This document shows positions 1-64,000 of a stretch of 64,000 bases of DNA, one piece after another; within the stretch, counting starts at the first letter, position 1, and every line of letters starts with the position of its first letter. The notes under the pieces were generated by a model. That model did no database searches, had not been told where the DNA came from, and saw nothing but the letters and a program-made list of their open reading frames with translations. This DNA is from a virus, in the IMG/VR virus record IMGVR_UViG_3300023174_007844, positions 1 to 64,000 of that record; one strand, given 5' to 3'. Made by a program: the position numbers and the translations under genes.

Positions 1-423
1 AATTAAGTCAATGCCATGATCTTTAAATGCTTTAATTGGAAAGATATGGTCAACTTCGTAAACTTCAGGAATATTTTCGTAACTAAATATATGATTGTAC
101 AAATCATCCCTGGTGTATCCAAGCCTTAATTCATTAGACGACATATTTGAATATTGAGCCTTAACTAATCTTGACATCAATCTATTGTAAACTTGGGATA
201 TTTTTTTATAATCCTTAAGTGTTCTAACTCTAGATCGTTTCTTTAAATTGCATTGGGGACATCTTCTACCTAGTTTAAATTCACGAAATCTGTGAGCATA
301 TTTATTTCCACAAGAGCAAATATATTCTAATTTTTTTTCACTGCTTACATCCCCACTTAATAACGTGCAGTTGTTGTCATTGAAAAACTTTTTAACTTCT
401 ACATAAATCAATTTTCTTGCCAT
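1..423 (-). CDS. HNH homing endonuclease with N-terminal Zn-ribbon (partial, runs off window)
   Basis: Not in the ORF track. Manual translation from ATG 423: MARKLIYVEVKKFF...YICSCGN...RCPQC...LGYTRDDLYNH...YEVDHIFP; the DHIxP motif is typical of HNH proteins. Confidence 0.75.
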   Translation of the reverse strand, partial: MARKLIYVEVKKFFNDNNCTLLSGDVSSEKKLEYICSCGNKYAHRFREFKLGRRCPQCNLKKRSRVRTLKDYKKISQVYNRLMSRLVKAQYSNMSSNELRLGYTRDDLYNHIFSYENIPEVYEVDHIFPIKAFKDHGIDLI

Positions 424-474
424 ATTATAGAAATTATATGTATATATATTTAAAATGTAAACTAACCTAATAAT

Positions 475-506
475 AAAAAAAAGAGGGGATTTCTCCCCTC
501 TTTTTT
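475..506. terminator. Bidirectional intrinsic terminator downstream of nrdA
   Basis: A-tract + GAGGGGA-tttc-TCCCCTC + T-tract. Confidence 0.85.
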
Positions 507-2949
507 ATGCTCCGCAGCTTTCGCAATCTGGATTATCTAATGAACAGACCTTTGCAGAAAATTCATTAGGATCAAAATCCTTCATTTGTTCCACTTCTTT
601 AGGTTTTTCAACTTCTTGAATTGTTGCACTTGAAAGATCAATTCCAAGTCCCTTTAATGCTTGTGCTTTGGGCTTGACACGTAAATAATACATACCTGTC
701 TTCAATCCCAATTTCCAACCATACATATGAGCAGAAGATAGTTTACTTGCAGTAGGTTCAGCCATAAACATATTCAATGATTGTGATTGATCAATAAAGT
801 ATGAACGATCACGGGCCATTTCAAGAATAGACTTACCCTTCATTTCCCAAACTGTCTTGTAAACTTCTTTAATATCAGTAGGAATCTCAGGGATGTTTTG
901 AACTGAACCATTCTCATTGAATAATTTGAGTCTAACACTGTCATTCCAGATACCAAGGTTGACAAGATCTTCTACTAAATGCTTGTTAATAACGGCATAT
1001 TCACCACTCAAAGTATTACGCTTATAGAGATTGGTAGTAAATGGCTCAAAACATTCATTATTTCCAAGAATTTGTGCAGTTGAAGCAGTAGGCATTGGAG
1101 CAACAAGAAGTGAATTTCTCAAACCAAATTGCTTGATTTCTTCTTTGAGCGCTGAAAAATCCCACATACCGGAAAGATCATTTTCAGTAAGTCCCCAGAG
1201 GTCATATTGTAATGAACCTTGAGATGCTGGAGATCCTTCAAAAGACGCATAAGAGCCATATTTCTTTGCCAAATCCTTAGATGCAGTAAGAGCAGCAAAG
1301 TAAATTGTTTCAAAGATATCCTTGTTCAATTTACGTGCCTCTTCTGATTCAAACGGAAGACCCATCATTACAAAAGTATCTGCCAAACCTTGAACGCCTA
1401 AACCAATAGGACGATGCTTAAGGTTGGATGCTTGTGTTTCTGGTGTTGGATAGTAATTTACATCAATAACCTGATTCAAATTCACTGTTGCTTGATAAAC
1501 AACATCGAACAAGAATTTGAAATCATATTTACGTAATTTCTTATCCTTCTCACGAACCTTGCCAGATGGAATGATTACATATTTTGGCAATGCAATAGAA
1601 GCAAGATTACAAACAGCGGTCTCATTCTTATCTGTGTATTCAATAATTTCAGTGCAGAGATTTGAAGACTTGATTGTTCCAAGGTTCTTTTGATTGCTCT
1701 TATAGTTGCAAGCATCTTTGTAAAGCATATAAGGAGTGCCAGTTTCAACTTGTGAATCAAGAATCTTCTCCCATAATTCACGAGCCTTGATAGTCTTTAA
1801 AGCTTTGCCTTCTGCTTCATACTTCTCAAAAAGTTCAGTAAAAGCTTTCTTGTCTGGCGAATCATAAGCATCAATCAATCCTGGAACTTGATCTGGAGAG
1901 AATAATGACCAATTGCCATCAGCTTCAACTCGTTTCATAAACAAGTCAGGAATCCACATAGCCAAGAACAAATCTCTAGCACGTAATTCTTCCTTGCCTT
2001 GATTCTTACGAAGATCAAGAAATTCGAAAATATCTCCGTGCCAAGGCTCAAGGTAAACAGCAATTGAACCCTTGCGCTTTCCACCACCCTGATCAACGTA
2101 TCTAGCAGTTTCATTGAATACTTTGAGCATTGGAATAATTCCATTAGAATATCCATTGGTGCCCTTGATATAACTGCCTTTTGCACGAATCTTGTGGATG
2201 TTGATACCAATTCCGCCAGCAGATTGCGAAATTAAAGCACAATCTGAAAGTGTCTTGTAAATGCCAGGAATACTATCATCATCAATATCTAGTAAGAAAC
2301 AAGATGACAATTGAGGACGATTGGTTGAAGCATTGAAAAGAGTTGGAGTAGCGTGGGTAAAAAGACCTTGAGAAAGCATATCGTAAGTCTTCTGAACCAT
2401 TTCTAAATTATCACGCCAAATTCCCACAGCAACACGCATATAGAGGTGTTGTGGAGTTTCTGCTGGCTCATTGTCAATTTTCAAAAGATAAGATTTGCGC
2501 AATGTCATAAAACCGAAATAATCAAAATTGAAATCTCGATCATGGACAATCATTCCATCTAATTCTTGAGAATACTTTTGGATGACAGCGTAAACTTCAT
2601 CAGAAATCATTCCAGCTTTTTCACCAGTTTTTGGATTGATGTATTCGTAGAGCTTCTTTGCTATTACAGAGAAATCTTTTTCTACATTCTTGTATAGAGC
2701 TGTAATTGCAATACGAGCAGCAAGTTTACCAAAGTCAGGATGAACTGTGACCATTGATGCAGCAGTTTCAGCACTTAATTGATCCAACTCAGTACTAGAA
2801 ACACCATCATAAAGACCAGATACAACCTTGGTACTTACAATGTCTGGGTCTACACGTTCGTTCAAGCCATATGTAAGCTTCTTGATACGTGAGGAAATCT
2901 TTTCTAACTTCAATGGCTCTGTAGTACCATTGCGCTTCACAATATCCAT
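505..2949 (-). CDS. nrdA: Class Ia ribonucleotide reductase alpha subunit
   Basis: N-terminal ATP cone (IVKRNG), TPTLFNA, QLSSCFL, SNLCTEI, VCNLAS, APMPTASTAQI, LKTGMYYLR, C-terminal CESC. Confidence 0.98.
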   Translation of the reverse strand: MDIVKRNGTTEPLKLEKISSRIKKLTYGLNERVDPDIVSTKVVSGLYDGVSSTELDQLSAETAASMVTVHPDFGKLAARIAITALYKNVEKDFSVIAKKLYEYINPKTGEKAGMISDEVYAVIQKYSQELDGMIVHDRDFNFDYFGFMTLRKSYLLKIDNEPAETPQHLYMRVAVGIWRDNLEMVQKTYDMLSQGLFTHATPTLFNASTNRPQLSSCFLLDIDDDSIPGIYKTLSDCALISQSAGGIGINIHKIRAKGSYIKGTNGYSNGIIPMLKVFNETARYVDQGGGKRKGSIAVYLEPWHGDIFEFLDLRKNQGKEELRARDLFLAMWIPDLFMKRVEADGNWSLFSPDQVPGLIDAYDSPDKKAFTELFEKYEAEGKALKTIKARELWEKILDSQVETGTPYMLYKDACNYKSNQKNLGTIKSSNLCTEIIEYTDKNETAVCNLASIALPKYVIIPSGKVREKDKKLRKYDFKFLFDVVYQATVNLNQVIDVNYYPTPETQASNLKHRPIGLGVQGLADTFVMMGLPFESEEARKLNKDIFETIYFAALTASKDLAKKYGSYASFEGSPASQGSLQYDLWGLTENDLSGMWDFSALKEEIKQFGLRNSLLVAPMPTASTAQILGNNECFEPFTTNLYKRNTLSGEYAVINKHLVEDLVNLGIWNDSVRLKLFNENGSVQNIPEIPTDIKEVYKTVWEMKGKSILEMARDRSYFIDQSQSLNMFMAEPTASKLSSAHMYGWKLGLKTGMYYLRVKPKAQALKGLGIDLSSATIQEVEKPKEVEQMKDFDPNEFSAKVCSLDNPDCESCGA

Positions 2950-2951
2950 AA

Positions 2952-3908
2952 CTAAAAGTCCTCATCGAATGAAATTTGTTCTTGAACTTCGCCAACACCA
3001 CTCTTAACATAGTCAGCAACTCTCTTCTCGAAGAAGTTGGTCTTGTTTTGCAAAGCAATATTAGCCATAAAGTCAAAAGGGTTCTCTGTATTATAGACTT
3101 TTCCTACACCTAAATCCATCAATAGGCGGTCAGAAACATACTCTAAATATTGCTTCATTAATTCAGAATTCATACCAATCAAAGAAACAGGCAATGCTTC
3201 AGTGATAAATTCTTTTTCAATAGTTAGAGCAGAGTCAATAATTTCAAGAATACGCTCACGAGAAAGTTTGTTCTCGATGTGGTTCTTGTATAGATGAACT
3301 GCAAAATCTGTATGCAATCCTTCATCACGAGAAATCAATTCGTTAGAGAAAGAAAGACCTGGCATCAAACCACGCTTCTTGAGCCAGAAGATACTGCAGA
3401 AAGAACCAGAGAAGAAAATGCCTTCTACAGCAGCAAACGCAATTAGACGCTCTACAAAAGACTCAGAACCAATCCACTTAAGAGCCCATTCTGCTTTCTT
3501 TTGAACAGCTGGAACTGTATCAATTGCATTGAAAAGATGGTTTTGCTCTTCTTTGTCTTTGATGTAAGTGTCAATGAGAAGGGAGTATGTCTCGGAGTGA
3601 ATATTTTCCATCATAATCTGGAAACCATAGAAGAATTTAGCTTCTGTGTACTGTACTTCAGCAACAAAATTTTCTGCTAAGTTTTCATTTACAATTCCAT
3701 CGGATGCAGCAAAGAATGCCAAAACATGCTTGACAAAATGCTGTTCTCCTTCATTCAATTTTTCCCAGTCAGTAAGGTCCTGAGCTAAGTCAATTTCTTC
3801 AGCAGTCCAGAAAACTTGCTGTGCTTTTTTGTAATAATTCCAAATGTCGTGATGTTCAATTGGGAATAAAACAAAACGATTTTTATTCTCTTGAAGTATT
3901 TTTTCCAT
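2952..3908 (-). CDS. nrdB: Class Ia ribonucleotide reductase beta subunit
   Basis: [52 protein letters not shown]; ATG 3908 preferred over TTG 3920. Confidence 0.98.
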
Positions 3909-3984
3909 ATTTTTTGACAATAAAAAATACCTGAAAGAAATCTATCAGATATTTTTTATCCCTTCCTTTAATTAGTATGAGGTA

Positions 3985-4428
3985 TTAATTGTAATTCTGC
4001 AACTCAAACGGGTCCAAATTCTTAAGCTTTTTGATTAATTCTTCTAGCCTCTTTTTATATAATCTGTTTGCAATAATATAATCTAACAATCTTTCTTGAA
4101 CTAAAGATTTATCTAAATCCTTTTCATCCAATACATCTAAAATTTCATCCACTTTTTTCTCAAAAGCAGTGTCAAGAAGCATTTGTGCTTGCTTGTCATC
4201 TGCTCTAAAACCTGACGGATGAACGTCCAAGGATGACAACACAAAACTTGGATTTAAGTTCCTAGACTCATCAATAAGTTTTGTCCAAGAGTGATATTTA
4301 CTGACTATATTATTCTCTTCTGGTTTAGAAAATTCCTCAACAGAAATGTTAATAATTCCGTTATTTTTCTTAGCAAAATAATCCGATAAAAATTGTCTTT
4401 TTTGATCAAGCCAGCTAGTTTTTCTCAT
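3985..4428 (-). CDS. Hypothetical protein
   Basis: 147-aa ORF packed in the operon; no motif recognised. Confidence 0.7.
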   Translation of the reverse strand: MRKTSWLDQKRQFLSDYFAKKNNGIINISVEEFSKPEENNIVSKYHSWTKLIDESRNLNPSFVLSSLDVHPSGFRADDKQAQMLLDTAFEKKVDEILDVLDEKDLDKSLVQERLLDYIIANRLYKKRLEELIKKLKNLDPFELQNYN

Positions 4429-4431
4429 CTC

Positions 4432-4818
4432 TTACAATGCAAACTTAATATCAATAGCAAAAATGCGTGTTGAAATTCCCTTTGTTTTCTTGCCAGCCAC
4501 TTCAGCATTGTATTCTGATTGACGACAAACTAAAACTGATCCATTAGTTAAGCTTTCAACTTCTCTGGATGCTAGTCTAAAAGCAGTCATTGTAGAATTC
4601 AATGCAGTGGGGCCAACTGATAAAATTCTAACATATTCATGGTCTTTTAGCACATGTAAAATACTACGACTTAAGCCAACAGGATCGGTGGGTCTTTTTG
4701 TAGGATCTTCCGCATTTGGATCTCCTCCTCTAGCTTTCAATATCCTTGGGTCATTTGAATTATTCTTTGACTTATCATTTGTGGCAATAGTGCTCACAGG
4801 TTCTTCAATTTTATCCAT
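4432..4818 (-). CDS. SpoVS-like (Alba-fold) protein
   Basis: ILK...TDPVGLSRSILHVLKDHEYVRILSVGPTALNSTMTAFRLA...LVC...GKKTKGI parallels the SpoVS pattern LKV...PxxVAGALAxVL...xQAIGAGALNQAVKAVAIA...LIC. Confidence 0.7.
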   Translation of the reverse strand: MDKIEEPVSTIATNDKSKNNSNDPRILKARGGDPNAEDPTKRPTDPVGLSRSILHVLKDHEYVRILSVGPTALNSTMTAFRLASREVESLTNGSVLVCRQSEYNAEVAGKKTKGISTRIFAIDIKFAL

Positions 4819-4820
4819 TT

Positions 4821-5795
4821 TTAGTTTTCCTCAATTCCAATAAGAGACATTTTCGTCTTAATATTTTCTACAGCTTTATTAAACTCTGAAGCAGTGCAAC
4901 CATATAGTTTTGAATCGTATTTTAGCTTTGAAGAGCCATTCAAGATTGTTGCAATAATTTTATTTTCAACTTCATCTAAATCTAAATTCATTAGATTATT
5001 AATTTTGTTGTCATCTTTTATACTATCATAATAACAAACATCTTCATTGTCATCTTCTTCAGACATGTAAACACTTAAAGCTCTAGGTGAAACAGTTTGA
5101 TAATCAGGATATAGCTCATTGAATTTTTGAAAAAGCATAGATGAATGCTTAGACAAAATATGCTTCTTTATGATTGCTGTACGCTTCTTGACTATACAAG
5201 TTTCGCACCCACCATCTTTTTTAGTTTCACAATTTTCATCACATTCATAACTTCTTGGCATTTTATGAGACTTGCAGAAATTACATCTTTCAAGTTCTTC
5301 TAAAATTACACCAGTGTTTAAGAGATGATCCCAAAGAATATGATGATGATGAACTAGGATGTGAGTGGAAAGAGGATTTACCCATTTTTCACATATAGGG
5401 CATTTCTGGGATGGATTTCTTTTACCAGCATTGTCAGCCTTAACTAAATTGATATAGTTGTGTTGCAATGCACCGATAAAATAGTTTTTGAATTCCCCGC
5501 TTCCTCCATAACGAGACACTTTTCTCGTATTTCGGGGTTTCCAATTTGATAAAACATTGCAAAAAATCTTTATATAATCTGATGCAAAATCTTCTTGTGA
5601 ATCATACAAATAATGGTATTGATTCCACCATTCTTGCATGTGTAAATAAGGCGGATATAACTTACATACTTCTTTGTAGTCACGATCTATCCGCCATTTA
5701 TTGCCCGACAGTAAAGCTTCTTGATATTTTAGGATGGCCTTCTCTAAATTTTCTTGAGTCCTTATCTTTGCTTGTTTTGTAATATCCTCGTTCAC
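4821..5795 (-). CDS. Divergent sigma70-family sigma factor with Zn-finger insertion
   Basis: Region-2-like QEDFASDYIKIFCNVLSNWKP...GEFKNYFIGALQHNYINLVK; Cys/His-rich middle; region-3.2-like LSVYMSEEDDNEDVCYYDSIKD; region-4-like LDEVENKII...GSS...LYGCTASEFNKAVENIKTKM. Confidence 0.6.
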   Translation of the reverse strand: MNEDITKQAKIRTQENLEKAILKYQEALLSGNKWRIDRDYKEVCKLYPPYLHMQEWWNQYHYLYDSQEDFASDYIKIFCNVLSNWKPRNTRKVSRYGGSGEFKNYFIGALQHNYINLVKADNAGKRNPSQKCPICEKWVNPLSTHILVHHHHILWDHLLNTGVILEELERCNFCKSHKMPRSYECDENCETKKDGGCETCIVKKRTAIIKKHILSKHSSMLFQKFNELYPDYQTVSPRALSVYMSEEDDNEDVCYYDSIKDDNKINNLMNLDLDEVENKIIATILNGSSKLKYDSKLYGCTASEFNKAVENIKTKMSLIGIEEN

Positions 5796-5849
5796 TTAAG
5801 ATTCCCTCGTTGATATTACAATTATAACTACTGTTTTTAAAATTAGAAA

Positions 5850-7643
5850 TCACCCAGAATGTTTTATATCTTCAAGAATCATTACTAAATTATTATTTCC
5901 TGACCAATTGTCTAACTCTACAGTGTAAACAACATCAACTTTATCGCCAGGTTGGAATTCATTGCAAATATAGCCTCGTCTCCAAGCATTAGCAGGAACC
6001 CAAGTTTTTTCACCATTTGACAATTTTAATTTAGCGTGTTTGCCTTGGGTTAGTGGCTTAGCTTCAACAAGAGTCATATTCTTGGTGATGAAAATTGGAT
6101 TATGATTGCCACTACCAAAAGGAGATATTTTTGAAAGATGAGCATATGTCTTGATATTCAAATCACCAAAAGGCATACGAGCATCAATGTCAATAATTTT
6201 CTCAGAAGATGGTTCTCCCAATTTATCTTGAGCATAATTATTTAATGCTTCTCTCATTGCTGGAATATTGTCTATAGCAAGTTCAAAACCAGCAGCAAAA
6301 GCATGACCCCCACAAACAGTAGAACCATCTGCTCTTTTCTTGAATAACTTCCAAGCTTCTTCTGACTTGAGAGCATCCAAAATATTAAAATCACGAGTGG
6401 AACGACAAGAACCTTTAGCATATCCATCTTTCTTGAACGAACAAACCAATGAAGGCTTGTTGTACATTTCAGCAATTTTTCCAGCAATCAAACCTATCAA
6501 TCCAGGGTGCCAATCTTCAGCACCAATTATTAATATATGTTCTTTTTCTAAATCAAAATTTTTCTCGACATAATCTATAGCCTGTTGAGTGGCTTTTTCT
6601 TGCTGCTCTTGTCTTTTAGTGTTTGCATTGTTCATCTGTTTGGCAAGATTAGCTGCTGTAATTTCATCTTTAGACAGCAGCAGTGACAAAGCAGTACCAG
6701 CATCAGCAAGTCTACCAATAGCATTAATTCTTGGACCAATTTGAAATCCAATAGTTGTAGGAGTTACATCTTTCACACCAGCAATACGAAGAAGTTCTTT
6801 AATGCCAGGTTTATTACTACTAGAAAGAATTGAACATCCATAATTGACAATCACTCTGTTTTCGTCAATCATTGGAGCAACGTCAGCTACAGTTCCTAAT
6901 GCTGCAAATTCAATCAATTCATCTACAAAATCAAAAACATTTAGTTTACGATATCGAGCCAATCCAAGCATTAATTTAAATGCAATTCCACAGCCAGCCA
7001 AATAGTCAAATGGATAGCGTTGGAAATCATCTGTCTTATGAGATTTAAAATGCTCACCTGGATAAAAAGGATCATCTCTATTTGGGTTTACTACTGCCAT
7101 AGCTTCTGGTAATGATCCATCTTCACTAGGATGATGATGGTCAGTGATAATCAAATCAAGATTTTTCTCTTTTGCATAAGCTCCAGTTTCAAATGCAACA
7201 ATTCCACAGTCAACACTCATAAGAAGAGTTGCACCAGAAGCTAAAGCCTGATCTACAGAATGAATCTTGATATCGTATCCATCTTCCATTCTGTGAGGGA
7301 CTTTGTATTCTATATTGGCTCCCATTTTTTCTAGAGCAGTGACAACAATAGCTGTAGATGTAATACCGTCAACATCATAGTCACCCCATACAAAGATTTT
7401 CTCACCTGTATCTATTGCTTTGCTTATTCTTTTGATAGCAATTTCTGCATCAGGAAGAGTCATTGGATTGTGAAGTTTATTGATCTTAAGGTCAAGAAAT
7501 TGTTCAGCTTTATCCACTGAATCAATTCCACGAGTAAGCATAACTTGGGCTACAGGAATAGGTATTTCAAGTTCATATGCAAGTTCTTTGACATCTTGCA
7601 TACTACAATCTCTCATTTTCCAAACAGTTTCAATTCTATCCAT
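5850..7643 (-). CDS. recJ: ssDNA 5'-3' exonuclease RecJ
   Basis: GDYDVDGITS, VDCG, TDHH, GTVADV, PRINAIGRL, GSCRS, GGHAFAAG, PFGSGN. Confidence 0.97.
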   Translation of the reverse strand: MDRIETVWKMRDCSMQDVKELAYELEIPIPVAQVMLTRGIDSVDKAEQFLDLKINKLHNPMTLPDAEIAIKRISKAIDTGEKIFVWGDYDVDGITSTAIVVTALEKMGANIEYKVPHRMEDGYDIKIHSVDQALASGATLLMSVDCGIVAFETGAYAKEKNLDLIITDHHHPSEDGSLPEAMAVVNPNRDDPFYPGEHFKSHKTDDFQRYPFDYLAGCGIAFKLMLGLARYRKLNVFDFVDELIEFAALGTVADVAPMIDENRVIVNYGCSILSSSNKPGIKELLRIAGVKDVTPTTIGFQIGPRINAIGRLADAGTALSLLLSKDEITAANLAKQMNNANTKRQEQQEKATQQAIDYVEKNFDLEKEHILIIGAEDWHPGLIGLIAGKIAEMYNKPSLVCSFKKDGYAKGSCRSTRDFNILDALKSEEAWKLFKKRADGSTVCGGHAFAAGFELAIDNIPAMREALNNYAQDKLGEPSSEKIIDIDARMPFGDLNIKTYAHLSKISPFGSGNHNPIFITKNMTLVEAKPLTQGKHAKLKLSNGEKTWVPANAWRRGYICNEFQPGDKVDVVYTVELDNWSGNNNLVMILEDIKHSG

Positions 7644-8403
7644 TTTCAGCCCTTATATTTAATGTTTTCTTACCAGAATCAATCATCTTCAAAATAGTTT
7701 CATCAAGAAGAGATATATCATATTTCTGGACAAAATCATCAGGATCCATACCTGGTGGAAGAAATATTCTTATAGCCTTCAATCCCAATTCTTCTATCTT
7801 ATTCACAACTTTTTCTGATGCAATTTTACCAGCATCGTCACCATCCATAAGAACAACTAGATTATCACAGTATCTGGAGGCGAGAGCAATTTGATGATCA
7901 GATATCGCAGTGCCACAAAGAGCCACTACATTTTCTAATCCATTATCATAAAATGAATAAACGTCAAAATATCCCTCTGTCAATATAAGGTAATTCTTTT
8001 GACGTGCCATTGTTTTTGCGATATCAAGAAAGAATAAATTTCTATTCTTTTGATATGGCTCGTTTATCCATTTGCCTTTGTTCCATTTATTGATTTTGTC
8101 AGCACACTTAGCAGGTTCATGCCCATAAAGATCCCAAAATGCTTGTACTGTTTGTTCTTTAAGATCTGGAATTTGTCTACCAGCTAGAGCAATAAAATTA
8201 CCATGAACATCTTTAATTGGAACAATTAATCTGCCTTTTAATAATGGAAATTCATATCTAGAATATGAAGGGCAGAAAGCAATAAGATTATTTTTGACGA
8301 TTTTGTCAGATAAATTTCTAGTTTCAAAATATTCTTGAACAGTTTTATTCTCTTCAAAGTTGCGGAGAAATTGATTATAGTTCAATTCAAAGCTGTTCAT
8401 CAT
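7636..8403 (-). CDS. dnaG: DnaG primase catalytic/TOPRIM module lacking the Zn-binding domain
   Basis: GRLIVPIKD...GR, LTEGYFDV, VALCGTA, MDGDDAG, DPDD; no N-terminal CHC2 finger. Confidence 0.9.
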   Translation of the reverse strand: MMNSFELNYNQFLRNFEENKTVQEYFETRNLSDKIVKNNLIAFCPSYSRYEFPLLKGRLIVPIKDVHGNFIALAGRQIPDLKEQTVQAFWDLYGHEPAKCADKINKWNKGKWINEPYQKNRNLFFLDIAKTMARQKNYLILTEGYFDVYSFYDNGLENVVALCGTAISDHQIALASRYCDNLVVLMDGDDAGKIASEKVVNKIEELGLKAIRIFLPPGMDPDDFVQKYDISLLDETILKMIDSGKKTLNIRAENG

Positions 8404-8419
8404 TTAAATTGTATCATTA

Positions 8420-8447
8420 AAGGTAGAAAAATCAACTCTTTGGAAAG
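8420..8447 (+). promoter_or_regulatory. Putative phage late promoter (AAGG-N18-GGAAAG)
   Basis: Member of the fixed-spacing motif family found upstream of leader-bearing genes. Confidence 0.45.
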
Positions 8448-8478
8448 TAATAGTATCATTTTAGTTTAGGTCGTAAAA

Positions 8479-9150
8479 ATGAATAAATTTCAAAAATTAG
8501 CTCAATTAAATAGAGACATTGAATTATTGGAAAAAGCTGGCAAAATTAAAGCAGCAAATATTCTACATGAAAAGTTTGTCAAGGAATCTCAATTGGCAAT
8601 TTCAACTCCTGTGCAAACAACAGTGCCTGTAGCTTACAGTGCGATGGCTTACAGACCAATGCCGGTTGCTCAGCCAGCAGTAAGAATGCCAAATGCACCA
8701 GTGGTAACTGCACCAGCTGCACCAGTGGCAGTTATGCCAACTCCTGGAGCTGCAGCTCTTCAGCAACAAGTAGTGCCTAATTCAGTCCCTGCGCCTTCAC
8801 CTGGTGCCACAACTCCTCCAATTAAATATGAAGCTCCACCAGTTGCTAAGCCCCAACCACAAGTTACACCCCCACCCACACCCACTCCAACAGAAGGTGG
8901 TAATTACAATATGATACCTGGGCCTGGAAAAACTACAATTTTTACAGATCCATCAACTGGAAATAATGTAGATCCCCCTGGCAGCGAAGATTTGTTTAAT
9001 ACTTTTTACGAACAATTGCAAGATGCTAACAAATATCCAGAACCTCAAAGAAGTCAATATTTAAAGTTCTTATATGGCAAAATTAATAAATTTAAATCCA
9101 AGTTAGGCAATAGATTGCATAGCAGTTTATTTGATGTGTATTTAGGATAA
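8479..9150 (+). CDS. Leader-bearing Pro/Ala-rich protein (putative virion cargo)
   Basis: N-terminal LEKAGKIKAANIL...KESQ leader followed by a low-complexity P/A/Q/T region. Confidence 0.75.
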   Translation: MNKFQKLAQLNRDIELLEKAGKIKAANILHEKFVKESQLAISTPVQTTVPVAYSAMAYRPMPVAQPAVRMPNAPVVTAPAAPVAVMPTPGAAALQQQVVPNSVPAPSPGATTPPIKYEAPPVAKPQPQVTPPPTPTPTEGGNYNMIPGPGKTTIFTDPSTGNNVDPPGSEDLFNTFYEQLQDANKYPEPQRSQYLKFLYGKINKFKSKLGNRLHSSLFDVYLG

Positions 9151-9845
9151 TGAGTATTTTTCAAAAGTTATCACAAATTAATAAAGACATTGAATTATTA
9201 GAAGCCTTTGGTGATATTAAGTCAGCAAATATTCTTCATAATAAATTCTTAAAAGTCTCTCAAGAGCTTATTTCTGAACAAGTAAAATCTCGTAAAGATT
9301 TGATGAAAGAAATATTTTTATTAGCCCAAAATCCAAATAATGATTTTGAAAAATTAGTTAGATGGTATGAAAACGATCCAGGTCGATATTCTGAAGAAGA
9401 CAGAGAATATATTGACAGAGCTATAGAAAAAGCTTCTGAACAAAGAAATATGGGCAAATTTACAACTGTCATAAATCCAGATAATCCAACTTTGCGTGAT
9501 GATTCGGATAGTAGAGATAATGGCGATAGCAACAGAAATGATGAAAGAATTGTAAAGGTTGATACAAATAAACCATCAAAATCAAAAAAGCCTATTCTTG
9601 ATAAAAGAGAGCAAGGTTATGTATACAGAAGAATTGTTGGTCAAATCAAAGATTTACTTAGAATTGTAAAAAGAAAACACGATAAAGGATATCCTGAAAT
9701 TGCTTATATTTTCAAAGAAAAAGCTGATAAGTTAGCAAATGATTATAGTGATTTTTTTGACGATCCAAAAAGTCAACATAATTTCATAACACAAGTAAAT
9801 AGAATCTATAATGACTTTTCTGAAACAAGTCCTTTGTCTCATTAA
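9150..9845 (+). CDS. Leader-bearing protein (putative virion cargo)
   Basis: First ~38 aa nearly identical to the 8479 ORF (FQKLxQxNxDIELLExxGxIKxANILHxKFxKxSQ); remainder unrelated; TAATG coupling. Confidence 0.75.
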   Translation: MSIFQKLSQINKDIELLEAFGDIKSANILHNKFLKVSQELISEQVKSRKDLMKEIFLLAQNPNNDFEKLVRWYENDPGRYSEEDREYIDRAIEKASEQRNMGKFTTVINPDNPTLRDDSDSRDNGDSNRNDERIVKVDTNKPSKSKKPILDKREQGYVYRRIVGQIKDLLRIVKRKHDKGYPEIAYIFKEKADKLANDYSDFFDDPKSQHNFITQVNRIYNDFSETSPLSH

Positions 9846-9873
9846 AAAAATCCCCTCGAAAGAGGGGATTTTT
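9845..9873. terminator. Bidirectional terminator between convergent genes
   Basis: AAAAAAATCCCCTC-gaaa-GAGGGGATTTTT. Confidence 0.9.
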
Positions 9874-9875
9874 AT

Positions 9876-11084
9876 TTAGTCTAGCATTTGTTTTGCAGCA
9901 ACATCAAAATCAATGCCACCATCATCATCTTCATCTAAATCTTCAGTAGATGGACCTTTGCTAATTGCTTCAATGAGATCAGTTAGTGGTTTGCCAATTA
10001 CTTTCAATCTTCCGCAAATAAACTCAAATGCTGTAGTAGACATATCATTTCTGGTACGCTTTTCTGGTGCTGGTTGATCCATTAGCATTTTGCAAAATTC
10101 ATATGCATCTTTTGACTCAACAACTTCTCCAGTATCAGTGTTCGTATAAATAAATTTCTTACGAACTTCCTTGATATATTCAAATCCTTTAGCTTTAGCC
10201 TTGTAAAGAAATTCGTCTACAGGATTAGTAGTTTCATCATCAGTGAACATAATCTTAAATTCACCAGTGACACCAGGCTGACCATATCGTGTCTTCATAA
10301 CAAGAACTTTGCTCTTGCCACCAATTACGACATCTTTGCCTTCAGCATCTTTCTTGGTGACCTGTCCAGCTGCACCATTGATCTTGTTGATCCAAAGACG
10401 CATATGAGTAAAGTAATTCATAGCATTACCGCCAGAAGCAGTTTTAACCATTGAACCAGGCATTGCACCACTACCCATATAAAGCTGATTGATAAGAACA
10501 ACAATAGTTCCAGATGCAGCAGTCTTTGCAGTCAAATCTTTTGTAAGACGCTTTACAAAACGTGCGTGGAGACCAATTGTTTGAACTTGCTCAAGAGATT
10601 TTTCAAGTTCATCATTAGGAATCATTGCTGAAATTGAGTCAACAACAATAACGCCATAATCTCCAGTCTCAACCATATACTTAAGAAGTTCACCATACTT
10701 TTCAGCAGAGCCAACATTCTCAATAAGTAAAAGTTGACCTGTGTTTACACCACAAGACAAAGCACGTTGAGGATAGTATGAATTCTCAATATTGAAGAAT
10801 GCACACTTCTTGCCAAGTTTTTGAGCTTCGGCCATCAACTTATAGCCAAGCCAAGTCTTACCAGATTGAGATTCACCACAAAACTCAATTAAAGTACCAG
10901 ATGGAATACCCATACCAGCACCAAGAATTGAGTCAACTTCAAAGACACCTGTAGGAACAAATTCAATATTCTCTACATCACCGGACTTGATACACTTTTC
11001 ATCAATTCCAAGTGCTTTAAGTTTTGCCTTTAATAAACGCTCTTGATCTTTATCAATTGCTTCGTTCAGTTCTTTTCTAGCCAT
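9876..11084 (-). CDS. recA: RecA/UvsX-type recombinase
   Basis: PTGVFEVDSILG, Walker A GESQSGKT, IVVDSISAM, LINQL, TASGGNAM. Confidence 0.93.
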   Translation of the reverse strand: MARKELNEAIDKDQERLLKAKLKALGIDEKCIKSGDVENIEFVPTGVFEVDSILGAGMGIPSGTLIEFCGESQSGKTWLGYKLMAEAQKLGKKCAFFNIENSYYPQRALSCGVNTGQLLLIENVGSAEKYGELLKYMVETGDYGVIVVDSISAMIPNDELEKSLEQVQTIGLHARFVKRLTKDLTAKTAASGTIVVLINQLYMGSGAMPGSMVKTASGGNAMNYFTHMRLWINKINGAAGQVTKKDAEGKDVVIGGKSKVLVMKTRYGQPGVTGEFKIMFTDDETTNPVDEFLYKAKAKGFEYIKEVRKKFIYTNTDTGEVVESKDAYEFCKMLMDQPAPEKRTRNDMSTTAFEFICGRLKVIGKPLTDLIEAISKGPSTEDLDEDDDGGIDFDVAAKQMLD

Positions 11085-11095
11085 AATTTATCCTC

Positions 11096-11123
11096 AAAAA
11101 GGGATGGATTGCTCCATCCCTTC
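11096..11123 (-). terminator. Intrinsic terminator after the SSB-like gene
   Basis: Minus strand AGAAGGGATGGA-gcaa-TCCATCCCTTTTT. Confidence 0.75.
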
Positions 11124-11129
11124 TATCAA

Positions 11130-12137
11130 TTACTTCTTGCCCATCCAACCAAGAGAAGGAGCATCATCATCATCCTCATCTTCGTCTTCGTCAATTACAA
11201 CACTCTTCTTGGCAGAACGAGTTGGCTTAGGAGCAGGTACGAATTCTTCCTCATCGTCATCTTCATCTTCAACAACAGGTGTTGGCTTAGCAACTGGCTT
11301 TGGAGCCTCAACTGGTGCTGAAACTGTGTATGAATTTGATGACACTGGAGCTTCATCACCCTTTGGGGCTGTGAATTTGAAGATTCGAGTCAATGGATAA
11401 CCATAGGCAAAGAAATCTTCCCACTCAGGCATATTTGGGTCATCTGAACGATCAGCATCATAATTGCTACGTTCACGAGTCAAATCCTCGACAGATGGTT
11501 CTCCAGCCTTACGAAGCAATTCAACCATGTCATCAGAAATATAGGTTGGCTTACCTTCAAAGTAAAGAGTATAGTCAACTGACTTAGGTGCTGGCATGCC
11601 AGTAGCAGTTGCAGTAATCTTAATACATGGAGAATTTCGACTACCATAGTGACGACCGTCACCATCCTCATTCTCAGGATCTTCGTAGTTCTGAATTGTC
11701 TGCTCAGCAATACGTCCAAAGATGCTCTTGCCCTTCTTGAGGATCTTTACTTCCCAGGAGCCATCTTCTTGCTTCTCTAGGACATTTTGAGCATACTGAA
11801 CAGTTCCAATGTAGCCCATCTTCTTCCAAGGGCACTGCTTTGGATCATCATGACCAATTCGAACAAATGACTTGTTCAAATCAGCGTCTGGGAATGGAAC
11901 ACGCTGAGTCTTACCACGAAGGGCAGGATCATTGTTAGGGTTTGGAACATAAACCTTATCGGTGTACTCAATAAATGAAATTGGATCACCAACAAGCTTC
12001 AGACGACGCACAACTTTTGGTGCATCCTTGACTGAAAGGTTTACGAGAATATCCTGCAAGCGAGGAAAAGAATTACGAGGAGTGGTTGGCGCAGTTGACT
12101 GAGCAACCATCTTTGTAGCAGAAACACGTCGAGTCAT
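11130..12137 (-). CDS. Probable single-stranded DNA-binding protein (gp32-like)
   Basis: Located next to recA; beta-rich core with KILKKGKSIF and long acidic C-terminal tail; assignment by inference. Confidence 0.55.
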   Translation of the reverse strand: MTRRVSATKMVAQSTAPTTPRNSFPRLQDILVNLSVKDAPKVVRRLKLVGDPISFIEYTDKVYVPNPNNDPALRGKTQRVPFPDADLNKSFVRIGHDDPKQCPWKKMGYIGTVQYAQNVLEKQEDGSWEVKILKKGKSIFGRIAEQTIQNYEDPENEDGDGRHYGSRNSPCIKITATATGMPAPKSVDYTLYFEGKPTYISDDMVELLRKAGEPSVEDLTRERSNYDADRSDDPNMPEWEDFFAYGYPLTRIFKFTAPKGDEAPVSSNSYTVSAPVEAPKPVAKPTPVVEDEDDDEEEFVPAPKPTRSAKKSVVIDEDEDEDDDDAPSLGWMGKK

Positions 12138-12228
12138 TTTATATTTTCTCCAATTGGGCTCTTCCGTCCCACATTTTTTAGTTTACTGTATGTTTTGTGC
12201 TGAAGCAATAGAGAATTCAAAACTTTTG

Positions 12229-12975
12229 TCAAATTCTTGAATTTCTGGTTCTTACTATAGCATTTCCCTTATTCATGGGAGTTTTATCTTTCGAATAAAG
12301 ATTAGACATTCCCTCTGTATTAAAGGATTGGTTGATTCTGGATAAGGCTTGATGCTCACGCAAAATTCTATCCATTTGGGTTGCTGCAAATTCAATATTT
12401 TTTAAATAATGCTCCAAATATGTAAGCAGCCTTTTGGAGTTTGTCATCGGAATGACAAATGGGTGAACAGTGAAAGCAGCACTAGCTTCTTTGTCTTTTG
12501 CTGTTCCTGTTGACAATTTTATAGCCATCTCTCTCAAGTTTTTATGTGCTTGAGAAATCATCTCATAGTGAGCATAAACAACAGACATAATTTCTGTTAG
12601 TCTGTTTCTATATTGCACCTGTAAAGCATAAGAAGCTGAAAATGATTCAAATTCATATTCATCTTTTGAAGGAATTGCAATATCCCATTGTCTAATTTCA
12701 TTACGAATTTCAATCTCATCATAAAAAGGTAACACACTAATTGCATCTTGCCAATTCTGCACTTCTTTGGCAAATGATTCTTCAGTTACACCCTTGAGAC
12801 GACTTACTAAATCTTTTGAAAAATTAGGATCTTGCCATGAAACTGTTTCAGGCATAGGTGCCCATTCTAACGTGGCAAGCAATAAAGAATTTTCTTCATC
12901 AAAATCTTCATCTTCTTCAGTTTTGATTTGAAATTCAGGATCGTCGTAGTCTTCGTATTCGTCAAAAATTCCCAT
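12229..12975 (-). CDS. Hypothetical helical protein (possible recombination mediator)
   Basis: Acidic N-terminus and coiled-coil body; lies between dnaE and the SSB-like gene. Confidence 0.55.
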   Translation of the reverse strand: MGIFDEYEDYDDPEFQIKTEEDEDFDEENSLLLATLEWAPMPETVSWQDPNFSKDLVSRLKGVTEESFAKEVQNWQDAISVLPFYDEIEIRNEIRQWDIAIPSKDEYEFESFSASYALQVQYRNRLTEIMSVVYAHYEMISQAHKNLREMAIKLSTGTAKDKEASAAFTVHPFVIPMTNSKRLLTYLEHYLKNIEFAATQMDRILREHQALSRINQSFNTEGMSNLYSKDKTPMNKGNAIVRTRNSRI

Positions 12976-12983
12976 AATATTTC

Positions 12984-15900
12984 CTAATCAAATAAACCAT
13001 CACTCAACAAAGTCTTTACAGATGATGATGTTGATCTTGTCTTTCTTTCTTTATTGTTGACAATATCATCATACGACAAAGAATTTTTTTCTGCAAGTTT
13101 CTGCATTCTTAAAGAATTTTTCTCTTCTTTGTTTCTTTCCGCAACAATATTGTCCCAATATTCTAAAAAATCTTCAACAACTTCAAATTCTAAAGTATCA
13201 GGCAAACAGCTCAAAGCATCATGTTCAGCCAAGAAAGCTACCATTCCACGATTCGGTCTAGCTCTATATGCAAGATCTTTACAATCGACATAAGGCTGAT
13301 GTTGCACTATGTCAATTGCCCTAGCTCCTACACCCTTGATTGCAGAGAGAGGAAGTAAAATTTCACCCTTCTTGTTTACAGTAGTTTCAACGCCAGATTC
13401 GTTTATATTTGCTGGCTTTACTGTAATTCTATCCATGCTACATTCTTTAAGTAATACAGCAAGTTTGTCTTCATCTAATCTATCAATCTGTATACAAGCA
13501 GCAAGCCATTCAGAAGGATAATAATTACGTAAATAAGCAGTGTAATAAGAAAGTAAAGCATATGAACAGGCGTGAGATCTATTGAAGGCATATCCTCCAA
13601 ATTTAGCCATTAATGCTAATACTTCATCAATAACTGCTTCAGGAATTCCACGCTCTTTACTCTTAGTGGCAAAAAGATTACAAACATCATCAAAATCTTT
13701 ACCAGACTTTTTTGAAATTGCTTTACGTAGTTTGTCCACTTGCTGCCATGTAAATCCAGCCATATCACGAGCCAAGAACATAGCTTGCTCCTGATATACC
13801 ATAATTCCATAAGTTACTGACAAATGTTTCTCAATAATAGGGTGAGCATATCGAATAGATTCTGGATGCCTTTTGCCCTCTGCATATTGAGGAATATAAT
13901 CCATAGGGCCAGGACGGTATAGAGCAGCCACAGCAATCAAGTCTTCAATATTAGAAGCATTAACATCACGTAGAGCCTGTTGCATACCCTTTGAAGCAAA
14001 CTGAAATACGCTTGCAGTTTTACCTTTGGCATAAATGTTCTTGAAAATTTTAGGATCTTCAAGATTGATCTTTTTAAAATCAATATCTTTATTGTGAAGT
14101 CTTTTGATATGTTCTAGACAGAGAGCAACTTGATGAAAAGCAGCAAGTCCAAGAAAATCGTATTTGACCAATCCAACACGCTCAACATTTTTCATATCGT
14201 AAGCAGAACACAAGTTTCCCTTACTATTTTCAATTGGCGCATTTAAATAAATTGGTTCAGAAGATACAAGAACACCTGAAGCGTGAACACCAAAGTTAGA
14301 ATAAGTGCCAACCAACTGAATGGCACTATCTAATTCTTCACGCCATTTGTCATAATAAAATTTAAACTCTTCATTTTCTTGAATTGTTTCTTCAATTGTT
14401 GTTCCGGGCTTTTTAGAAATCAATGCAGAAATTTTTAATGCCTGATTGTGAAAATCATTAGGATAAGTATCTTGGAATCTTGCAGAAGCTTTCAAACATC
14501 CTACTACAGAGTTTTTAGCAGCATATTTACCCCAAGTTCCAATTTGCGCTACGTGATCTTCTCCAAATCTTTCTTTAGTCCAATCAATAACTTCAGAACG
14601 ACGAGAATCATCAATATCTGTATCAACGTCAGGAAGGGCAGCAACTTTTGAAATTACTAGACCATCTGTTGGCATTTCTTCTGTAATGTCAAGAATATGA
14701 GCAGTCCAAAGCTGAGAATCATTATGTTTTGCTTTGATCCCCATTTTTGCAAGATTGTAGATATAAGATGACAAACCTTGATTTTCTAATACCCAAAGTT
14801 CTTTCTCAATTTCAGGCTCATATTTCTTATTTTCTGGAAATACTTGAAGCCATTGTTGAGTGATTTTCCTTAATTTTTTACTATAAGGAATTTGATCCAT
14901 ATCTCCATATTCACTAATAAATTGAGATGCTGGAAATTCAGATATATCTATTTTGTATTGAGTTCCACGACCAGGATTCAAGAAGCGTTCAAACATTAAG
15001 TTCCAACGCACAGGATCCACATTACAAACCTCAAGACAGAAGTTTACTAATGATCCAACACCAGAACCACGAATGCCAAAGTGGATATCTTTGTGCTTCA
15101 TAAACTCAACTAATTCTCTTTGAATCAAGAAGTAGTCAGTTACACCCATGTACCAAATCTGCCTTAATTCACTATCTAAACGGGCTAAATATTTGGTAGT
15201 GAATAAATTGGCTTGACGTAAACCTGTGATGCAAAGAAAGGCCAAATACGCTTCATTTGCTTTATGGTGAGGCAATCTACTTTTCCAAAAATTATTAAAT
15301 TCTTGGTTGTCTTTTGGTATACGAGCAGCAGGAAGTAAGTGAGGAACATCTAGCTTAAAGAAATCCTCAACCATTTCTGAAATTAGAACAGAATTTTTTA
15401 ATGCATCAGGCACACTTGATCCAAAAATCTTATGCATATCATCATAAGGTTTTAGATAAAACTGATGACTACCGTATGCTTCTTTCTTGCCATTTTTCTT
15501 ATCTGTTCTGCTGTCTCTTTGATCACGCATTTGAATCAAGACATCGTGAATTTTCCAATCTAATTTGTCAAGATAGTGAACGTCATTAGATGCAACAACA
15601 GGCAGATCATACTTATTAGCAAGATCCAAAAGAAAAGGCATATTGTGAGCTTGTTCATCAATTCCGTGATGCTGTAATTCAATGAAATATCGGTCTTGAA
15701 AAACATTCTTAAATCTATTTACAACACGATTGGCTAGGTCAACATCTTCTCGCATTAAGGATTGATTTAATTCAGATGCAAGACAGCCAGAAAGTGCAAT
15801 TACACCTTCACTATGCTTTTCTATACATCCCCAATCAACACGAGGAGAATAATAAAAAGCATCTGGATCATTGCCAAGAGCTGAAAGAGAAAGAAGATTC

Positions 15901-16229
15901 TTATAACCTGTTTCGTTTTGAGCAAGAAGAGTGAGGTGATTTAATTTCTTACGTCTACCATCTTCTGTTTTACTCTTATCAAAACGATCTTCACAGGTAT
16001 ATACTTCGATGCCAATAATAGGTTTGATAGGTTCAAAATTGCTATATGAACGACAAGCTTCAACAAATTCGACAGCACCACCCATCTTTCCGTGGTCTGT
16101 AATTGCTGTGGCTCGGAAACCCATCTCACGAGCTTTTAATGCATATTTTGCTGGTGTAGGTAATGCATCTTGAATTGAAAAATGCGTGTGGGCGTGTAAA
16201 TGTACGAAATCTTTATTAGAACTACACAT
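12984..16229 (-). CDS. dnaE: DNA polymerase III alpha subunit (family C)
   Basis: PHP domain HLHAHTHFS/AITDHG/SNDVHY, RGSGVGS, FERFLNP, catalytic PDVDTD and KYDFLGL, ALYRPGPM, YAFNRSH; ATG 16229 follows an SD-like AAGAGG. Confidence 0.97.
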   Translation of the reverse strand: MCSSNKDFVHLHAHTHFSIQDALPTPAKYALKAREMGFRATAITDHGKMGGAVEFVEACRSYSNFEPIKPIIGIEVYTCEDRFDKSKTEDGRRKKLNHLTLLAQNETGYKNLLSLSALGNDPDAFYYSPRVDWGCIEKHSEGVIALSGCLASELNQSLMREDVDLANRVVNRFKNVFQDRYFIELQHHGIDEQAHNMPFLLDLANKYDLPVVASNDVHYLDKLDWKIHDVLIQMRDQRDSRTDKKNGKKEAYGSHQFYLKPYDDMHKIFGSSVPDALKNSVLISEMVEDFFKLDVPHLLPAARIPKDNQEFNNFWKSRLPHHKANEAYLAFLCITGLRQANLFTTKYLARLDSELRQIWYMGVTDYFLIQRELVEFMKHKDIHFGIRGSGVGSLVNFCLEVCNVDPVRWNLMFERFLNPGRGTQYKIDISEFPASQFISEYGDMDQIPYSKKLRKITQQWLQVFPENKKYEPEIEKELWVLENQGLSSYIYNLAKMGIKAKHNDSQLWTAHILDITEEMPTDGLVISKVAALPDVDTDIDDSRRSEVIDWTKERFGEDHVAQIGTWGKYAAKNSVVGCLKASARFQDTYPNDFHNQALKISALISKKPGTTIEETIQENEEFKFYYDKWREELDSAIQLVGTYSNFGVHASGVLVSSEPIYLNAPIENSKGNLCSAYDMKNVERVGLVKYDFLGLAAFHQVALCLEHIKRLHNKDIDFKKINLEDPKIFKNIYAKGKTASVFQFASKGMQQALRDVNASNIEDLIAVAALYRPGPMDYIPQYAEGKRHPESIRYAHPIIEKHLSVTYGIMVYQEQAMFLARDMAGFTWQQVDKLRKAISKKSGKDFDDVCNLFATKSKERGIPEAVIDEVLALMAKFGGYAFNRSHACSYALLSYYTAYLRNYYPSEWLAACIQIDRLDEDKLAVLLKECSMDRITVKPANINESGVETTVNKKGEILLPLSAIKGVGARAIDIVQHQPYVDCKDLAYRARPNRGMVAFLAEHDALSCLPDTLEFEVVEDFLEYWDNIVAERNKEEKNSLRMQKLAEKNSLSYDDIVNNKERKTRSTSSSVKTLLSDGLFD

Positions 16230-16279
16230 ATAATGCCTCTTTCGCAAGCGCCATCAAAGATAGTCATTCACTTGCAGAT

Positions 16280-17077
16280 TTAGAGAATTGCTTTATTGCT
16301 ATTCGAATAAAGTTTACCATTCTTTTGATGATATTGCCTTGGTTCTAAATTAAGAATCAATTTCTTATCAATCAATTTTAGTGCCTTTGGACGAGTTCGC
16401 AAAGGCAATCTATCAAACTCCAGCAATCTATAAGAATTAGAGATTTGCTTACAGATAACGTAAGAACAACTTTTTTGGATGAGTTTGAGTTTCTTATATT
16501 CTTGAACTTGATCATTTGTAAGGGATAATTTCGTCTTTTTTAGTGTTTTGTCTACCACTTCAAGATTTTGCTTTACAGAAATAAATTTGCAGTTTTTGAT
16601 AGCATTTCTAACTGTAGATTCGCTTTGTCCAGTGTAGAAAGAAATTGTATTAATTGCCACTGGTCTTTCGTCTTCATACCGAGCAGCAAAAATACAAATT
16701 AGGAGTTCTTTGACAACTTTTTTGCTTTGACTTTGAAGGGCAGACAACGGTACTGCTACTGGTTTTGACCTAGTTATTTCTGGCTTTAAGCGGTCAATAA
16801 TTCTATTGATAGAAAATAAACAAACAGTTTTCTTGCCAAATTTTCCATGAGGAGCAGTCCAATACTTGTCAATACCTTTGTCAATAATCTTGTAAACAAA
16901 GGTAGATGAATATTGAAATACTTTGCTTGCTATATTGATTATTTCTTCTAGAGGAACGATGCCTGAATTATTAAGGTCTACTAACTTAGAAATAGCCCAA
17001 AGTATATAAACATCCACTTCATTGTGTTGTAATACTTGGGCTATAACTTCAGGATTCAGGATTATCGTTTTGGACAT
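16280..17077 (-). CDS. Hypothetical basic protein with possible HTH
   Basis: AINTISFYTGQSESTVRNAIK resembles an HTH; lies in the replication operon. Confidence 0.55.
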   Translation of the reverse strand: MSKTIILNPEVIAQVLQHNEVDVYILWAISKLVDLNNSGIVPLEEIINIASKVFQYSSTFVYKIIDKGIDKYWTAPHGKFGKKTVCLFSINRIIDRLKPEITRSKPVAVPLSALQSQSKKVVKELLICIFAARYEDERPVAINTISFYTGQSESTVRNAIKNCKFISVKQNLEVVDKTLKKTKLSLTNDQVQEYKKLKLIQKSCSYVICKQISNSYRLLEFDRLPLRTRPKALKLIDKKLILNLEPRQYHQKNGKLYSNSNKAIL

Positions 17078-17294
17078 TATTAGATAGATCTTCTAAAATT
17101 TTATTTGCGCCAGACCAGAAGATGTACTTGTAAACATCTTCTTCAGTATATCCTGGATTTTCAGCCAACATAAGCTGATGAATAAAATGAATTTTATTAG
17201 CTAGATTTCCATTGATAAGAATATTCACTGGAATTTCTTCAGGAGCATCATTAAAAGATTGTTTCAATTTTTCAATAATTTCAATGTTGTTCAT
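17049..17294 (-). CDS. Hypothetical protein
   Basis: 81 aa, overlaps both neighbours in the operon. Confidence 0.6.
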   Translation of the reverse strand: MNNIEIIEKLKQSFNDAPEEIPVNILINGNLANKIHFIHQLMLAENPGYTEEDVYKYIFWSGANKILEDLSNNVQNDNPES

Positions 17295-17913
17295 TTAGTT
17301 CTCCCATTTTTATCTTTGCATTCTTAATAAAATTTTTCCAAAGTAGATTTAAATTCTTAAAGTTTTCTTTATGTAAATCTTCATCTATTTGCTTGTAAAC
17401 ATTGTCTGTCCAAGTAATAAAATCAGGATTGTAACTATTTAAGCGTTCATATTTCTTTATTTTTTCCGCAAAAGAAATAAGAAAATCAACTTCAGATAAA
17501 CCACCGGGATAATTACTAGAATTGTTTTCTTTTTCGAGATATTTTTTGATTGTATTACTAACTTCTCTCATCAGATATTTGACATCAAAATCAACAGTTT
17601 CTATATCAATTTTAGCAAATACAGAGAGTTTATGTATAGCTTCTACAAAATTCAAACCTTCAACATCTTGTACTAGTTGAATCAAATCTCCAGTGGCTCC
17701 GCATCCAAAGCAATTATAGGTATTTGTTTTAGTATTGACACCAAAAGAAGGATTGCCGTCATCGTGATCTGGCATAGGACATCTTGTGTTTGCCCAATCA
17801 GTGTGCTTAGATATTATGAAGTCAGAATCATATTCCGACTCCATAAATTCCATAATATCAATACTTTTCACTAGATTATCAATAAATTGCCTAGTGATTG
17901 TAGTTTTATTCAT
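17281..17913 (-). CDS. Stand-alone CHC2 zinc-finger protein (primase Zn-binding domain)
   Basis: RCPMPDHDDGNPSFGV...YNCFGCGATGDLIQLVQDVEGLNFVEAI; ATG 17913 overlaps the helicase stop. Confidence 0.88.
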   Translation of the reverse strand: MNKTTITRQFIDNLVKSIDIMEFMESEYDSDFIISKHTDWANTRCPMPDHDDGNPSFGVNTKTNTYNCFGCGATGDLIQLVQDVEGLNFVEAIHKLSVFAKIDIETVDFDVKYLMREVSNTIKKYLEKENNSSNYPGGLSEVDFLISFAEKIKKYERLNSYNPDFITWTDNVYKQIDEDLHKENFKNLNLLWKNFIKNAKIKMGELNEQH

Positions 17914-19501
17914 AAAGCATCCAATCAGACACAGAAAGTTCTCTATCATCATCGTAGTTTATAGGTTCAATTTCTTCTTCGTCATCTAAAATTGCTTGAA
18001 CATTTCCATTTTCATCACGAACAACTGGATTACGTTTGATAGGAGTTTTGCCGTCAGGACGATCTGATGTGGGAACTTCCTTAACAACTGTATTTCCAGT
18101 TGCAACACCATGTAATGCCAATATTTGTTGCTGCTCTTCTTCTTCCAATTCTGATACTTTATTGTATTCTCTGTTCATGCGAATTGGAAACGGGTTGAAC
18201 CAAGCATCACGCATTTTAACTGGATGAAGAATACAATATCCATGTTCCCGATTGGGCTCCATAGCAATAGCATAGGTACAAAGGTGCATGAGGTTTTGTC
18301 CACCAGATGCAGCAGCCTGATCATAAGACATAAATTTTTTGTCATCTTTAGACTTGCGTGAATCTCTAATTGTCTCACGGTTTATCTGTTGAGCAGTGAG
18401 AACTGGAATATTGTATCTTTTGGCAAGCAAGAATAAACCCTTAACTGCTTGTGATTGATTCTCCCAATCTTTTGCTCCATTGACAGCTTTACGCACGGTC
18501 ATATTTCCAATATAGTCAACTACAAGAAGATCTGGTTTGCCTTTTGTAGCAATCAATTCTCTAATTTTTTGATCAATATATTCTGGTGTAGGATCTTCCA
18601 TATTGACATCATATTCAAAATATGGGCCATCTTCTTGACCTTTTAAACCATCATAAATTGTCTTCATTTCATCTGGAGAAAGATCAGTGCCTTTGATTTG
18701 GTCATAAGGAATCTCAAAACTTAATGAAACGTGACGAAGCAAACAAAGCCAAGAGTTCATTTCAAAAGAAAGATACAAAACTTTTTTCTTGCACACTTTA
18801 TTTGCATGAAGAGCAGAATTTAAAAGCATTACACTCTTACCACCAGAAGAAGGTGCCAAGAAAACAATAATTTGTCCAGGCATCCATCCAAAAGTTTTAG
18901 AATCTATATTGCTTATTCCACATTCAATACCCTTAAATAATTCAGGTTGAGTAAGACGTTTTTCGTACTCTAATTTGAAGAAATCAGCACTATTAGATAC
19001 ATCAAAATTTTGTATTTCAGAAAATTTTTCAGACAGTTCTTCCTGAATATCATCAAGGTCTTTCTGGATAGCTTCTACAGTTTTAGATAGATCACCATTA
19101 GCAAGAAGACTATTAGATGATTCAAAAGTTTTAGTAAGTGTGCGTAGACCTTTATTCTTTTTAAGCAATGTAGTGACTTCGTAAAAATCATTCTCATTAA
19201 AGTCAAAATTCTCAATCTCATCCCAAAGAGAAATATATTTTCTACGGGTGAAATCTTTGATATTGCTTTCATTCAATGATGATTCAAGTACAAAGCCTGT
19301 TAATAAACTTCCACCACTTCTTTCCCAATATTTCATTATAAAATCGTACATTTTTTGGGTGTAAGAAGAGGTGTCATTTGAATCTATATGAACAAAATGA
19401 TCCCTAGTAATTTGACGTGCAAGAGCCTTATCCATACACTTTTGACTTTTAGTGATGGATGATAGGAACATTATTTCTAGTGAACGTTGATCTAGTTTCA
19501 T
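17906..19501 (-). CDS. dnaB: DnaB-like replicative helicase
   Basis: Walker A APSSGGKS, YLSFEM, LLVVDYI, PVLTAQQINR, KMRD; ATGA coupling at 19498-19501. Confidence 0.9.
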   Translation of the reverse strand: MKLDQRSLEIMFLSSITKSQKCMDKALARQITRDHFVHIDSNDTSSYTQKMYDFIMKYWERSGGSLLTGFVLESSLNESNIKDFTRRKYISLWDEIENFDFNENDFYEVTTLLKKNKGLRTLTKTFESSNSLLANGDLSKTVEAIQKDLDDIQEELSEKFSEIQNFDVSNSADFFKLEYEKRLTQPELFKGIECGISNIDSKTFGWMPGQIIVFLAPSSGGKSVMLLNSALHANKVCKKKVLYLSFEMNSWLCLLRHVSLSFEIPYDQIKGTDLSPDEMKTIYDGLKGQEDGPYFEYDVNMEDPTPEYIDQKIRELIATKGKPDLLVVDYIGNMTVRKAVNGAKDWENQSQAVKGLFLLAKRYNIPVLTAQQINRETIRDSRKSKDDKKFMSYDQAAASGGQNLMHLCTYAIAMEPNREHGYCILHPVKMRDAWFNPFPIRMNREYNKVSELEEEEQQQILALHGVATGNTVVKEVPTSDRPDGKTPIKRNPVVRDENGNVQAILDDEEEIEPINYDDDRELSVSDWMLYE

Positions 19502-20295
19502 CTTGCGTAAGGCAACCTTATAGTAATGCAATTTCGAAGTAAAGAATTCCAACCAGAACCTGTTGAAATATTCGCAGTTCCATAAGTCAACAAAAAGTAT
19601 GGTTTGCCAGAGTTTACCCTTGATTTTGCTAGTCTGTCTAAATTTTGAGGGAATTGAGGGTGAGTTTGTTTATATTGTTCAATTCCATCGATGACAATAA
19701 AATCAAGACTCTTAAATTCTTCATTCATCTTGTCAAATTCATCTTTCTTATCAAAATCGCTTAAGACACTTATAATTTCAGTCCAATCATAGTACTTAGC
19801 AGACAAACCTTTTTTGATAGCAGATTGAACTAATACTGCACCGATAAAAGTTTTACCACTACCATTTTTACCATCAAAAATTAGTGATGTAAGTGGTGTC
19901 TTGATATTTCCAGTGTGACGAATAATTGGAGGATCGTTGTTTACAATATCCTTCATATATTTTTCAAAATGCTTAAGTAATACTAAAACTCGTTCACTGG
20001 TTTTAGATTCAACACCAAGATCTCTTCCATGAGAATCTGCACGAATATTCCAATCATCAAGACTTTTACCAATGAAAACTCTTGGTACATTAGCTTTAGC
20101 ATAAAGTTCTTTGAGAAATTTTTCTTTCTCACATGAACACATTACAGATTTAGCTTTGTAATTAACAGTGTAGCCCCAATAATCACAAAGAGCGCAACCG
20201 ATACCTTTACTCATTCTAAGGTTTCGTGCACTATCTCGTAAGTTTTCTTTTAAATTATTTAGACCCAATATATCTTCAAAATTAGGTTCAGCCAT
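19498..20295 (-). CDS. DnaC/IstB-like helicase loader ATPase
   Basis: CALC...CSC Zn motif, ANVP, Walker A GKNGSGKT, FIVIDGI; directly upstream of the helicase. Confidence 0.8.
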   Translation of the reverse strand: MAEPNFEDILGLNNLKENLRDSARNLRMSKGIGCALCDYWGYTVNYKAKSVMCSCEKEKFLKELYAKANVPRVFIGKSLDDWNIRADSHGRDLGVESKTSERVLVLLKHFEKYMKDIVNNDPPIIRHTGNIKTPLTSLIFDGKNGSGKTFIGAVLVQSAIKKGLSAKYYDWTEIISVLSDFDKKDEFDKMNEEFKSLDFIVIDGIEQYKQTHPQFPQNLDRLAKSRVNSGKPYFLLTYGTANISTGSGWNSLLRNCITIRLPYAR

Positions 20296-21899
20296 TACAA
20301 ATCATCCTCGTTCTCATTGTATCTCTTAATTTCAGAATTGCTACTGGAGGCATTTCTTGCTCTTTCACTAGCCCAAGATCTCAAGTATTGTATCTCTTCT
20401 TTCATCAATTTAGAAATGGGAACGGAATCTTTAATTGCGTCTACTATGTCTGATGTAATGATTTCTCTTTTGTTATCACTGAATGCTTCGTACAAAGCTG
20501 ATTCAATGGCAGCTTCTATTTCCGCACCTGTGAAACTTTCAGATAAATCTGCCAATAATTCCAAATTAAAATTCTTTGGATTTCTGTTTCTTTTCTCAAG
20601 GTGGATTTTAAATATAGTTTTTCTTTCTAGCAGTTTAGGAAGATCTACAAAGAAAATCTCATCAAATCTACCTTTTCTCAATAATTCTGGTGGCAATGAA
20701 GAAACATCATTGGCAGTAGCAACAACAAATACTGGAGACTTTCTATCCTGCATCCAAGTGAGCCAAGAACCTAAGACTCTAGATGTAGTACCGCCATCTG
20801 TTGTACTTGATGCTCTTGATCCAGACATGCCCTTATCAATTTCATCACACCAAAGAATACAGGGAGCTACAGATTCAGCCACTTTAAAAACTTGTCTCAT
20901 ATTTTGTTCAGAACTTCCAACAAGACCAGAAAATACTTTGCCCATGTCAAGTCTTAGAAGTGGGAAATTCCAAAATGATGAAATAGCTTTGGCGAATAAT
21001 GACTTACCAGCACCTTGAATGCCTACAAGTAAAATGCCTTTGGGATTTGCTGGCAATCCATAATCTAATGCCTCTAATGAAAAAGCATCTTTACGTTTTT
21101 CGAGCCAAGATTTTAATCCTGATAAACCACCAATACTATTCATATCAGTAGGGTCATCAATCCAATCCAATAAGCCTGATTTACGGATAATATCTTTCTT
21201 TTGTTGAATAATTGATTCAGGCAATAAGGATGTGTGTTTGATCATACAATAGGTACAAACTTGCTCACATTCTGATATTGTCAAACCTCTAAAACAATTG
21301 ACTACATTGTCAAGTTCTTCTTTGGTATATGATGTTTGAAATTTAGCAGCAAGATCAGGTCTTTTAGATGCTTTATCTAAAAGATATGTAATCTTTTCTG
21401 CTATTTCATCTTTACTTGGAAGAGGAAAATCAATTACAGGAACAGATTTTTCTAAATCTGTGGGAAGTTCTAGTGTGGATGAAAGAATAATTATTGCTTT
21501 GTTCTCTGTGGAAAAATCAAAGCTTAAGTTTTTCAATTGGCGGACAACTTTTATTTCTACTTGTCCACGATAGTTTCCAGAACCAAAAAATTTATTGTAA
21601 TCTTTCAACACCAAGATACAAAATTTATTCTTTGGAACTATAAGTTTTTTAAACCAGCCTAATACTTCTTCTTGGTCCAAAACACAATCAGATGCTTTTG
21701 CTGGTAAGAATTCTGGAAATGTTGAATGAAGTCCAGAAACGATATCCCATTTTACGAGATCCCAAGAAGTATCAGCTTTGGAACATAAACTTTCCAAAGC
21801 TGACATTACTCTATTTTCTTCTTGAGATACTAAATATAAGACTGTTCTTTTAGATCTTATTAGCAGCTCAATTTCATCTATTGTTTGATTGCTGTCCAT
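20295..21899 (-). CDS. Ycf46-like AAA+ ATPase
   Basis: IGGLSGLKSWL, GIQGAGKS, VGSSEQNMR, WCDEIDK, ATANDVSSLPPELLRKGRFDEIFFVDLP. Confidence 0.9.
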   Translation of the reverse strand: MDSNQTIDEIELLIRSKRTVLYLVSQEENRVMSALESLCSKADTSWDLVKWDIVSGLHSTFPEFLPAKASDCVLDQEEVLGWFKKLIVPKNKFCILVLKDYNKFFGSGNYRGQVEIKVVRQLKNLSFDFSTENKAIIILSSTLELPTDLEKSVPVIDFPLPSKDEIAEKITYLLDKASKRPDLAAKFQTSYTKEELDNVVNCFRGLTISECEQVCTYCMIKHTSLLPESIIQQKKDIIRKSGLLDWIDDPTDMNSIGGLSGLKSWLEKRKDAFSLEALDYGLPANPKGILLVGIQGAGKSLFAKAISSFWNFPLLRLDMGKVFSGLVGSSEQNMRQVFKVAESVAPCILWCDEIDKGMSGSRASSTTDGGTTSRVLGSWLTWMQDRKSPVFVVATANDVSSLPPELLRKGRFDEIFFVDLPKLLERKTIFKIHLEKRNRNPKNFNLELLADLSESFTGAEIEAAIESALYEAFSDNKREIITSDIVDAIKDSVPISKLMKEEIQYLRSWASERARNASSSNSEIKRYNENEDDL

Positions 21900-22716
21900 T
21901 TATAAACTTATCGAATTGAAATCTAGGATTGCCTGGATAATCTTCATCTCTCCACCAGGTTTCTTCCTTGTATTTAGTCGTGTATTTAACGAAAATTTCA
22001 CGCCAATCAAGCATTTCAAATCCTGGAAGATATGGGGATCTTGATATAGATTTTTGAAAAGTATCAGCTATCAGTTTCTTTTCTTCAGCATTGCCTTTGG
22101 AAAGTGTGGCAAAAAGTTGATTCAATCCAGATGTAAAATCTTCTGCACTAATGTTTTGTGTCTTAGCATAGTAGGTACAAACAATAGGAATGCCAAATTT
22201 GGAAAACATTTCTTTTGATCTTCCAAGTTTTGCCAAGCTCTTCACTTCATCATAGATATCAATCAGAGGTGCAGAATTATTTGTATTAATTACATCTTGG
22301 TAGTAACGATTCAAATAGTGAGGAAATTCCATAAGTAAGAAGTGTCCTGACCTTTGCATGATTACAGTTTTATTTATGAAGCACCAATCAATAAATTTCT
22401 TGGTCCATTCATTCTTGTCTAACTTATTGTCTTCCATAAAATCAGCAATTATGTTGATGATTTTATTGTCAGAGGTGTAAGTGACTCGGTAAACCCCATC
22501 AAATGCTTTCTTGTATTCGTTCAAGAAGTAATCTGTGAAATTCTTAGCCGTCCAATCATTAAGATTTTCTGGTGCTTCTTTCAAAGTCTTAATTACAGGC
22601 TTTTTGCGCTGTCGTTTGTTGGCTTGAAATGGATTTACCAATTCAGATTGAAGAGGAACGTGTTGCATATAAATACCTTTCACAAAGTCATAAGTGGGAT
22701 CATTAACTGTCTTCAT
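21874..22716 (-). CDS. Hypothetical protein
   Basis: 280-aa ORF overlapping neighbours in the operon. Confidence 0.7.
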   Translation of the reverse strand: MKTVNDPTYDFVKGIYMQHVPLQSELVNPFQANKRQRKKPVIKTLKEAPENLNDWTAKNFTDYFLNEYKKAFDGVYRVTYTSDNKIINIIADFMEDNKLDKNEWTKKFIDWCFINKTVIMQRSGHFLLMEFPHYLNRYYQDVINTNNSAPLIDIYDEVKSLAKLGRSKEMFSKFGIPIVCTYYAKTQNISAEDFTSGLNQLFATLSKGNAEEKKLIADTFQKSISRSPYLPGFEMLDWREIFVKYTTKYKEETWWRDEDYPGNPRFQFDKFINGQQSNNR

Positions 22717-23428
22717 CTTCTACCTCAATCAAATCAAAATTTTGCATCTCCTTTATCTCTTCTAAAGAAGTTTCTTTTACTTTGGCTATGCCATTTTCTT
22801 TATATACTAGATAATTTTTTGATGATATAAGGGCAAATTTTTCTGGAGAGTGAGTAATGAGTATATTTTGTAAACCTAATTCAGTGTTATATTTCTTCAT
22901 AAATTTCAATAAATATTTCATTACTCCATCTTTAGAAACAGCAGAAAATGCTTCATCTAAGAAATAAGCACCTGTGTATCCATTATAAGTTCCAAAAGCA
23001 ATTCGCAATATATAGCTGATAATTTCATGCAGTCCTCCTCCACTTGTTCCACGTAAAGGACGTTTTACTAACTCACCATCAATTATTTTTTCCAATGTTG
23101 GCGAAATTGTAAATTGACTTGTATTTTCACTTTCCTTTTGGCTTATTTCTTTCATTTCCATAGTGAAAGTATAATCTTGGCTATACATATCTCTTGACCA
23201 AGCAGTAACTAATTCTTCAATTGAAGAAATTGCATTAAGTCTGGTTTCTTGTGCTATTTGGCGAATAAATATATTAGCTTTTTTGTTGAGTTCTTTATCA
23301 ACTTCTAACTCTTTTATCTTACTTTCTTGTTCTTCTAAAAGAGTTTGTAAGGTTTTGCGTTCTGCTTCAAGAGTAATCAATTCTCTTTCAAGTTTACTAC
23401 AAAAGCTTTTAATTTGCTGAAGATTCAA
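22703..23428 (-). CDS. Rad50/SbcC C-terminal half (coiled coil + ABC signature/Walker B)
   Basis: Coiled-coil N-terminus, TSGGG signature, YFLDEAFS Walker B/D-loop, ILITH H-loop; no Walker A. Confidence 0.85.
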   Translation of the reverse strand: MNLQQIKSFCSKLERELITLEAERKTLQTLLEEQESKIKELEVDKELNKKANIFIRQIAQETRLNAISSIEELVTAWSRDMYSQDYTFTMEMKEISQKESENTSQFTISPTLEKIIDGELVKRPLRGTSGGGLHEIISYILRIAFGTYNGYTGAYFLDEAFSAVSKDGVMKYLLKFMKKYNTELGLQNILITHSPEKFALISSKNYLVYKENGIAKVKETSLEEIKEMQNFDLIEVEDEDS

Positions 23429-23430
23429 GA

Positions 23431-23685
23431 CTACTCTCCTTCAAGTTCAACAACTTTATCTTGTAACTCCTGAAGTTTGCTTTCTAATTCAGATTGCTTA
23501 TTTGTAATTAGATTCTTAAGATCTTTTGGTTTGCAGCCATAGTTGTTTTTGCAAGTTTGTACTAAATCATCATATTCAGTTTTAAATTGTTCAAGCTGCG
23601 TAGATAAAACTTGAACTTTACCTTCAGCATTTCCTTTTTTCTTCTTGTATGCTTCGATCTGATCTAGAATTTCTTTAGATGTCAT
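23431..23685 (-). CDS. Small coiled-coil protein within the sbcCD cluster
   Basis: Heptad-rich 84 aa. Confidence 0.7.
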   Translation of the reverse strand: MTSKEILDQIEAYKKKKGNAEGKVQVLSTQLEQFKTEYDDLVQTCKNNYGCKPKDLKNLITNKQSELESKLQELQDKVVELEGE

Positions 23686-23689
23686 TTTT

Positions 23690-24691
23690 TCATTCCCCCT
23701 TAATAGTCTTGGTATTTACGGTCTTAACAGCATTGATAGCTAAATCAATAATTTCATTGCTTATATTAGCGTTTTCTGCTTTAGTTCTTAGCGCAGAGAT
23801 TTTATCATCAAGATTTGTAAACTGCCATGATGTAGTTCTCATGTTTGCAACCTTAAGTTTGAACTCATGTGTATCTTTCTTAAGTTCTTTTGCTGCTTGC
23901 ATTTCTTCAAGCTTAAAAACTTCACTAGCTGGTTTTGCAGATTTAAGCTTGATATATTCTTCGTTTTGAATTTCACCATCCAATGTATAGTCAAGAATTA
24001 ATATTTTAATGTCTTTTTCTAAATTGTCCCTAGACGCTGAATACCTACTGATTGAACCAGGGTTAATAAATCGCTTGCCATCACTTCTTGTTTGCGTCAT
24101 TTCGTGATGTATATGACCTGAAATGACTAGATTTGTATTGGGATGCAAAGGTGTATCCTCGAAAAGATAAGCATATTCAGCAAACCTATCAATTTTTGTT
24201 GAGATCGATGCATGACAAACCCAAATAATTGCTGATGAAGTTGTAAGAAAACCTTGCTTTATTTCTCTGTCTAAAGATGGAGTGTAATGAGCAAAAGATA
24301 TACCCAAAGAAGGTTCATAGTCTGTCTTAATCAATAATCCAGCTGAAATAAGTGTTCCTAAAGCAGTCTTTTCAAGATTTGAAGAACTATCGAGATCGTG
24401 ATTCCCTACACAGATATAGATAGGAAATGACCAAGGTTTATTGCCATTTGGTATACCTTTCAAAATTTCTAAAGTTTGATTTCGTAAGAGTGGTCCAACT
24501 TCATAAACTTCAAATAGATCACCAAGAAGAACAACGGCATCAAGCTTTCTTTCTTCAGCAATTTGCAAACATTCAACAAGCTTTGCTCTGATTGACAAAC
24601 TATAATCATCAAGCCTATTTTTTGGTTGCCTATCCATTAAGTGAATATCACCAACAAACATGACTTTATTTTGTTTAATTACATTCTTCAT
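23690..24691 (-). CDS. Mre11/SbcD-like metallophosphoesterase nuclease
   Basis: GDIH, LGDLF, VGNHD, SGHIH, INPGS motifs; ATGA coupling with the upstream gene. Confidence 0.9.
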   Translation of the reverse strand: MKNVIKQNKVMFVGDIHLMDRQPKNRLDDYSLSIRAKLVECLQIAEERKLDAVVLLGDLFEVYEVGPLLRNQTLEILKGIPNGNKPWSFPIYICVGNHDLDSSSNLEKTALGTLISAGLLIKTDYEPSLGISFAHYTPSLDREIKQGFLTTSSAIIWVCHASISTKIDRFAEYAYLFEDTPLHPNTNLVISGHIHHEMTQTRSDGKRFINPGSISRYSASRDNLEKDIKILILDYTLDGEIQNEEYIKLKSAKPASEVFKLEEMQAAKELKKDTHEFKLKVANMRTTSWQFTNLDDKISALRTKAENANISNEIIDLAINAVKTVNTKTIKGE

Positions 24692-25833
24692 GATAATCTC
24701 TGGCACACACAGAATCTTCCACAGGATTCACAGCTTTCAAAATTTTCTCTTGCGTAAATCTCCAAAGATTCAATTTCTATATCACATTCTTTGATAATTT
24801 GATTTAGTTTTTTGATATCTTCTAATTTAGTATCAATATTTGAGTTTGTATTTTCAATATCAGAATCCAGCTTCTCCATAGTTAATAATTCAGTATGAAT
24901 GGAATCACAGTTTGAAATAAGTTGTCCTATATCACCTTCAGCAATTTCGTAATAATGATTGTAACTCTTTTCGGCAGTTTTATATTGAGTCACTTTATTT
25001 GAAATATTTTCAATCAAAATAAGACCATCTGATATGTCATTATAATTTTTAGTCAACTCTGGAATAACTGAGCTATAAACTTCTTCAAGTGCTTCATATT
25101 TGATTTTTTCATTTTTACAATCAACATATTGTTTGTAAGCTTTGTAAAAATCATCAACAAATTCTTCTAAAGTATCAATTTCAGACTCTAAATTTTCATA
25201 ATCTTGAATAAGATCTTTGAGTTTATTGAAATTTTCTATTCTTTCATCAAGATTTTCAAATGGCTTTAATTTTGTTTTAGTTGAGTCAAGTTCAGCAGAT
25301 ACTCTTTTTATATCTGCTGAAATTTTATTAACTTCAGAATTAAGTAATGACCCTGCTTGTTCTAGATCATCTATTCTTAGAAGTTTTGAAATATCTTTTG
25401 GTATTGCTGTATCTGTAGAATTGATAAGAAATAATTTATCTTCTTGGTTAGCAAAAGGAACATAAGAATGAGCTGTTCTTGGTGTGTGTCCGATAAATTC
25501 CACAACATCTTTTGGAAGATCAGAGCCAAATTTTGCGTGTTTGACAAGTTCTTTTCCAAAATACTGATACTCTACTTCATTGACAGTACCTTTGGTTCGC
25601 TTCAAATAGTCGCCATTCTTAAAAATGACAGTGATTTCGGTATTTTTTTGGCCATTTTTGACATCATATGACTTCCATTCATTCTCGAATACAAACATAA
25701 ATGCACGAAATAATGCTGACTTGCCACAGTCAGACGAACCTGTAATTACTGTCAAGCCAGATCCAAAAGTTAAAAAAGTATCTTCGTGATTTTGAAAATT
25801 CTTTATACGAATGCTCTCTATATGCCTATTCAT
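24688..25833 (-). CDS. Rad50/SbcC N-terminal half ending at the Zn-hook
   Basis: IKNFQNH, Walker A GSSDCGKS, Q-loop NQED, coiled coil, terminal CESCGR. Confidence 0.88.
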   Translation of the reverse strand: MNRHIESIRIKNFQNHEDTFLTFGSGLTVITGSSDCGKSALFRAFMFVFENEWKSYDVKNGQKNTEITVIFKNGDYLKRTKGTVNEVEYQYFGKELVKHAKFGSDLPKDVVEFIGHTPRTAHSYVPFANQEDKLFLINSTDTAIPKDISKLLRIDDLEQAGSLLNSEVNKISADIKRVSAELDSTKTKLKPFENLDERIENFNKLKDLIQDYENLESEIDTLEEFVDDFYKAYKQYVDCKNEKIKYEALEEVYSSVIPELTKNYNDISDGLILIENISNKVTQYKTAEKSYNHYYEIAEGDIGQLISNCDSIHTELLTMEKLDSDIENTNSNIDTKLEDIKKLNQIIKECDIEIESLEIYARENFESCESCGRFCVCQRLS

Positions 25834-26315
25834 CTTATAAGCATTGTAGACAATATATCTGGAAAATGCAAGTATACAAATTCAGAGCGAGATCTAATTA
25901 TTGAATTGGGTATATCAAACACATTTGGAATTTCAATTTTATATAGTTCAGCCTTGATCAATTTTATAGGGTTACTGGTCATAGGGCAACATTTATTTGT
26001 TTTGCCATTATGTAATTTATTGCAGCTCATACAAAGAAATTCTGATGATTTAAAATATGGAATAAAAAAATCTACAGTGATGTCAAGTTCTATTTTTCTA
26101 AATTTTAAATATGTATGATTATTGAAGTCTTTGTAATTTTCACATATTTTACGGAATGTTGTGCCTTTATTATCTACAAATAAAGTGCTGGGTATTTTTA
26201 TTTCATAATCATTTGTAAAAACAAACTTAGTCTCTGATAAAATACCAGGACTAGCCAAACAGCATAGGAGCTCATTGTTTATTTGTGAAAATCTATATTG
26301 TGCTGGCTTCTTCAT
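25830..26315 (-). CDS. Hypothetical Cys-containing protein
   Basis: 161 aa with CMSC...CC; ATGA coupled to the Rad50-N gene. Confidence 0.55.
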   Translation of the reverse strand: MKKPAQYRFSQINNELLCCLASPGILSETKFVFTNDYEIKIPSTLFVDNKGTTFRKICENYKDFNNHTYLKFRKIELDITVDFFIPYFKSSEFLCMSCNKLHNGKTNKCCPMTSNPIKLIKAELYKIEIPNVFDIPNSIIRSRSEFVYLHFPDILSTMLIR

Positions 26316-26326
26316 TGGAGGGGAAT

Positions 26327-26524
26327 ATGAAAATAAGTATTGATCGGGATATGCTACTTACTGAATTATACGATTTACGAGCAATATTGACTGAAGCGGC
26401 TTTAGAATCAGATGAAGCAAGGAAAGGCAAATTGAAACTTGATGAAATTTTAACCTTGATTATGAATTCACCACAATCAGAAAATAATTCATCATATCCA
26501 AAGCCAAAGTTGAGGAGGGGCTAA
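26327..26524 (+). CDS. Small hypothetical protein
   Basis: SD GGAGGGG before ATG 26327. Confidence 0.55.
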   Translation: MKISIDRDMLLTELYDLRAILTEAALESDEARKGKLKLDEILTLIMNSPQSENNSSYPKPKLRRG

Positions 26525-26754
26525 TGACACAAGTAAGACTAGAAGAAATATTGTCTAAAGAAAATATTTCGAATGAAGAGTTGGGAGAAATCCTTGGAGA
26601 TATGTTTGTTTCATTCAGCAAACATTTCAAAGAACTCAAAAATCAAATGAATAATCTAAGTGAAGAGATTGACGATTTAAAAAAAGAAATCCAAGCATTA
26701 GAAGATCAATCTAAACTTGGATTTGGAATAATTTTAGAGGATGAGGAAGATTAG
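26524..26754 (+). CDS. Small acidic coiled-coil protein
   Basis: SD GGAGGGG, TAATG coupling. Confidence 0.6.
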   Translation: MTQVRLEEILSKENISNEELGEILGDMFVSFSKHFKELKNQMNNLSEEIDDLKKEIQALEDQSKLGFGIILEDEED

Positions 26755-27221
26755 TCTTCCTCATCAGTCATTTGTATTCGCACTAAAAATGGCTGATCAG
26801 TCTCATAACTAGCCCATGTAGAAGAATCAACTTGGTAAACATCTGAACTTCCGGTATATGGGCAAACAATATTTGGTTGGTCTTCTTTGCTATTCATTTC
26901 AACATAAACAACTGCCATACGATCACGGTCTTTCTTTGCTGCAGTTTGGTTAGTTGTTGTATCGAAATTTGCATCAATAACTCCTAATGATCTTTCGCCT
27001 TCTTCAGTAAGGTCATCATCATCCATATCGTCTAGAAGATCAATGTCATCTACTGGAACTTCAATTTCAATGGTTTCTCCATCTCTAACAACATACATCT
27101 TCTCAAATTTCATATTATGGGAATCACTATCAACACCCATAAGTTCATCCATAGCAGCTCTTGTTTGTTCTTCAGCTGTCTTTTCATCAACAATTACACC
27201 AGCAACTTTTCGCTCTTCCAT
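26751..27221 (-). CDS. Hypothetical acidic protein
   Basis: 156 aa, C-terminal CPYTGS motif. Confidence 0.65.
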   Translation of the reverse strand: MEERKVAGVIVDEKTAEEQTRAAMDELMGVDSDSHNMKFEKMYVVRDGETIEIEVPVDDIDLLDDMDDDDLTEEGERSLGVIDANFDTTTNQTAAKKDRDRMAVVYVEMNSKEDQPNIVCPYTGSSDVYQVDSSTWASYETDQPFLVRIQMTDEED

Positions 27222-27229
27222 CTTGTTTC

Positions 27230-28075
27230 CTATGCTATATTTTTGTCAGTAAAATCATAAAGATTAAAATTTATCTTTATTGGGTAGTTCAATCCGCCAA
27301 TAGGAATAAATGTAAATACTTCAGGCACATTTTTTTCTACCTTAAGACAAAATACATCTGATTCTTGCTTGACAGATACAAATTCAGTCATTGTAATTTT
27401 ACCCTTATGTGAAAATACAAGCAATCCATCACCACCACGAGGAGAGAAAGACATCTTCATAATTCCAGATTTACGAGGGATTACAGTGAGCCTAATATCA
27501 GAACCATATTGACCCAAAACTGTGCCTTCAATTTTCTCTCCTATTAATACAGAAGATGGGATTTTCATATACACATCAAGAGATTTTTCTAGCTTGTAAT
27601 CTAATTGTAAAACATCAAGATAATTTGTCGGATTGTTCTCTACACCTAATCTGCATATAACCCTGTCATTTTGTTGAAATTCACCCTCGATTATGCCAGA
27701 TATAGTTTCTTCTGGTTCTAATTTGCAGTAGACATTCAAAGGAGCAGTTGTTTGTTTAGCTAGGAAGAAATTTTTTATTGAATATGCTCCTGCTCTATCT
27801 GGTAAATAATGAGCATTAAAAGATTTTTTCAATGATTTCACTTTAAGATCAGAATTCATATAAAATTTTTGTGGCTTGTCTGTTCCGTTTTTATAATGAA
27901 CAAAATATCTCACTCTGGTATTTTGTGTAAATTTTTTATCGTGTAGTACTCCTGACTTACAAATTGTTTCTGGGTTGTTCAAGTATAACAAATAAGATGT
28001 TTGTTGAGAATTTAAAATAAATAAAGCCGCAATCAAACATTTGATCACAGCATATAACTTAAGAGAGAACGCCAT
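27230..28075 (-). CDS. Predicted exported beta-rich protein
   Basis: Hydrophobic N-terminus; NNPE..GVL..R.F.HYKN, GQYG, PRGG motifs recall an uncharacterised bacterial cell-envelope domain; SD GGAGGG. Confidence 0.55.
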   Translation of the reverse strand: MAFSLKLYAVIKCLIAALFILNSQQTSYLLYLNNPETICKSGVLHDKKFTQNTRVRYFVHYKNGTDKPQKFYMNSDLKVKSLKKSFNAHYLPDRAGAYSIKNFFLAKQTTAPLNVYCKLEPEETISGIIEGEFQQNDRVICRLGVENNPTNYLDVLQLDYKLEKSLDVYMKIPSSVLIGEKIEGTVLGQYGSDIRLTVIPRKSGIMKMSFSPRGGDGLLVFSHKGKITMTEFVSVKQESDVFCLKVEKNVPEVFTFIPIGGLNYPIKINFNLYDFTDKNIA

Positions 28076-28127
28076 TGTTAAACCCTCCAAGGAATAACGT
28101 TAAACTAGGTTTAATATTCTAGATATA

Positions 28128-28155
28128 AAGGGCTGAAAACTCCTAAAAAAGAAAA
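28128..28155 (+). promoter_or_regulatory. Putative phage late promoter (AAGG-N18-AGAAAA)
   Basis: Fixed 18-nt spacing; upstream of the 28186-32526 operon. Confidence 0.55.
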
Positions 28156-28185
28156 GTAATCATATCTCTAATTTGGATCTCATTT

Positions 28186-30720
28186 ATGTTCAATTTAAAA
28201 AAACACGTATCAGCTGCAGATTTATCCACAAAAGTATCTCCAGAAGAAATTCCAGGCAGAACGATCGAAGAAAAAGCTGCCTATATTTCTGAATACCTTG
28301 ATAGAGAAATTGGTGAAAAATTAGCAGCTGGAGAAATCGGTATTGATGCTGCTTACAAGTTATTGGCAGAAACAAAAGTAACAGGCGTACCACAACAATT
28401 TGAGTTTCTTGAAAAATACAGAAGTAATATCACTTCTTTAATTCAATCAGCTTGTACTATCAAAGAGCAATTAGAACAAACAGGATTAGATCCGAATCAA
28501 GTTTCTGAGATTATTATCAAGAAATTATTAGAGCGTGTCAATCAAGTATTTATTCCTGAATTGATTGAATTAAGTAGAACATCAAAAAGAAACTCTCCTG
28601 AAGCCACTGAAATTTTAGGAAGATTGCCAGACTATCAAGATCCTGATCAAATTGCTTCTATCAAAACATGGATATCTAAAGAAATTGAGAAAGAAGTAAA
28701 TGAGATTATTGACGAATACAAAGAAATTAGAAGTCGTGCATTACAGATTCCTAATTTTGATGATAACGATTTGTCAACTATGCTTACTAATCCTCCAGCT
28801 GAAGCATTAAAAGTATTATTCCCTGATAGAAGGAAAACATCAAAAGAACCATTGCCTTCTAAATTTACAGACCCAACAGTTGTCAGAGATGTTGAAGGTA
28901 TTAATGAAGAAATTCAAAAATTAGCTCGTAAAACTAATGTCAAAGGCGATACTGGCTGGACTAAAGTTCTTGCATTATCTGGGAAAATGGGTGAAGAAGA
29001 AATAGCAAGATGGAGCAAATTAATTGATCACCCTATCAAGTTTAATTTGTATGAAATTGTCAAGAATGCAGGTTTATTGTCCGAATTAAGATCTGAAAGT
29101 CCTAAAGTTTTAAGGCAAACTGGTTTTAAAAATCCTGAATTAAGACAACAATTTTATCAAATTTTCTTTCCTCAATTTGATCCTAGCACTGGATTACCTT
29201 TCTTATCAGAATCTGAAATGAGATATATTGATGAGAATTTTCCTGGTCAAAGACCTCAAGATATACCTTTCAATATAGATAGGAGAATGGATGCTATCAA
29301 ACGTTCTCAAATAAAGTTGAAAGATAATTATGCAAAAAATAGACTTTATGAATTTATTCAAGAAGGTTACGATGGTCCAGGGATAGTTAAATTAATTCAA
29401 TCTGATATGCTATCTGTAGATCCAGCAGGTTTGGCAATACAATTTTATTATAGAAGTATATGCAAATACAATATAAGCCAATTTAGGAGCGATTTGAGGG
29501 ATATTGGCTTGACTGAAGTCAGTGAAGCTTTAACATCTCAAAACCATATTCCTGATCCTAATTATAATTTTTTGGGGCTTACTACAAGGTCTACAGAAGA
29601 AGCAAGAATTATAGAAATTTTGAGAAAAGAATTTGGTATTGATGCTATTCCATATCAAGTTTTAGTACCAATTCCCACTGACTGTCCAACGAATGTAAAT
29701 AATTTTGATATTGACTTTATGATTTATGTAGATGTTTTAGAATACATCGATCCAGTCACTTTTCAACCAGTAATCAAGTCAAAAGTTATGTTTGTTGGAG
29801 AATATTTTGGCTACGACAGTGATGACCCCAAAACAATTGTAGATAGAGGAAGACCTTGGGTAGATCCTGATGGCAATGTTTTCACTCCTCCACCACAAAT
29901 TAGTAAAAAAACTGGTGAAGTAATGAAAGAGTATGAGCCTCTTCTTCCTGGTGTTAAAACAAGAGAAGGAAATATATATAAGCTTAAGACATTATGGAAA
30001 AAGAGAACTTATTCTACTCTTGCTCATATTGTTGGCACTGATGCTTTGAGCTTTGAAGAACAAGATTTAAAAGTCCCATTCAATACAATAGCTCAAAAAT
30101 TAGATGAGAAAAATATTATTTATTCTTATTCAGGTTGCAGCAATACAAACAATTTCTGCAAAGCTAAGAAGATGATTGACAATAGTGTTGACTTTGAATT
30201 ACAAGCAAATATTGACAATCCAGATTATCGCAGAATGATGGTAAATGATGACAAGAGAAAATGCATTCGTGCAATTGACTCTGCAATATTACATTACAAA
30301 TTACAAAATGCAGTAAAGCAAGCTAAAAAAGAATTCATTGGTAGAGCTGGATTTGATAGAAAGACTATCAAGGAACATCATGATTATGTTGAAAGCATCA
30401 AGCACAACATAGACAATGCATCTAGAATTATAATAAGTCCTAATTCTACAGCAGAACAAAGGATGTCTGCTCAAAAAATGATAGAAGCAAATCAATCGGA
30501 TATGACAACTTTAGAAAATTCACCATTAAGACCGTTCAAGTCAAGAGTTGATGAAATATTATCTGAAAGACAACATGTTGAAAGATTACAACAATTTGAG
30601 CAACTTAAGAATGCTATAGAAAATGGAACAATATCAACTGACTTAAACGAATTACGAAAATCATTAATGGAAATTGATGAGGGTATTTTTGGATTCGTTA
30701 CAGATCCAGAAAAATTATAA
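28186..30720 (+). CDS. Large protein with MFNLKK-type leader and a central PD-(D/E)xK-like domain
   Basis: STEEARIIEIL...GI...IDF...GEYFG...YKLKTLWK pattern; rest helical. Confidence 0.6.
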   Translation: MFNLKKHVSAADLSTKVSPEEIPGRTIEEKAAYISEYLDREIGEKLAAGEIGIDAAYKLLAETKVTGVPQQFEFLEKYRSNITSLIQSACTIKEQLEQTGLDPNQVSEIIIKKLLERVNQVFIPELIELSRTSKRNSPEATEILGRLPDYQDPDQIASIKTWISKEIEKEVNEIIDEYKEIRSRALQIPNFDDNDLSTMLTNPPAEALKVLFPDRRKTSKEPLPSKFTDPTVVRDVEGINEEIQKLARKTNVKGDTGWTKVLALSGKMGEEEIARWSKLIDHPIKFNLYEIVKNAGLLSELRSESPKVLRQTGFKNPELRQQFYQIFFPQFDPSTGLPFLSESEMRYIDENFPGQRPQDIPFNIDRRMDAIKRSQIKLKDNYAKNRLYEFIQEGYDGPGIVKLIQSDMLSVDPAGLAIQFYYRSICKYNISQFRSDLRDIGLTEVSEALTSQNHIPDPNYNFLGLTTRSTEEARIIEILRKEFGIDAIPYQVLVPIPTDCPTNVNNFDIDFMIYVDVLEYIDPVTFQPVIKSKVMFVGEYFGYDSDDPKTIVDRGRPWVDPDGNVFTPPPQISKKTGEVMKEYEPLLPGVKTREGNIYKLKTLWKKRTYSTLAHIVGTDALSFEEQDLKVPFNTIAQKLDEKNIIYSYSGCSNTNNFCKAKKMIDNSVDFELQANIDNPDYRRMMVNDDKRKCIRAIDSAILHYKLQNAVKQAKKEFIGRAGFDRKTIKEHHDYVESIKHNIDNASRIIISPNSTAEQRMSAQKMIEANQSDMTTLENSPLRPFKSRVDEILSERQHVERLQQFEQLKNAIENGTISTDLNELRKSLMEIDEGIFGFVTDPEKL

Positions 30721-30721
30721 T

Positions 30722-31588
30722 ATGGCAATTTATACATCCAACCACTTAGGTAAATGGCACTGGCTCAGATACAATTCAAATATTCTTTTAATTGAAGAAT
30801 TTACATCTGAAATTGCTAGAGCAGTGTCACATAAAAACTTAATACAAGGTTCGGCTGGTGTTCATGTTCTTTCAGTTAATGGAATCACTGAGACATGTAC
30901 TTTGTCATCAGATGTTTTGTTACAATTGCCTCAAGGTCAGAATTTTGTAAATGGAAAAACACCTAAAATTGTTATTCCGCCTTATAATCCAGCGTACAAA
31001 GATATATTTGATTTAATCATTACAGATTTTGCAATTGTAAAAGCAAATCTCGACAGACAATCTTATATGTCTCAAAGAAATTTACTTACTTCAGCTTCAA
31101 TTTCAATAGGGAGCAATATTCGCTGTACCTTAAATTACAATTGTCTTTTTGATAAAATGTTTGATGAAATCAAATTTGTTGATGCATATTCAAAAGCTAA
31201 TGATTTTTTGGCTAGAACAGCAAAAAATTATGATTGTAGATTTTTTGCTACTGCTGGGTTTGACGAAACTTACAAAGTTTTATCTGGCAATATTAATATA
31301 AATGTATCATATCAAAAAGTTTATTTACTTAATTTAGAATCAGAGTATCCCTTATATTCACCTCAAGGGTATGAAGTTACAGGTTCTATAGTAATTCCAG
31401 CAAAAAATTGGTATACATTGAGGGATATGTATAAGTCTCAAGTTGTAAAATTAACTAACATATCCATAGTAATTGGCAATAGATACTTAAGATTAGGTCA
31501 AGTTATTGTTGAGGATAGTGTCAAATTGTCTATGGGAGACAACATGATGACAGCAGAAATTACATTCAAGGGATTTGCAAGACTATAA
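30722..31588 (+). CDS. Tail-tube-fold-like structural protein (paralog 1)
   Basis: Beta-rich; clear paralog of the next ORF; GYEVTGSIVI. Confidence 0.5.
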   Translation: MAIYTSNHLGKWHWLRYNSNILLIEEFTSEIARAVSHKNLIQGSAGVHVLSVNGITETCTLSSDVLLQLPQGQNFVNGKTPKIVIPPYNPAYKDIFDLIITDFAIVKANLDRQSYMSQRNLLTSASISIGSNIRCTLNYNCLFDKMFDEIKFVDAYSKANDFLARTAKNYDCRFFATAGFDETYKVLSGNININVSYQKVYLLNLESEYPLYSPQGYEVTGSIVIPAKNWYTLRDMYKSQVVKLTNISIVIGNRYLRLGQVIVEDSVKLSMGDNMMTAEITFKGFARL

Positions 31589-32526
31589 TGCCTATACTAT
31601 CGCCAGAGTTGATTTCAACTTATTATGCTGTGTCATTACTCAATAAGACTTACATTCTTGATTCTTGGAATGAAAATGTTCAACAAGATGTGAGCGATAA
31701 ATCTTTTATTCAAGGTGATATTGCTAATAGAATTATAGAAGTTAATAACCCTCTTCATCAAGCCACTATATCTGGTCCTATTTTATTATTAAAAGATTTA
31801 GATACAGAGCTTCAGGGAGATACAACATCATTCGTTAATGTAAATAGTTTTAATTACAACAAACCTCCAACAGGTATATATGATATTTTCGATTTATTGA
31901 TTGAAAATCTAAATGCAGTTTCTAAACCAATAAATGAAGTCACTGATTTGCCTTTCTTTATTGACAATGGATCAATGAACATAAACTTTTCAGATGTAAA
32001 TACCACATTGACTCTGACCAGTATATATCCACAAGGTTTTGAAAGAAATAGTAATTTTCAATTTACAAAATCTTCCGCAATTAAGACATTTGAAGAAAAG
32101 AGAATTTTAGGCAGAACAGTAAAATTTTGGGATTTGAGATTTAGAATTTTTGGAGATTTTTATTCTCTTACACAAGCTAATATAAATGTTAGAGTTGTAA
32201 GTGATAGAAAAACTCATGTAGGCAATAATTACTGGAATGGAAATGTTCATCCAGACTACATTATTAATGGCTACTCTATCACTGGTGATGCTACAATTTC
32301 TATTTTGCCTGAACAATTTGAAAACTTTAGATTATATCAAGCTCCTGGAAGTTTTAATGTATTTCAAAACTCTATTGGTTTCGGATTAATTGATAGATAC
32401 AGAGGCCATAGATTTATAGATTTTGGAAACTACTTAATTTTGCCCAGAATTGAATTGGACATGAGAACAGGGCAACTTATAACTGCAAGAATTAGTTTCA
32501 ATACATTTGTAAGAAGATCTGTCTAG
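31588..32526 (+). CDS. Tail-tube-fold-like structural protein (paralog 2)
   Basis: Shares IQG, DIFDLxI, RTxKxxDxRF, GYxxTG and C-terminal IxFxxFxR with the previous ORF. Confidence 0.5.
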   Translation: MPILSPELISTYYAVSLLNKTYILDSWNENVQQDVSDKSFIQGDIANRIIEVNNPLHQATISGPILLLKDLDTELQGDTTSFVNVNSFNYNKPPTGIYDIFDLLIENLNAVSKPINEVTDLPFFIDNGSMNINFSDVNTTLTLTSIYPQGFERNSNFQFTKSSAIKTFEEKRILGRTVKFWDLRFRIFGDFYSLTQANINVRVVSDRKTHVGNNYWNGNVHPDYIINGYSITGDATISILPEQFENFRLYQAPGSFNVFQNSIGFGLIDRYRGHRFIDFGNYLILPRIELDMRTGQLITARISFNTFVRRSV

Positions 32527-32545
32527 CAACCTGTACAAATTTGGT

Positions 32546-33088
32546 ATGCAAGATTTTTTAAAATTTCATCTTTTCTGTGAAGATGAAAAAAAATATGAAG
32601 AATTACCAGATAATACCCTAATTCTATCATTTACCATTCCTGGCAGACCATCAACCAAGAAAACTTCACAAAGGGTGGTTAGAAGAGGCAAATACACTAA
32701 GATTTTGCCATCTGCTCTTTACGAACGATATGAATTACATTGCAAAGAATATTGTGAATATTTCTGGCAAAGATTTAAACTAAACCCCATTGATTTTGGC
32801 ATTGGAATAAAACTCAATGTTTATTTAGATTCTTGGATTGTTGGTGATGAATGCGGATATCAACAAGCTCACGGTGACATTATTCAAAAGCATGGAATTA
32901 TTGCTGATGATATGTGGATTCATTGGATGGACAAAGATTCACATATGATTAATTATGATAAGGAAAATCCTAGAGTGGAAGTGGAAATTTACAGATATAG
33001 ACATCCAAAAGAACAATTTAGAAATGAAAAATTAGAAAAGGAAGCAATAAAAGAAGCAAAGAAGAAGAATAAAACAACCAAGGAATAG
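32546..33088 (+). CDS. RusA-like Holliday junction resolvase
   Basis: IPGRPSTKK, GD......GDIIQKHGIIADD, DKENPRVEVEI. Confidence 0.75.
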   Translation: MQDFLKFHLFCEDEKKYEELPDNTLILSFTIPGRPSTKKTSQRVVRRGKYTKILPSALYERYELHCKEYCEYFWQRFKLNPIDFGIGIKLNVYLDSWIVGDECGYQQAHGDIIQKHGIIADDMWIHWMDKDSHMINYDKENPRVEVEIYRYRHPKEQFRNEKLEKEAIKEAKKKNKTTKE

Positions 33089-33091
33089 TGT

Positions 33092-33373
33092 ATGAGCAAT
33101 ATTATAATTGTGGATTTCAGGGACAATGAAGACTTTGAAAATCATCCTTATATATCATATTTGAAACAAACTTTAAATATGATTTCTTATCTTGAAGAAG
33201 CTGCTGAATTGTGGAAGTTGAATGATTTCTTTGTGGAATGTGTTTCAGATTACTTACAAATAAAAAGAGAAAGAGTATTTATTACTAGATTATGGGATAT
33301 TCCAATTGATTTATCTTCTAATAGGGTGGGAATTATTACCAGTCAATCTTTCTTTCCAATAATTAAGACATAA
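33092..33373 (+). CDS. Hypothetical protein
   Basis: 93 aa followed by a terminator. Confidence 0.6.
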   Translation: MSNIIIVDFRDNEDFENHPYISYLKQTLNMISYLEEAAELWKLNDFFVECVSDYLQIKRERVFITRLWDIPIDLSSNRVGIITSQSFFPIIKT

Positions 33374-33401
33374 AAAAAGCAGGCTATACAGCCTGCTTTT
33401 T
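33372..33401. terminator. Bidirectional terminator
   Basis: AAAAAAGCAGGCT-atac-AGCCTGCTTTTT. Confidence 0.85.
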
Positions 33402-33416
33402 AGTTGGTTGAGATGA

Positions 33417-33746
33417 TTAGGAATTAGCTACGATGTAATGTGGCTCTGTGTCTGTGATTGTAAACTCACCAGAAACACCAAGAGGCTCAACAATTTCCTT
33501 CATACGCTCTTGAAGCGCAGAAGTGTTCTCATTAAGAGCTTCATTGATAGCATTCAATTGCTGTTGTGCTTGCTGAAGCTGAGCTGCATACTGTTGTGCG
33601 ACATTGACAAACTCAAGAACATCTGACTTTTGTGCCTTAAGTTCGAGCAATGACTGGCGCATAGATACTAACTCAAGATACTCATCGTGGGAGATAGCTG
33701 GCTGCTCCTCACTAACAACTGCTGAAACGTCTGTAGACTCGTCCAT
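33417..33746 (-). CDS. Coiled-coil hypothetical protein
   Basis: Q/E-rich heptads; SD AAGGA. Confidence 0.7.
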   Translation of the reverse strand: MDESTDVSAVVSEEQPAISHDEYLELVSMRQSLLELKAQKSDVLEFVNVAQQYAAQLQQAQQQLNAINEALNENTSALQERMKEIVEPLGVSGEFTITDTEPHYIVANS

Positions 33747-33871
33747 TTGATATATATCCTTTTGATCCCTTGATCTGTATTATGATACCCAATAAATTGT
33801 ATTTGTCAACCCTTGATATCTGAAAGTTAACAAGGTATCATCCAGATATCTTTATACAATAAAGGCAAGAA

Positions 33872-34561
33872 ATGAAAACAATTTTTTTAAGCCCATCAGA
33901 TCTAGCATTTTTACTAGATGATAGTCCTTGGGGATTTTATCAGAAGTATAATCTAGGCATCAAGCGGCCTCCAGTAATTATTCCACGTATCTTTACAGTA
34001 ATAGATGTTCTTACTAAAGTTTGCTGTGAAGACAAGAATATGAAGGAATTAAATTCATCTTTTCCTGATGCAATTCTCACTGGAGCAGATCAATGGGTGA
34101 AAAGTAAGCCTATCGTAAATCCAGATTTTCCTGATGTCGAAATAATCCTTCGTGGAAAAATTGATGGTGTATTAAAATTTGCTGATGGATCTCATTCTGT
34201 CATCGATTTTAAAACTTGTGAAATTCAAGAAAAAACTTTGCAGAAATATGTCCGTCAATTATCTTGCTACAGTTATGCTATGGCAAATCCAAATTCTGCA
34301 TCAGACTATTCTGTCAAAATTAATGACAAAATTGGTTTATTTGTATATGAACCAAATAAGTTTTCCATTGCTGAAGATGGATCTGCCAATTTGGGTGGAA
34401 AGCTTAAATACATTGAATACGATCTTGATTTAGATGCGTTTGCAGAATTTATCAAGAAAGAAGTGATTCCTCTAATTGCTGGCAAAGAACCACCGCCAAC
34501 AGATGATGATCCTTGTTGGGTGTATATAAAACAATTTGGATTTGAATACGAGGAAGATTAA
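33872..34561 (+). CDS. PD-(D/E)xK RecB-like exonuclease
   Basis: LSPS, LRGKIDG, VIDFKT, QLSCY. Confidence 0.85.
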   Translation: MKTIFLSPSDLAFLLDDSPWGFYQKYNLGIKRPPVIIPRIFTVIDVLTKVCCEDKNMKELNSSFPDAILTGADQWVKSKPIVNPDFPDVEIILRGKIDGVLKFADGSHSVIDFKTCEIQEKTLQKYVRQLSCYSYAMANPNSASDYSVKINDKIGLFVYEPNKFSIAEDGSANLGGKLKYIEYDLDLDAFAEFIKKEVIPLIAGKEPPPTDDDPCWVYIKQFGFEYEED

Positions 34562-34577
34562 AAACTGTATCAGAATA
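34550..34577 (+). promoter_or_regulatory. Putative phage late promoter (GAGG-N18-AGAATA)
   Basis: Fixed spacing; the AGAATA box lies in the left arm of a perfect inverted repeat (34569-34606). Confidence 0.55.
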
Positions 34578-34616
34578 CTAAACAATAATAAGTTTAGTAT
34601 TCTGATTTTTTTAACT

Positions 34617-35567
34617 ATGAGAAAAAACATATCTACCTATAATCACAAGAAATTTGCTCAGTCTTCTAGTAATACAAAAGCAACGTTAGCTAGATTAACT
34701 AATCCAGACTACATCAAGTCATTGTTGTTGCAACCAAATCTTGGTGACACATTTGCATATTTGTCATTTAGATATGTATTTAGTGACAATGAATTAAATA
34801 TCAAAGATAAAACAGAATTTGATAAAAAAATTTACACCAAAGATAATGTTGATAAATACATAAGATTTCTTGATGTTTTAAATAAAAAAATAAGATTCAC
34901 CGGAAGAGACAAAACAAGATTTGACAAAGGTATAGCTGCAGCTAAAGAACTTATAAACACAAAACTTAAGCAAGTAACTAATACAACTCCATCACAACCA
35001 CAACAACAAGGCGGATCTACAGTTGTTCCTGCAGGTTATGCAGCTCAACAAGTGCAAATAACACCTGAACAAGCCAATAAGCATTTAGGTGTCGTAATTC
35101 CTACATTAATAACACTTTCAAAAGATAAAGAAAAAATAAGAGCATTTATATCAAGATATTCAATTGAAATTGACGATATTTTGTATGCAATGAATATTTT
35201 GAGAACAGATGCTAAGTATTATGGACAATATAATTCATATAACAAAGATTTATCTGAATTGTCTAAAATTTATTATGATTCTATGTTCCCTGCAGGATGG
35301 TCAGTTGCTGGAAATTCTGTTTTTGTTCATGATGATAGAACCGTGGCCAATGAAATTTTGAAATTAATTCCAGAAGCAAAAACTAAGGGTGATGCTTTTA
35401 CTAAAGCAAATGAAAAAATTAAAATTTTCCAAAATGAATTTCTCGATAAAAACCCCGGAAACACTGATATAGCGGAAATTGCCAATAAAATAAATAAAGA
35501 AATAGACAAATTTAATGGCGACAAAGTAAATGCAGAAAAGATGGGGCGACTTACAAGACTAAAATAA
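34617..35567 (+). CDS. Leader-bearing protein (YNHKKFAQ), putative virion cargo
   Basis: ATG 34617 preferred; N-terminal MRKNISTYNHKKFAQ. Confidence 0.7.
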   Translation: MRKNISTYNHKKFAQSSSNTKATLARLTNPDYIKSLLLQPNLGDTFAYLSFRYVFSDNELNIKDKTEFDKKIYTKDNVDKYIRFLDVLNKKIRFTGRDKTRFDKGIAAAKELINTKLKQVTNTTPSQPQQQGGSTVVPAGYAAQQVQITPEQANKHLGVVIPTLITLSKDKEKIRAFISRYSIEIDDILYAMNILRTDAKYYGQYNSYNKDLSELSKIYYDSMFPAGWSVAGNSVFVHDDRTVANEILKLIPEAKTKGDAFTKANEKIKIFQNEFLDKNPGNTDIAEIANKINKEIDKFNGDKVNAEKMGRLTRLK

Positions 35568-35594
35568 AGGGCAATTTTTAATAATTGTTAAAAT
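35567..35594 (+). promoter_or_regulatory. Putative phage late promoter (AAGG-N18-TAAAAT), ATG 8 nt downstream
   Basis: Fixed spacing; leaderless geometry. Confidence 0.55.
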
Positions 35595-35602
35595 AGAAAA
35601 TT

Positions 35603-36499
35603 ATGTTTACAAAAGAATTTATTAAAATTAGTAAAGTGCTTGATGAATATGGTTTACATAGACAAGCTGATAATTTATTGAAAATTGCCCAACTTGCTAC
35701 TGATCCAAAAAAATTTTATGGACCTACACAAACAGATACAGTAAAGATTAATCCTGATGATTTTGTTAATTATAAAAGTTTAGTATCAACAAAAACAGAT
35801 CTTCAAAATAAAATAAATAGCTTAAAAAAGGGTGATAATACAGATAAAAATGTAGCTCTCAGTTTAGCAACCGAATTAACAAATTCATATAAAAATAATA
35901 AAATAGATTATTCTTCATACAAAAAACTAATTCAAGACTTAAATTCAAAAGCAAAAGCAAATGATTACAAAATACAAGATGCAGTTGCTATTGGCCCAAT
36001 TAATCCACGAGCTTATCCTGATCCAAGCACAATAAATGAAACAGCTTCGCAAGGTCGTGGTAGAACTCAAAATCCTGACGGATCTTTCACTGATCAGAAT
36101 ATACCTATCCAGCTTGCTTCACCTTTTGAAGGAGTAACAGGCAAAGGAGAAACAGCTTTTCCAAATAGAGAGTACAGAAACTTACCTGAATTACAAAAAG
36201 ATTGGAATGATTATTTTACAAAGCCTGAATTCAAAAATTCAATACAACAAAGAATTGATGAGATACAAGCAAATGATATAAAGAATAATACAAAAACTGA
36301 CACAAGCAAATTAAAAGCGTTGTTAGATAAATCAAATTCTCCAGATGGATTGCAAGTGGGTGATTTTGGAAATGCTGAAGAAACAACCGTGTGTGATAGT
36401 ACAGGGAAGTGTGAAAAAGTGAAATATGCGCCAAATAATACATTGCCTACACAAATTTATGGCACAGAATCTAATCCAACTTTTAAGCCTAACAGATAA
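35603..36499 (+). CDS. Leader-bearing protein (LDEYGLHRQAD...KIAQ), putative virion cargo
   Basis: Long-class leader followed by an unrelated body. Confidence 0.75.
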   Translation: MFTKEFIKISKVLDEYGLHRQADNLLKIAQLATDPKKFYGPTQTDTVKINPDDFVNYKSLVSTKTDLQNKINSLKKGDNTDKNVALSLATELTNSYKNNKIDYSSYKKLIQDLNSKAKANDYKIQDAVAIGPINPRAYPDPSTINETASQGRGRTQNPDGSFTDQNIPIQLASPFEGVTGKGETAFPNREYRNLPELQKDWNDYFTKPEFKNSIQQRIDEIQANDIKNNTKTDTSKLKALLDKSNSPDGLQVGDFGNAEETTVCDSTGKCEKVKYAPNNTLPTQIYGTESNPTFKPNR

Positions 36500-36503
36500 T
36501 AAA

Positions 36504-36695
36504 ATGCCAAAACCATTACATGATTTAGTAGATAAATTATTAGATAATCCTGATTTTTATCCAGAAAAATCTAAAGATGATAGAGAATCTACAGCTTGGG
36601 CAATTGCATATTCAGATTATAATAAAAATAAGAAAAGAAAAAAGAAATCATTTAATTTAAAAGAATATCGTACAGCACAAAAACCAGATCAATAG
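36504..36695 (+). CDS. Small ChaB-like basic protein
   Basis: ATG 36504; MPKPL...RESTAWAIAYSDY resembles ChaB; C-terminal SFNLKEYRTAQ. Confidence 0.55.
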   Translation: MPKPLHDLVDKLLDNPDFYPEKSKDDRESTAWAIAYSDYNKNKKRKKKSFNLKEYRTAQKPDQ

Positions 36696-36707
36696 ATCTG
36701 GTTTTTT
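36679..36707 (+). terminator. Intrinsic terminator
   Basis: AAAAACCAGATC-aata-GATCTGGTTTTTT. Confidence 0.8.
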
Positions 36708-36722
36708 ATTTATAATAGTTTT

Positions 36723-37430
36723 ATGACAAAACTATCGCTTATTATGCTTACAAACACTGTAAATAGTGATATTTACAGGATGACACAAAATGCATTAGAT
36801 TCTCTTCATAATTCCATTGGATCTGAGAATTTTAATGTAGTGTTGGTGGAATCAAACAAAGATAGAGAATGGGATTATCGTCATGTAAACTTTTATCTTA
36901 AACCGCCAATTGATTTTAATTACAATACATACTTAAATATAGCAATTGAAAACTGTGATTCTGAATATATTGGGATTGTAAATAATGATGTAAATTTCCA
37001 TAAAGATTGGTGGGTCAAAATGGAAGCAGCTATGATTAAGCATGAACTTGACACAGCTTCTCCTAGATCACCCACTGAACAAAATGGAATTGTTCCAAGA
37101 GCTGAGATTAAACACAGATTTACTCCTGAAACTATGGTGAGAGTGGGATTTGAACTTATCATTAATTTTTGTGGATGGTGTTGGATTATGAAGAAAGAAG
37201 TGAAGGATTGGCTCTTTCCCTTAGATGAACAATTTGCTTTCTTTTTCCAAGACAACGATATTATTATGAGATTACAAGAAAAAGGCTGCAAACATGGAAT
37301 GGTTGCAGCTTCAAAGGTAGATCATTATGGGCAAAAATCTCATGGAACATTCAAGGATCAAGAAGAATACATGAAAAATACATTTGCTTTAGAAAAGAAT
37401 TTTATAGAAAAATGGAGGCATCGAATGTGA
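36723..37430 (+). CDS. Glycosyltransferase family 2-like
   Basis: VVLVES, FNYNTYLN, VNNDV (DxD-like), LDEQF...QDND, VDH. Confidence 0.8.
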   Translation: MTKLSLIMLTNTVNSDIYRMTQNALDSLHNSIGSENFNVVLVESNKDREWDYRHVNFYLKPPIDFNYNTYLNIAIENCDSEYIGIVNNDVNFHKDWWVKMEAAMIKHELDTASPRSPTEQNGIVPRAEIKHRFTPETMVRVGFELIINFCGWCWIMKKEVKDWLFPLDEQFAFFFQDNDIIMRLQEKGCKHGMVAASKVDHYGQKSHGTFKDQEEYMKNTFALEKNFIEKWRHRM

Positions 37431-37445
37431 TGCCTCCATTTAGTT

Positions 37446-38363
37446 TTACTTATTGAGTAATGACAATTCTTTCATTACGTGTTCAGCAAGTGCTTTTGTG
37501 GTGTTGTATGTCTTCATATGATTCATTACTTCGGATTGGAAATATTCATAATTCTGATCAAGCCACTTTGGATCATTCTTGTCAAAGAAAGCAATCTTAG
37601 TCAATAATGCCTTTGGAAAACGCATCATAGAATATCTTGGACAATTCATGATATCTGGGAACAAAGGAATACATCCATTTCCCATAATTTCATAATGTCT
37701 CAAACAATCCCATCCAGCTTTAGGCATAGTGAAAGCATACTTGGAGAACATGTAATCCTGATAATAATCTGCTTCATTATTGAAAACATAAGTCTTCTTA
37801 TCGCGAGGATCACTGTGAGCAATACGACGTTCTTTCTTTTGACCAGCATTTACTTTGTTAGTTGGAAAAGCAAAGCTAATTGGTAGAACGTGTTGCATAT
37901 ATTCTTGAAGATGAACTTGCTTTTGGTCAGGATATAATTCACGCTTAAAGTAAACTACACCATCCTTGACTCTTTCTTCAAGGAACAAGTTAGTATCTTC
38001 GCCATCAACAAAAACAATTTTCTTCTTGTCATAATTTTCAAGTACAAGTTGAAGATGTTCTTGACAACGCCAGATACTTCCATAAACTACATAATCAAAA
38101 TACTTGTTACGAATCTTCTTAGTAATGTCTTCACGATCAGCATTGTCAGAAGTGATGTTTCGGCAAATTGTAAAACCACGACCATATTCAGTGGCCAATT
38201 GTTCATCAGAATAGTCTGAATAAAGATGAAATCTCTTATTACAATCAACTACATCATCGCCAAAAAGCTCCTTGAGTCCAAGAAGCAAACAGTCATCTTG
38301 ATAATCAGTTAGCCAAGGAAATTGCTCTGATCTTTGGTTTCCAGAAATATATAGAATCTTCAT
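37446..38363 (-). CDS. Glycosyltransferase-like protein (GT-B/exostosin-like C-terminus)
   Basis: VDGED, YFKREL, SKYAFTMPKAGWDCLRHYEIMGNGCIP. Confidence 0.65.
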   Translation of the reverse strand: MKILYISGNQRSEQFPWLTDYQDDCLLLGLKELFGDDVVDCNKRFHLYSDYSDEQLATEYGRGFTICRNITSDNADREDITKKIRNKYFDYVVYGSIWRCQEHLQLVLENYDKKKIVFVDGEDTNLFLEERVKDGVVYFKRELYPDQKQVHLQEYMQHVLPISFAFPTNKVNAGQKKERRIAHSDPRDKKTYVFNNEADYYQDYMFSKYAFTMPKAGWDCLRHYEIMGNGCIPLFPDIMNCPRYSMMRFPKALLTKIAFFDKNDPKWLDQNYEYFQSEVMNHMKTYNTTKALAEHVMKELSLLNK

Positions 38364-38390
38364 ATAAGTATTGTACACTCCGAAGCAAAA

Positions 38391-38945
38391 TTACGCTCTC
38401 ACTTCAATTGTACATTTTACATCAACTTCATAATCAATGCAAAGGTCAGCCAATTTATCTAGCAAATTCAACTGACCAATCATAATAAGATTCATAGGTT
38501 TTGGGTCTGATATAGAAATTAATTCTAAAGCTGTTTCAATTCTTTTTTTCAAAGCTACTGGGTTGTAAGATTTGTTTTTAGAAAGACTTAAAGAATATAA
38601 AATAGGCAAAATATATTCATTAGTAATTTCTAATCTATTAGTGCCATCTTGAAGGTCACACATAAACAATTGAAAGCTATAAGCTACTAATGGTTTGTCT
38701 TCAATTATATATTCTCTGCAAAATTCATGATCGTAATTAAGCTCATATTTGAAGCTATTGTCTTTTAAGATCTTTTCCCATTCATTCATTGTTCTACGAT
38801 TATTCAATTCTAGAATATCTTGCAACAAAATGAGCATAATTGAGCTATAGTTTGATGGTGGAATTACTTGTCCTTTCCACAAAACATTTTCGGCACTTGG
38901 ATGCTGTTTAATATCTGGTTCAAAAACTAAAAGTGTATAGCTCAT
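38391..38945 (-). CDS. Hypothetical protein
   Basis: TAAAAT-N6-ATG upstream. Confidence 0.65.
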   Translation of the reverse strand: MSYTLLVFEPDIKQHPSAENVLWKGQVIPPSNYSSIMLILLQDILELNNRRTMNEWEKILKDNSFKYELNYDHEFCREYIIEDKPLVAYSFQLFMCDLQDGTNRLEITNEYILPILYSLSLSKNKSYNPVALKKRIETALELISISDPKPMNLIMIGQLNLLDKLADLCIDYEVDVKCTIEVRA

Positions 38946-38965
38946 AATCTTATTTTACATTAAGA

Positions 38966-39436
38966 TTATTCTGGGACAATTAGCTTCTCATATGTTTCAA
39001 AAAATTCCTGAGAAGCAATCCTGTACACTTCAAGATAATTTGGAGAAGGTGAAACAATATAATCTCCAGGCTTTAATGACATTAATCTGCCCCATTTTGC
39101 TACAAATTCAAGTTCAGAACCATAATATCTACAAGCAAGAATCTTACCTTTTGGGATGTAAATTGCACCTTGTTCATAATAATAGAAAAATTTATATCTA
39201 CTAAACAACATATCAGAAGGAACGATATATTCTTCTTGACATTCTGTTTGTAAATTTTTCACTACAAAATCGCCTTCTTTTGCATAATTTGTAGTTTCCA
39301 ATCCATCAGCGGTCCAAGTTTCTATATATTGATTTAATTGGGCAGGATAAGCATAAATTAAACAAGTTTTAAAATACTCTTGTCCATTGTCTCTTATTTC
39401 AGGAAAAAAATAAGAGTATGCTTCATCTTGTGTCAT
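38966..39436 (-). CDS. PGDYG-like hypothetical protein
   Basis: Two internal repeats: AKEGDFVV...F..RY and LKPGDYIV...FFETY. Confidence 0.55.
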   Translation of the reverse strand: MTQDEAYSYFFPEIRDNGQEYFKTCLIYAYPAQLNQYIETWTADGLETTNYAKEGDFVVKNLQTECQEEYIVPSDMLFSRYKFFYYYEQGAIYIPKGKILACRYYGSELEFVAKWGRLMSLKPGDYIVSPSPNYLEVYRIASQEFFETYEKLIVPE

Positions 39437-40281
39437 CAGGATTCAAGCATTTGTTCGATATTGAAAAGATTAGTTCCGATATCTCTTAGATTGGTATATA
39501 TTTCTGTTAGCTTTTTTACTTGTTCTTCAGGAAGATTATTAGGATTTTCAGCAGTGTTTACCATACGATAATTTTCATCATAATTGCTTTTGACATCCCC
39601 AATTACAGAGGATATAAAACTTTGCATATCATCTAATTTTCTAGAAATTTCATCTACATTTAATTCTGATAATTTAGAAATTACTTCAGAATATTGATCA
39701 GATGACGTGCCAGATTCATCTCCTAATTCAACTTCTGACCCTCTTCTAATATCTAATTCATCGCGGGTTATATCGTTTTTCTTAAGCCAATCTAATTGTT
39801 GTCTGGTAGGATTTGTGTAAATAGTTGCATTAGCTCTACCATTATTCAAGTTTATTCTCATAGCACCAGTGAGTTCAGAAAGTACGTGTCTATCAGATCT
39901 ATCTTTCAATGCTTCTGGATTTACACCTAATCTTGATAGTAAGTATTTATCAAACATTACGTGAGATCTTAAATTAGGAGTGACAGAACCATCAGGCATT
40001 ACGTAAAATGCTTCATATGGTGTGCTAAAATGTGTGTGGGTTTCTCTTGATCCACTTACCCAAGGACTAGATTGATCAAATTCAGACATAATTTTAGAAA
40101 TTTCTGAATTGATAGCTGCAACCATTTCTTGTTCAGATCCATACTTTTCAATTAATTTTCTTTTGATTGTATCTGCATCATCAGTTGATGGATCTATATA
40201 AGATTTAGAACGAAGCTCATTTTGAATAATTTGTTCTGCTTCTTCTTTGGAAATCGCTTGTTTAATAAATGAATACCACAT
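39436..40281 (-). CDS. MWY-leader protein (putative virion cargo)
   Basis: ATG 40281 gives MWYSFIKQA; late-type motif ends 8 nt upstream. Confidence 0.7.
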   Translation of the reverse strand: MWYSFIKQAISKEEAEQIIQNELRSKSYIDPSTDDADTIKRKLIEKYGSEQEMVAAINSEISKIMSEFDQSSPWVSGSRETHTHFSTPYEAFYVMPDGSVTPNLRSHVMFDKYLLSRLGVNPEALKDRSDRHVLSELTGAMRINLNNGRANATIYTNPTRQQLDWLKKNDITRDELDIRRGSEVELGDESGTSSDQYSEVISKLSELNVDEISRKLDDMQSFISSVIGDVKSNYDENYRMVNTAENPNNLPEEQVKKLTEIYTNLRDIGTNLFNIEQMLES

Positions 40282-40289
40282 ACCAATAA

Positions 40290-40317
40290 TATACTGGAAG
40301 AAATAAAAAAGACCCTG
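40290..40317 (-). promoter_or_regulatory. Putative phage late promoter (CAGG-N18-AGTATA) overlapping a terminator
   Basis: Fixed spacing; CAGG lies in the 3' arm of AAGACTCTGA-ataa-TCAGGGTCTTTTTT. Confidence 0.5.
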
Positions 40318-40318
40318 A

Positions 40319-40873
40319 TTATTCAGAGTCTTGATTGAAATCAAACTTTTGCTGTCCAGATATCAAACTATCTAATTTTTCACTAGTATCACAGCCATAA
40401 TTCATAATATTCTTAAAAGATTGGATTTCTTTACTTGACAAATCTAAATTGAAATGCTTTATTGCTACTTTGATATTTTCTTCCATTTCGTCAGGTGTAA
40501 ATATCGAATTGTGAATAGCAAACATTCCACTATCAATTCCTAAGCTATAAGATTCAGGACCAAAATTAAACTTATAATAAAGCAAATGTCTATAAGATCC
40601 ACCTTCTTTATAATAATTTTCAAAAATCATATTAGTGATATGGAAAAATAATAACAATTGATTATCTGTTTCTAAAGATTCAAAATATTCTTTAGCTTTT
40701 TGCTTGTATTCTTCTATAGCTTTTATTTCCATCTCAAAAAATTCTTTATATTCTTCAGAGTTCAAATAGTCAGTAAATGATTTATAACTTTTTCCATTTA
40801 TATCTGGCATTGGATTACCTGTACTTTCTCGTATTGAATCTTCTTTGCGTTGTCTAATTTCTTCCCAAGTCAT
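40319..40873 (-). CDS. Hypothetical protein
   Basis: 184 aa in a minus-strand operon. Confidence 0.7.
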   Translation of the reverse strand: MTWEEIRQRKEDSIRESTGNPMPDINGKSYKSFTDYLNSEEYKEFFEMEIKAIEEYKQKAKEYFESLETDNQLLLFFHITNMIFENYYKEGGSYRHLLYYKFNFGPESYSLGIDSGMFAIHNSIFTPDEMEENIKVAIKHFNLDLSSKEIQSFKNIMNYGCDTSEKLDSLISGQQKFDFNQDSE

Positions 40874-40874
40874 A

Positions 40875-41096
40875 TTAATCTTTTACAGGTTCAATATGAA
40901 TACACTGGGCTTCTTCTTTTCTCAATGCAATATGACTTTCTCTGCAGTTTACAACCATCATATTTGTATGTTGTTTGTTGAGAATTTTTATTTCACAACC
41001 AGGATTAAAACCTAATTCGGAAAGTCTTGTTCTGACAGTTCCGCATATTGATTCAATCCTATAAGTTTCACCAGCATAACCATCAAACAAAGTCAT
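40875..41096 (-). CDS. feoA: FeoA-family SH3-like protein
   Basis: GETYRI...RLSELGFNPGCEIKI...IALRKEEA..I. Confidence 0.85.
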   Translation of the reverse strand: MTLFDGYAGETYRIESICGTVRTRLSELGFNPGCEIKILNKQHTNMMVVNCRESHIALRKEEAQCIHIEPVKD

Positions 41097-41097
41097 T

Positions 41098-41544
41098 TCA
41101 CCACCACAATTCAAACCAAAGTTTAGAAAGATATTCTACCGCTAAACGAACATCATCAGTAAGTTTTTTTCTTTCTTCGATATCTACTGAATTGAAATAT
41201 TGGTCTGTAGCATAATAATTTTCAAAAGCTTGTACGATAAATCTCAACTTTTCGTAATAAGATTCTTCAGTTTCACCATTTGCAATTCCATTATTTACAT
41301 CCATAAATCTTTTCAATCTAGGAATAATAAATAATGCCATAGTGCGATCTAAATGCCAAGTTTCTGTGTCATCAAAACCATTTAAAAATCTTTGCTGACG
41401 ATGTTGTTCTTTTCGTTCTGAATCTTTTTCGTAAACATCATCAGCAACACTAAAGCAAATATTCTCAAGACCCTCTGGCTTTATAGATAATTGCAAGAAG
41501 TCTTTTGATTTCTTCTGGGTCGATTTTGATTCTTTTTGGCTCAT
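41098..41544 (-). CDS. Conserved phage hypothetical protein
   Basis: GFDDTETWHLD...IIPRLKRF...F.ELW pattern. Confidence 0.65.
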   Translation of the reverse strand: MSQKESKSTQKKSKDFLQLSIKPEGLENICFSVADDVYEKDSERKEQHRQQRFLNGFDDTETWHLDRTMALFIIPRLKRFMDVNNGIANGETEESYYEKLRFIVQAFENYYATDQYFNSVDIEERKKLTDDVRLAVEYLSKLWFELWW

Positions 41545-41546
41545 CT

Positions 41547-41741
41547 TTATCGCTCATTTTCTTCTTTATTGGCTATATCGTAATAATTCATACCATTACG
41601 TAAGCACCAAACTGAAAGAGCGCCTAAAAGAAAATCTGATGGCAATGTCCCAGTGGTTTTCCATACATGAGTTATAGCTACCAGAGCAACTACATACCAA
41701 AGTAAACCTGCAGCCTTGTTGTTGTCAATTTTATCTTGCAT
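41547..41741 (-). CDS. Small membrane protein
   Basis: Two hydrophobic segments; TATAAT-N7-ATG. Confidence 0.65.
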   Translation of the reverse strand: MQDKIDNNKAAGLLWYVVALVAITHVWKTTGTLPSDFLLGALSVWCLRNGMNYYDIANKEENER

Positions 41742-41758
41742 AATATTTATTATATCAT

Positions 41759-41788
41759 AAAAAAAGAAGGCTGTAAAGCCTTCTTTTT
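41759..41788. terminator. Bidirectional-type terminator
   Basis: AAAAAAGAAGGCT-gtaa-AGCCTTCTTTTT. Confidence 0.85.
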
Positions 41789-42029
41789 ATTTACTGAATT
41801 CTTGAAAGTATGGGCATTTTTGATAGCCAGAACCATCTCGTACCCATCCATTACCTTTGCAAGTTTCTTTGCCTTTCCCCAGACATTCACAAACTCCAAT
41901 TGGTTTACCATTTCTGATAATCATATTGTCAATTTTAGCTTGCTCTTCTGGTGTAAGGTCTAGAAATTCAGCAATAGATCCAACACGAAATCCAGCTTCT
42001 TCTAAACGCTTCTTTTTCTCATCAGTCAT
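41787..42029 (-). CDS. Antitoxin-N-terminus-like segment fused to a Cys4 Zn ribbon
   Basis: MTDEKKKRLEEAGFRVGSIAEFLDLTPEE + CEC...CKGNG...CP. Confidence 0.55.
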   Translation of the reverse strand: MTDEKKKRLEEAGFRVGSIAEFLDLTPEEQAKIDNMIIRNGKPIGVCECLGKGKETCKGNGWVRDGSGYQKCPYFQEFSK

Positions 42030-42435
42030 CGTATTCGTCTTCTTCATCATCAGATTCATCTAATGCTACTGCCAAATCTCCTGGTATTACGTCCCACATA
42101 AAACCCTTATCTTCAAGAGTATCCGTATTCCAAGGTTCTAATTCTTCAAGCCATTCTCTATAATCTTGGTATTTCTCATTATAAAGATCTTGAAGAGTGT
42201 CAAAGTCCAATTGATATTCTTTGCCATAAAATTTCATAGCTTTGTCAAAATATCTACAATCAGAATCTATTTCAAGATAAGCATAGCCTTCTTCATTAAG
42301 AGGATCTCTGCTAGTGCCAAGGAAAGAATAATCACTAATAATGTCAATGATATTTAAATCACTTATAAGTTCAAGATCAACTTTCCAATAATCGTGTCTA
42401 CCACAGTCTATAGCTTGAATTGTAACTTTTTCCAT
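42022..42435 (-). CDS. Hypothetical acidic phage protein
   Basis: D.G.H..W...ISDYS...AYLEIDSD. Confidence 0.65.
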   Translation of the reverse strand: MEKVTIQAIDCGRHDYWKVDLELISDLNIIDIISDYSFLGTSRDPLNEEGYAYLEIDSDCRYFDKAMKFYGKEYQLDFDTLQDLYNEKYQDYREWLEELEPWNTDTLEDKGFMWDVIPGDLAVALDESDDEEDEYDD

Positions 42436-42437
42436 AA

Positions 42438-43031
42438 TTAAAAACCTTTCGCTATTGTTGCGCTACGATGATCTGCCATATGAAAGAATTCAGCTTCTTT
42501 TGTCTTAGGGAGAAAAGCAGCACCCCATTCTACCCTGCCATGATGAGAAAGTAAAATATGACTTAAGTTTTCCTTTAATTCTTTTGGAAAATCATTTATT
42601 TGATCCATAGCAGAATAAACCCACATTGCAGACAAACATAAATGTCCAATGATTTTGCCTGTTTGCGTAAAAGTGTAATAAGCTTTATTATCAACTATTT
42701 CTTGCAATTCATACTCTTCTATTTTAGCAAGATCATGAAGTAATGCAGCAGAAATTAGTAAATCTAAATCGAGATTTTCATATTTGTATGACTTTAATAA
42801 TTCACAATCAAGAATACAAAACTCAGCCACTTCAATAGAATGCTCTAAAAGACCACCAGGATAAGCATGATGCATTCCTTTGGCTGCTGGAGCTTGTTCA
42901 AATTGGCTTCTATATTTTCCATTTTGCCCAACAAGATTTGCGCATAATTCAGATAAATATGGATTTTGAATTTTATTAATTAAGACATCAAGTTTTTTTA
43001 ATAAAATCAAATGTGCTTCTGTTGTAATCAT
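42438..43031 (-). CDS. HD-domain hydrolase (YhaM/Cbf1-like, lacking the OB fold)
   Basis: APAAKGMHHAYPGGLLEHS, ALLHDLAK, GH, ILSHHG, HMAD. Confidence 0.9.
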   Translation of the reverse strand: MITTEAHLILLKKLDVLINKIQNPYLSELCANLVGQNGKYRSQFEQAPAAKGMHHAYPGGLLEHSIEVAEFCILDCELLKSYKYENLDLDLLISAALLHDLAKIEEYELQEIVDNKAYYTFTQTGKIIGHLCLSAMWVYSAMDQINDFPKELKENLSHILLSHHGRVEWGAAFLPKTKEAEFFHMADHRSATIAKGF

Positions 43032-43180
43032 GGTGCTATTTTCTTTGCTATCCACTTTGCTAATCTAATAAAAATTTTCACTGCTAATGCTATCAGTGTA
43101 CCTAATATTGCAATGATAATTATTGGCCCAAAAGGCAATAATACCCAATGAACTGCGTTGAGCCAATCAAAAAATGTCAT
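43028..43180 (-). CDS. 50-aa single-pass membrane peptide (not in ORF track)
   Basis: MTFFDWLNAVHWVLLPFGPIIIIAILGTLIALAVKIFIRLAKWIAKKIAP; ATGA-coupled to the HD gene. Confidence 0.6.
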   Translation of the reverse strand: MTFFDWLNAVHWVLLPFGPIIIIAILGTLIALAVKIFIRLAKWIAKKIAP

Positions 43181-43182
43181 GT

Positions 43183-43407
43183 TTAATCTTCTGGATACAC
43201 TTTCTTTGGCTCTATGATTAAACTATAATTAACTTTTTCTTCTTCAAAACAATATCTTAATGAATCCAAAAACTCTTTTCTATCATTGTAATAAAGTTTT
43301 TGAAGCATCTTAATCATTTCTTCTTCTGACACTTCTGAATCTTCATCACCAGTAATATCAATGTCAAAAGATAAATTCAATTTGTATTTGGCCATTTTAT
43401 TCTTCAT
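43183..43407 (-). CDS. Hypothetical protein
   Basis: Operon packing. Confidence 0.55.
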   Translation of the reverse strand: MKNKMAKYKLNLSFDIDITGDEDSEVSEEEMIKMLQKLYYNDRKEFLDSLRYCFEEEKVNYSLIIEPKKVYPED

Positions 43408-43645
43408 CTACCTTTTTGTTACCGTCAACAATATGGTCTGTATCCCAATAATCAATGTCCCAATCATCAGCAATTAAATCACGAGGTTCTAAACCAAGAG
43501 TCCAATCCATCAATTCACAATCATCACTGTAATGATACACAAAGACTTCTTCATCTTTGTCGTAATACATATATTTTTGTTTCCAGGAAGTTCTAGTGAT
43601 TGGTTCACCTTCCATCAAAGCATCTAACACTTCAGAAAATTTCAT
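43397..43645 (-). CDS. DUF2829/Tad2-like protein
   Basis: MKFSEVLDALMEGEPITRTSW...DLIADDW. Confidence 0.65.
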   Translation of the reverse strand: MKFSEVLDALMEGEPITRTSWKQKYMYYDKDEEVFVYHYSDDCELMDWTLGLEPRDLIADDWDIDYWDTDHIVDGNKKVDEE

Positions 43646-43998
43646 TTGATTTCTCTTATTTTATCAAAAATTTTATTCCAATTATTGTCATCAACTAAAT
43701 CAATAGTAAATTCTTCTTCTTCACCTGTGTCGTGATTTATGCTATGCCATAAACCTTGCAAATTCCATATTTTGATATCAAGAGATGAATCAGTGTTATT
43801 TATATTCCATTCTAAAATGACATCATCTCCAACAGCAAATATTTTGGGCAAAGATAAATCTCTGGGATAATTTTTGGTCAAGAAATCAGAAAGCAAAACC
43901 AAATCTTCAGTGTAAAGTTCAGTGTATTCATTTGCTATCCAACCATTTGAAAATATTTCTTCAAACCTATCCCAAAAGTAAGTGAATTTTTCTTTCAT
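43642..43998 (-). CDS. Hypothetical protein
   Basis: ATGA-coupled operon gene. Confidence 0.65.
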   Translation of the reverse strand: MKEKFTYFWDRFEEIFSNGWIANEYTELYTEDLVLLSDFLTKNYPRDLSLPKIFAVGDDVILEWNINNTDSSLDIKIWNLQGLWHSINHDTGEEEEFTIDLVDDNNWNKIFDKIREIK

Positions 43999-44210
43999 TC
44001 TTGATTTACTTTCTTGAGAGTGTATTTTGCTTCCATAGGTAATATAAGAAATTTTATCTCCATCCAGTCAGTTTCACCAGATTGATGCTTTACTTTATTC
44101 TGTAGCTTATTATCCTGAAATCTCCAATAAGTGGTATTTTTCTCATCTTTCACACACAGAATATGCCCAGAATTTAAAATTTCAATTACCTGTGTTGGAA
44201 TAGGAAGCAT
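43995..44210 (-). CDS. Hypothetical protein
   Basis: Coupled operon gene. Confidence 0.55.
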   Translation of the reverse strand: MLPIPTQVIEILNSGHILCVKDEKNTTYWRFQDNKLQNKVKHQSGETDWMEIKFLILPMEAKYTLKKVNQE

Positions 44211-44479
44211 TAATCAACCTCAAAACTTTTCCTAAATGTTTCTCTAACATTTTGATCCCACAACAATTCAGATGCAAAACCAAGAGTACCAGAGTCAAAA
44301 TGAATCCAAACAGTTTTACCATCATCAGAAAGACTTACTTCTATAATATCATTTTTATTGTGTTGAAATTCTTCACAACAAATATGGGCAATTTCTTGTA
44401 AATATTTTTTGAATCTAACAAAACTATAAATACGCCCTCTTACATATTGTTCACTTAATATCTTTGGATCAGCTTCCAT
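44210..44479 (-). CDS. Hypothetical protein
   Basis: Coupled operon gene. Confidence 0.6.
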   Translation of the reverse strand: MEADPKILSEQYVRGRIYSFVRFKKYLQEIAHICCEEFQHNKNDIIEVSLSDDGKTVWIHFDSGTLGFASELLWDQNVRETFRKSFEVD

Positions 44480-44669
44480 TTAACACTCGCAATGATAAGA
44501 AAAACAAAGCACTCAACATCCCACTAATAATTAGTAAAGAAGAAGTGAATTGTAAAAAAGATCGATCTTTTACAACCACAGTCTTATATGCCCCTATGAG
44601 AAAGTAAGACCAACTCATAAGAGCAAATAAAAAGACAATGGATAGAATTATAATCTTAATATTTTCCAT
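44469..44669 (-). CDS. Small two-TM membrane protein
   Basis: Two hydrophobic stretches. Confidence 0.6.
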   Translation of the reverse strand: MENIKIIILSIVFLFALMSWSYFLIGAYKTVVVKDRSFLQFTSSLLIISGMLSALFFLSLRVLNGS

Positions 44670-45201
44670 CTTTTATGTCCTGTTGATGTTTATCCACTTC
44701 TGCCACAACATCAACACTTTCCCAATCATCAGCAATTAAATCTAAATAAATAAGCTTGCCGTATCTAGCATATTTACCAACACCCCAATCAGGATGCCAA
44801 CTTTTACGTCTGATTGTTTTTCCGGCATTTAAATCATCCAATACATCTTTGAATAATTTATTTGGAACCACAACCCAATCTTCAGCAAAAAGATCTTCAG
44901 TGGTGATTGTAGATTCTGCGTGATCATATTTTTTAGGAAATAATGTAAGACTAGGGTTGCCTTCTCTTGACATCATTTTGCCATGCCCTAACATTTTGAT
45001 AGCCCAATTGATATCTCTCTTAAGCTCGATATTATTCACCTTAAGAAAACTATCAAAATTACTTCCAATATGCTTGTTCTCTAAAGCATAAGGCAAATAA
45101 TCTTCACCTGGATCGATATAATTCATAGCTGCCTTATTCAATTTTGCTTTTTTAATTTCGACATCATAAAAATATTTTTGATTTTTAGGTAATTTATCCA
45201 T
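44656..45201 (-). CDS. Tandem DUF2829/Tad2-like protein with an antitoxin-like N-terminal segment
   Basis: NKHIGSNFDSFL; AIKMLGHGKMMSR...EDLFAEDW; VLDDLNAGKTIRRKSW...DLIADDW. Confidence 0.6.
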   Translation of the reverse strand: MDKLPKNQKYFYDVEIKKAKLNKAAMNYIDPGEDYLPYALENKHIGSNFDSFLKVNNIELKRDINWAIKMLGHGKMMSREGNPSLTLFPKKYDHAESTITTEDLFAEDWVVVPNKLFKDVLDDLNAGKTIRRKSWHPDWGVGKYARYGKLIYLDLIADDWESVDVVAEVDKHQQDIKDGKY

Positions 45202-45220
45202 ATCTTATAATACCATAAAA

Positions 45221-45254
45221 AAATGAACTTGTAAGAAATCCTTACAAGTTCATT
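45221..45254 (-). terminator. Intrinsic terminator after the FN3 gene
   Basis: AATGAACTTGTAAG-aaatc-CTTACAAGTTCATT with a T-tract on the minus strand. Confidence 0.8.
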
Positions 45255-45272
45255 AACACAAAAACAATCTAT

Positions 45273-47972
45273 CTATAATAATTTAACATCAGGGAAGCTT
45301 GTCAATACCTCAAATCCCATGTTGTCCCAGTGTCTTTCATCAGCAAAAGGTCTGAAATTAATCCAATATGAGTTTTCAGGACCATAAGTTCTAACTTCAC
45401 CAATTTCATTCCATGTATGGTAGATCAAGTGAGCAAAATTAACATTTATATCTTCGAATGGAAAATCAACTGGCAAAGTAGAATCAGCTACTAAATAACC
45501 ATCTTCAATTGCCACCACTCTATTTTTGGATATATATAAGTCAAATTGTGATCGTCTATCCAATCCTTGCCAAGTTCTATTTAATGGCTCGTTTAATCTT
45601 TGAACACTAGGTCTGAAGAAAATATCACCTTCAAATAAACCTGTAGTTGGATTTTTTGAAGCTCTGTAAATTATTGCACCAGAACGAGTAGTACAATAAG
45701 CATCCATCAATTTTGTAAGTTTATTTTTTGAATCTTGACTTACCCACCAATAATCTGGGTTGAAATCAATATTATCTAATACTTTCAATGTGTCAGAAGT
45801 AAGTTCATACTCATTGACACCACCAAAGTCAGCAAATCTAATCCAAGTTGATCTAGGTACAGCTCCAGTATTCATAGTAAAAGCTGGAAATTTACCATTG
45901 TCATTAAAATTAGCAGTCCATTTTATTTCAGTAAAAGAAGGTTGATCATTAATAGAATTCACTTTGAATGTACCAACTTTATATTCAGTGCGATAATCAA
46001 CTCTTCTATAAGGCGCTGGTAAATTCCAAGGGGCACTATCTCTTCCAGCAAATTTTACTGGAATATTGTAAGATTTTCTAGAGCCATCTGGATTATAACC
46101 AGTGTCTACATTCATATTGTAACTGTTAGCATTTATTGCCCATCTGAATAATTTACCAGATAATGTATTTTGTGCAATTTTGTCAGCTGCTTTACCAGAA
46201 TATACTACTTCTCCAGCAGGCAACAAAAGAATATCACACCATCTTCTGCCACTAAAATGGGGATCAACTTCAAATGTCAGGTGTAATACTTTGCCACCAG
46301 ATATATTTGCAGTTTTCTTCGGGCTCATCAGCATCACGCCATTACTAACGTGTGATGGAGTTGATGATTGACCCAAGGTTCCACCATCATATATAGTGTC
46401 CATAAAGTGAGAACCCATTAAGAATACGGTTGAAGCAGATGTATCAAGATCATCTAAGAAGAATGACCATTTATCGTTTTCATACCATCTTAAAATGACA
46501 TCACTTTTGTTCCAATATTGCCAATTTCTTCCAAATCTTTGTTCTACTACATCTAACTTTTGTGGCATTTGAACAATCGGTTGGAAGTTTCTAAAGTTGT
46601 CAAAGAATACTTGTTCACCAGCTAAAGTTTTTTGAATTGTGGTTACTTTATATGGTGCTGATTTTGTAAGTACTATTGGATTATTAGATGGATCTCCGTG
46701 ACCATTTACTCCAGCATGAACTTCACCACTTGGACCACTTGCACCAGGACCTATCACGCCATCAATTTGTTGATATGGACCAAACTTATCTAATGCTTCA
46801 ACAATAAGATTATATGATTGGTTGCTTGTCAAACCATTCATTTCAACCATATTATAGCCTGAAGAATATTTAACAGTATTTGGATTATTTTCTACATAAA
46901 CTTTATAGTCTGCAGCACCAGGAACCAAATCAAATTTTACAACAACACTGTCATCGTTTGGAGTGTATCCTGTAATATTAACAGGAGTTGAAATTGGATC
47001 TGGTGGACCAAATCTTGTTATTATATCTGCTGCTGGGCCAAATGTTTCTTGCACTGTAAAATGATTTTTATTCACAGAAGCAACAACATATCTGTAAGTT
47101 TTGCCAGATATTACATCTTTGTCTATGTAATATTGAGACCATAAATTGGCTGCAATTAAAGTTCCATCTCTGTAAATATTATATGCATTTGGAGAGTCCT
47201 GGCCATTAATTTGTTGATCTTGCCACTTTATGAAATTTCTTGGCTTTCCATTATTCCATTCAGGGACAGCAACATATTTGCCAGGAGTTGATGGAGGTCT
47301 AGTAGTCCATCCGAAATTATAGTTAGGAGCAAATTCACCTCTTGCTAAACTTAAAGCAGAAGGCAAAGATTCTAATCCATTTTTATCAACTGCGGTAACT
47401 GTATATGTCCAGCCTTCACCAAACACCAATTGACTTACTGTAAATGAATTAGTATTCGAAGAACCAATTTTTTGACTGTATCTGTAAATATTGTAGGATA
47501 CAGCTTCAGGACTAGGATCCCAAACTAACTGATCATAAGCACCATTATTCCACAAACCAAATGTTCGTAAATTGACAGGAGCTTCGGGATTCTTCAGAAC
47601 TAATAATGGAATAATTGCAGTGGAAACATTTGACATCTGCAAAAAACCAGATGGTACAACACCACAAACATAGTAATCCCATTTGTCACGGTATTTTACA
47701 TTTCTATCAATGAAAATATTCTCGTTATTTACAAGTTTCGCATAAGGCTTATAATAATCAGGTTTGGTACCTTGACCAACCTTATAAATAAAATAACGAG
47801 TGCATTTAGGTATTAAGTCCCATCTTAATTTGACGTGATAATTAGATGGAGTACCCACGCAGTAGCACAATTCTACTTGAGAAGAAAAATTCTTTACTTG
47901 TGGTGGTTTTTGAGCCCACGCACAGGAAACAAATGTGTATAAAAACACAAATAAAACAATAGCTTTCTTCAT
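45273..47972 (-). CDS. Large exported protein with multiple fibronectin type III-like domains
   Basis: Signal peptide MKKAIVLFVFLYTFVSCAWA-Q; repeated W...YNIYR...YxVxAVD/N FN3 patterns; SD GGAGG. Confidence 0.75.
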   Translation of the reverse strand: MKKAIVLFVFLYTFVSCAWAQKPPQVKNFSSQVELCYCVGTPSNYHVKLRWDLIPKCTRYFIYKVGQGTKPDYYKPYAKLVNNENIFIDRNVKYRDKWDYYVCGVVPSGFLQMSNVSTAIIPLLVLKNPEAPVNLRTFGLWNNGAYDQLVWDPSPEAVSYNIYRYSQKIGSSNTNSFTVSQLVFGEGWTYTVTAVDKNGLESLPSALSLARGEFAPNYNFGWTTRPPSTPGKYVAVPEWNNGKPRNFIKWQDQQINGQDSPNAYNIYRDGTLIAANLWSQYYIDKDVISGKTYRYVVASVNKNHFTVQETFGPAADIITRFGPPDPISTPVNITGYTPNDDSVVVKFDLVPGAADYKVYVENNPNTVKYSSGYNMVEMNGLTSNQSYNLIVEALDKFGPYQQIDGVIGPGASGPSGEVHAGVNGHGDPSNNPIVLTKSAPYKVTTIQKTLAGEQVFFDNFRNFQPIVQMPQKLDVVEQRFGRNWQYWNKSDVILRWYENDKWSFFLDDLDTSASTVFLMGSHFMDTIYDGGTLGQSSTPSHVSNGVMLMSPKKTANISGGKVLHLTFEVDPHFSGRRWCDILLLPAGEVVYSGKAADKIAQNTLSGKLFRWAINANSYNMNVDTGYNPDGSRKSYNIPVKFAGRDSAPWNLPAPYRRVDYRTEYKVGTFKVNSINDQPSFTEIKWTANFNDNGKFPAFTMNTGAVPRSTWIRFADFGGVNEYELTSDTLKVLDNIDFNPDYWWVSQDSKNKLTKLMDAYCTTRSGAIIYRASKNPTTGLFEGDIFFRPSVQRLNEPLNRTWQGLDRRSQFDLYISKNRVVAIEDGYLVADSTLPVDFPFEDINVNFAHLIYHTWNEIGEVRTYGPENSYWINFRPFADERHWDNMGFEVLTSFPDVKLL

Positions 47973-48017
47973 TTTCAACCTCCCCAGGTTTATTTTTTGG
48001 TTAGAGAGCTATTGTTT

Positions 48018-48045
48018 TATTCTTGATTTAATAGGGTGATACTTT
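48018..48045 (-). promoter_or_regulatory. Putative phage late promoter (AAAG-N18-AGAATA)
   Basis: Fixed spacing; upstream of the FN3 gene. Confidence 0.45.
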
Positions 48046-48292
48046 ATAAATTATTGAATTCTACCTCTTCATAAATCTCCCAAACAGGTCCAGCATTATT
48101 CAAAATATGCTGATGGAGACGGATAAATTCTTCCCAATTGTAATAAAATTCATTACCCATACTATCCATCAATTTTTCTTCAACACGATAGATATAATAA
48201 TCTTCAGGCCACTTTCTAGATCTTGTCTTCAATCCTAATGCAATTAATGGACGGGTAATTTGACTAAACAACTTCACGACTTTTCTCCACAA
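48044..48292 (-). CDS. Hypothetical protein (start uncertain)
   Basis: Operon position. Confidence 0.45.
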   Translation of the reverse strand: MWRKVVKLFSQITRPLIALGLKTRSRKWPEDYYIYRVEEKLMDSMGNEFYYNWEEFIRLHQHILNNAGPVWEIYEEVEFNNL

Positions 48293-48821
48293 TATGTTTC
48301 AAAACGATTGCAGCATTATAAGCATCCCAATAAGGATCGTGCTTCTCTCCAACAAACTTTAATCCCAACTCTGCCAAAGATCGTTCTAGCCCATTATTGT
48401 AAGGCTTTCCCATAACCAAACTATAGAGCAAAGATATATTTAAGTATTCATTAGAGAAAGGATATCTACATTGTTTCTCACGACATTCACTATACATTTT
48501 CTCATCATCATTACCCCAAGCAGCACAAGGTATAGATTTTGAGTTAAGATCTTTCATAACCATCTTGCACATATCACCAAAATCTTCGCCATTATCAGCT
48601 TGCTCTTTTGTAATTCCAGTGATTCTAGTGCAATATTCAGAAATTTCACTTCTTATGGGCTTGCAAACAATATTGAAATTGCCAGATATTTCTAAAGTTT
48701 TCATATCCAAAATGCAAGCCCCAAGAGCTATTACTTCACGATATTTATGAAAATTCTCCCGCCCTTCCCAACAAGTAGCTTCAAGATCAAATATTACAAT
48801 TCGATCACAATTGAAAGTCAT
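48264..48821 (-). CDS. DEDDh 3'-5' exonuclease (ERI-1/KapD-like)
   Basis: FDLEATCW, ISEYCTRITGI, WGNDD, HDPYWDA. Confidence 0.9.
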   Translation of the reverse strand: MTFNCDRIVIFDLEATCWEGRENFHKYREVIALGACILDMKTLEISGNFNIVCKPIRSEISEYCTRITGITKEQADNGEDFGDMCKMVMKDLNSKSIPCAAWGNDDEKMYSECREKQCRYPFSNEYLNISLLYSLVMGKPYNNGLERSLAELGLKFVGEKHDPYWDAYNAAIVLKHIVEKSREVV

Positions 48822-49434
48822 TAAGTAAATTTCCCATCTTCAAATCTGACAATATCCTATCATAATCCAAAGTGTTGTTTGCCCAATAACTATCACGGAA
48901 ATATTGAATAGAATCGTAATATTCTGCACGATCATCAAAGTGAATAATTACGGGACATTCTCCAACATCGTTTAATACCTTCTGTAACAACAATCTTCCA
49001 GTACGACCATTGCCATCTATGAAAGGATGAATTACCTCAAAGAAATGATGAATATACAAAGCAGCATCAAGAGGATTAACTACACCATTCTCAACTTCTT
49101 TCATTATGTCTTTGGCAAATTTGTACCATCGTTCCATAAGAGTAGGAATTATCATATGGTTTGGACATAATTCATGACCAATATAAACATCTTCTTTACG
49201 ATATTGCCCAGAACTATTTCTTTCCTCAAAATAAGGAATACCACGAGTGAGAAATCTATGAATGTCTAATGGAGTACTAGCATTTAATTCCCAGCCATCA
49301 GACAAAGCAAAATTCAAAGCCTGAAGATGATTATCATACATATGACAACCAGGATAATTACCCAGATAACCTGGCTGAGGATCAATCAAATTACTCTCAC
49401 AAATAAAAATATGTTTCCAAGATTTAACAAACAT
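48805..49434 (-). CDS. Fic-domain protein (AMPylase-type motif)
   Basis: Canonical HPFIDGNGRTGR. Confidence 0.93.
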   Translation of the reverse strand: MFVKSWKHIFICESNLIDPQPGYLGNYPGCHMYDNHLQALNFALSDGWELNASTPLDIHRFLTRGIPYFEERNSSGQYRKEDVYIGHELCPNHMIIPTLMERWYKFAKDIMKEVENGVVNPLDAALYIHHFFEVIHPFIDGNGRTGRLLLQKVLNDVGECPVIIHFDDRAEYYDSIQYFRDSYWANNTLDYDRILSDLKMGNLLNDFQL

Positions 49435-49464
49435 TTCTACACCTCAAAAGCTTAATATCATATA

Positions 49465-49492
49465 AAAGCAAACACAACAATATAACAGAATA
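49465..49492 (+). promoter_or_regulatory. Putative phage late promoter (AAAG-N18-AGAATA)
   Basis: Fixed spacing. Confidence 0.45.
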
Positions 49493-49540
49493 TATTAATG
49501 TGATACAAAATTTAAATCACAACTAGAGAAGGAGAAAATT

Positions 49541-49735
49541 ATGTCCATCTTATCAAACATATTAAAGAAAGCTGCCGGAGTACCAGAAGTTAATCTTAAT
49601 AAACTTCCATTTGCAAACAAAATTGTAGGAGACTGGGAAACTAAAAGCATGGAAGACCTTGTCAAACAACTTCCAAAAGAAACTATCCACAGACTTATCG
49701 ACGTTTGTAATAATGAACTTAAAACAAGAAGTTGA
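49541..49735 (+). CDS. Small hypothetical protein
   Basis: SD AAGGAG. Confidence 0.65.
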   Translation: MSILSNILKKAAGVPEVNLNKLPFANKIVGDWETKSMEDLVKQLPKETIHRLIDVCNNELKTRS

Positions 49736-49828
49736 AAATAGTTAGAAGATTATTTGTTTTCTTTGTAATCGGTTTCATCACTTATCTTTTATTATCAATG
49801 AAATAAAAGATTTATCTGGAGGGAAAGT

Positions 49829-49918
49829 ATGAACGACAAAGATAGAAAACGTGATGCTTTATTTGTAATCTTATATAGCATTATAGGATACTTGATTATT
49901 CTCATAGCAACAAGATAA
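49829..49918 (+). CDS. 29-aa membrane micropeptide (not in ORF track)
   Basis: SD GGAGGG; MNDKDRKRDALFVILYSIIGYLIILIATR. Confidence 0.45.
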   Translation: MNDKDRKRDALFVILYSIIGYLIILIATR

Positions 49919-49928
49919 TAATTTGTAA

Positions 49929-49956
49929 AAGGTTATAAATTATAAAATTATAAATA
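49929..49956 (+). promoter_or_regulatory. Putative phage late promoter (AAGG-N18-TAAATA), ATG 8 nt downstream
   Basis: Fixed spacing; leaderless geometry. Confidence 0.55.
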
Positions 49957-49964
49957 AATAAATT

Positions 49965-50993
49965 ATGTTAAGAATTTCTACATCTGCTTGTTTATCATAT
50001 GCTAAACTTTGTGACTCATATGGATATTATGAACAAGCAGATTTTTATGAAAATTTAGTAAATGTAAGATTGTCTCAATTAAATTACGATTACGAAAAAC
50101 AACCAGCTTGGATTAAGGAACAATCAGCTCCTGAAAAAGCTTTCTTTCAAACATTACAATATCCATATAAATTATTAGAAAAATCAAACGCTTCTGCAAA
50201 ACAAAAAGATCTCATAACAGATGCTGCGTTTGGTTCTATGGATGCGTTTGATGTAGCATTCACCTCTCCACAAGCAATTCAAGCTGCAAGAAAAGCAAAA
50301 GATTTAGCAACCTTAATAAAGAATAATCCAGCTGCAGCAGAATCTGCAAAAAAAGCAGCTACACAAATTTCCACCAAAATACCAATATTAAGTAAACTTA
50401 TTTCAATAACACCTTTTATAGGCGTTTTAATTAATCTTTATTTGTCAAGACAAGAGATAGCAAAATATTTTGACCTTATCAATAATGGAAAATTTGATGA
50501 AATTTGGAATGATCCTGAAGAAAGATCCAAATTTATTGAAATCGTAATAATGACAATTGCAGGTGCTTTAACACTACCTGTTGTTGCAGCTATACCTGTA
50601 TATGGACAAATTATGTTTGCCACAGGAACAGCTTTATATGCTGTTTCAAGCACACTTACTTTAGGTCGCACAGCTATTGACGCTTATTTAGTAGGTACAG
50701 GTGAAAAAAATTCTGTAACTGAAGCAATTAGTAAAGATGATTATTCTTTAGAACAAAATGAAATAGTTGGAATATTACAAGGCACAAGTCAAGATATTAA
50801 AGACGCTGTCAAAATTGCAGCAAAACACCTTAAAAATAACCCAGCAGCCAAATATATTGAAATTTTTGCATTACCTGAAATAAAAAATTATCCTTGGATA
50901 CAATCTCACAACACTCCCGAAGATAATCTCAAATATAATAAGTTTATGCAAATATTATCAATTTTAAGAAAATTATCTAAACGCTCTAAATAA
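49965..50993 (+). CDS. Leader-bearing protein with hydrophobic helices (putative virion/ejection protein)
   Basis: LCDSYGYYEQAD...RLSQ leader; internal hydrophobic segments. Confidence 0.7.
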   Translation: MLRISTSACLSYAKLCDSYGYYEQADFYENLVNVRLSQLNYDYEKQPAWIKEQSAPEKAFFQTLQYPYKLLEKSNASAKQKDLITDAAFGSMDAFDVAFTSPQAIQAARKAKDLATLIKNNPAAAESAKKAATQISTKIPILSKLISITPFIGVLINLYLSRQEIAKYFDLINNGKFDEIWNDPEERSKFIEIVIMTIAGALTLPVVAAIPVYGQIMFATGTALYAVSSTLTLGRTAIDAYLVGTGEKNSVTEAISKDDYSLEQNEIVGILQGTSQDIKDAVKIAAKHLKNNPAAKYIEIFALPEIKNYPWIQSHNTPEDNLKYNKFMQILSILRKLSKRSK

Positions 50994-51018
50994 AAAACCC
51001 CCAAGAGGGGGTTTTTTA
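50991..51018. terminator. Bidirectional terminator between convergent leader genes
   Basis: TAAAAAACCCCC-aaga-GGGGGTTTTTTA. Confidence 0.9.
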
Positions 51019-51019
51019 T

Positions 51020-52210
51020 TTAGAAAAGTTTTACTTCAAAATCTTCTTCTTCAGATGAATCTCTTGGGATTGTAAAACCATATGTTTTCATAACATATTG
51101 AATTAAATTGTTTGCAATATGTTCGCCCAAATCAATCAGAGCCATGTTATAAAGTTCTTTTTTTGTTATGCCTGGTTTTATAGATCCATTGTTTTTCTTT
51201 CTTGTTAAATATTTTTCCATAGTTTCAATAGGGGTATCAAACAATTTTGCTTTTTTTCTATCAGCATCAATTTCATTTGTTAAGCGCCCTACATTTGAAC
51301 CATCTGTGCCTGTTGCCTTTGGAGCATCAGGTTTTTGTTTTCCTTTCATTAAAGCTGCCGTACCAGCAGCTGAAGCACCAGAAAAAAGCAATGCTGTAAC
51401 TGCAGGACTCATAGTTCTCTTCCAAGGTCCCATGCTATACAAATAACTTCTCATAGGAATTGTGCTGTGTTGAAGTACTTGTTCAATCATATTGTCTGTA
51501 GTGAAAGAATTGTCATACAACATTCCTCTCAATTGCCTTTCGGAAGCAATACTAGCTTTGATTTGGTTTGCATTTTCCATATTTCTTGGAATTCCATACG
51601 TACTACAAACGTGATCTATTGCTGTTTCTATAAGTGCAACATGAGCATCTCTCATCTGAACAAGTTCATTTTCTAAAGGACTTACTAATTGTTCTCTTTC
51701 TCGTGGATGAGCTTCTAACCAATCATCAATTTCATCATCAGCTAAATGATGCATTCTCTTAATTTCTTCAATTCTAGTGTCGTAAAGAGTTTTCCATCTT
51801 GCATATAACTGTGGAAATTCTTTTTGCTTAGATTGGACTTGTCTGTAAGCTGGTTGTAGAGCATTGATGATGCGATCAATTAATCTTGAATTGCTTCTAC
51901 CAACCATTGGATTATGACCACTTACATTTTTTTCATCATCTAATAATTCCAAAACTTCATCATAATCAGGTACAGTTCTCATGCGATCTATAACATTTGG
52001 ACCTCTACTTAAATCACGTACTTGTCTTCTGGCCCTCGCTGATTCATCACCAACTCCACGTATTCTGTCAACAAATCTTCTCCAACCAGTTTGAAATGGA
52101 TTTTGAGCTTCTTTGATTAAGTTGTCAATTTTGTCAGCTGATTTATAATCTCCATCACGATCAGCTTCCATAGCCAATTTTATGTACTTGTTTAATTGAT
52201 TTTCTTGCAT
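51020..52210 (-). CDS. Leader-bearing protein (putative virion cargo)
   Basis: EADRDGDYKSADKIDNLIKEAQ leader; Ala/Gly hydrophobic segment. Confidence 0.75.
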   Translation of the reverse strand: MQENQLNKYIKLAMEADRDGDYKSADKIDNLIKEAQNPFQTGWRRFVDRIRGVGDESARARRQVRDLSRGPNVIDRMRTVPDYDEVLELLDDEKNVSGHNPMVGRSNSRLIDRIINALQPAYRQVQSKQKEFPQLYARWKTLYDTRIEEIKRMHHLADDEIDDWLEAHPREREQLVSPLENELVQMRDAHVALIETAIDHVCSTYGIPRNMENANQIKASIASERQLRGMLYDNSFTTDNMIEQVLQHSTIPMRSYLYSMGPWKRTMSPAVTALLFSGASAAGTAALMKGKQKPDAPKATGTDGSNVGRLTNEIDADRKKAKLFDTPIETMEKYLTRKKNNGSIKPGITKKELYNMALIDLGEHIANNLIQYVMKTYGFTIPRDSSEEEDFEVKLF

Positions 52211-52245
52211 AATGTATAGTCCTAAAATACAAACTCTCTTATTTT

Positions 52246-52273
52246 ATATTACAGAATATTTCTAACACACCTT
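52246..52273 (-). promoter_or_regulatory. Putative phage late promoter (AAGG-N18-TAATAT)
   Basis: Fixed spacing. Confidence 0.45.
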
Positions 52274-52291
52274 TTTAAGTATAAGAAAAGA

Positions 52292-53089
52292 ATGCATGAA
52301 TACTTAAATTTAGATTGTATTGAATATCTTAAAACACTTAAAGATAATTCCGTAGATCTCATTCTCACTGACCCTCCATACTTTATTGGATACGATGGAG
52401 GCAAAGGATGGGACACTCAATGGAATTCAGATCAAGAATATCTAGATTGGTGCGAAAAATGGACTAAAGAATGCGCTAGAATCTTAAAACCTAATAAAAT
52501 GATGTGTGTGTTTGGAACTTTAAAATACAATACATTCTTGCGCTATAGATTAGATATATTAGATAAACTACCAAACTTCTTTCAACAACCAGAAATTATA
52601 TGGTCTTACAATTGGGGAGGAAGAAGTAAAACAAATTTTGCTAGAAAACATGAGTATATTTGGTGCTACTCTAAAGAAAAAACTTTTACTTTTAATGCTG
52701 ACAATGTAAGAACTGAACGTAAACAAAAAGTAAACATTAGAACAGGTAAAGAATACGAACAAGGAACTATCCCAACCTGTGTATGGGAAAAGAACAATCA
52801 CACAACTAGCAAAGAATATTGTAATTGGCATCCCACTCAAAAACCAATTAGCATATTAGAAAGATTCGTTCAAGCATACACAAATCCAGGAGAAACAGTA
52901 TTAGATATATTTAATGGTGCTGGATCAACAATGATAGCATGTGAAAATACTGGACGAATCTTCAAAGGATGCGAAATAGATCCTGAATATTATGAAAAAT
53001 CAATTGCAAGATATACTACACTTACTGGAAAACAATATAACAATAACTTAATAAAAGTGCCAGGAAAGAAAACCAAAAATAAGGTATAA
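52292..53089 (+). CDS. Orphan N6A/N4C DNA methyltransferase (beta class)
   Basis: ILTDPPY (motif IV) precedes HPTQKP and LDIFNGAGST (motif I). Confidence 0.93.
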   Translation: MHEYLNLDCIEYLKTLKDNSVDLILTDPPYFIGYDGGKGWDTQWNSDQEYLDWCEKWTKECARILKPNKMMCVFGTLKYNTFLRYRLDILDKLPNFFQQPEIIWSYNWGGRSKTNFARKHEYIWCYSKEKTFTFNADNVRTERKQKVNIRTGKEYEQGTIPTCVWEKNNHTTSKEYCNWHPTQKPISILERFVQAYTNPGETVLDIFNGAGSTMIACENTGRIFKGCEIDPEYYEKSIARYTTLTGKQYNNNLIKVPGKKTKNKV

Positions 53090-53105
53090 AACCTATAGAG
53101 CATTG

Positions 53106-53137
53106 AAGCCCTATTCTATATTGAATAGGGCTTTTTT
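53106..53137 (+). terminator. Intrinsic terminator
   Basis: AAGCCCTATTC-tatatt-GAATAGGGCTTTTT. Confidence 0.8.
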
Positions 53138-53151
53138 ATTTGGGGGATCTT

Positions 53152-53391
53152 ATGAAAATTGACTTTGAAAAAATATTCTTTTACTTTATGCTAGTGATTG
53201 TTAGTGGTAGTATTGGATATGCACTCAAACCTGCAGAACCAGTTGACCAAAAAGAACTTGAAAGAAAATACCAAAATCAACAACAAGTATGTACAGCTGC
53301 TATGCATATGATGGCAGATTTTTCTAAAAAAAATTACTATCAACCCAAAACCAAAAAAGAATGGGCCATAGAAAGAATGATGAGCAGATGA
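53152..53391 (+). CDS. Small membrane-anchored protein
   Basis: N-terminal hydrophobic segment. Confidence 0.55.
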   Translation: MKIDFEKIFFYFMLVIVSGSIGYALKPAEPVDQKELERKYQNQQQVCTAAMHMMADFSKKNYYQPKTKKEWAIERMMSR

Positions 53392-53421
53392 CACTACTAG
53401 ACTTACAAATAAATTTATATA

Positions 53422-53451
53422 TTGACAACCTTACCAACCCTAAGGTAAAAT
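53422..53451 (+). promoter_or_regulatory. Sigma70-type promoter TTGACA-N18-TAAAAT
   Basis: Near-consensus; ATG 5 nt downstream opens a 29-aa hydrophobic ORF (53457-53546). Confidence 0.65.
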
Positions 53452-53575
53452 AAATTATGAAAGAACAACGCAAACTAATAGAAAGAATTTTTGGAATGGT
53501 AGTAGTAATTGCAACAATGATTATTCTCAAAGTAGCTTGCGATTAGATTTTTCTTTGGTATAATAGTTTTGATGG

Positions 53576-53857
53576 TGGCCAGTAGCACAATGGCAGTGCA
53601 TTTGACTGTGGATTGATAGCAGCTTATTAGAGTAATTTAATATAGAAAATTGTCGAAATTCAGTGAAAGCTAAGTCGAAAGATATGCCAACACTGAGCCA
53701 AGCCCGTAAGGGAAGGTGCAGAGACTATAATGACAACATCCTACTAGGTATTGCTAAGGATGATGGTATAGTCCAGACTACAAACAGATTTATCTGGTAG
53801 TGAAAACTATAGTAGTAAGTAATCAAAGGGTTGATAGTTCGAGTCTATCCTGGCCAG
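53576..53857 (+). tRNA. trnN: tRNA-Asn(GTT) interrupted by a group I intron
   Basis: Exon 1 53576-53609 and exon 2 53820-53857 splice to give acceptor TGGCCAG/CTGGCCA, anticodon arm TTTGA-CTGTTAA-TCAAA and T-loop TTCGAGT; TGGTATAAT promoter upstream; no CCA. Confidence 0.92.
53610..53819 (+). ncRNA. Group I self-splicing intron (210 nt, no ORF)
   Basis: 5' splice site after U with P1 CTGT/GCAG (U.G); P3 TTGTCG/TGACAA; P4 TTCAGTG/CACTGAG; P7 GACTA/TAGTC within R (GCAGAGACTA) and S (GGTATAGTCC); ends in omega-G. Confidence 0.92.
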
Positions 53858-53858
53858 T

Positions 53859-53892
53859 AAATAATCCTCATATTTATTTATGGGGATTATTT
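53859..53892 (+). terminator. Terminator-like hairpin after tRNA-Asn
   Basis: AAATAATCCTCATA...TATGGGGATTATTT. Confidence 0.65.
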
Positions 53893-53898
53893 GTTTTA

Positions 53899-53926
53899 AA
53901 GGGTATAATTGTATTTGATTCGAATA
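53899..53926 (+). promoter_or_regulatory. Putative late promoter (AAGG-N18-CGAATA) with an embedded TATAAT
   Basis: Both promoter types overlap upstream of the HNH gene. Confidence 0.45.
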
Positions 53927-53945
53927 AATTATTGGTAGTACAAAA

Positions 53946-54731
53946 ATGAATACTACCAAAGGAAATTTAGATATGAAAAAATGCAAAAAATGTGAAAATC
54001 AAATACCCACTAGGATATATTTAGAAGATAAACTGATTTTAACTAAAAATCGCTTATATTGCTTTGACTGTTCGCCTTTCAAACAACATAATTTAAAGCA
54101 AACACAAACAACTTCAGACAAACCTATAATGAATACTTGTCGTGTATGTCAAAAAGATTATCCTGCAGGGCATCATCAACATAAGAGTATTTGCAATACT
54201 TGTCGTACTACTAGTTCAAGACAAAATAAAAAAAGAAGAGCCGTTGAATATATGGGAGGCAAATGTATAGTTTGTAATTATGACAAATGTATTGCTGCAT
54301 TGCATTTTCATCATATAGAACCTCACGAAAAAGAATTTGGTTTTTCAAGCAATATGACCAAGCCATTTGAAGTTTTGCAAATTGAACTTAATAAATGCAT
54401 TATAGTTTGTTCAAATTGCCATTCAGAGATACACGCTGGCTTATTTGAGATAGATGAATATGTTGTTCTACAAAATGAAATCAGGCAAACTTACATTCCA
54501 GAAACAAAGCCAGTAGTAAATTATGCACCTGTTGTAAAGATTTCTAAAAGACCTGATAAAGAAACTTTAGAAAAACTTGTTTGGGAAATGTCTTGTGTCA
54601 AAATAGGCGAAATGTATGGCGTTAGTGATAATGCTGTAAATAAATGGTGTAAATTTTATGGTATCAAAAAACCTGGAAGAGGTGATTGGGAAAAAATAAA
54701 ATTTGGAAAGCTTGAAATACCAAAACATTAG
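53946..54731 (+). CDS. Free-standing HNH homing endonuclease with Zn ribbons and C-terminal HTH
   Basis: CxxC pairs; GGKCIVC...ALHFHH...ELNKCIIVCSNCHSEIH; IGEMYGVSDNAVNKWCK. Confidence 0.88.
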   Translation: MNTTKGNLDMKKCKKCENQIPTRIYLEDKLILTKNRLYCFDCSPFKQHNLKQTQTTSDKPIMNTCRVCQKDYPAGHHQHKSICNTCRTTSSRQNKKRRAVEYMGGKCIVCNYDKCIAALHFHHIEPHEKEFGFSSNMTKPFEVLQIELNKCIIVCSNCHSEIHAGLFEIDEYVVLQNEIRQTYIPETKPVVNYAPVVKISKRPDKETLEKLVWEMSCVKIGEMYGVSDNAVNKWCKFYGIKKPGRGDWEKIKFGKLEIPKH

Positions 54732-54748
54732 GGTATAATCCTTGTGAT

Positions 54749-54821
54749 GGCCTGTTAGTCGAGTGGTTAAGATGCCTCCCTTTCACGGAGGAGACCAGGG
54801 GTTCGATACCCCTACAGGCTA
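54749..54821 (+). tRNA. trnE: tRNA-Glu(TTC)
   Basis: GGCCTGT/ACAGGCT acceptor; CCTCC-CTTTCAC-GGAGG; TTCGA loop; no CCA. Confidence 0.93.
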
Positions 54822-54845
54822 TTTGTGGTATAATGTATTTGTTGT

Positions 54846-54916
54846 TCTCTGGTGGTGTAACGGTAGCACAGAGGTTTTTGGTGCCTTTAGTTGGAGTTCG
54901 AATCTCTACCGGAGAA
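54846..54916 (+). tRNA. trnQ: tRNA-Gln(TTG)
   Basis: TCTCTGG/CCGGAGA acceptor; GAGGT-TTTTGGT-GCCTT; TTCGAAT loop. Confidence 0.88.
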
Positions 54917-54921
54917 CCTTT

Positions 54922-54992
54922 GCTCCATTAGTATAAAGATAGTACGGATCTCTTGTAAAGATTGGGTAGGCGTTTGATTCGTCTATGGAGCT
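54922..54992 (+). tRNA. trnT: tRNA-Thr(TGT), non-canonical D/T loops
   Basis: GCTCCAT/ATGGAGC acceptor; GATCT-CTTGTAA-AGATT; T-arm AGGCG-TTTGATT-CGTCT. Confidence 0.8.
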
Positions 54993-55022
54993 CCTTTCCC
55001 TTTTTTGTGATATAATAAAGTT

Positions 55023-55178
55023 ATGAACGAAACAATTTTATTTTCAATTTTATTTGCTTTAGTGGCAATAATCTTCGTCTTGTTATTTGTTGTAATTTTC
55101 CAATTGAAAAAAATGACAAAATCTTACGACAATAATTTTGAGTCTTTGAACAAAAAGACAGCTAAATTGGTGGAATAA
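55023..55178 (+). CDS. 51-aa single-pass membrane peptide (not in ORF track)
   Basis: TGATATAAT-N6-ATG; MNETILFSILFALVAIIFVLLFVVIFQLKK... Confidence 0.55.
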   Translation: MNETILFSILFALVAIIFVLLFVVIFQLKKMTKSYDNNFESLNKKTAKLVE

Positions 55179-55181
55179 ATT

Positions 55182-55319
55182 ATGAGTATTACATTAGCAT
55201 CTTGGATATCGGCTGGCATTATAGTTGCATCATCTACGGCATTTACTCTTTATTTTAATTATCGCTTAGATAGATTGATAAAGATGCTTGACTCTATGAT
55301 TACTGACCGACCAGAATAA
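55182..55319 (+). CDS. 45-aa membrane peptide (not in ORF track)
   Basis: MSITLASWISAGIIVASSTAFTLYFNYRLDR...; 3 nt after the previous stop. Confidence 0.5.
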   Translation: MSITLASWISAGIIVASSTAFTLYFNYRLDRLIKMLDSMITDRPE

Positions 55320-55335
55320 TTCGTATAATAATTTT

Positions 55336-55965
55336 ATGAAACTTAGTGATGTATTAGAAGAAGAATTTTTCTCTAGATCAAATTTAATTAATTATTTGAT
55401 TGGATTATATGGTTATAAGTCATATTTAGAGATTGGTGTCAATGATGGAATGAATTTTGAAAGGGTCAATTGTCCATATAAAGTTGGAGTAGATCCAGAA
55501 GACAGATATGACAAAATCACTTTCAATGTTACTTCAGATGAGTTTTTTGATCAGAATAAAGAAACATTTGATATTGTTTTTATTGATGGTTTGCATGTAT
55601 CAGGTCAAGTTATTAAGGATATCCGTAACAGCTTAGATATCTTGAATCCTAAAGGTACAATTGTGATGCATGATTGTCTTCCTGTAGCTGAGATAGTTCA
55701 AAGAGCAGAAAGAGAATCTCATCATTGGAATGGTGATGTTTGGAAAGCTTTTGCTCATTATAGGTCTGATCCAAATCTTACTATGTTTACGATTAGAACT
55801 GATCAAGGTTTAGGTGTCATAAAAAAGGGCAAACAAGAACCATTTGACTTGCCTGAAACTTTAGATTTTGAATTTTATTCTAAAAACGTTATTAATCTGA
55901 TGTCTGTTTTTGAAATTAGAGCTTCTCTTGATTTGATTGCTCAATTACATAAAAACAATTTTTAG
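55336..55965 (+). CDS. Class I SAM-dependent methyltransferase (Methyltransf_24-like)
   Basis: SYLEIGV, VGVDP, TSDEFF, FIDGLH, VMHDC, WNGDVWK. Confidence 0.85.
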   Translation: MKLSDVLEEEFFSRSNLINYLIGLYGYKSYLEIGVNDGMNFERVNCPYKVGVDPEDRYDKITFNVTSDEFFDQNKETFDIVFIDGLHVSGQVIKDIRNSLDILNPKGTIVMHDCLPVAEIVQRAERESHHWNGDVWKAFAHYRSDPNLTMFTIRTDQGLGVIKKGKQEPFDLPETLDFEFYSKNVINLMSVFEIRASLDLIAQLHKNNF

Positions 55966-56034
55966 TAAAGGCAAAAACGTTTACAATAATCAATAATAAA
56001 ATAGTTTATAAATCAACTATTGAAAGTGATTATT

Positions 56035-56343
56035 ATGCGTCCCTTTGCCTTTAAACATCAGCAATATCTTTTAGAAGAGATATGCAAAAATACTACAATT
56101 TTGCCCAATCATAAGTTTGTCAGCAGAAAACATTCAGGAGAATTTTCTGCTGTTTTAATCTATCCCAATGAAGCTAGAAAAATCTATTTAGAAGGTTTAG
56201 GTTTTAAGGTTTTTATTGATGAACATTATGACAAGAACCGACTTTTATTTAGTGATGAAAAATTATTAGAATGGTTCTTGGATGATAGCAAAATATATCT
56301 AACTTTTGAATTTAGTTTGAAAAGCATCTATCTTATGAAGTAA
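56035..56343 (+). CDS. Hypothetical protein
   Basis: Preceded by AAGG-N18-TCAATA (55968-55995) and followed by a terminator. Confidence 0.55.
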   Translation: MRPFAFKHQQYLLEEICKNTTILPNHKFVSRKHSGEFSAVLIYPNEARKIYLEGLGFKVFIDEHYDKNRLLFSDEKLLEWFLDDSKIYLTFEFSLKSIYLMK

Positions 56344-56378
56344 AATAATCCCATCGAATTCGATGGGATTATTTTTTT
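56342..56378 (+). terminator. Intrinsic terminator
   Basis: AAAATAATCCCATCG-aatt-CGATGGGATTATTTT. Confidence 0.85.
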
Positions 56379-56393
56379 AAGGTAAAATAAATT

Positions 56394-56717
56394 ATGTCTG
56401 AACGAGAATGGGTTGATAAGATAAAAAAAGAATGTGTGTTAAATGTTGGTAATTTCGACACTAAATATGCAATTCAGTTAGTTGGGAGAAGTGGTAGTAA
56501 GATTGGTATTGTTTCTCTCAATAAGCAGTTTATGAGTGTTGATATAATTGACAAGCAAAAATATGAGCGGTTTTATGATCAATTTTACTCTAGAAATAAT
56601 AAAGAATCTCGTGCTCCATTAGTTATAGATTATCATATTGAACATTCTATAGGCAGGGCTGGATTTAAGGAATTGTGGGATTTTTTTTACAAGAAAGTTA
56701 AATCTAGGGTAAAATAA
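56394..56717 (+). CDS. Hypothetical protein
   Basis: TAAAAT-N5-ATG. Confidence 0.65.
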   Translation: MSEREWVDKIKKECVLNVGNFDTKYAIQLVGRSGSKIGIVSLNKQFMSVDIIDKQKYERFYDQFYSRNNKESRAPLVIDYHIEHSIGRAGFKELWDFFYKKVKSRVK

Positions 56718-56736
56718 AAATAGGAGAATTAATTTT

Positions 56737-57000
56737 ATGGATGCTGCAGATTGGATTGGTTTGATTTTAGGAATTCTACTTTCAGTTTGGGCTAATAAAA
56801 GAGGATATGCTTGGTGGGCTTTCATCTTAGCTAGTCCTATTGTTGGTGCTATTGCTTTAGGAATTTTGCCTAACTTAGCTGAGCCTGGAAAAGAGTTTGA
56901 AAATAAGGAAGAATTAGTAAGAAAAGGAAATACTACAGGAATGTGGATTTCTGGACTAACAATTGGCTTCCTAATGATTATTGGAGCTTTGAATAAATAA
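56737..57000 (+). CDS. Small membrane protein
   Basis: Three hydrophobic segments; SD AGGAG. Confidence 0.7.
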   Translation: MDAADWIGLILGILLSVWANKRGYAWWAFILASPIVGAIALGILPNLAEPGKEFENKEELVRKGNTTGMWISGLTIGFLMIIGALNK

Positions 57001-57028
57001 AAAAGGGGAGAATTTTCTCCCCTTTTTT
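56999..57028. terminator. Bidirectional terminator
   Basis: AAAAAGGGGAGAA-t-TTTCTCCCCTTTTT. Confidence 0.85.
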
Positions 57029-57974
57029 ATTGGTTTCTGTAGTAGTCTAAAAGTAATTTGACACTATCTTCCAAGGTGTACTTAGGTGTCCAATTTGTCT
57101 TTTCATAAAACTTGTCAACACTAGGAATTTGAAGAGTTACATCTACAGGCCTAAGTAAGTTTGGATCTTCTTTTGAAACAATTTTACAATTTGCTTGTTT
57201 CTTAAGTTCTTCAAGAAAATCCCCTACTCTTACAGGGACAGTTGAACCAATATTGTATGCTTCTCCAATTTCGCATTCTTTAGCAGCAATCCAATAAGCT
57301 TCAACAATATCTCTTACATCAAGCAAAGTTCTTACAGAGTCTAAGTTTCCATGATAGAGAACATCTTGTTTTCCACGTTCAATATCTACAATTTGTTTTG
57401 CAAATGCGCTGGAAAAAATATCTGGCCTTCTTGGATTTATATAGCCAAAAGCACGAGTAATTACACAAGGTATTTCATAAGATCTATAATATGACTTTAC
57501 TAATTTTTCTTGTGTTAATTTACTAATAGCATAAACATTTACTGGATCTATACTTTGAGATTCTTTGATTGGTACTTCATCTGGTCTTACTTGCCCATAC
57601 ACTTCAGAAGTACCACAAAATTGAATCATTGGTTTTTGATTTAAGATTCTTAATGCTTCTAATAAATTTAAGGTTCCATTTACATTATTATTGAAAACAG
57701 AGCTTGGCGTAGTAAATGATAATTTTACATTTGCATTGGAAGCCAAGTGGAAAATGTAATCAGGTTTTGCTTCTTCGAGAGTTCTAATTAAGCTTCCAAG
57801 ATCCGTCAAGTCACATTCAAACATTTTTATCTTAGAAAAAACTCCCGATTTGTTTTTTCTATCAGTATGCCATCTCGAAATACCTTGAATTTGAATATCA
57901 GGTATTGTCGAAAGGTGTTCAGCTAAGTAAGTAGCTCCACTTCCATTGATTCCTGTAATGAGTGCGTTTTTCAT
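57027..57974 (-). CDS. GDP-mannose 4,6-dehydratase / RMD-like NAD-dependent sugar enzyme
   Basis: ALITGING, PDYIFHLAS, TSEVYG, YAISK, GNLDSVR, LRPVDV. Confidence 0.9.
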   Translation of the reverse strand: MKNALITGINGSGATYLAEHLSTIPDIQIQGISRWHTDRKNKSGVFSKIKMFECDLTDLGSLIRTLEEAKPDYIFHLASNANVKLSFTTPSSVFNNNVNGTLNLLEALRILNQKPMIQFCGTSEVYGQVRPDEVPIKESQSIDPVNVYAISKLTQEKLVKSYYRSYEIPCVITRAFGYINPRRPDIFSSAFAKQIVDIERGKQDVLYHGNLDSVRTLLDVRDIVEAYWIAAKECEIGEAYNIGSTVPVRVGDFLEELKKQANCKIVSKEDPNLLRPVDVTLQIPSVDKFYEKTNWTPKYTLEDSVKLLLDYYRNQ

Positions 57975-57997
57975 AAAGGTATTATACATTCCAAATT

Positions 57998-58405
57998 TTA
58001 GTCTTCAAATTGTTGATCATATCCATCTTCATCAGGCAAGAGAATATTCAAATCTTGGTCTGCTGAAAAATGACAATATGATAAATCTGAATGAGTAATA
58101 AGTAATTTCATAAAGATTTGATAAATAGATGGATCAGTGCTATAAGGTGTAAAGTACTGTAAAACTTTATCATAATTAACAAGAATGAATGGTTTATCAT
58201 TCAAGCTAACAATATAAAATCTATTAAGTTTTGTTTCAACAAAATGTCCTTGTAAACCAGGGACATTTTTCTTTAACAGCTCCCAATCAGCACCAATATT
58301 GTTATGAATTGAAAAGATATTTCTGCCAAAATCTCTTAATTTAAATATTTCTTCCACTGAGAATGAGGTTTTTCTAGGTAGGTTATAGATATCAATTATT
58401 TTCAT
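57998..58405 (-). CDS. Hypothetical protein
   Basis: Own TATAAT promoter upstream. Confidence 0.6.
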   Translation of the reverse strand: MKIIDIYNLPRKTSFSVEEIFKLRDFGRNIFSIHNNIGADWELLKKNVPGLQGHFVETKLNRFYIVSLNDKPFILVNYDKVLQYFTPYSTDPSIYQIFMKLLITHSDLSYCHFSADQDLNILLPDEDGYDQQFED

Positions 58406-58444
58406 CTTACTTGCATTATACCTGATCTATGGTATGCTATTCCC

Positions 58445-58624
58445 ATGAAACACAAGATTACAATTATCGATGAAAACTTTGAAGAGAAAAGTCTTGAAAT
58501 GACTTATGCTCAATTGAAAGAATTGAATCGATGGTTAAACATATATTTAAACACTGGCAAAACAATCGAATATAAAATTGAAAAATCAAAGAAAAAAGTT
58601 GAAGTTGTTAGTGCACAGATGTAA
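58445..58624 (+). CDS. 59-aa hypothetical protein (not in ORF track)
   Basis: TGGTATGCT-N6-ATG; MKHKITIIDENFEEKSLEM... Confidence 0.5.
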   Translation: MKHKITIIDENFEEKSLEMTYAQLKELNRWLNIYLNTGKTIEYKIEKSKKKVEVVSAQM

Positions 58625-58652
58625 AGTTGTGGTATAATTAGAGTGTTAATAA

Positions 58653-58725
58653 GCAACCGTAGCTCAGTGGATAGAGCAAATGCCTTCTAAGCATTTGGCC
58701 ACAGGTTCGAGTCCTGTCGGTTGTA
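58653..58725 (+). tRNA. trnR: tRNA-Arg(TCT)
   Basis: GCAACCG/CGGTTGT; AATGC-CTTCTAA-GCATT; ACAGG-TTCGAGT-CCTGT; TGTGGTATAAT promoter. Confidence 0.95.
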
Positions 58726-58749
58726 TCAGAAAAATCTCATCCTAAACAG

Positions 58750-58777
58750 ATGGGATTTTTCTTTTTAAACCAGAATA
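58750..58777 (+). promoter_or_regulatory. Putative late promoter (ATGG-N18-AGAATA), ATG 7 nt downstream, overlapping the tRNA terminator
   Basis: Fixed spacing. Confidence 0.45.
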
Positions 58778-58784
58778 AATTATT

Positions 58785-59162
58785 ATGTGGTATCGAATTT
58801 CAGCAAAGAAAAAAGTTAGCTTAGTTATTGTATTTAATGGCGATAAAGTTTTGTTAGGTGAAAAATTGTCTGGCTATGAAATTCCTGGCGGTCATGTTGA
58901 TTATTTAGAAGATGAAAAAGATTGTGCCAGAAGAGAATTGGAAGAAGAAACTAACTTAAAGATATCTAAAATTAAACTTTTGCGCACTATGGATATGCCT
59001 GACAAAATTGTTTATGTTTATTACACTAATAATTATTCTGGTGATCTCTTAGCTGGAGATGATTTAGTAGGAGCAAGTTGGCATAAAATAAATGATTTGC
59101 CCAAAATAAAATTTAATGGTGCTGAATTAATTTCTGAAGCATACGAAAAAAGCTCCTCATAA
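58785..59162 (+). CDS. Nudix hydrolase with MWY leader
   Basis: Nudix box GGHVDYLEDEKDCARRELEEETNL; N-terminal MWYRISA. Confidence 0.9.
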   Translation: MWYRISAKKKVSLVIVFNGDKVLLGEKLSGYEIPGGHVDYLEDEKDCARRELEEETNLKISKIKLLRTMDMPDKIVYVYYTNNYSGDLLAGDDLVGASWHKINDLPKIKFNGAELISEAYEKSSS

Positions 59163-59174
59163 GGGAGCTTTTTT
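59146..59174. terminator. Bidirectional terminator
   Basis: AAAAAAGCTCCT-cata-AGGGAGCTTTTT. Confidence 0.8.
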
Positions 59175-59176
59175 AT

Positions 59177-60193
59177 TTAGAATGAAATGTGTTTATATCC
59201 AGATTGTTCTAGGAATCTTAGAAATTCTCTTCCGTCAAATCCTCTTTGTTGTCCTTCCCAAATGGTTTTTTCTATTAGTTTTTCTCGCCATTTTTTATAA
59301 TTAGGGCAATTCCAATCAAACCAATTATTTTCTAGTAATTTGAGATTAAGAACAGTTTGATTTACATTTGTTGAATAAGGAAATTTCCAAAACTTAAATT
59401 CAGGGTTGTATTTTTCTTTTGTAGTATCAAAATATAATTGATTTCCAAGACAAGCCTGAGAAGCATCCAATAGATCGAATAAATCTTTATCTGCCCAAAT
59501 AATCATCCATAGTGCTTCATAACACCACCCAGAATATCCATTAGATTTATTAGGATCTTTTTCAATTAATTTCTTGAATTTTTCCTCTCTTGACAATCCT
59601 CTTAAGTAGGGGTGATACATGTCTATATCTTGAAATAAATAATCTGGTTTTTCAGCTTCTTCTAATAATTGAAATATCTTTTCATCTGTATTCCAATAAA
59701 TTAAGTTTTCATAAAAAGAAATTGGTTTTTCTTGAATTTTTTCTCTAGATACATAAAAAATTTCACCAGGACCAAAACAATAAAGGTATTTACTAATATT
59801 ATTGTCATTAATAAAACCTAGTCCTAATTTGTGAGCTATTTCTCGAATGGGATTTAATCTAACCCAACTAGATGAAAATTGATTATAAATTGGTCGTGCA
59901 TAACAAAAGGAACCATATCCAGCTGTTAGTGTGCTTTCGATAGCTAATAATGGTTCATGAACATGATCATCTGGAATAGCTTGAGAATAAATAACAAAAT
60001 CTGGCAAGTTGTTATAATTTTCAATAATCCATTTTATAAATATTGTTTGATTACTTGTATTCTTGTCTACACAAATATCATCTGGTTCTGGATTATTTCC
60101 AACATGAAAAACTGTTTTAGGGTATTTTAATTTATTGATGAAAATATCTCTATCTTCATTATTATGAATAATTATAAAGTGTTTATTTTGCAT
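59177..60193 (-). CDS. DUF3431-like protein
   Basis: WIIENYNNLPDFVIYSQ..P.DH, G.IFYVSRE.I..KP..FYE, YEALW. Confidence 0.65.
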   Translation of the reverse strand: MQNKHFIIIHNNEDRDIFINKLKYPKTVFHVGNNPEPDDICVDKNTSNQTIFIKWIIENYNNLPDFVIYSQAIPDDHVHEPLLAIESTLTAGYGSFCYARPIYNQFSSSWVRLNPIREIAHKLGLGFINDNNISKYLYCFGPGEIFYVSREKIQEKPISFYENLIYWNTDEKIFQLLEEAEKPDYLFQDIDMYHPYLRGLSREEKFKKLIEKDPNKSNGYSGWCYEALWMIIWADKDLFDLLDASQACLGNQLYFDTTKEKYNPEFKFWKFPYSTNVNQTVLNLKLLENNWFDWNCPNYKKWREKLIEKTIWEGQQRGFDGREFLRFLEQSGYKHISF

Positions 60194-60300
60194 TTAAATC
60201 CTCAAGTAAATTATACGCAGAAAAAAAATTTATTTTCTAGAATATAACACATGGAGGATATCTTAATGAAGGGAAAATTATCACCAACGGAGTTGACAAT

Positions 60301-60954
60301 TTGCATAATGACAATATTAACATTACTTGCAATTTTCATTCCAATATTTTTATTAGCATGGTCAGGTTATTAATCGATTTATTACAAAAATTTTTTTCAT
60401 CTAATAGGCATTTCGGGAATATAAGAACAAAACACGAAACGTCTGCCCCTTTAGAATGGAAAGAAAGTTTTTGGGATAAACTTAAAAAAGACAAATTATT
60501 TTCTCCAATAGATCTTAATAACAAAGAGCATTTCAAAGAAATAAGAATAAAGATAGGCAAGAAGTTTATTGTTCTTGCTATTAATATATTTTTGATATCT
60601 TTCACATTCAATATTATTAAAGATTCTTACAACATAATTAGAGCAGATTATTTGTTAATGAATAGTTCAAAGATAGATTTTTCCAATGATTTGCCAGAAA
60701 ATTTGAAAAAAGAAGAGCAAAACAAAATCGAATCTTTGAGCAATTATATAAAAAGAAAAGATTTAATAAATATTGCAAAAACTACAGCAGAATTATCTAT
60801 ATATGCCAAATGGAAAGAGTATTTTATAAGTGATAGAAAACAAAAATTTATAAAGGAAAATCAAGATGCAATTAAGGGAAATATATTTTCTTTCTTAAAT
60901 AATTTATTTATTTTGTATTTGATATTGAAGAAAAAAATTACCCGTCAACAATAG
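60301..60954 (+). CDS. Possible membrane protein (start uncertain)
   Basis: Two hydrophobic segments; an overlapping 35-aa hydrophobic ORF with SD starts at 60266. Confidence 0.4.
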   Translation: MHNDNINITCNFHSNIFISMVRLLIDLLQKFFSSNRHFGNIRTKHETSAPLEWKESFWDKLKKDKLFSPIDLNNKEHFKEIRIKIGKKFIVLAINIFLISFTFNIIKDSYNIIRADYLLMNSSKIDFSNDLPENLKKEEQNKIESLSNYIKRKDLINIAKTTAELSIYAKWKEYFISDRKQKFIKENQDAIKGNIFSFLNNLFILYLILKKKITRQQ

Positions 60955-61309
60955 AATAAGAAATACAAGTGGTGGGTGATCCGAAACCTTGTAAATATCT
61001 CACTTTCACTGATTCAACAAATCTGCTTGTATCATCAGGAATTATTTCAGCTCTTACTAATAGATCAACAATAGGTTTTACAATATTGTCTGGATCGCAT
61101 TTTAGTTTCCATTGAAGATCGGCAAGAATTAGAATTTCTATTTCAATTGGATAATTTGTTGCTGGTAATAAATTGTCTTTAATGATTGAAATGTTTTTAT
61201 CAATCCAATCATTATATTTTTTACTTTTCACCATTTTGCCACGAGCAATAGGCGCATACATTTTGTTTGCAGAGAAAGGTTCTTGGATAGTGCAAGACTT
61301 TTTAAGCAT
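60938..61309 (-). CDS. Second RusA-like resolvase
   Basis: PFSANKMY, DPDNIVKPIVDLLVRAEIIPDD; ATG 61309 preferred. Confidence 0.8.
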   Translation of the reverse strand: MLKKSCTIQEPFSANKMYAPIARGKMVKSKKYNDWIDKNISIIKDNLLPATNYPIEIEILILADLQWKLKCDPDNIVKPIVDLLVRAEIIPDDTSRFVESVKVRYLQGFGSPTTCISYSIVDG

Positions 61310-61359
61310 GAAGGTTTTATACAGAGCAAATGTGAAAGCCAGTATGGGGGTGGGAAAAA

Positions 61360-61950
61360 ATGGATACTTTTTTTTGTGAATTGGGCAGTGATAAGTATAT
61401 AAGAGAAAATTTTTTTTCTGACTATCAATACAAAGGGACAATGGTTGAAGTTGGAGGGGGACATCCAGAATTATATTCAACATCAAAACATTGGATAGAC
61501 AATGGCTGGAGAGCGATCATTTTTGAACCACAACCTAAATTTTTTGAAATGCATAAAAATTTAAACAATGAAGTATATGATGTTGCAATTTCAAATGCTT
61601 GTGGTGAAGATATAGACTTTCATATTTGTAAAGATTCGATGGGTATGTCAGCTTCAGCTTTAGCACATAGAATTGGACAATACAATTTAGATCAAATAAT
61701 TAAAACTAACACTATAACTTTGGACAAAGCTTTAGATGTTATTGATGTAAATAAAATTGATATTGTAAATATAGATGTTGAAGGCTGGGAATTGGAAGTT
61801 ATGCAGGGTTTTAGCCCAGAAAAATATAATTTTCCTCTTATTGTACTTGAAAACTTTACTAGAAGTTCTTCATATATAGAGTATATGGAAAAAATTGGTT
61901 ATAAATTAATTTGGAATCTTGAATATAATTATTTATTCCAACATGAATAA
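61360..61950 (+). CDS. FkbM-family methyltransferase
   Basis: VEVGG, GWRAIIFEP, VAISN, TITLD, IDVEGWELEVMQG. Confidence 0.88.
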   Translation: MDTFFCELGSDKYIRENFFSDYQYKGTMVEVGGGHPELYSTSKHWIDNGWRAIIFEPQPKFFEMHKNLNNEVYDVAISNACGEDIDFHICKDSMGMSASALAHRIGQYNLDQIIKTNTITLDKALDVIDVNKIDIVNIDVEGWELEVMQGFSPEKYNFPLIVLENFTRSSSYIEYMEKIGYKLIWNLEYNYLFQHE

Positions 61951-61991
61951 TAATTTTGTATTGATATAAGAATAAAGGATACTATTTCCTA

Positions 61992-63077
61992 ATGTGGTAT
62001 AAAATAGCCCAGCAATTGCAACTTCCTGGTTTAGATGTAGAGCAATCTTCACCAACAACAAGAGAAAAATCTAAGCCAAGAGAAGAATCACCAGAACTTT
62101 TAGAAACTCAAAAAAATCCTCAAAGTTTATTCTTTAGTGATTGGGCTAAAGGTCATTACGTGCCAGAAGAACCTGTCTATCACGGAACAACTCACGAATT
62201 TGATAGATTTGATATTGACAAAGGTTCAATGAGTAATTATTTTGGTCCAGCATTTTATTTTACTAGTGATGAAGAAGATGCTTCAAAAAATTACACTGGT
62301 ACTGGGCCTGATCAAGAAAGAAACATTGAAAATCTTCAATATAATTTGCTTGATCAATATGATGAAGACGAATATTATCTATGGAATTTATATAGTGATG
62401 ATCCAAGATATAGTAGAGAATTCAATGAAGACGGTAAACCATATAACCCAAGTTATCTAGCAGAAAAAATTGCCAGAGATACAATTTTAGGACCCAATAA
62501 ACCTAGAGTAATTCCTGCTCACGTTAGAATGAAAAACCCAATTCATCTAACTAGTTCACAGGATGCAGAACATCCAGAAAAAGTTTTCATTGATGATATA
62601 GAAGGTAGTATGGACTTTTTAGGGAAAAGAATCAATCCTTCTGACAACCATAATTTGAGCACAGTTATATCAAAACTTCACAATATTATAGTGGACTATT
62701 GGGATTATGATATTGCTAATGAAATTTGTGAAGAATTAGTGCAAGATAATTCTGTTGGATTTGATGAAGAAATTTCAGCCTCTTCATTGATCATGGACCT
62801 AATTAAAAAATTAGAATTTTATGATAGTGATCAAGATACTCAGTTTAAAGGTGATATTGTCAAAAGATTTATTAATTCACTAGGACATGACAGTATTGTC
62901 ATGGATCCTAATCAATTTTTCAGAATGTACTCTCAAAAGAAACCAATCAAACATTACATCACCTGGAATCCAGAAAACATTAAACACGCCAGAGAAAATA
63001 TAGAGTTTGATCCAAAAAATCCTGTTATCACTGCTAAGAGTGGTAAAATTAATTTATGGAAGAATTCTTTGCTGTAG
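61992..63077 (+). CDS. ADP-ribosyltransferase-like (ART-PolyVal-type) protein with MWY leader
   Basis: VYHGT...FDRFD...FGPAFYFTSD...VIPAHVRMKNP...GHDSIV...YITWNPENIK; N-terminal MWYKIAQ. Confidence 0.7.
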   Translation: MWYKIAQQLQLPGLDVEQSSPTTREKSKPREESPELLETQKNPQSLFFSDWAKGHYVPEEPVYHGTTHEFDRFDIDKGSMSNYFGPAFYFTSDEEDASKNYTGTGPDQERNIENLQYNLLDQYDEDEYYLWNLYSDDPRYSREFNEDGKPYNPSYLAEKIARDTILGPNKPRVIPAHVRMKNPIHLTSSQDAEHPEKVFIDDIEGSMDFLGKRINPSDNHNLSTVISKLHNIIVDYWDYDIANEICEELVQDNSVGFDEEISASSLIMDLIKKLEFYDSDQDTQFKGDIVKRFINSLGHDSIVMDPNQFFRMYSQKKPIKHYITWNPENIKHARENIEFDPKNPVITAKSGKINLWKNSLL

Positions 63078-63418
63078 TTTTCATCGAATGTATGATGGAA
63101 AATAATAGATGTTTCTCTGACAAAGATTTTTATAAATTATTAAAAACCCAAAGACTAGATAAATCAAAAGTAAATTTCAATCAACTTATGCAAGCATTTT
63201 TAATTGAATTTGAATTTGATAATTATGAGATTTTAGACAATATATGGCAGCCTAAAGGATCATTTGTTTCTCATAAAGCAATTTGGAATATAATTGATGA
63301 ATTAGAGTTACATTTAGAAGTGGAAAATTCATTGGGTGGATTTTACGAAACAAGTTGTGATGTAGTACAGAAAATTAATAATTATCTTTGGTTATGCGAA
63401 AAAGAAGCCTCCCAATAA
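63056..63418 (+). CDS. Hypothetical acidic protein
   Basis: Overlaps the upstream gene and ends at a terminator. Confidence 0.55.
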   Translation: MEEFFAVVFIECMMENNRCFSDKDFYKLLKTQRLDKSKVNFNQLMQAFLIEFEFDNYEILDNIWQPKGSFVSHKAIWNIIDELELHLEVENSLGGFYETSCDVVQKINNYLWLCEKEASQ

Positions 63419-63445
63419 AGGGGGGCTTCTTTTTTTATAAGAAAC
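63418..63445 (+). promoter_or_regulatory. Putative late promoter (AAGG-N18-AGAAAC), ATG 8 nt downstream, overlapping a terminator (63399-63436)
   Basis: Fixed spacing. Confidence 0.55.
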
Positions 63446-63453
63446 TTATTGAT

Positions 63454-63918
63454 ATGTATGCTGAAAAACTCTTAAGGATAGCAAGTAAATTAGATAGCTT
63501 AGAACAGTATAAGTTAGCAGATAAATTTCTAAAACTTGCTCAAGATATGTCTGTTCCTTATTATGTATATCCCACTCAGCAAAAATATGATTATAGAAAC
63601 AGAATACCAATGAAACGAGATTTCACTGGCAAATCTACAACAGAAATAGATAATAAGTTTGGTCAGGATGCAAAAATATATTTACAACAATTAATAAAAG
63701 ATCCATTATTATTTGACCATCCACAATCAAAAATAATGTTAGACACTATATTAAATGATCCTGACTATAAAATGAATCAATCCTCTTTAGTCAATATGGT
63801 TAATATATATCGAAATCATTATGAGCAACTAAATGACAATAGAAATGATATTCATGCAATTGCTGATTTGGAACCAGAATTACACAAGCACTTAGACAAT
63901 ATGTTGAGTAAAACTTAG
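63454..63918 (+). CDS. Leader-bearing protein (putative virion cargo)
   Basis: ATG 63454: MYAEKLLRIASKLDSLEQYKLADKFLKLAQ. Confidence 0.75.
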   Translation: MYAEKLLRIASKLDSLEQYKLADKFLKLAQDMSVPYYVYPTQQKYDYRNRIPMKRDFTGKSTTEIDNKFGQDAKIYLQQLIKDPLLFDHPQSKIMLDTILNDPDYKMNQSSLVNMVNIYRNHYEQLNDNRNDIHAIADLEPELHKHLDNMLSKT

Positions 63919-63927
63919 GAAAACTTT

Positions 63928-64000
63928 ATGTGGTACAACAGAACAATTTTAGCAGCAATACAAGATGCAATCAACGCCTTGCAATCAAAAGGTGTAAGTG
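63928..64000 (+). CDS. MWY-leader protein (partial)
   Basis: MWYNRTILAAIQDAINALQSKGVS..., runs off the window. Confidence 0.6.
   Translation, partial: MWYNRTILAAIQDAINALQSKGVS

Follow-up and report, generated by a model that had tools for sequence, protein, structure and literature searches.

What kind of protein does a phage encode when its gene looks sigma-like at both ends and carries zinc-finger motifs in between? Bacteria universally select their promoters by means of sigma factors, whose plan of sigma2, with or without sigma3, and sigma4 is very stable. The question is raised by an open reading frame at positions 4821-5795 (minus strand) of the window analysed here, a stretch of 64,000 nucleotides corresponding to positions 1 to 64,000 of the IMG/VR virus record IMGVR_UViG_3300023174_007844. 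The frame encodes 324 aa followed by a stop codon at 4821-4823; it starts with GTG, and a GAGGG ribosome-binding site (5804..5808, minus strand) lies 8 nt upstream. We propose that the product is a divergent sigma-70-family factor in which a zinc-finger module replaces sigma3, a reading to which we assign a probability of about 0.6.

A core gene of freshwater jumbo phages

Sequence conservation far beyond chance indicates that the reading frame is real. We found 110 homologs, an exhaustive profile search gave 68 representatives of the family, and 35 syntenic IMG/VR loci carry the gene; the family alignment used here holds 37 sequences, down to 22% identity. The clade consists of uncultured freshwater jumbo phages with genomes of 260-441 kb, in which this is a single-copy, strictly syntenic core gene, always placed between RecJ and a SpoVS-like gene in a neighbourhood of DnaE, RecA, primase, RecJ and RNR genes. 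The SpoVS-like gene (4432..4818, minus strand; 128 aa; Pfam SpoVS E 0.016, PHROG 35646 E 0.002) directly follows downstream in 35 of 35 related loci, and by adjacency alone its product is a possible partner of the sigma-like protein.

The protein itself has no useful Pfam or PHROG match, and the family is labelled 'hypothetical protein' in every database. A PDB sequence search with a 25-sequence family profile returned noise only and no sigma factor, and the ESM Atlas held only the protein's own viral clusters. The layout of sigma2, zinc fingers and sigma4 carries no database name and was not found in the literature; the 'moraphage' paper (PMC12619734) mentions neither this protein nor zinc nor DnaE. 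Searching 50,697 deposited phage genomes by tblastn with the protein and its relatives P0175, P0151 and P0141 gave no match. Since the family is thus absent from these genomes and hypothetical everywhere else, giving it a name would provide the whole clade with an annotation for one of its core genes.

Directly past the RecJ stop codon begins a promoter-like element (5821..5849, minus strand) composed of a -35 TTTCTA (5844-5849), a 17-nt spacer and a -10 TATAAT (5821-5826). The initial annotation had correctly noticed a TATAAT box on this strand but misplaced it at 5822-5827; together with a -35 element, the box makes up a conserved pair. Relatives keep TTTACA/TTGACT-N17-TATAAT/CATAAT upstream, though their spacers are unrelated, and because TTTACA/TTTCTA-N17-TATAAT is retained upstream of relatives with such diverged spacers, the early expression claimed in that annotation appears plausible. 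The window's own promoter is absent from the list of a consensus scanner, as its -35 TTTCTA scores below the scanner's threshold. Upstream of genes, the Bacteroidota-type -7 motif TAnnTTTG is not enriched (1 observed vs 2.9 expected).

Two sigma-like domains around a putative zinc module

In the AF2 model, residues 1-125 (5421..5795, minus strand) form a helical domain resembling sigma domain 2, with helices at 2-30, 33-46, 53-63, 67-84 and 102-123. The best VIA-align match of residues 12-125 of this model is SigB (Z 8.6, rmsd 2.8, 90 aa), followed by SigI6 (Z 7.9), SigW (7.4) and SigA domain 2 (7.2), although Z scores of 6-8.6 lie in the range in which the tool warns of a shared helical arrangement. 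More than 10 further sigma2 domains matched as well, with pro-sigmaK, SigK, SigC, T4 gp55 and the AR9 specificity subunit among the lower matches, and full-length sigma32, sigmaS and AlgU align across residues 12 to 320. The predicted structure hence carries the fold of sigma domain 2 (regions 1.2-2.4), at middling Z values. Foldseek gave no match of the full model at E <= 0.001 against the PDB or a viral library; its weak PDB and viral-protein lists are dominated by sigma factors at non-significant E-values, with Bacillus phage G gp300 at rank 15 of the viral list (E 1.1, likewise non-significant).

Within this domain, the sequence SQEDF...W85 (residues 66-85; 5541..5600, minus strand) can be equated with the region 2.1/2.2 helix, both from its hhalign register against the canonical sigma factors of the clade and from the co-fold interface described below; F70 is invariant in the 37-sequence alignment. 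A conserved basic loop follows (residues 86-101, net charge +4; 5493..5540, minus strand), which expands the 2.2-2.3 loop by 11 residues and in which the close family keeps P87, R91, S94, G98 and G100 without exception. The helix equivalent to regions 2.3/2.4 (residues 102-123; 5427..5492, minus strand) has F102, Y105, F106, L110, N116 and K119 invariant in the close family, and a KRNP motif (125-128) comes next. Few parts of the protein are as conserved or as basic as the surface predicted to face the -10 element (residues 86-123). The protein lacks the tryptophan dyad that marks region 2.3 in housekeeping sigmas.

Sequence comparison reaches sigma2 through relatives. The protein itself has no match to Sigma70_r2 (PF04542) at E <= 1. 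P0141, which belongs to the family at E 1e-28 to the family profile, scores 23.9 bits against Sigma70_r2 (E 3.7e-5; cut-off 24), and the aligned columns correspond to residues 66-120 of our protein. A further member, P0167, linked to the family by hhalign (96.8%, E 2e-10), matches Sigma70_r2 at E 1e-3. A first profile-profile run with hhalign against the canonical sigmas of the clade found nothing (0.4% probability); the N-domain profile gave a P of 7.6e-4 and 25% probability against them, in the expected register.

Where groups 1-3 carry sigma domain 3, alignment places a zinc module (residues 126-236; 5088..5420, minus strand). Its first putative zinc site, C132-x2-C135-x9-H145-x4-H150 (5346..5402, minus strand), is modelled as strand-strand-helix; the second, C171-x2-C174 ... 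H212-x4-H217 (5145..5285, minus strand), has a variable insert of 16-37 residues between its halves, sometimes with a Cys4 cluster of its own. All eight ligands, C132, C135, H145, H150, C171, C174, H212 and H217, are invariant in the 37 sequences, that is, down to 22% identity, so that each of these proteins has two tandem sets of the form C-x2-C ... H-x(3-5)-H. In the present protein the insert holds C185, C189, C197 and C200 (5196..5246, minus strand), nested in the second site. The multiple zinc fingers of the initial annotation are consequently to be reduced: two CCHH sites are conserved, and they rather than four fingers make up the conserved core, because the CDENC/CETC cluster varies between lineages, with four Cys in close relatives and none in the most divergent ones. 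The Pfam domain zf-Di19 (PF05605) matches 14 of the 37 relatives at E <= 1, of which P0151 alone exceeds the curated cut-off (27.6 vs 27.5 bits); the protein itself does not reach zf-Di19 at E <= 1. Against the clade's canonical sigmas, hhalign found nothing for the zinc domain. Residues 126-236 lack the three-helix sigma3, and as ECF sigmas (group 4) also do without it, this absence is compatible with the sigma-70 family as a whole.

The module is followed by an acidic linker (residues 237-260, net charge -5; 5016..5087, minus strand), which is predicted to be disordered (pLDDT < 50) and resembles region 3.2 by position only. The remaining residues, 261-324 (4824..5015, minus strand), form a four-helix HTH domain of the sigma domain 4 type in a domain-only model (pLDDT 78), with a net charge of -3 and a conserved tail SL-x-G-[IL]-E. 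Folded alone, the C-domain has sigma region 4 as all 25 of its best 25 VIA-align matches, covering 56-68 of 69 residues (sigmaH, Z 6.5, rmsd 3.3, 66 aa; SigA region 4, Z 6.2; sigmaE region 4, Z 6.0), and generic HTH proteins score below them. The fold of sigma domain 4 (regions 4.1-4.2, HTH) is accordingly present at the C-terminus of the domain-only model. Foldseek found nothing for the C-domain in the PDB at E <= 0.001; its best match is again SigA region 4, at a non-significant E of 1.8. No match to Sigma70_r4 or r4_2 was obtained in Pfam for the protein itself, and its C-domain profile shows no similarity to the clade's canonical sigmas by hhalign. The homolog P0168, tied to the family over N-domain, both fingers and linker (hhalign 98%, E 2e-13), matches Sigma70_r4_2 at E 0.0097 in its collinear C-terminal domain. 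Region 4 had been called eroded, which does not hold for the fold, as this is complete in the model; the domain is nevertheless acidic, and reading of a -35 element is therefore doubtful. That the zinc fingers compensate for a weak sigma4 is a guess.

Every motif quoted in the initial annotation is present, namely EDF...WKP...GEFKNYF...NYINLVK (residues 68-119), the CPIC...H145...H150 set, both halves of the second site and the four further cysteines, as are the acidic stretch and the C-terminal helical domain. The proposed order of sigma2, zinc module, acidic linker and sigma4 stands up in the models: both flanking domains independently match sigma structures best, structure prediction returned the sigma2 and sigma4 folds on either side of the fingers as had been expected, and Pfam matches to Sigma70_r2 and Sigma70_r4_2 occur in distant relatives that are securely assigned to the family.

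Docking, rival readings and a proposed function

Can such a protein be placed on RNA polymerase? Co-folding with residues 230-340 of E. coli beta-prime gave 0.80 compared to 0.43 for the best control, a difference of 0.37, at a level attained by 58 of 80 complexes of solved structure and by 2 of 110 mismatched pairs. At least 90% of contacts recur between runs, the partner has a pLDDT of at least 81, and the interface joins beta-prime 270-298 with residues 28-40 and 65-83 of our protein. The region-2.2 helix is thus predicted to lie on the beta-prime clamp helices in the canonical interface, and the co-folding proposed in the initial annotation passes. The pairing of sigma2 with these helices is textbook knowledge with solved structures, and we therefore read the result as likeness and not as binding; the E. 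coli partner is moreover a stand-in for that of the host, and the predictor may simply reproduce the known complex.

The same docking would equally fit a decoy. A sigma-derived protein might occupy the core as competitor or co-factor without specifying promoters itself, either to shut off the host sigma or to help one of the phage's own canonical sigmas. An acidic sigma4, a non-canonical region 2.3 signature and the 1-4 canonical sigmas that these phages already own would suit such a role. A pure decoy would, however, have no need of the highly conserved and basic -10-facing loop and helix (86-123), and the complete sigma4 and the invariant zinc module are retained as well, so that we consider this unlikely. 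The strict embedding of the gene among DnaE, RecA, primase, RecJ and RNR genes could also point to a zinc-finger DNA-binding factor associated with transcription or replication, which regulates the surrounding replication and nucleotide-metabolism module without touching core and whose sigma-like domains merely reflect a common fold. The zinc fingers are indeed the only feature invariant family-wide, structural Z scores are middling and the protein has no significant sigma sequence match. But the N- and C-domains, separately and in the correct order, each retrieve sigma factors specifically, in the case of the C-domain in all of the best 25 matches; relatives match Pfam Sigma70_r2 and r4_2, and the co-fold lies well above its best control in the canonical interface. 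T4 gene 55, too, sits among replication and recombination genes. A factor acting apart from core is to our minds quite improbable.

Should the phages encode a highly divergent multisubunit RNA polymerase, the protein could be its promoter-specificity subunit, as is the sigma2-like subunit of the AR9 non-virion enzyme, and the N-domain does match this AR9 subunit, 7s01_A (Z 6.5, rmsd 3.6, 103 aa). Pfam detected no beta or beta-prime catalytic domains at E <= 1 in five near-complete relatives, although very divergent enzymes could escape such a search, and the 1-4 canonical sigma factors that each of these relatives carries indicate use of the host core; we regard this option as very improbable. 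Least credible of all is that the N-domain is a bromodomain-like four-helix bundle instead of sigma2, a thought prompted by the best PDB match of the 37-member profile, the TRIM24 bromodomain (E 4.9e-4, 22.8 bits, residues 37-115), with TRIM33 at E 0.29. The PDB contains structures of many other bromodomains, yet at E <= 10 the profile matches none but these two paralogs. HMMER aligns W85, invariant in the close family, to the Asn of TRIM24 AEFN, the acetyl-lysine-binding residue that bromodomains conserve at the end of helix B. The Pfam Bromodomain model is absent from all family scans, in which Sigma70_r2 does appear; the predicted 3D fold matches many sigma2 domains, and a sigma4 domain forms the C-terminus. 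For these reasons together we rejected the match. No bromodomain is found among the best 50 VIA-align matches of the model, which in itself does not exclude the fold.

How, then, would a zinc-finger sigma factor work? Following our preferred reading, the sigma2-like N-domain would use its region-2.2-like helix to grip the host RNA polymerase core at the beta-prime clamp helices, and the -10 region would fall to the enlarged, basic 2.2-2.3 loop and the 2.3/2.4 helix. The module of ~110 residues with its two CCHH (Di19/C2H2-like) sites would sit in place of sigma3, ahead of the acidic region-3.2-like linker and a probably complete sigma4 fold. As this sigma4 is acidic, the zinc module may add or replace DNA contacts between -10 and -35. 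The gene would probably be transcribed in the early or middle phase from its conserved sigma70-like promoter, and its product would then redirect the host polymerase to one phage promoter class within a multi-sigma programme. The initial annotation had named AGG-N18-AGAATA as the sequence read. We rejected this assignment: exact copies show no enrichment (2 vs 0.69 expected), the variant with one mismatch is enriched only marginally (30 vs 22.7 +/- 4.6, with 4 of 100 shuffles reaching 30), nothing ties the motif to the protein, and the canonical sigmas of the relatives are equally good candidates.

Only tentatively do we suggest that the dual CCHH module gives a sigma factor a third head for reading DNA, directed at the spacer or an extended -10 or taking over from the acidic sigma4, or else a zinc/redox switch that times phage transcription. 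A reading head would imply a promoter grammar unlike that of any described bacterial or phage sigma, and with either function a bacterial initiation complex would contain working fingers of the C2H2 type, which are characteristic of eukaryotic transcription factors. If our main reading is true, a phage lineage that swapped sigma3 for two zinc fingers has taken a new route to promoter specificity, and synthetic gene circuits might draw orthogonal parts from the family. Such a swap would also help to explain how genes are scheduled in freshwater jumbo phages of ~350 kb with several sigmas and no recognisable RNA polymerase.

Comparison with known sigma factors and zinc proteins

With group 3 and group 4 (ECF) sigmas (SigB, SigH and sigma32; SigW, sigmaE and SigK) the protein shares an N-terminal sigma2, a C-terminal sigma4, a flexible acidic linker ahead of the latter and a region-2.2-like helix predicted to lie on the beta-prime clamp helices. 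It differs from them in having no significant sequence match, a basic 2.2-2.3 loop longer by 11 residues and an acidic sigma4, which is unusual for a -35 reader; in addition, it has a dual CCHH module of ~110 aa at the position that sigma3 occupies in group 3 and that in ECF sigmas is no more than a short linker. T4 gp55, SPO1 gp28 and gp34 and the clade's canonical sigmas of 190-240 aa (L037-L044) resemble it as phage-encoded, divergent factors that redirect host RNA polymerase temporally. T4 gp55 (7d7d_F) aligns to the N-domain with Z 6.5 and rmsd 3.9 over 94 aa, but has the sigma2-like part only and needs gp33 and the sliding clamp. The canonical sigmas co-occur with the new family in the same genomes, and profile similarity between them is marginal. 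We know of no internal zinc fingers in T4 gp55, SPO1 gp28/gp34 or these canonical sigmas.

Sigma factors with metal-binding Cys/His elements are represented by CorE/CorE2 (ECF238), OrbS, ECF52 (SCO4117) and Gp17 of Bacillus phage vB_BceM-HSE3. CorE-like proteins bear a CxC in the sigma2-sigma4 linker (PMC8999054, PMC7826278), and PMC7826278 cites Gp17 as a sigma factor of a phage that has a double zinc-ribbon domain; the zinc ribbon of Gp17 is annotated in place of sigma2. In CorE/CorE2, OrbS and ECF52 the metal-binding parts are either short motifs or extensions of the C-terminus, acting as metal sensors or as fused anti-sigma parts. Going by these descriptions, the present protein differs from all of them in that its dual CCHH module is folded and lies between sigma2 and sigma4, both of them intact. 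The module itself is most readily compared to zf-Di19, the dual C2H2-type domain of plant Di19 proteins: both have two tandem CxxC...H-x4-H sites, but the phage family carries a variable insert in its second finger and places the pair within a sigma-like protein of a phage and not within a eukaryotic factor.

Gene, neighbourhood and family of the zinc-finger protein

The 80.4-kb IMG/VR viral fragment, the first 64 kb of which constitute the window, is about 22% complete (CheckV), and the phage genome should therefore measure roughly 350 kb. The 324-aa sigma-like protein is encoded on the minus strand (4821-5795) from a GTG start codon with a GAGGG ribosome-binding site 8 nt before it, and the ORF contains all protein motifs quoted in the initial annotation. 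It sits within a replication and nucleotide-metabolism module with the order RNR large and small subunits, 147-aa ORF, SpoVS-like ORF, zinc-finger protein, RecJ, Toprim primase half, RecA, DnaE-type Pol III alpha, DnaG zinc-ribbon half and DnaB. Two separate genes encode the DnaG primase, one for the Toprim/catalytic part (7636-8403, minus) and one for the CHC2 zinc ribbon (17281-17952, minus); they lie about 9 kb apart and flank RecA and DnaE. The SpoVS-like ORF (4432-4818, minus; 128 aa with a low-complexity N-terminus) follows the zinc-finger gene after 2 nt and matches Pfam SpoVS (E 0.016) and the PHROG 'sporulation protein' (E 0.002). Its counterpart lies directly downstream of the homolog in 35/35 related loci and usually shows the higher conservation of the two; its product may be a partner or co-factor.

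A word-indexed search returned 110 homologs, each unnamed or labelled 'hypothetical protein', while an exhaustive HMMER pass found 68 family members among 1.84 billion representatives. The family was present in 35 IMG/VR loci, several of which come from contigs measuring 260-441 kb, and the gene order DnaE, two ORFs, RecA, Toprim, RecJ, zinc-finger protein, SpoVS-like was kept in all of them, down to 38% identity. Five near-complete relatives carry a single copy each. Neither family members nor their zinc-less cousins occur in 50,697 deposited phage genomes; the sequencing runs containing the DNA stem from several studies of lake and freshwater metagenomes.

Domain architecture and kinship to sigma factors

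The protein matched no Pfam or PHROG family. In a 37-sequence alignment reaching down to 22% identity, F70, P230 and eight presumptive metal ligands are invariant, and the latter would form two zinc-binding CCHH sites (C132/C135/H145/H150 and C171/C174/H212/H217). The second site is interrupted by a variable insert, which in closer lineages contains a Cys4 cluster of its own (C185, C189, C197, C200) that the most divergent lineages lack. Of the family members, 14/37 match the dual C2H2-type domain zf-Di19 of Pfam, one of them above the curated cut-off.

Sequence comparisons link the flanking domains to sigma factors through intermediates. P0141, which belongs securely to the family (E 1e-28 against its profile), reaches 23.9 bits against Pfam Sigma70_r2 (cut-off 24) in columns aligned with residues 66-120, and the zinc-less cousin P0167, whose N-domain is homologous to that of our protein (hhalign 96.8%, E 2e-10), matches the same family at E 1e-3. 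P0168 is homologous over N-domain, both fingers and linker (98%, E 2e-13), and its C-terminal domain gives a weak Sigma70_r4_2 match. Against canonical sigma factors of the clade itself, an earlier attempt with shallower alignments gave no match; the N-domain profile gives P 7.6e-4 at 25% probability, in the expected register (EDF/DV-Q of region 2.1/2.2, WKP/YDP, F102/region 2.3 Phe) and with the 2.2-2.3 loop of our protein extended by a basic stretch of 11 residues. The zinc-less cousins P0167, P0170 and P0175 are metagenomic proteins of 310-325 aa; they share the sigma2-like N-domain including a basic A-x-KR-x-P motif after helix 2.4, lack the CxxC/HxxxxH sites and have a different, very basic C-terminal half.

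The AlphaFold2 model from the family alignment (mean pLDDT 80.8; residues 237-260 disordered) was compared with 48,161 PDB representatives by a Foldseek-independent structural search. For residues 12-125, the best non-trivial matches were sigma2 domains led by SigB (Z 8.6, rmsd 2.8, 90 aa), with Z values within the range for which the tool warns about helical domains; SigI6, SigW, SigA domain 2, pro-sigmaK, SigK, SigC, T4 gp55 and the AR9 promoter-specificity subunit followed. Full-length sigma32, sigmaS and AlgU align with residues 12 to about 320. Since these Z values fell in the warned range, the C-terminal 69 residues were folded alone (pLDDT 78), and the top 25/25 matches were sigma region 4, aligned over the whole domain (Z 6.5 for sigmaH, 6.2 for SigA region 4, 6.1 for SigL and 6.0 for sigmaE region 4 on -35 DNA), with generic HTH proteins ranking only below. 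Foldseek lists agree in content, with no significant E-value. The sigma2-like and sigma4-like folds anticipated on either side of the zinc module are thus predicted. Region 4 had been called eroded: its fold is complete in the model, yet the domain is acidic (net -3), which makes it reasonable to suppose that the fingers might assist in recognising the -35 element.

Co-folding with the beta-prime clamp helices, also proposed initially, combined residues 1-128 (37-row alignment) with E. coli beta-prime 230-340 and scored 0.80 against 0.43 for the best control, a mark attained by 58/80 solved complexes and 2/110 mismatched pairs; as sigma2 on the clamp helices is a textbook complex with solved structures and E. 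coli stands in for the host, this score shows likeness rather than binding. Three runs agreed in at least 90% of contacts (partner pLDDT at least 81), placing beta-prime 270-298, the clamp helices, against residues 65-83, a region-2.2-like helix, and 28-40.

One competing reading takes the N-domain as a bromodomain: the deeper family profile finds the TRIM24 bromodomain as its best PDB sequence match (E 4.9e-4 over residues 37-115), with TRIM33 next (E 0.29). We reject this reading. Beyond these two no bromodomain appears at E <= 10, and the Asn of the TRIM24 AEFN motif, which we take to be the acetyl-lysine-binding one, aligns with W85, invariant in the close family. Family scans contain Sigma70_r2 and lack Pfam Bromodomain, the predicted structure favours sigma2, and the C-terminal domain is sigma4. 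Most likely, the protein is a divergent sigma-70-family factor in which a zinc-finger module replaces sigma3. We put the probability that it is a homolog of the sigma family at about 85% and consider a role as promoter-specificity subunit probable, with less confidence; we infer that it would bind core polymerase and have target promoters.

Two further features concern the C-terminal region. In a distant subfamily (P0135, P0137, P0141, P0144, P0147-P0149), the sigma4-like domain is interrupted at about columns 455-480 of alignment A4 by an additional Cys-rich segment (C-x2-C ... C-P-R), which may bind metal as well. The tail S-L-x-G-[IL]-E-[GN] (residues 316-324; 4824-4850, minus) is conserved across the family, its Gly being invariant in 23 sequences. 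T4 gp55 and gp33 carry a sliding-clamp docking peptide at the C-terminus, and by analogy one may speculate that this tail docks on a partner such as the clamp.

Promoters, host and companion sigma factors

Directly after the RecJ stop, a promoter-like element (TTTCTA 5844-5849, 17-nt spacer, TATAAT 5821-5826) precedes the gene, and relatives with dissimilar spacers retain TTTACA or TTGACT, 17 nt, TATAAT or CATAAT and a GGAG-type ribosome-binding site. This conserved sigma70-like promoter supports expression that we would place in the early or middle phase. A perfect TTTACA-N17-TATAAT of the same type (41742-41775, minus) lies 8 nt before a 64-aa ORF (41547-41741). The initial annotation had the protein read AGG-N18-AGAATA; this assignment is not supported, as the exact motif occurs twice against 0.69 expected and with one mismatch 30 times against 22.7 ± 4.6, and nothing favours the protein over the canonical sigma factors of the clade. 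Upstream of the window's genes, TATAAT (9 found vs 2.5 expected) and AGAATA (9 vs 2.9) are both about 3-fold enriched, and the -7 motif of Bacteroidota, TAnnTTTG, shows no enrichment (1 vs 2.9). In many genes one of the two hexamers lies only about 6-25 nt from the start codon, frequently right behind a hairpin and T-run, e.g. upstream of 36723, 41741(-), 55023, 55336, 58785 and 60193(-); this points to leaders that are very short or missing and to two or more -10 classes. Among the 80 best bacterial loci for the RNR small subunit (2952-3920, minus), nearly all are from Bacteroidota (Flavobacteriaceae, Flavobacterium, Cytophagales), with enzymes 71-76% identical to it; the host or the gene donor may therefore have been Flavobacteriia-like, yet the lack of enrichment of the -7 motif does not fit a Bacteroidota host.

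Each of the five near-complete relatives (316-441 kb) encodes 1-4 small sigma factors passing the Pfam cut-off, some of them 6-20 kb from the zinc-finger homolog; the window contains none because that side falls past the end of the fragment. These canonical factors form two size classes of about 192 and 232 aa. No beta or beta-prime domains are recognisable in the five relatives, and the phages therefore seem to direct the polymerase of their host through several sigma factors.

Comparison with known sigma factors

In the literature on phage and ECF sigma factors, we came across no sigma factor described as having a dual CCHH module between its sigma2 and sigma4 domains. A jumbo-phage survey gives phage sigma factors as minimal and RpoD-like only (PMC7824862). 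Phage sigma factors are described as divergent and as sometimes carrying alternative domains, as does Gp17 of vB_BceM-HSE3 with its double zinc ribbon; CorE-like ECF238 factors possess a CxC in the linker and a C-terminal Cys-rich domain, and ECF52 members bear a zinc finger at the C-terminus (PMC7826278, PMC8999054, PMC5826349).

Follow-up and report, generated by a model that had tools for sequence, protein, structure and literature searches.

The DNA analysed here, referred to as the window, comprises the first 64 kb of an 80-kb fragment from a low-GC jumbo phage. It was compared with contigs of close relatives (G001/G002 and G003, about 84-85% identical) and with a distant 316-kb genome (G004); gene calls and the leader classifier were heuristics of our own. 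The phage clade is uncultured, composed of freshwater jumbo phages, and widespread. Short N-terminal leader peptides are shared by proteins that are otherwise unrelated and represent putative capsid cargo.

An initial annotation had listed 13 sites in which an AAGG-like box (box 1) precedes an AGAATA-like box (box 2), always with an 18-nt spacer, and had proposed a phage-specific late promoter. All 13 sites read as it described. About five of them proved weak or otherwise explained, by terminator arms, stop codons or AAAG boxes. Moreover, the spacer is not constant: site 35567 fits N19 better than N18, falling within a relaxed N17-19 criterion, and site 52273 fits N17 only, whereas the preference for 18 nt is seen as a peak in the upstream regions of the relatives. 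The features are collected in Table 1.

Table 1. Motif sites and related features; coordinates refer to the window unless a genome is named.
Feature	Position	Strand	Distance to ATG	Context	PWM score (bits)
AAGG-N18-GGAAAG, weak	8420..8447	+		upstream of leader-bearing gene 8479; three box 2 mismatches	under threshold
TAAAGG-N18-AGAAAA	28128..28155	+	30 nt, ATG 28186	844-aa gene, start MFNL	15.0
AAGG-N19-AAAATA	35567..35595	+	7 nt, ATG 35603	leader-bearing gene; predicted leaderless	
CAGG-N18-AGTATA	40290..40317	-	8 nt, ATG 40281	MWY gene; box 1 is 3' arm of terminator 40332-40309	
Box 2 only, AGAATA(AAAC) kept	48018..48045	-		first box AAAG not kept	
Box 2 only, CAGAATA kept	49465..49492	+			
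AAGG-N18-TAAATA	49929..49956	+	8 nt, ATG 49965	leader-bearing gene	13.0
AAGG-N17-GTAATA	52245..52273	-		upstream of leader-bearing gene 51020-52210	
AAGG-N18-CGAATA, doubtful	53899..53926	+		upstream of HNH endonuclease gene 53946	19.5 (best)
AAGG-N18-TCAATA, weak	55968..55995	+	39 nt, ATG 56035	two box 2 mismatches	
ATGG-N18-AGAATA	58750..58777	+	7 nt, ATG 58785	MWY gene; box 1 is terminator 3' arm after tRNA-Arg	
TAAAGG-N18-AGAAAC	63418..63445	+	8 nt, ATG 63454	leader-bearing gene	13.7
Sigma70-like leaderless example	36711..36725	+	6 nt, ATG 36723	terminator, T run, TATAAT, 6 nt, ATG	
Same layout repeated	38945(-), 41741(-), 45201(-), 55336, 56394, 61992			terminator, T run, TATAAT, 6 nt, ATG	
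Orthologous promoter pair, boxes kept	G1m 101119 / G004 125597				
Orthologous promoter pair, boxes kept	G1m 113097 / G004 137421				
Orthologous promoter pair, boxes kept	window 49965 / G004 65661				
Orthologous promoter pair, boxes kept	window 52210 / G004 60138				
Zinc-finger, sigma-like ORF	4821..5795	-		alternative candidate motif reader	

Orthologous promoters keep both boxes, and their spacers and 5'UTRs diverge or gain 20-nt indels. At site 49929, relatives with 71% protein identity show no change in TTTGTAAAAGGT, and the G004 ortholog (40% protein identity) carries AAGG-N18-ATAATA with an unrelated spacer. The block at 52273 is kept in G001, where the 30 nt adjoining the ATG have diverged, and the G004 ortholog reads AAGG-N18-AGAAAA. 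The 75 nt surrounding site 28128 (28110-28185) hardly vary, even in contigs with only 68-69% protein identity. Site 35567, whose AAGG shares bases with the upstream gene's stop codon, retains both boxes in G001 with four spacer changes and the loss of 1 nt ahead of the ATG. Box 1 of site 63418 doubles as a terminator 3' arm and overlaps the upstream stop codon; this site is retained in G001 and G003, where other genes follow it.

The AAAGG of site 8420 is retained in G001; for site 55968, no ortholog was found for footprinting among the relatives. Site 53899 is considered doubtful despite its top PWM score because neither box is conserved in G003, where GGTATAAT within the spacer is kept. At 40317, G001 keeps the module of terminator and box 2 in front of a different gene, and an overlapping TATATT located 6 nt 5' of the ATG also fits the sigma70-like leaderless class described below. 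Similarity to G003 at 58750 begins exactly at CCAGAATAAATT and the gene context differs, indicating that box 2 alone travels with the gene. At 48045, the DNA 5' of AGAATA has diverged in G001, with AGAATAAAACAATAGCTCTC and the Shine-Dalgarno region kept, and at 49465 the first box AAAG is replaced by GAAG in relatives. The site GAGG/AGAATA at 34550..34577 (+) was discarded, since its GAGG falls within coding sequence and its AGAATA forms the 5' arm of a terminator (34569-34606) with a 15-bp stem followed by a T run.

Within this contig alone, the 18-nt spacer is statistically unremarkable. Loose matches to AAGG-N18-AGAATA (two mismatches at most) numbered 144 in the window versus 115 +/- 11 in shuffled sequence, only 25% above the shuffles and mostly in coding DNA, and among 56 oriented upstream regions N18 was not better than N24 (3 vs 4 strict and 10 vs 10 loose matches). 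An unbiased dyad scan ranked the motif high, yet within multiple-testing noise, so that it failed correction, and secondary spacing peaks occurred at N21, N24 and N26. All of this is in keeping with A/G-rich words clustering by chance in intergenic DNA that is AT-rich. The relatives argue otherwise. With one mismatch at most, N18 was the only peak in their upstream regions: 59 non-orthologous ones of G001/G002 and G003 yielded 3 sites versus an average of 0.2 at the other spacings, G004 had 6 sites versus at most 2 at any other spacing, and the pooled sense-strand count was 12 versus a mean of 1.45, whereas the coding-DNA control showed a flat spacing profile without an N18 peak. In 51 kb of intergenic DNA, 15 unique non-orthologous sites had N18 versus a mean of 4.05 (Poisson P = 2e-5), and AGG-N19-GAA was counted 9 times in G004 versus about 1.5. 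The N18 hypothesis, specified beforehand, was thus replicated in two independent data sets (G001/G003-specific regions and G004). Considering also the association with orientation and gene class and the conservation between orthologs, chance is an extremely unlikely explanation. AAGG-N18-AGAATA is a real, spacing-specific and orientation-specific promoter-like signal of the clade, and the distinct two-box class put forward in the initial annotation is upheld.

The composition of the boxes was derived from 23 sites, among which the AGG of box 1 is invariant by selection. The fourth base of the AGGn box is not fixed as A (G, T and A in 8, 8 and 6 of the 23). Box 2 has the consensus A-G/A-A-A-T/A-A, with the central A's in 22-23 sites and G in 12; position 1 is A in 16 and position 6 is A rather than T in 19. 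Unselected columns are biased too, with T and A ahead of AAGG and T two nt ahead of box 2, and the fuller form of the motif is TAAAGG-N16-TnAGAATA. No extended similarity among the sites was detected by nhmmer.

The same genome also has promoters of the sigma70/SigA type, extended -10 and leaderless forms among them. Housekeeping-type promoters (TTGACA-N16-TGnTATAAT) are found at 78.8-79.7 kb of the contig, and TAnnnT exactly 6 nt 5' of the ATG forms a peak in all four genomes, involving ~16 genes in this contig. These TATAAT-like boxes are a separate, coexisting sigma70-like leaderless class; when the search was anchored on TAnnnT boxes, AAGG at N18 was not found. A housekeeping sigma70 promoter (TTGACA-N17-TATAAT, with A2 and T6 in the -10) was rejected as a description of the two-box motif, in which box 1 is AAGG, box 2 lacks T1 and T6 (position 6 being mostly A), the 18-nt spacer is counted from a 4-mer and the gene set is another one.

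It could still be argued that there is no separate class and that the motif is a by-product of terminator hairpin / T run / -10 / ATG modules and of sigma70-like leaderless promoters, with AGG coming from the G-rich 3' hairpin arm and box 2 from the A-rich -10 region. Relative to the ATG, TTTTT indeed peaks at -22 and AGG at -35, a dozen genes have a hairpin 3' arm ending 13-28 nt 5' of the ATG, box 1 is a hairpin arm at 40317, 58750 and 63418, and the TAnnnT peak is common to all four genomes. We nevertheless regard this as quite unlikely: most replicated sites are hairpin-free (28128, 49929, G1m 98671, 99698 and 101119, and most sites of G004), many lie 25-79 nt from the ATG and precede Shine-Dalgarno leaders, box 2 lacks both T's of the sigma70 -10, and orthologs keep the boxes while the spacers diverge.

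The motif mainly precedes genes with shared N-terminal leaders and head-module genes. Of 34 leader-bearing genes, 14 have it in front, compared with 19 of the 219 remaining genes (odds ratio 7.4, P = 6.6e-6). In the relatives, head-module sites precede the gene right after the large terminase, a protease-fusion gene and two further head-module genes. No intergenic PWM match occurred in the replication module (505-27221). The initial annotation had assigned the motif to leader-bearing and structural genes and had not seen it before the core replication genes, and both statements hold.

Between box 2 and the ATG lie 4 to 79 nt. This distance is 7-8 nt for 10 of 33 motif-bearing genes, as the initial annotation had noticed for some of its sites, and the remainder have Shine-Dalgarno leaders. 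About one third of the motif sites are predicted to drive leaderless mRNAs. The range of distances speaks against a translation signal, and the 7-8 nt mode fits a transcription start at the ATG. Furthermore, two short boxes at a rigid 18-nt distance, with free sequence in between, are characteristic of recognition by sigma regions 4 and 2, and the sites share no extended similarity. A phage transcription-factor site or an RNA-level processing or translation signal, in place of a sigma promoter, is thus very unlikely, even if the 75-nt region around 28128 is conserved beyond promoter needs and hints at extra functions there.

Firmicute SigH promoters consist of a -35 AGGA and a -10 GAAT separated by 17-18 nt (PMC12456013). 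The phage motif can be read as AGGn-N18-GAAT, which has the same geometry as that of SigH (sigma-H, Spo0H) in Bacillus subtilis, Clostridioides difficile and Sporomusa sphaeroides: GAAT is contained in box 2, the spacer has the SigH length since AAGG-N18-AGAATA equals AGGn-N18-GAAT, and AGG is present in TAAAGG, the final A of AGGA not being fixed. A SigH-like sigma is encoded by the relatives (G001:85508-86197, 229 aa; G004:110929-111624, 231 aa). Its five best NCBIfam matches are SigH models, near full length (residues 10-214 of 229 aligned), with 108.6 and 116.7 bits (E = 3e-31 and 9e-34). Given that the scores of 105-117 bits are under the equivalog cut-offs of 208-295 (TIGR02859 / PRK08295), the protein is filed as SigH-like and not as SigH. 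More than 200 close homologues exist in metagenomes, on contigs of up to 358 kb, and JGI labels these homologues as sporulation-specific sigma factor. In the close relatives the gene lies ~5 kb past the left end of this contig; synteny with the 85%-identical relative suggests that it is present, off-contig, in this phage. Overall, the motif is probably a -35/-10 pair read by the host RNA polymerase core together with an alternative, phage-encoded SigH-like sigma. The proposal of a phage-specific promoter is strengthened, because the relatives encode a SigH-like sigma whose known consensus shares the geometry of the motif.

Several features set this system apart from Firmicute SigH. The sigma is encoded by phages, its score reaches about half of the equivalog cut-offs, the fourth -35 base is variable, about one third of the phage sites are predicted to be leaderless, and the genes concerned encode leader-tagged proteins and the head module instead of stationary-phase or sporulation functions. 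The SigH consensus is a Firmicute one, and the host need not be a Firmicute.

A real motif with another reader is unlikely, but has several candidates. The relatives encode several ECF-like sigmas (G001 94357-94923; G004 114792-115355 and 311147-311722), and a host that is a Firmicute would have its own SigH able to read such promoters. The zinc-finger ORF 4821-5795 is conserved (its G004 ortholog is 73% identical) and has no sequence match in Pfam, PHROG, NCBIfam or PDB; the top Foldseek matches of its AlphaFold2 model (mean pLDDT 79.8) are sigma factors, all with E > 0.1. However, a known consensus matching both boxes and spacing exists for the SigH-like protein only. ECF promoters usually have an AAC-type -35 and a CGT-type -10, unlike the motif.

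To our knowledge, T4 late promoters have no -35 box. A T4-type late promoter, i.e., a single TATAAATA box with no upstream element, was rejected, as the AAGG at a fixed 18-nt distance belongs to the signal and box 2 resembles AGAATA rather than TATAAATA. The latter sequence is present at 49949-49956, where its T is not kept in L034/L035. The likeness to T4-type late promoters (gp55/gp33; group 2 jumbo phages) is limited to an A/T-rich -10-like box before structural genes and to the reliance on the host core polymerase with an own sigma (PMC7824862). A parallel may also be drawn with the Bacillus phages SPO1 and SP10, which have a sigma cascade with gp28 for middle and gp33/gp34 for late genes (PMC13401047). 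There, phage sigmas act in a temporal order and steer the host core polymerase towards two-box promoters specific to the phage (PMC13401047, PMC9429907). For the sporulation-like sigmas of Bacillus phages the comparison was made with SigF/SigG, and sigK-like promoters were linked to one of them (PMC9429907). The lineage reported here is SigH-like instead, its consensus boxes differ, and the phages are uncultured freshwater jumbo phages known from sequence.

We infer the promoter nature of the motif, its pairing with the sigma, the start sites and the timing. The promoter class would be phage sigma-dependent and middle or late. The sigma operon opens with a sigma70-like leaderless promoter (GGGTAAAAT-N6-ATG), which suggests a cascade: the host sigma would transcribe the SigH-like sigma gene from this promoter, and the SigH-like sigma would then turn on the motif-bearing genes. 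Its regulon would cover the majority of the genes whose products share N-terminal leaders, together with head-module genes. For transcription, a start ~7-9 nt past box 2 is predicted; an ATG at 7-8 nt would then yield a leaderless mRNA, and the other genes are expected to have a Shine-Dalgarno sequence in a 5'UTR of 11-79 nt.

These findings provide a concrete, testable transcription code for a large, abundant, uncultured jumbo-phage clade. The motif can serve to assign genes of unknown function to a co-regulated group made up of the leader-tagged proteins and the head module; it can also help in correcting start codons (e.g., 63454, 40281 and 34617) and in predicting leaderless genes. Phage sigma cascades as such are textbook knowledge, and the present case is therefore a new instance and not a new principle; it extends phage-borne sporulation-type sigmas to a SigH-like lineage, apparently serving the phage's own programme. 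We tentatively propose, as a possibility somewhat short of an even chance, that the clade captured a SigH-type sigma and uses promoters of SigH geometry to switch on the head module and tens of leader-peptide proteins as one regulon, one third of it leaderless. If true, such a capture would mean that a single phage programme combines a promoter code with a peptide-address code and with leaderless translation.

The initial annotation had listed 13 sites of the form AAGG (box 1)-N18-AGAATA (box 2) and proposed them as a phage-specific late promoter. All 13 read as stated, but about five are doubtful; remarks on individual sites are in the table. As first written, the pattern is very loose: with ≤2 mismatches the window holds 144 matches versus 115 ± 11 in shuffled sequence, mostly within genes, and across the contig's 56 oriented upstream regions N18 does not beat N24. 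The motif statistics that were called for thus fail inside the window, whereas they succeed in its relatives. When the sites were compared with the close relatives G001 and G003, box 2 was found to be conserved and to move with the gene, and at 58785 the similarity begins exactly at CCAGAATAAATT; no conservation of box 1 was seen at 58750, 53899, 49465 and 48045. The word CCAGAATAA occurs in the window at 38966-38974(-), 55311-55319(+) and 58770-58778(+). At the first two of these it forms the last two codons and the stop of the upstream ORF (Pro-Glu-stop), so that AGAATA close to a start is in some cases the end of a coding sequence and not a promoter box.

The viral contig (L001) is 80,398 bp long with 32–33% G+C, and the window is its first 64 kb. 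Outside the replication module it carries mainly genes of unknown function and four tRNAs, and a 12-kb megablast search against GenBank phages returned no match. Three IMG/VR relatives are ~84% identical and largely collinear, namely G001 (113.6 kb), G002, which is 100% identical to G001 across their overlap, and G003 (37.9 kb). Given that CheckV completeness is 11–32% for the related IMG/VR contigs, the contig is a jumbo-phage fragment. A distant relative, G004 (315,852 bp, 88% complete), carries orthologs at 40–73% protein identity. Past the left end of the window, G001 and G002 continue into a head module that includes genes for the large terminase, the portal and a protease fusion.

The decisive replication tests used DNA that the initial annotation had not seen, with the spacing set beforehand at 18. 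Among the G001/G002 and G003 upstream regions, 59 have no close ortholog in the contig, and in these N18 was found 3 times, versus a mean of 0.2 over spacings 8–28 (≤1 mismatch), and 6 times versus 1.4 at ≤2 mismatches. The 139 upstream regions of G004 gave 6 matches at N18 versus ≤2 at every other spacing, and 253 pooled regions gave 12 on the sense strand, versus a mean of 1.45. The spacing profile was flat in a coding control of 458 kb. Counting unique non-orthologous sites on both strands of 51 kb of intergenic DNA, we found 15 versus 4.05 (P = 2e-5). The bias is also present at columns that had not been selected (T and A ahead of AAGG; T two nt before box 2), giving the fuller form TAAAGG-N16-TnAGAATA, and AAGG peaks 35–36 nt upstream of start codons as well. 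The top dyads of an unbiased scan, many of them terminator arms, include AAGG-N18-AGAA (6 vs 0.4) and AGG-N19-GAA (10 vs 1.7), neither of which is significant after ~1e5-1e6 tests. Seeding nhmmer with seven complete upstream regions recovered orthologs only and no paralogous promoter regions, indicating that the signal common to the sites is confined to the short boxes. ATAAAGG and TAAAGGGC were considered as repeated elements and rejected, since they lie chiefly in coding DNA and are not specific. Outside the window, a high-scoring copy of the motif (AAGG-N18-AGAATA, L001 78045-78072, minus strand, 16.3 bits) is separated by ~410 nt from the next gene in the annotation and adjoins G-rich and C-rich runs; it may point to a gene or RNA that the annotation lacks.

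Coordinates of the sites, modules, promoters and sigma genes discussed in the text (window positions unless another contig is named; G1m, coordinate handle of the close group)
Feature	Position	Strand	Remark
Replication module	505-27221	mostly minus	ribonucleotide reductase, RecJ, Toprim primase, RecA, DnaE-type polymerase, DnaB helicase, AAA ATPases
Listed site	34550		AGAATA is a terminator stem
Listed site	35567		first box overlaps stop codon
Listed site	40317		first box is 3' arm of terminator hairpin
Listed site	48045		first box reads AAAG
Listed site	49465		first box reads AAAG
Listed site	58750		first box is 3' arm of terminator hairpin
Listed site	63418		first box is 3' arm of terminator hairpin and overlaps stop codon
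Ortholog promoter pair	G1m 101119 / G004 125597		
Ortholog promoter pair	G1m 113097 / G004 137421		
Ortholog promoter pair	49965 / G004 65661		
Ortholog promoter pair	52210 / G004 60138		
TAnnnT example	36711-36725		
TAnnnT example	38945	-	
TAnnnT example	41741	-	
TAnnnT example	45201	-	
TAnnnT example	55324-55338		
TAnnnT example	56394		
TAnnnT example	61980-61994		
Terminator-to-start module	11084-11125	-	
Terminator-to-start module	36679-36725		
Terminator-to-start module	40281-40332	-	
Terminator-to-start module	41741-41780	-	
Terminator-to-start module	45201-45254	-	
Terminator-to-start module	53105-53154		
Terminator-to-start module	56350-56396		
Terminator-to-start module	58730-58787		
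Terminator-to-start module	63400-63456		
ECF-like sigma	L021:14357-14923		G001 94357-94923
ECF-like sigma	L043:14792-15355		G004 114792-115355
ECF-like sigma	L053:11147-11722		G004 311147-311722

Footprinting at ~84% identity is often uninformative because entire intergenic regions are >90% conserved, and the distant G004 was needed. Between the close group and G004, both boxes are retained at N18 in four ortholog promoter pairs, which differ in spacer sequence, in 5'UTR length (indels of at least 20 nt) and in distance to the ATG. At 49929, contigs whose protein identity is 71% share the block TTTGTAAAAGGT without any change. Inside an apparent 229-nt intergenic gap lies a small ORF (49838-49921, MNDKDRKRDA...) with a GGAGGG Shine-Dalgarno sequence, which is conserved in G001. 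Six contigs show almost 100% identity over the 75-nt intergenic stretch before an 844-aa gene (28110-28185), which is far more conserved than coding DNA, the protein being only 68–69% identical in two of them; this suggests that the stretch holds, besides the promoter boxes, a 5'UTR with RNA structure or a dense set of regulatory elements. The product of 35603-36499 is 47% identical overall to its G001 ortholog, with >90% conservation of its first 30 residues (the leader) and of the 45-nt upstream region. Promoter and leader thus behave like a single conserved unit attached to a protein body that evolves fast.

Leader-bearing genes, whose proteins share short N-terminal leaders, were classified by a simple rule, an MWY start or A-x-x-L-D...A-D within the first 36 residues. 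The motif precedes 14 of 34 such genes versus 19 of 219 others (odds ratio 7.4, P = 6.6e-6), bearing out the association first proposed. Its non-leader targets in G001/G002 include the protease-fusion gene, the gene that directly follows the large terminase, and two more head-module genes, together with their G004 orthologs. The replication module has no intergenic PWM hit, in line with the earlier remark that the motif had not been seen before core replication genes. Box 2 stands 7–8 nt before the ATG in 10 of 33 cases; in the remaining cases the leaders are 11–79 nt long, usually with a Shine-Dalgarno sequence. These distances are those expected if transcription were to start ~7–9 nt after box 2. 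The interpretation is supported in its core, that of a distinct promoter-like class tracking leader-bearing and head-module genes, while we infer late timing, start sites and the pairing of sigma with promoter.

A second, separate class is formed by TAnnnT hexamers. Their distance to the start ATG peaks at exactly 6 nt, with 16 contig genes versus 3–7 at neighbouring spacings; the profile at other ATGs is flat. The same peak comprises 15 genes in G001/G002, 7 in G003 and 18 in G004. A G or TG often stands just ahead of these boxes, and a terminator hairpin with a T run often lies directly upstream. This class is sigma70-like, with predicted leaderless mRNAs, and accounts for part of the near-ATG words in the initial annotation (e.g., 40281, 61992, 36723 and 55336). 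Anchoring on TAnnnT boxes revealed no AAGG at N18. Nor is the N18 peak explained by AAGG serving as an extended -10 element immediately upstream of TAnnnT. GGTAnnnT is ~3-fold enriched in upstream regions versus 1.65-fold for TAnnnT alone, G being enriched at both positions preceding leaderless -10 boxes; this enrichment belongs to the sigma70-like class.

Very compact terminator-to-start modules occur in which an intrinsic-terminator hairpin and its T run lie directly (13–28 nt) ahead of the next start codon and are followed by a -10 box or a Shine-Dalgarno sequence. At 55320-55965, a methyltransferase-like gene (55336-55965) and its TATAAT leaderless promoter are missing in G001 and G003, where the flanks meet directly at ...CCAGAATAAT / terminator, which makes this a one-gene-cassette indel. 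Two further observations lie outside the window. At L001 78.8–79.7 kb there are three consensus promoters that are nearly identical, TTGACAGGTATA...TGATATAAT; in two cases an ATG follows at 6 nt, and they are probably host-sigma early promoters. A repeat, GTCAGAGTTT(N)AGGGGAGACAA, at L001 ~77.32–77.70 kb precedes two adjacent genes on the minus strand (starts 77313 and 77634), and G001 has a copy near 4.85 kb.

Promoters of SigH, the sigma-H of Firmicutes, have a -35 AGGA, a -10 GAAT and 17–18-nt spacers (PMC12456013), a geometry that the phage motif shares when written as AGGn-N18-GAAT. No Pfam sigma domain was found in the window's contig; such domains are present in G001/G002 and G004. SigH models are the five best NCBIfam matches, nearly full length, of both G001:85508-86197 (229 aa; 108.6 bits, E = 3e-31) and G004:110929-111624 (231 aa; 116.7 bits, E = 9e-34), with scores under the equivalog cut-offs. 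This SigH-like sigma has >200 close homologues in metagenomes, on contigs of up to 358 kb, under the JGI name 'sporulation-specific sigma factor', and its G001 gene lies ~5 kb past the end of the window's contig.

Other candidates for reading the motif remain. The clade encodes two or three small ECF-like sigmas, so that further promoter classes can be expected in addition to these two. A zinc-finger sigma-like ORF (4821-5795) could also be considered, but its Foldseek matches to sigma factors are weak, all with E above 0.1, and it has no sequence match in Pfam, PHROGs, NCBIfam or PDB; it is for these reasons kept as a candidate only. As for the SigH-like sigma, its operon in G001 opens with a sigma70-like leaderless promoter, which fits a cascade in which the host sigma would serve the phage SigH-like sigma and the latter would serve the motif genes. 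Sigma cascades are a familiar feature of phages, SPO1 and the sporulation-like sigmas of Bacillus phages being examples, and the motif class described here is probably phage-sigma dependent.

Follow-up and report, generated by a model that had tools for sequence, protein, structure and literature searches.

The window analysed here, a stretch of 64 kb (64,000 nucleotides), lies within an 80-kb fragment of an uncultured huge phage of ~360 kb that is related to Bacillus phage G. Because its capsid protein shares 47% identity with gp27 of phage G, sequence comparison places this phage in a different lineage from phiKZ, 201phi2-1 and SPN3US. Approximately 1 in 7 proteins of the phage has a peptide tag at its start, belonging to one of a few types that can replace each other, and ~40 genes per genome bear such tags. 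We found the tag motifs in no paper, and a search of phage G, the sole cultured relative, detected no tags, so that phage G virion proteomics is silent on them.

The long hairpin tag

The long tag is a helix-turn-helix of ~34 residues at the start of six genes in the window and 11 across the 80-kb fragment. All six copies listed in the preliminary description were present, each immediately behind the start methionine. Two adjacent genes on the + strand carry the tag as residues 1-38, one (8479-8592, ending KESQ, 41.0 bits) on a 223-aa Pro-rich protein (8479-9150) and the other (9150-9263, ending KVSQ, 41.3 bits) on a 231-aa protein (9150-9845). The remaining copies comprise residues 1-30 (35603-35692, +, ending KIAQ, 39.9 bits) of a 298-aa protein (35603-36499), residues 1-38 (49965-50078, +, ending RLSQ, 41.3 bits) of a 342-aa protein (49965-50993), residues 1-36 (52103-52210, −, ending KEAQ, 42.9 bits) of a 396-aa protein (51020-52210), and residues 1-30 (63454-63543, +, ending KLAQ, 42.2 bits) of a 154-aa protein (63454-63918).

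We made a profile of the tag from 10 copies of the 80-kb record; the six window copies reach 37-46 bits against it, and the best chance match across all six frames is 4.9 bits. The profile also recovered two copies outside its input, one N-terminal, in an ORF at ~71832 (14.7 bits), and one C-terminal, in a 1003-aa ORF (65722-68733, −; 16.9 bits). Many additional matches had been expected from such a scan, and 750 protein clusters (50% identity level) were found at E<=1e-3; among the best 150 of these, the majority carried the tag at residues 1-40, followed by differing bodies. The hairpin was found internally and at C-termini as well, the C-terminal copies being without the AQ ending, and certain proteins had two or three copies (N-terminus, interior and C-terminus). 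For the 9150 protein, AF2 predicts a helix at residues 3-20, a turn at 21-22 and a second helix at 23-44, with a pLDDT of 77-87 at residues 1-30. In this predicted structure helix B continues beyond KVSQ to residue 44. The long leader resembles a folded, TPR-like hairpin of 34 residues rather than a simple protease signal.

The short MWY tag and the FN/YN starts

The short tag, MWY, starts four genes in the window and five in the 80-kb fragment, the fifth lying beyond the window at 77313 (−). In agreement with the short class proposed earlier, ATGTGGTAY occurs five times in the window compared with 0.86 expected, a count reached in 0 of 100 shuffles, and four of these five sites are the starts of long ORFs (40281 on the − strand, 58785, 61992 and 63928). 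MWYSFIKQA (40255-40281, −) begins a 281-aa protein (39436-40281) with ATGTGGTAT at the ORF start, and this gene is missing from the syntenic position in the relative G001. MWYRISA (58785-58805, +) precedes a NUDIX hydrolase (58785-59162; Pfam NUDIX 3.2e-15) whose orthologue in the relative G004 starts with MWYRYSM. MWYKIAQ (61992-62012, +), which is MWYKLAQ in the G001 and G004 orthologues, precedes an ART-PolyVal (ADP-ribosyltransferase-like) protein (61992-63077; Pfam ART-PolyVal 1.4e-08, 36.1 bits versus a cut-off of 31.2), the only body with this domain of the polyvalent-effector repertoire. Finally, MWYNRTILA (63928-63954, +) starts a 595-aa PcfJ-like protein (63928-65715, extending beyond the window; Pfam PcfJ 1.4e-13), and its orthologues begin with MWYNRTI or MWYSKTI.

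The third proposed class, FN/YN, is present and kept in relatives, but is weakly defined and has few members. MFNLKKHVSA (28186-28215, +) starts an 844-aa protein (28186-30720) whose body matched no family and whose counterparts in relatives start with MFNLNKHVLA or MFNFKNFKTA. A 316-aa protein (34617-35567) starts with MRKNISTYNHKKFAQ (34617-34661, +; containing Y-N-H-K-K-F-A-Q), which corresponds to MRKSISIYNHKKFAQ in G001 and to ITYNHKLAQ in G004. The last member, FNLKEYRTAQ (36651-36680, +), is close to the C-terminus of a 63-aa protein (36504-36695), the G001 orthologue of which has KKKSFNMKEY.

Bodies and tag-body junction

All tag forms share a [KR]-h-[AS]-[Q/E/D] ending, and conservation ends sharply at this junction: K/R occupies position -4 in 87% of copies, A/S position -2 in 88%, and Q/E/D position -1 in 86% (Q 67%, E 10%, D 9%), with other residues at -1 in 14%. 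The boundary resembles L/I-x-E. Among proteins of a near-complete relative, [KR]-x-[AS]-Q is 4.6-fold enriched within the first 12 residues. Sites of the K-x-A/Q type had also been predicted for capsid and scaffold proteins; [KR]x[AS][QED] was not enriched in protease/scaffold proteins. A conserved ALAQ sequence in the capsid protein was rejected as a tag site because the tagless phage G has it too.

The claim that similarity stops at the tag was borne out: in the orthologues of a relative the tag persists across many synonymous changes while the adjoining downstream sequence diverges. For example, the 8479 tag is kept in its G001 orthologue although 11 synonymous changes, and 5 non-synonymous ones, have occurred in it, and in the 35603 protein of G001 a Pro/Lys-rich stretch replaces the body behind AQ. 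This retention through synonymous change indicates protein-level selection on the tags. The bodies are likewise as different as first described, in that no two of 18 tagged proteins were alike once the tags were removed (BLASTP E<=0.01). Recognisable bodies are the NUDIX (58785), ART-PolyVal (61992) and PcfJ-like (63928) proteins, and a GNAT match among the MWY bodies is weak and below threshold. Behind the long tag, nearly all bodies are small and lack a recognisable domain (FHA in 2 of 114, AP2 in 1 of 114), and they are mostly of low complexity, rather than being enzymes. The tagged gene repertoire varies strongly among relatives, as expected for host-directed cargo.

The tagged genes are scattered genome-wide rather than confined to the neighbourhood of the head genes. 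The proposal that they form cassettes, each equipped with a promoter and terminators, held only in part: terminator-like sites surround the 49965/52210 pair and precede 63454, and the AAAGG motif is slightly commoner upstream of tagged genes (26% versus 15%).

Exchange of two tags on one body family

In relatives, the body of the 63454 protein can carry MWYRxAQ in place of the hairpin, with an identical AQ|DMSVP junction. This body family has 63 rows, 44 with the hairpin and 19 with MWYRxAQ, and every junction reads AQ|[DE]MS. The body tree contains at least 10 switches of tag type that are forced by well-supported branches. Since switching has occurred repeatedly on one body, the hairpin and MWYRxAQ are interchangeable, and it appears to be the mature body that matters. 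The recurrent swap of two very different tags is a natural experiment showing the tag to be a module separable from its body. The tags themselves are real and portable and are under protein-level selection, and the long and MWY classes are functionally linked, either being found on the same body at the same AQ junction.

Tagged genes and a candidate protease beside the portal

Examination of 51 related loci showed that the gene immediately upstream of portal starts with MWY in 48 and with MSWY in the other 3. A hairpin-tagged gene lies within 10 kb upstream of portal in 43 of the 51 loci, and 22 of the 51 also have a gene with an M-x-x-N-I-R-T-A-Q start in this interval. Tagged genes are conserved, fixed members of the portal-side head module.

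Directly after portal, relatives encode a 1379-aa protein that starts with MY[KR]VAK; the gene is known from relatives, as the 80-kb record stops short of it. Residues ~89-246 match phage G gp19 (BLASTP 2e-34) and phrog_18299 'head maturation protease' (1e-21), and the protein matches NF045541 at 1e-4. An hhalign comparison with HK97 gp4 was weak (E 0.025), with N-H-K and S-x-G motifs aligned at what we take to be the positions of the gp4 catalytic residues His65 and Ser114. Neither the Pfam S78 nor the Pfam S77 protease model matched in relatives, and for S77 the controls were silent too. AF2 gave a poor model for the protease-like domain (pLDDT 47.6). By the sequence matches, the domain is homologous to the 'head maturation protease' of phage G and is a candidate HK97-gp4-like protease.

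A possible capsid-loading role for the tags

The tags most likely direct proteins to the assembling head. In its full form, to which we give slightly less than an even chance, this reading holds that they are portable address labels. Hairpin, M-W-Y-[KR]-x-[AS]-Q or related aromatic-[KR]-x-[AS]-Q starts would be fused by recombination to many unrelated accessory proteins with a fast turnover; the tagged proteins would be brought to the core of the head during its assembly, where scaffold and protease lie behind the portal, would become trapped inside the capsid and would leave it together with the DNA, and the head-maturation protease encoded beside the portal may trim the tag near the A-Q boundary. 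Head-core binding, enclosure, ejection and cleavage are steps that we infer. If tags load capsids, the injected proteins of huge phages, otherwise accessible only by virion proteomics of cultured phages, would be predictable from sequence in thousands of uncultured genomes, and these tagged proteins would offer a wealth of functions in host takeover and anti-defence.

Several observations count against capsid loading and cleavage. A folded 34-residue module exceeds the needs of a protease, residue -1 is other than Q/E/D in 14% of copies, and C-terminal copies lack AQ. In addition, helix B of the 9150 protein runs past KVSQ, the hairpin occurs internally too, tagged genes are spread throughout the genome, and the protease assignment consists of sequence matches only, with a poor AF2 model and no hit to Pfam S78. 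The missing enrichment of the boundary motif in protease/scaffold proteins also counts against this reading.

We propose more tentatively that phage-G-like huge phages possess a sequence-readable address code, whereby a hairpin or M-W-Y-[KR]-x-A-Q start would lead a protein to the protease/scaffold core and into the prohead, to be cut after A-Q/E/D by an HK97-gp4-like protease and injected. If so, the whole injected proteome could be read from sequence (~40 proteins per genome and hundreds of metagenome families), and the folded TPR-like hairpin would be a new kind of capsid-loading signal. A short portable tag or small hairpin with which a large capsid could be filled with foreign proteins would have practical uses as well, as the T4 capsid targeting sequence (CTS) has had.

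A different function, somewhat less probable again, is that the tag serves in docking or oligomerisation at a hub other than the capsid, gathering small proteins in one intracellular assembly and being retained; a lone TPR-like hairpin could not stand alone and would pack on another hairpin or on a phage or host partner. Such docking is consistent with the match of the leader profile to cellular TPR_12-like repeats and of one leader to TPR_2 in register (E 2e-4, under the Pfam cut-off), with the two or three hairpin copies in some proteins, with the C-terminal copies lacking AQ, and with the small, low-complexity, mostly domainless long-tag bodies. However, the repeated replacement of a 30-residue hairpin by the 7-residue MWYRxAQ on the same body is hard to fit to a structural oligomerisation domain, and the conserved head-module genes bear both tag types.

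It is unlikely that the N-termini have no addressing function and are either the conserved part of one big paralogous family with fast-diverging C-terminal parts or by-products of recombination at gene starts with common promoter/start regions. Tagged genes do form tandem arrays in G004 (145.5-151.6 kb and 225.7-231 kb), neighbouring tagged genes are in some cases one fused ORF in relatives, and many tagged genes have a AGAATAAA-like box 8-12 nt upstream of ATG and no Shine-Dalgarno sequence. These features are outweighed in our view by the protein-level selection noted above, by operon-internal MWY genes without a preceding promoter, by tags on recognisable unrelated domains (NUDIX, ART, PcfJ-like and the weak, below-threshold GNAT), and by the hundreds of distinct bodies found by profile.

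Least probable is that the tags are recognition signals (N-terminal degrons or adaptor-binding sites) for a phage-encoded ClpXP that times the removal of accessory proteins in infection: ClpP (E 4e-68) and an AAA_2 ATPase resembling ClpX are present in relatives, two tagged genes flank the G004 ClpP gene, and W-Y-K-I presumably fits the hydrophobic-hydrophobic-basic-hydrophobic pattern of the ClpX N-terminal recognition motif, but phage G has ClpXP and no tags, so that the two are not coupled, ClpP was found in 3 of the 5 records searched (G006 having 21 tag matches and no ClpP match), and a degron leaves the conserved portal-side tagged genes unexplained.

Comparison with known systems

The T4 internal proteins IPI-III and Alt carry a CTS that is removed by the prohead protease gp21 (PMC9026906; Mullaney and Black 1996, as cited in PMC9026906), and Alt, an ADP-ribosyltransferase, is loaded through its N-terminal propeptide and then ejected (PMC9026906). 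As in T4, the tags are short N-terminal peptides common to otherwise unrelated, fast-evolving proteins, the ending is hydrophobic-small-Q/E (F-I-A-E in T4, K-I-A-Q or K-L-A-E here), and genes for small tagged proteins lie alongside those for the portal and the protease (here a candidate); the ART-PolyVal protein with MWYKIAQ would be an analogue of Alt. Because T4 Alt is processed at both ends, the parallel leaves room for C-terminal tags. The T4 CTS, MKTYQEFIAE, has no sequence similarity to the tags, and by inspection the likeness is confined to the final three residues (IAE versus IAQ/LAE). Further differences from T4 are that the candidate P1 residue is mainly Gln rather than Glu, the main tag is a folded 34-residue hairpin, ~40 genes per genome are tagged compared with ~4, and the protease candidate is HK97-gp4-like, not gp21-like, in a system known from its sequence alone.

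Head and ejection proteins of phiKZ, 201phi2-1 and SPN3US have propeptides that are cleaved after a short acidic-ending motif, S/A/G-x-E or A-x-E (PMC5694885, PMC10052503, PMC7411985). These are also huge phages that enclose many proteins with their DNA, but their propeptides are not one common portable sequence.

The tags had no detectable sequence similarity to the C-terminal targeting tail of the HK97 protease gp4, the coat-binding helix-turn-helix of P22 scaffolding protein or encapsulin cargo-loading peptides. Those elements are terminal peptides or small hairpins of helices, placed at one or the other end of the cargo, and they recruit proteins to the inside of a shell with the HK97 fold; the tags are alike in form, and their capsid binding is putative.

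No Pfam family covers the long tag. The bL12 N-terminal dimerisation hairpin was rejected as a match (leader alignment versus E. coli bL12, hhalign E 0.6; no PF00542 match in five records) and is a structural look-alike only, in Atlas. A Pfam TPR assignment was also rejected, as all matches were under Pfam cut-offs, the best being to TPR_2 (positions 3-33) in 1 of 10 leaders at 21.5 bits versus a cut-off of 27. The tag resembles TPR in its length of 34 residues, in its helix-turn-helix form and in the way small and large residues are spaced. It differs from TPR in being a single unit at the protein end, mostly one per protein, with no tandem array of three or more; where a protein has two or three hairpins, they are spaced hundreds of residues apart.

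The source phage and its relatives

The window, the initial 64 kb of an 80,398-bp virus record, has a G+C content of ~32% and codes for a ribonucleotide reductase, a RecJ-like exonuclease, a UvsX-like recombinase, a DnaE-type polymerase and a DnaB-like helicase. Its near relatives in IMG/VR are fragments of 83-114 kb with completeness ratings of 22-32%, and the near-complete relative G004 measures 358 kb with a rating of 89%; from these ratings the genome is estimated at ~350-380 kb. Head genes are absent from the 80-kb record and present in the relatives, whose 284-aa capsid protein matches phrog_2522 (5e-68) and, over its full length and as its top match among GenBank phages, gp27 of Bacillus phage G (47.5% identity). 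Judged from these genes, the source is an uncultured phage-G-like huge phage.

Hairpin and MWY tags in the record, in relatives and in public sequences

The starts of ten candidate genes from the 80-kb record were aligned, and the resulting 34-position leader profile was run over all six frames of that record. The ten leaders scored 37-46 bits, a range that holds all six long-class copies named in the window by the preliminary description, and the best remaining match reached 4.9 bits. The scan of relatives proposed there found ~27 hairpin-tagged genes in G004, which together with ~15 MWY genes stand among ~394 genes, some of them arrayed at 145.5-151.6 kb and at 225.7-231 kb. Against 1.84 billion cluster representatives the profile returned 750 matches at E<=1e-3; among the best 150 of these, ~100 were single-copy, nearly always within residues 1-40, and such tags were near-identical (MNKRQIIASLNKIANELDNSGLYKEANSITNVMKRLAQ) ahead of wholly different sequences. 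Pfam domains were few in 114 such tagged proteins (FHA in two, AP2 in one). No tblastn match to a leader or to a three-copy tagged protein was found in GenBank phages, phage G gave only chance-level matches to the tags, no Pfam or PHROGs family covers the tag, and the motifs MNWYK, MWYKIAQ, NKIANELD and WYKKAQ had no relevant mention in the papers searched.

The short class was likewise borne out: the window holds five ATGTGGTAY sites where 0.86 are expected, a count reached in 0 of 100 shuffles, and at four of the five a long ORF begins; the fifth MWY gene is found outside the window at 77313 (minus strand). As for the proposed FN/YN class, the starts at 28186 (MFNLKKHVSA) and 34617 and the C-terminal FNLKEYRTAQ of the 36504 ORF are conserved in relatives, with too few members for statistics. 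Proteins of the 358-kb relative contain [KR]-x-[AS]-Q 82 times, compared with 54 ± 6.7 after shuffling, and the rate of the motif in the first 12 residues is 4.6 times that past residue 50.

The two tags are exchanged on one body

In the related record G001, the orthologue of the 63454 body starts with MWYRKAQ instead of the 30-residue hairpin, at the same start-codon position and in nearly identical flanking DNA, and both forms meet the body at ...AQ|DMSVP; the hairpin form of this body has 154 aa and the MWYRKAQ form 131 aa. This junction is invariant in 63 full-length public homologues, of which 44 carry the hairpin and 19 carry MWYRxAQ. A maximum-likelihood tree built from the bodies requires 11 switches of tag type, 10 of them forced by well-supported branches alone. 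Whether the switches came about by repeated indels or by recombination at the junction, the tags behave, at the sequence level, as exchangeable modules of equivalent function, and their exchange is most readily explained by a tag that serves as an address, to be read and possibly taken off, and not as a part of the working protein.

Between the record and G001, synonymous and non-synonymous codon differences number 11 and 5 in the 8479 tag, 7 and 4 in the 49965 tag and 5 and 2 in the 72552 tag, and past several tags the very next residues are unalignable or replaced. By this pattern, selection acts on the tag peptide itself. The MWY-tagged 281-aa gene at window 39436-40281 (minus strand) is missing at the syntenic position of G001, where its neighbours abut, and is a presence/absence cassette.

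The hairpin resembles a TPR unit and ends at a defined junction

The leader profile weakly matches TPR_12-like repeats of large cellular proteins, one leader matches positions 3-33 of Pfam TPR_2 below threshold, and the 9150 protein as modelled by AF2 has helices at residues 3-20 and 23-44 around a turn at 21-22 (pLDDT 77-87 for residues 1-30). These results make the long tag look like one TPR-like hairpin on its own, and since the terminal A-Q is the end of the 34-residue unit in the TPR register, similarity ends there. Viral bL12-like proteins are listed in the Atlas among structural look-alikes of the hairpin; a relation to bL12 was dropped, as a profile comparison with bL12 of E. coli showed no similarity and the bL12 domain is absent from five related records.

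Some proteins carry two or three hairpin copies, at the N-terminus, internally and at the extreme C-terminus. Internal copies stem partly from adjacent tagged genes joined as one ORF: the pair at window 8479-9845 (starts 8479 and 9150) is separate, and in G004 (88921-90456) and entries P0003, P0004 and P0008 it is a single ORF with the second tag at about residue 216 or 266. Outside the profile set, copies were found at the N-terminus of an ORF at ~71832 (14.7 bits) and in the last residues of a 1003-aa ORF (65722-68733, minus strand; 16.9 bits). The latter belongs to two adjacent large paralogues of ~1000 and 934 aa (L001:3722-6733, that is record 65722-68733, minus strand; G001 10687-16507), each with a hairpin copy at its C-terminus and neither with a family match. 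Because copies occur internally and C-terminally, and the C-terminal ones lack the AQ ending, the hairpin is a module in its own right and more than a cleavage signal.

Among 191 non-identical N-terminal tags, the junction has K/R at position -4 (87%), A/S at -2 (88%) and Q, E or D at -1 (67%, 10% and 9%; another last residue in 14%), and conservation ceases from position 0 onward. It resembles the L/I-x-E cleavage site of T4 gp21 and the F-I-A-E end of the T4 CTS (PMC9026906).

Tagged genes and a candidate protease in the head module

The head module of G004 encodes, in order, the large terminase, a 329-aa protein with the start MSENIRIAQ, a hairpin-tagged 146-aa protein, six ORFs, a 175-aa protein starting MWY, the portal, a 1379-aa protein (G004 43855-47994; L084:3855-7994, minus strand), an acidic 562-aa scaffold-like protein, a 217-aa protein and the capsid protein. 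We compared 51 related loci in which a gene ends directly ahead of the portal (portal identities 49%-100%). This gene starts with MWY in 48 and with MSWY in the remaining three; a hairpin-tagged gene lies within 10 kb upstream of the portal in 43 of the 51, and an xNIRTAQ gene in 22.

Residues ~89-246 of the 1379-aa protein match phage G gp19 (38% identity, 2e-34), listed as a head maturation protease (PMC12484599). They also match phrog_18299, "head maturation protease" (1e-21), and, weakly, the NCBIfam prohead-protease fusion model. Profile comparison with HK97 gp4 gave a weak match (E 0.025) aligning N-H-K with N-H-K and V-S-M-G with M-S-V-G, the places of the catalytic His65 and Ser114 of gp4. 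Against a protease, Pfam S78 had no match in the relatives searched, the S77 search was uninformative because its control sequences went unmatched too, and the AF2 model of the domain (8-row alignment; mean pLDDT 47.6) was of too low quality for use; the PDB holds no protein that matches the domain in sequence. With MY[KR]VAK as its first residues, the 1379-aa protein comes close to the short tag. An extension of ~1100 residues, in which CxxC pairs lie towards the end, is fused to the protease-like domain and absent from phage G gp19 (300 aa); this extension is a candidate tag reader.

A leader-like hairpin seen by eye at the C-terminus of the scaffold-like protein (...LNDGLKADSMIRQTKLLLKSAQ) was unsupported by the leader profile. 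The capsid "TALAQ" was rejected as a tag site and is considered structural, because it is conserved in tag-less phage G. Complex prediction of the capsid protein with a leader scored 0.00, which gives no verdict either way.

Possible destination of the tagged proteins

We tentatively regard the tags as putative address labels for the phage head, since conserved tagged genes sit at a fixed position in the head module, the tags are interchangeable, their boundary is T4-like, the ART body parallels T4 Alt and the tagged gene set turns over fast. The tag would be read as an address to the head and then perhaps removed. Against this stand the lack of tags in phage G, the sole cultured relative, and a hairpin that exceeds what a cleavage signal needs and can be placed C-terminally; C-terminal tags are nonetheless compatible with a head address, as both ends of T4 Alt undergo processing (PMC9026906). 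The same elaborate hairpin could instead dock onto a hub other than the head, an alternative that we consider less likely, both tag types being present in conserved genes of the head module. That the shared tags are a mere by-product of paralogy is quite improbable, since the recognisable bodies are unrelated domains: NUDIX (58785), ART-PolyVal (61992) and PcfJ-like (63928), with a weak GNAT-like match, below threshold, in a relative. Once the tags are removed, no two of 18 tagged proteins are similar at E<=0.01, in keeping with the unrelated bodies originally described. A ClpXP signal is highly improbable, for although relatives encode ClpP (E 4e-68) and a ClpX-like ATPase (G004 206392-206925 and ~286.6 kb), phage G has both and yet no tags. 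The analysis adds the co-occurrence of hairpin and MWY tags in one genome, their recurrent swapping on one body, the fixed position of tagged genes next to the portal, the likeness of the hairpin to a TPR unit and the homologue of a head maturation protease.

Upstream signals and neighbouring genes

Tagged genes had been described as cassettes with their own promoter and terminators. The promoter part proved too weak, AAAGG lying within 80 nt upstream of 11 of 43 tagged and 54 of 351 untagged genes; for terminators, a GC-rich hairpin with T-runs at window 50998-51010 separates the convergent tagged genes 49965(+) and 52210(-) and resembles a terminator that acts in both directions. Many tagged genes lack a Shine-Dalgarno sequence and have a AGAATAAA-like box 8-12 nt ahead of the ATG (window 58770-58784 and 61975-61991; record 70850-70864; several G004 genes), a pattern that suggests very short or absent 5' leaders.

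Genes for tRNA-Glu, tRNA-Gln and tRNA-Thr cluster at window 54748-54994, and tRNA-Arg(TCT) lies at 58653-58725, immediately upstream of the MWY-NUDIX gene (58785). One capsid homologue bears the name of a "Bacteroidetes bacterium" bin. Beyond the window, a DUF1559-type prepilin-like protein (MKKAFTLIELLVVIAIIAILAAILFPVFAQARDKAR...) is encoded at L001:7317-8216 (record 69317-70216, minus strand), with a second copy at G001 9180-10145, and may be a clue to the host.
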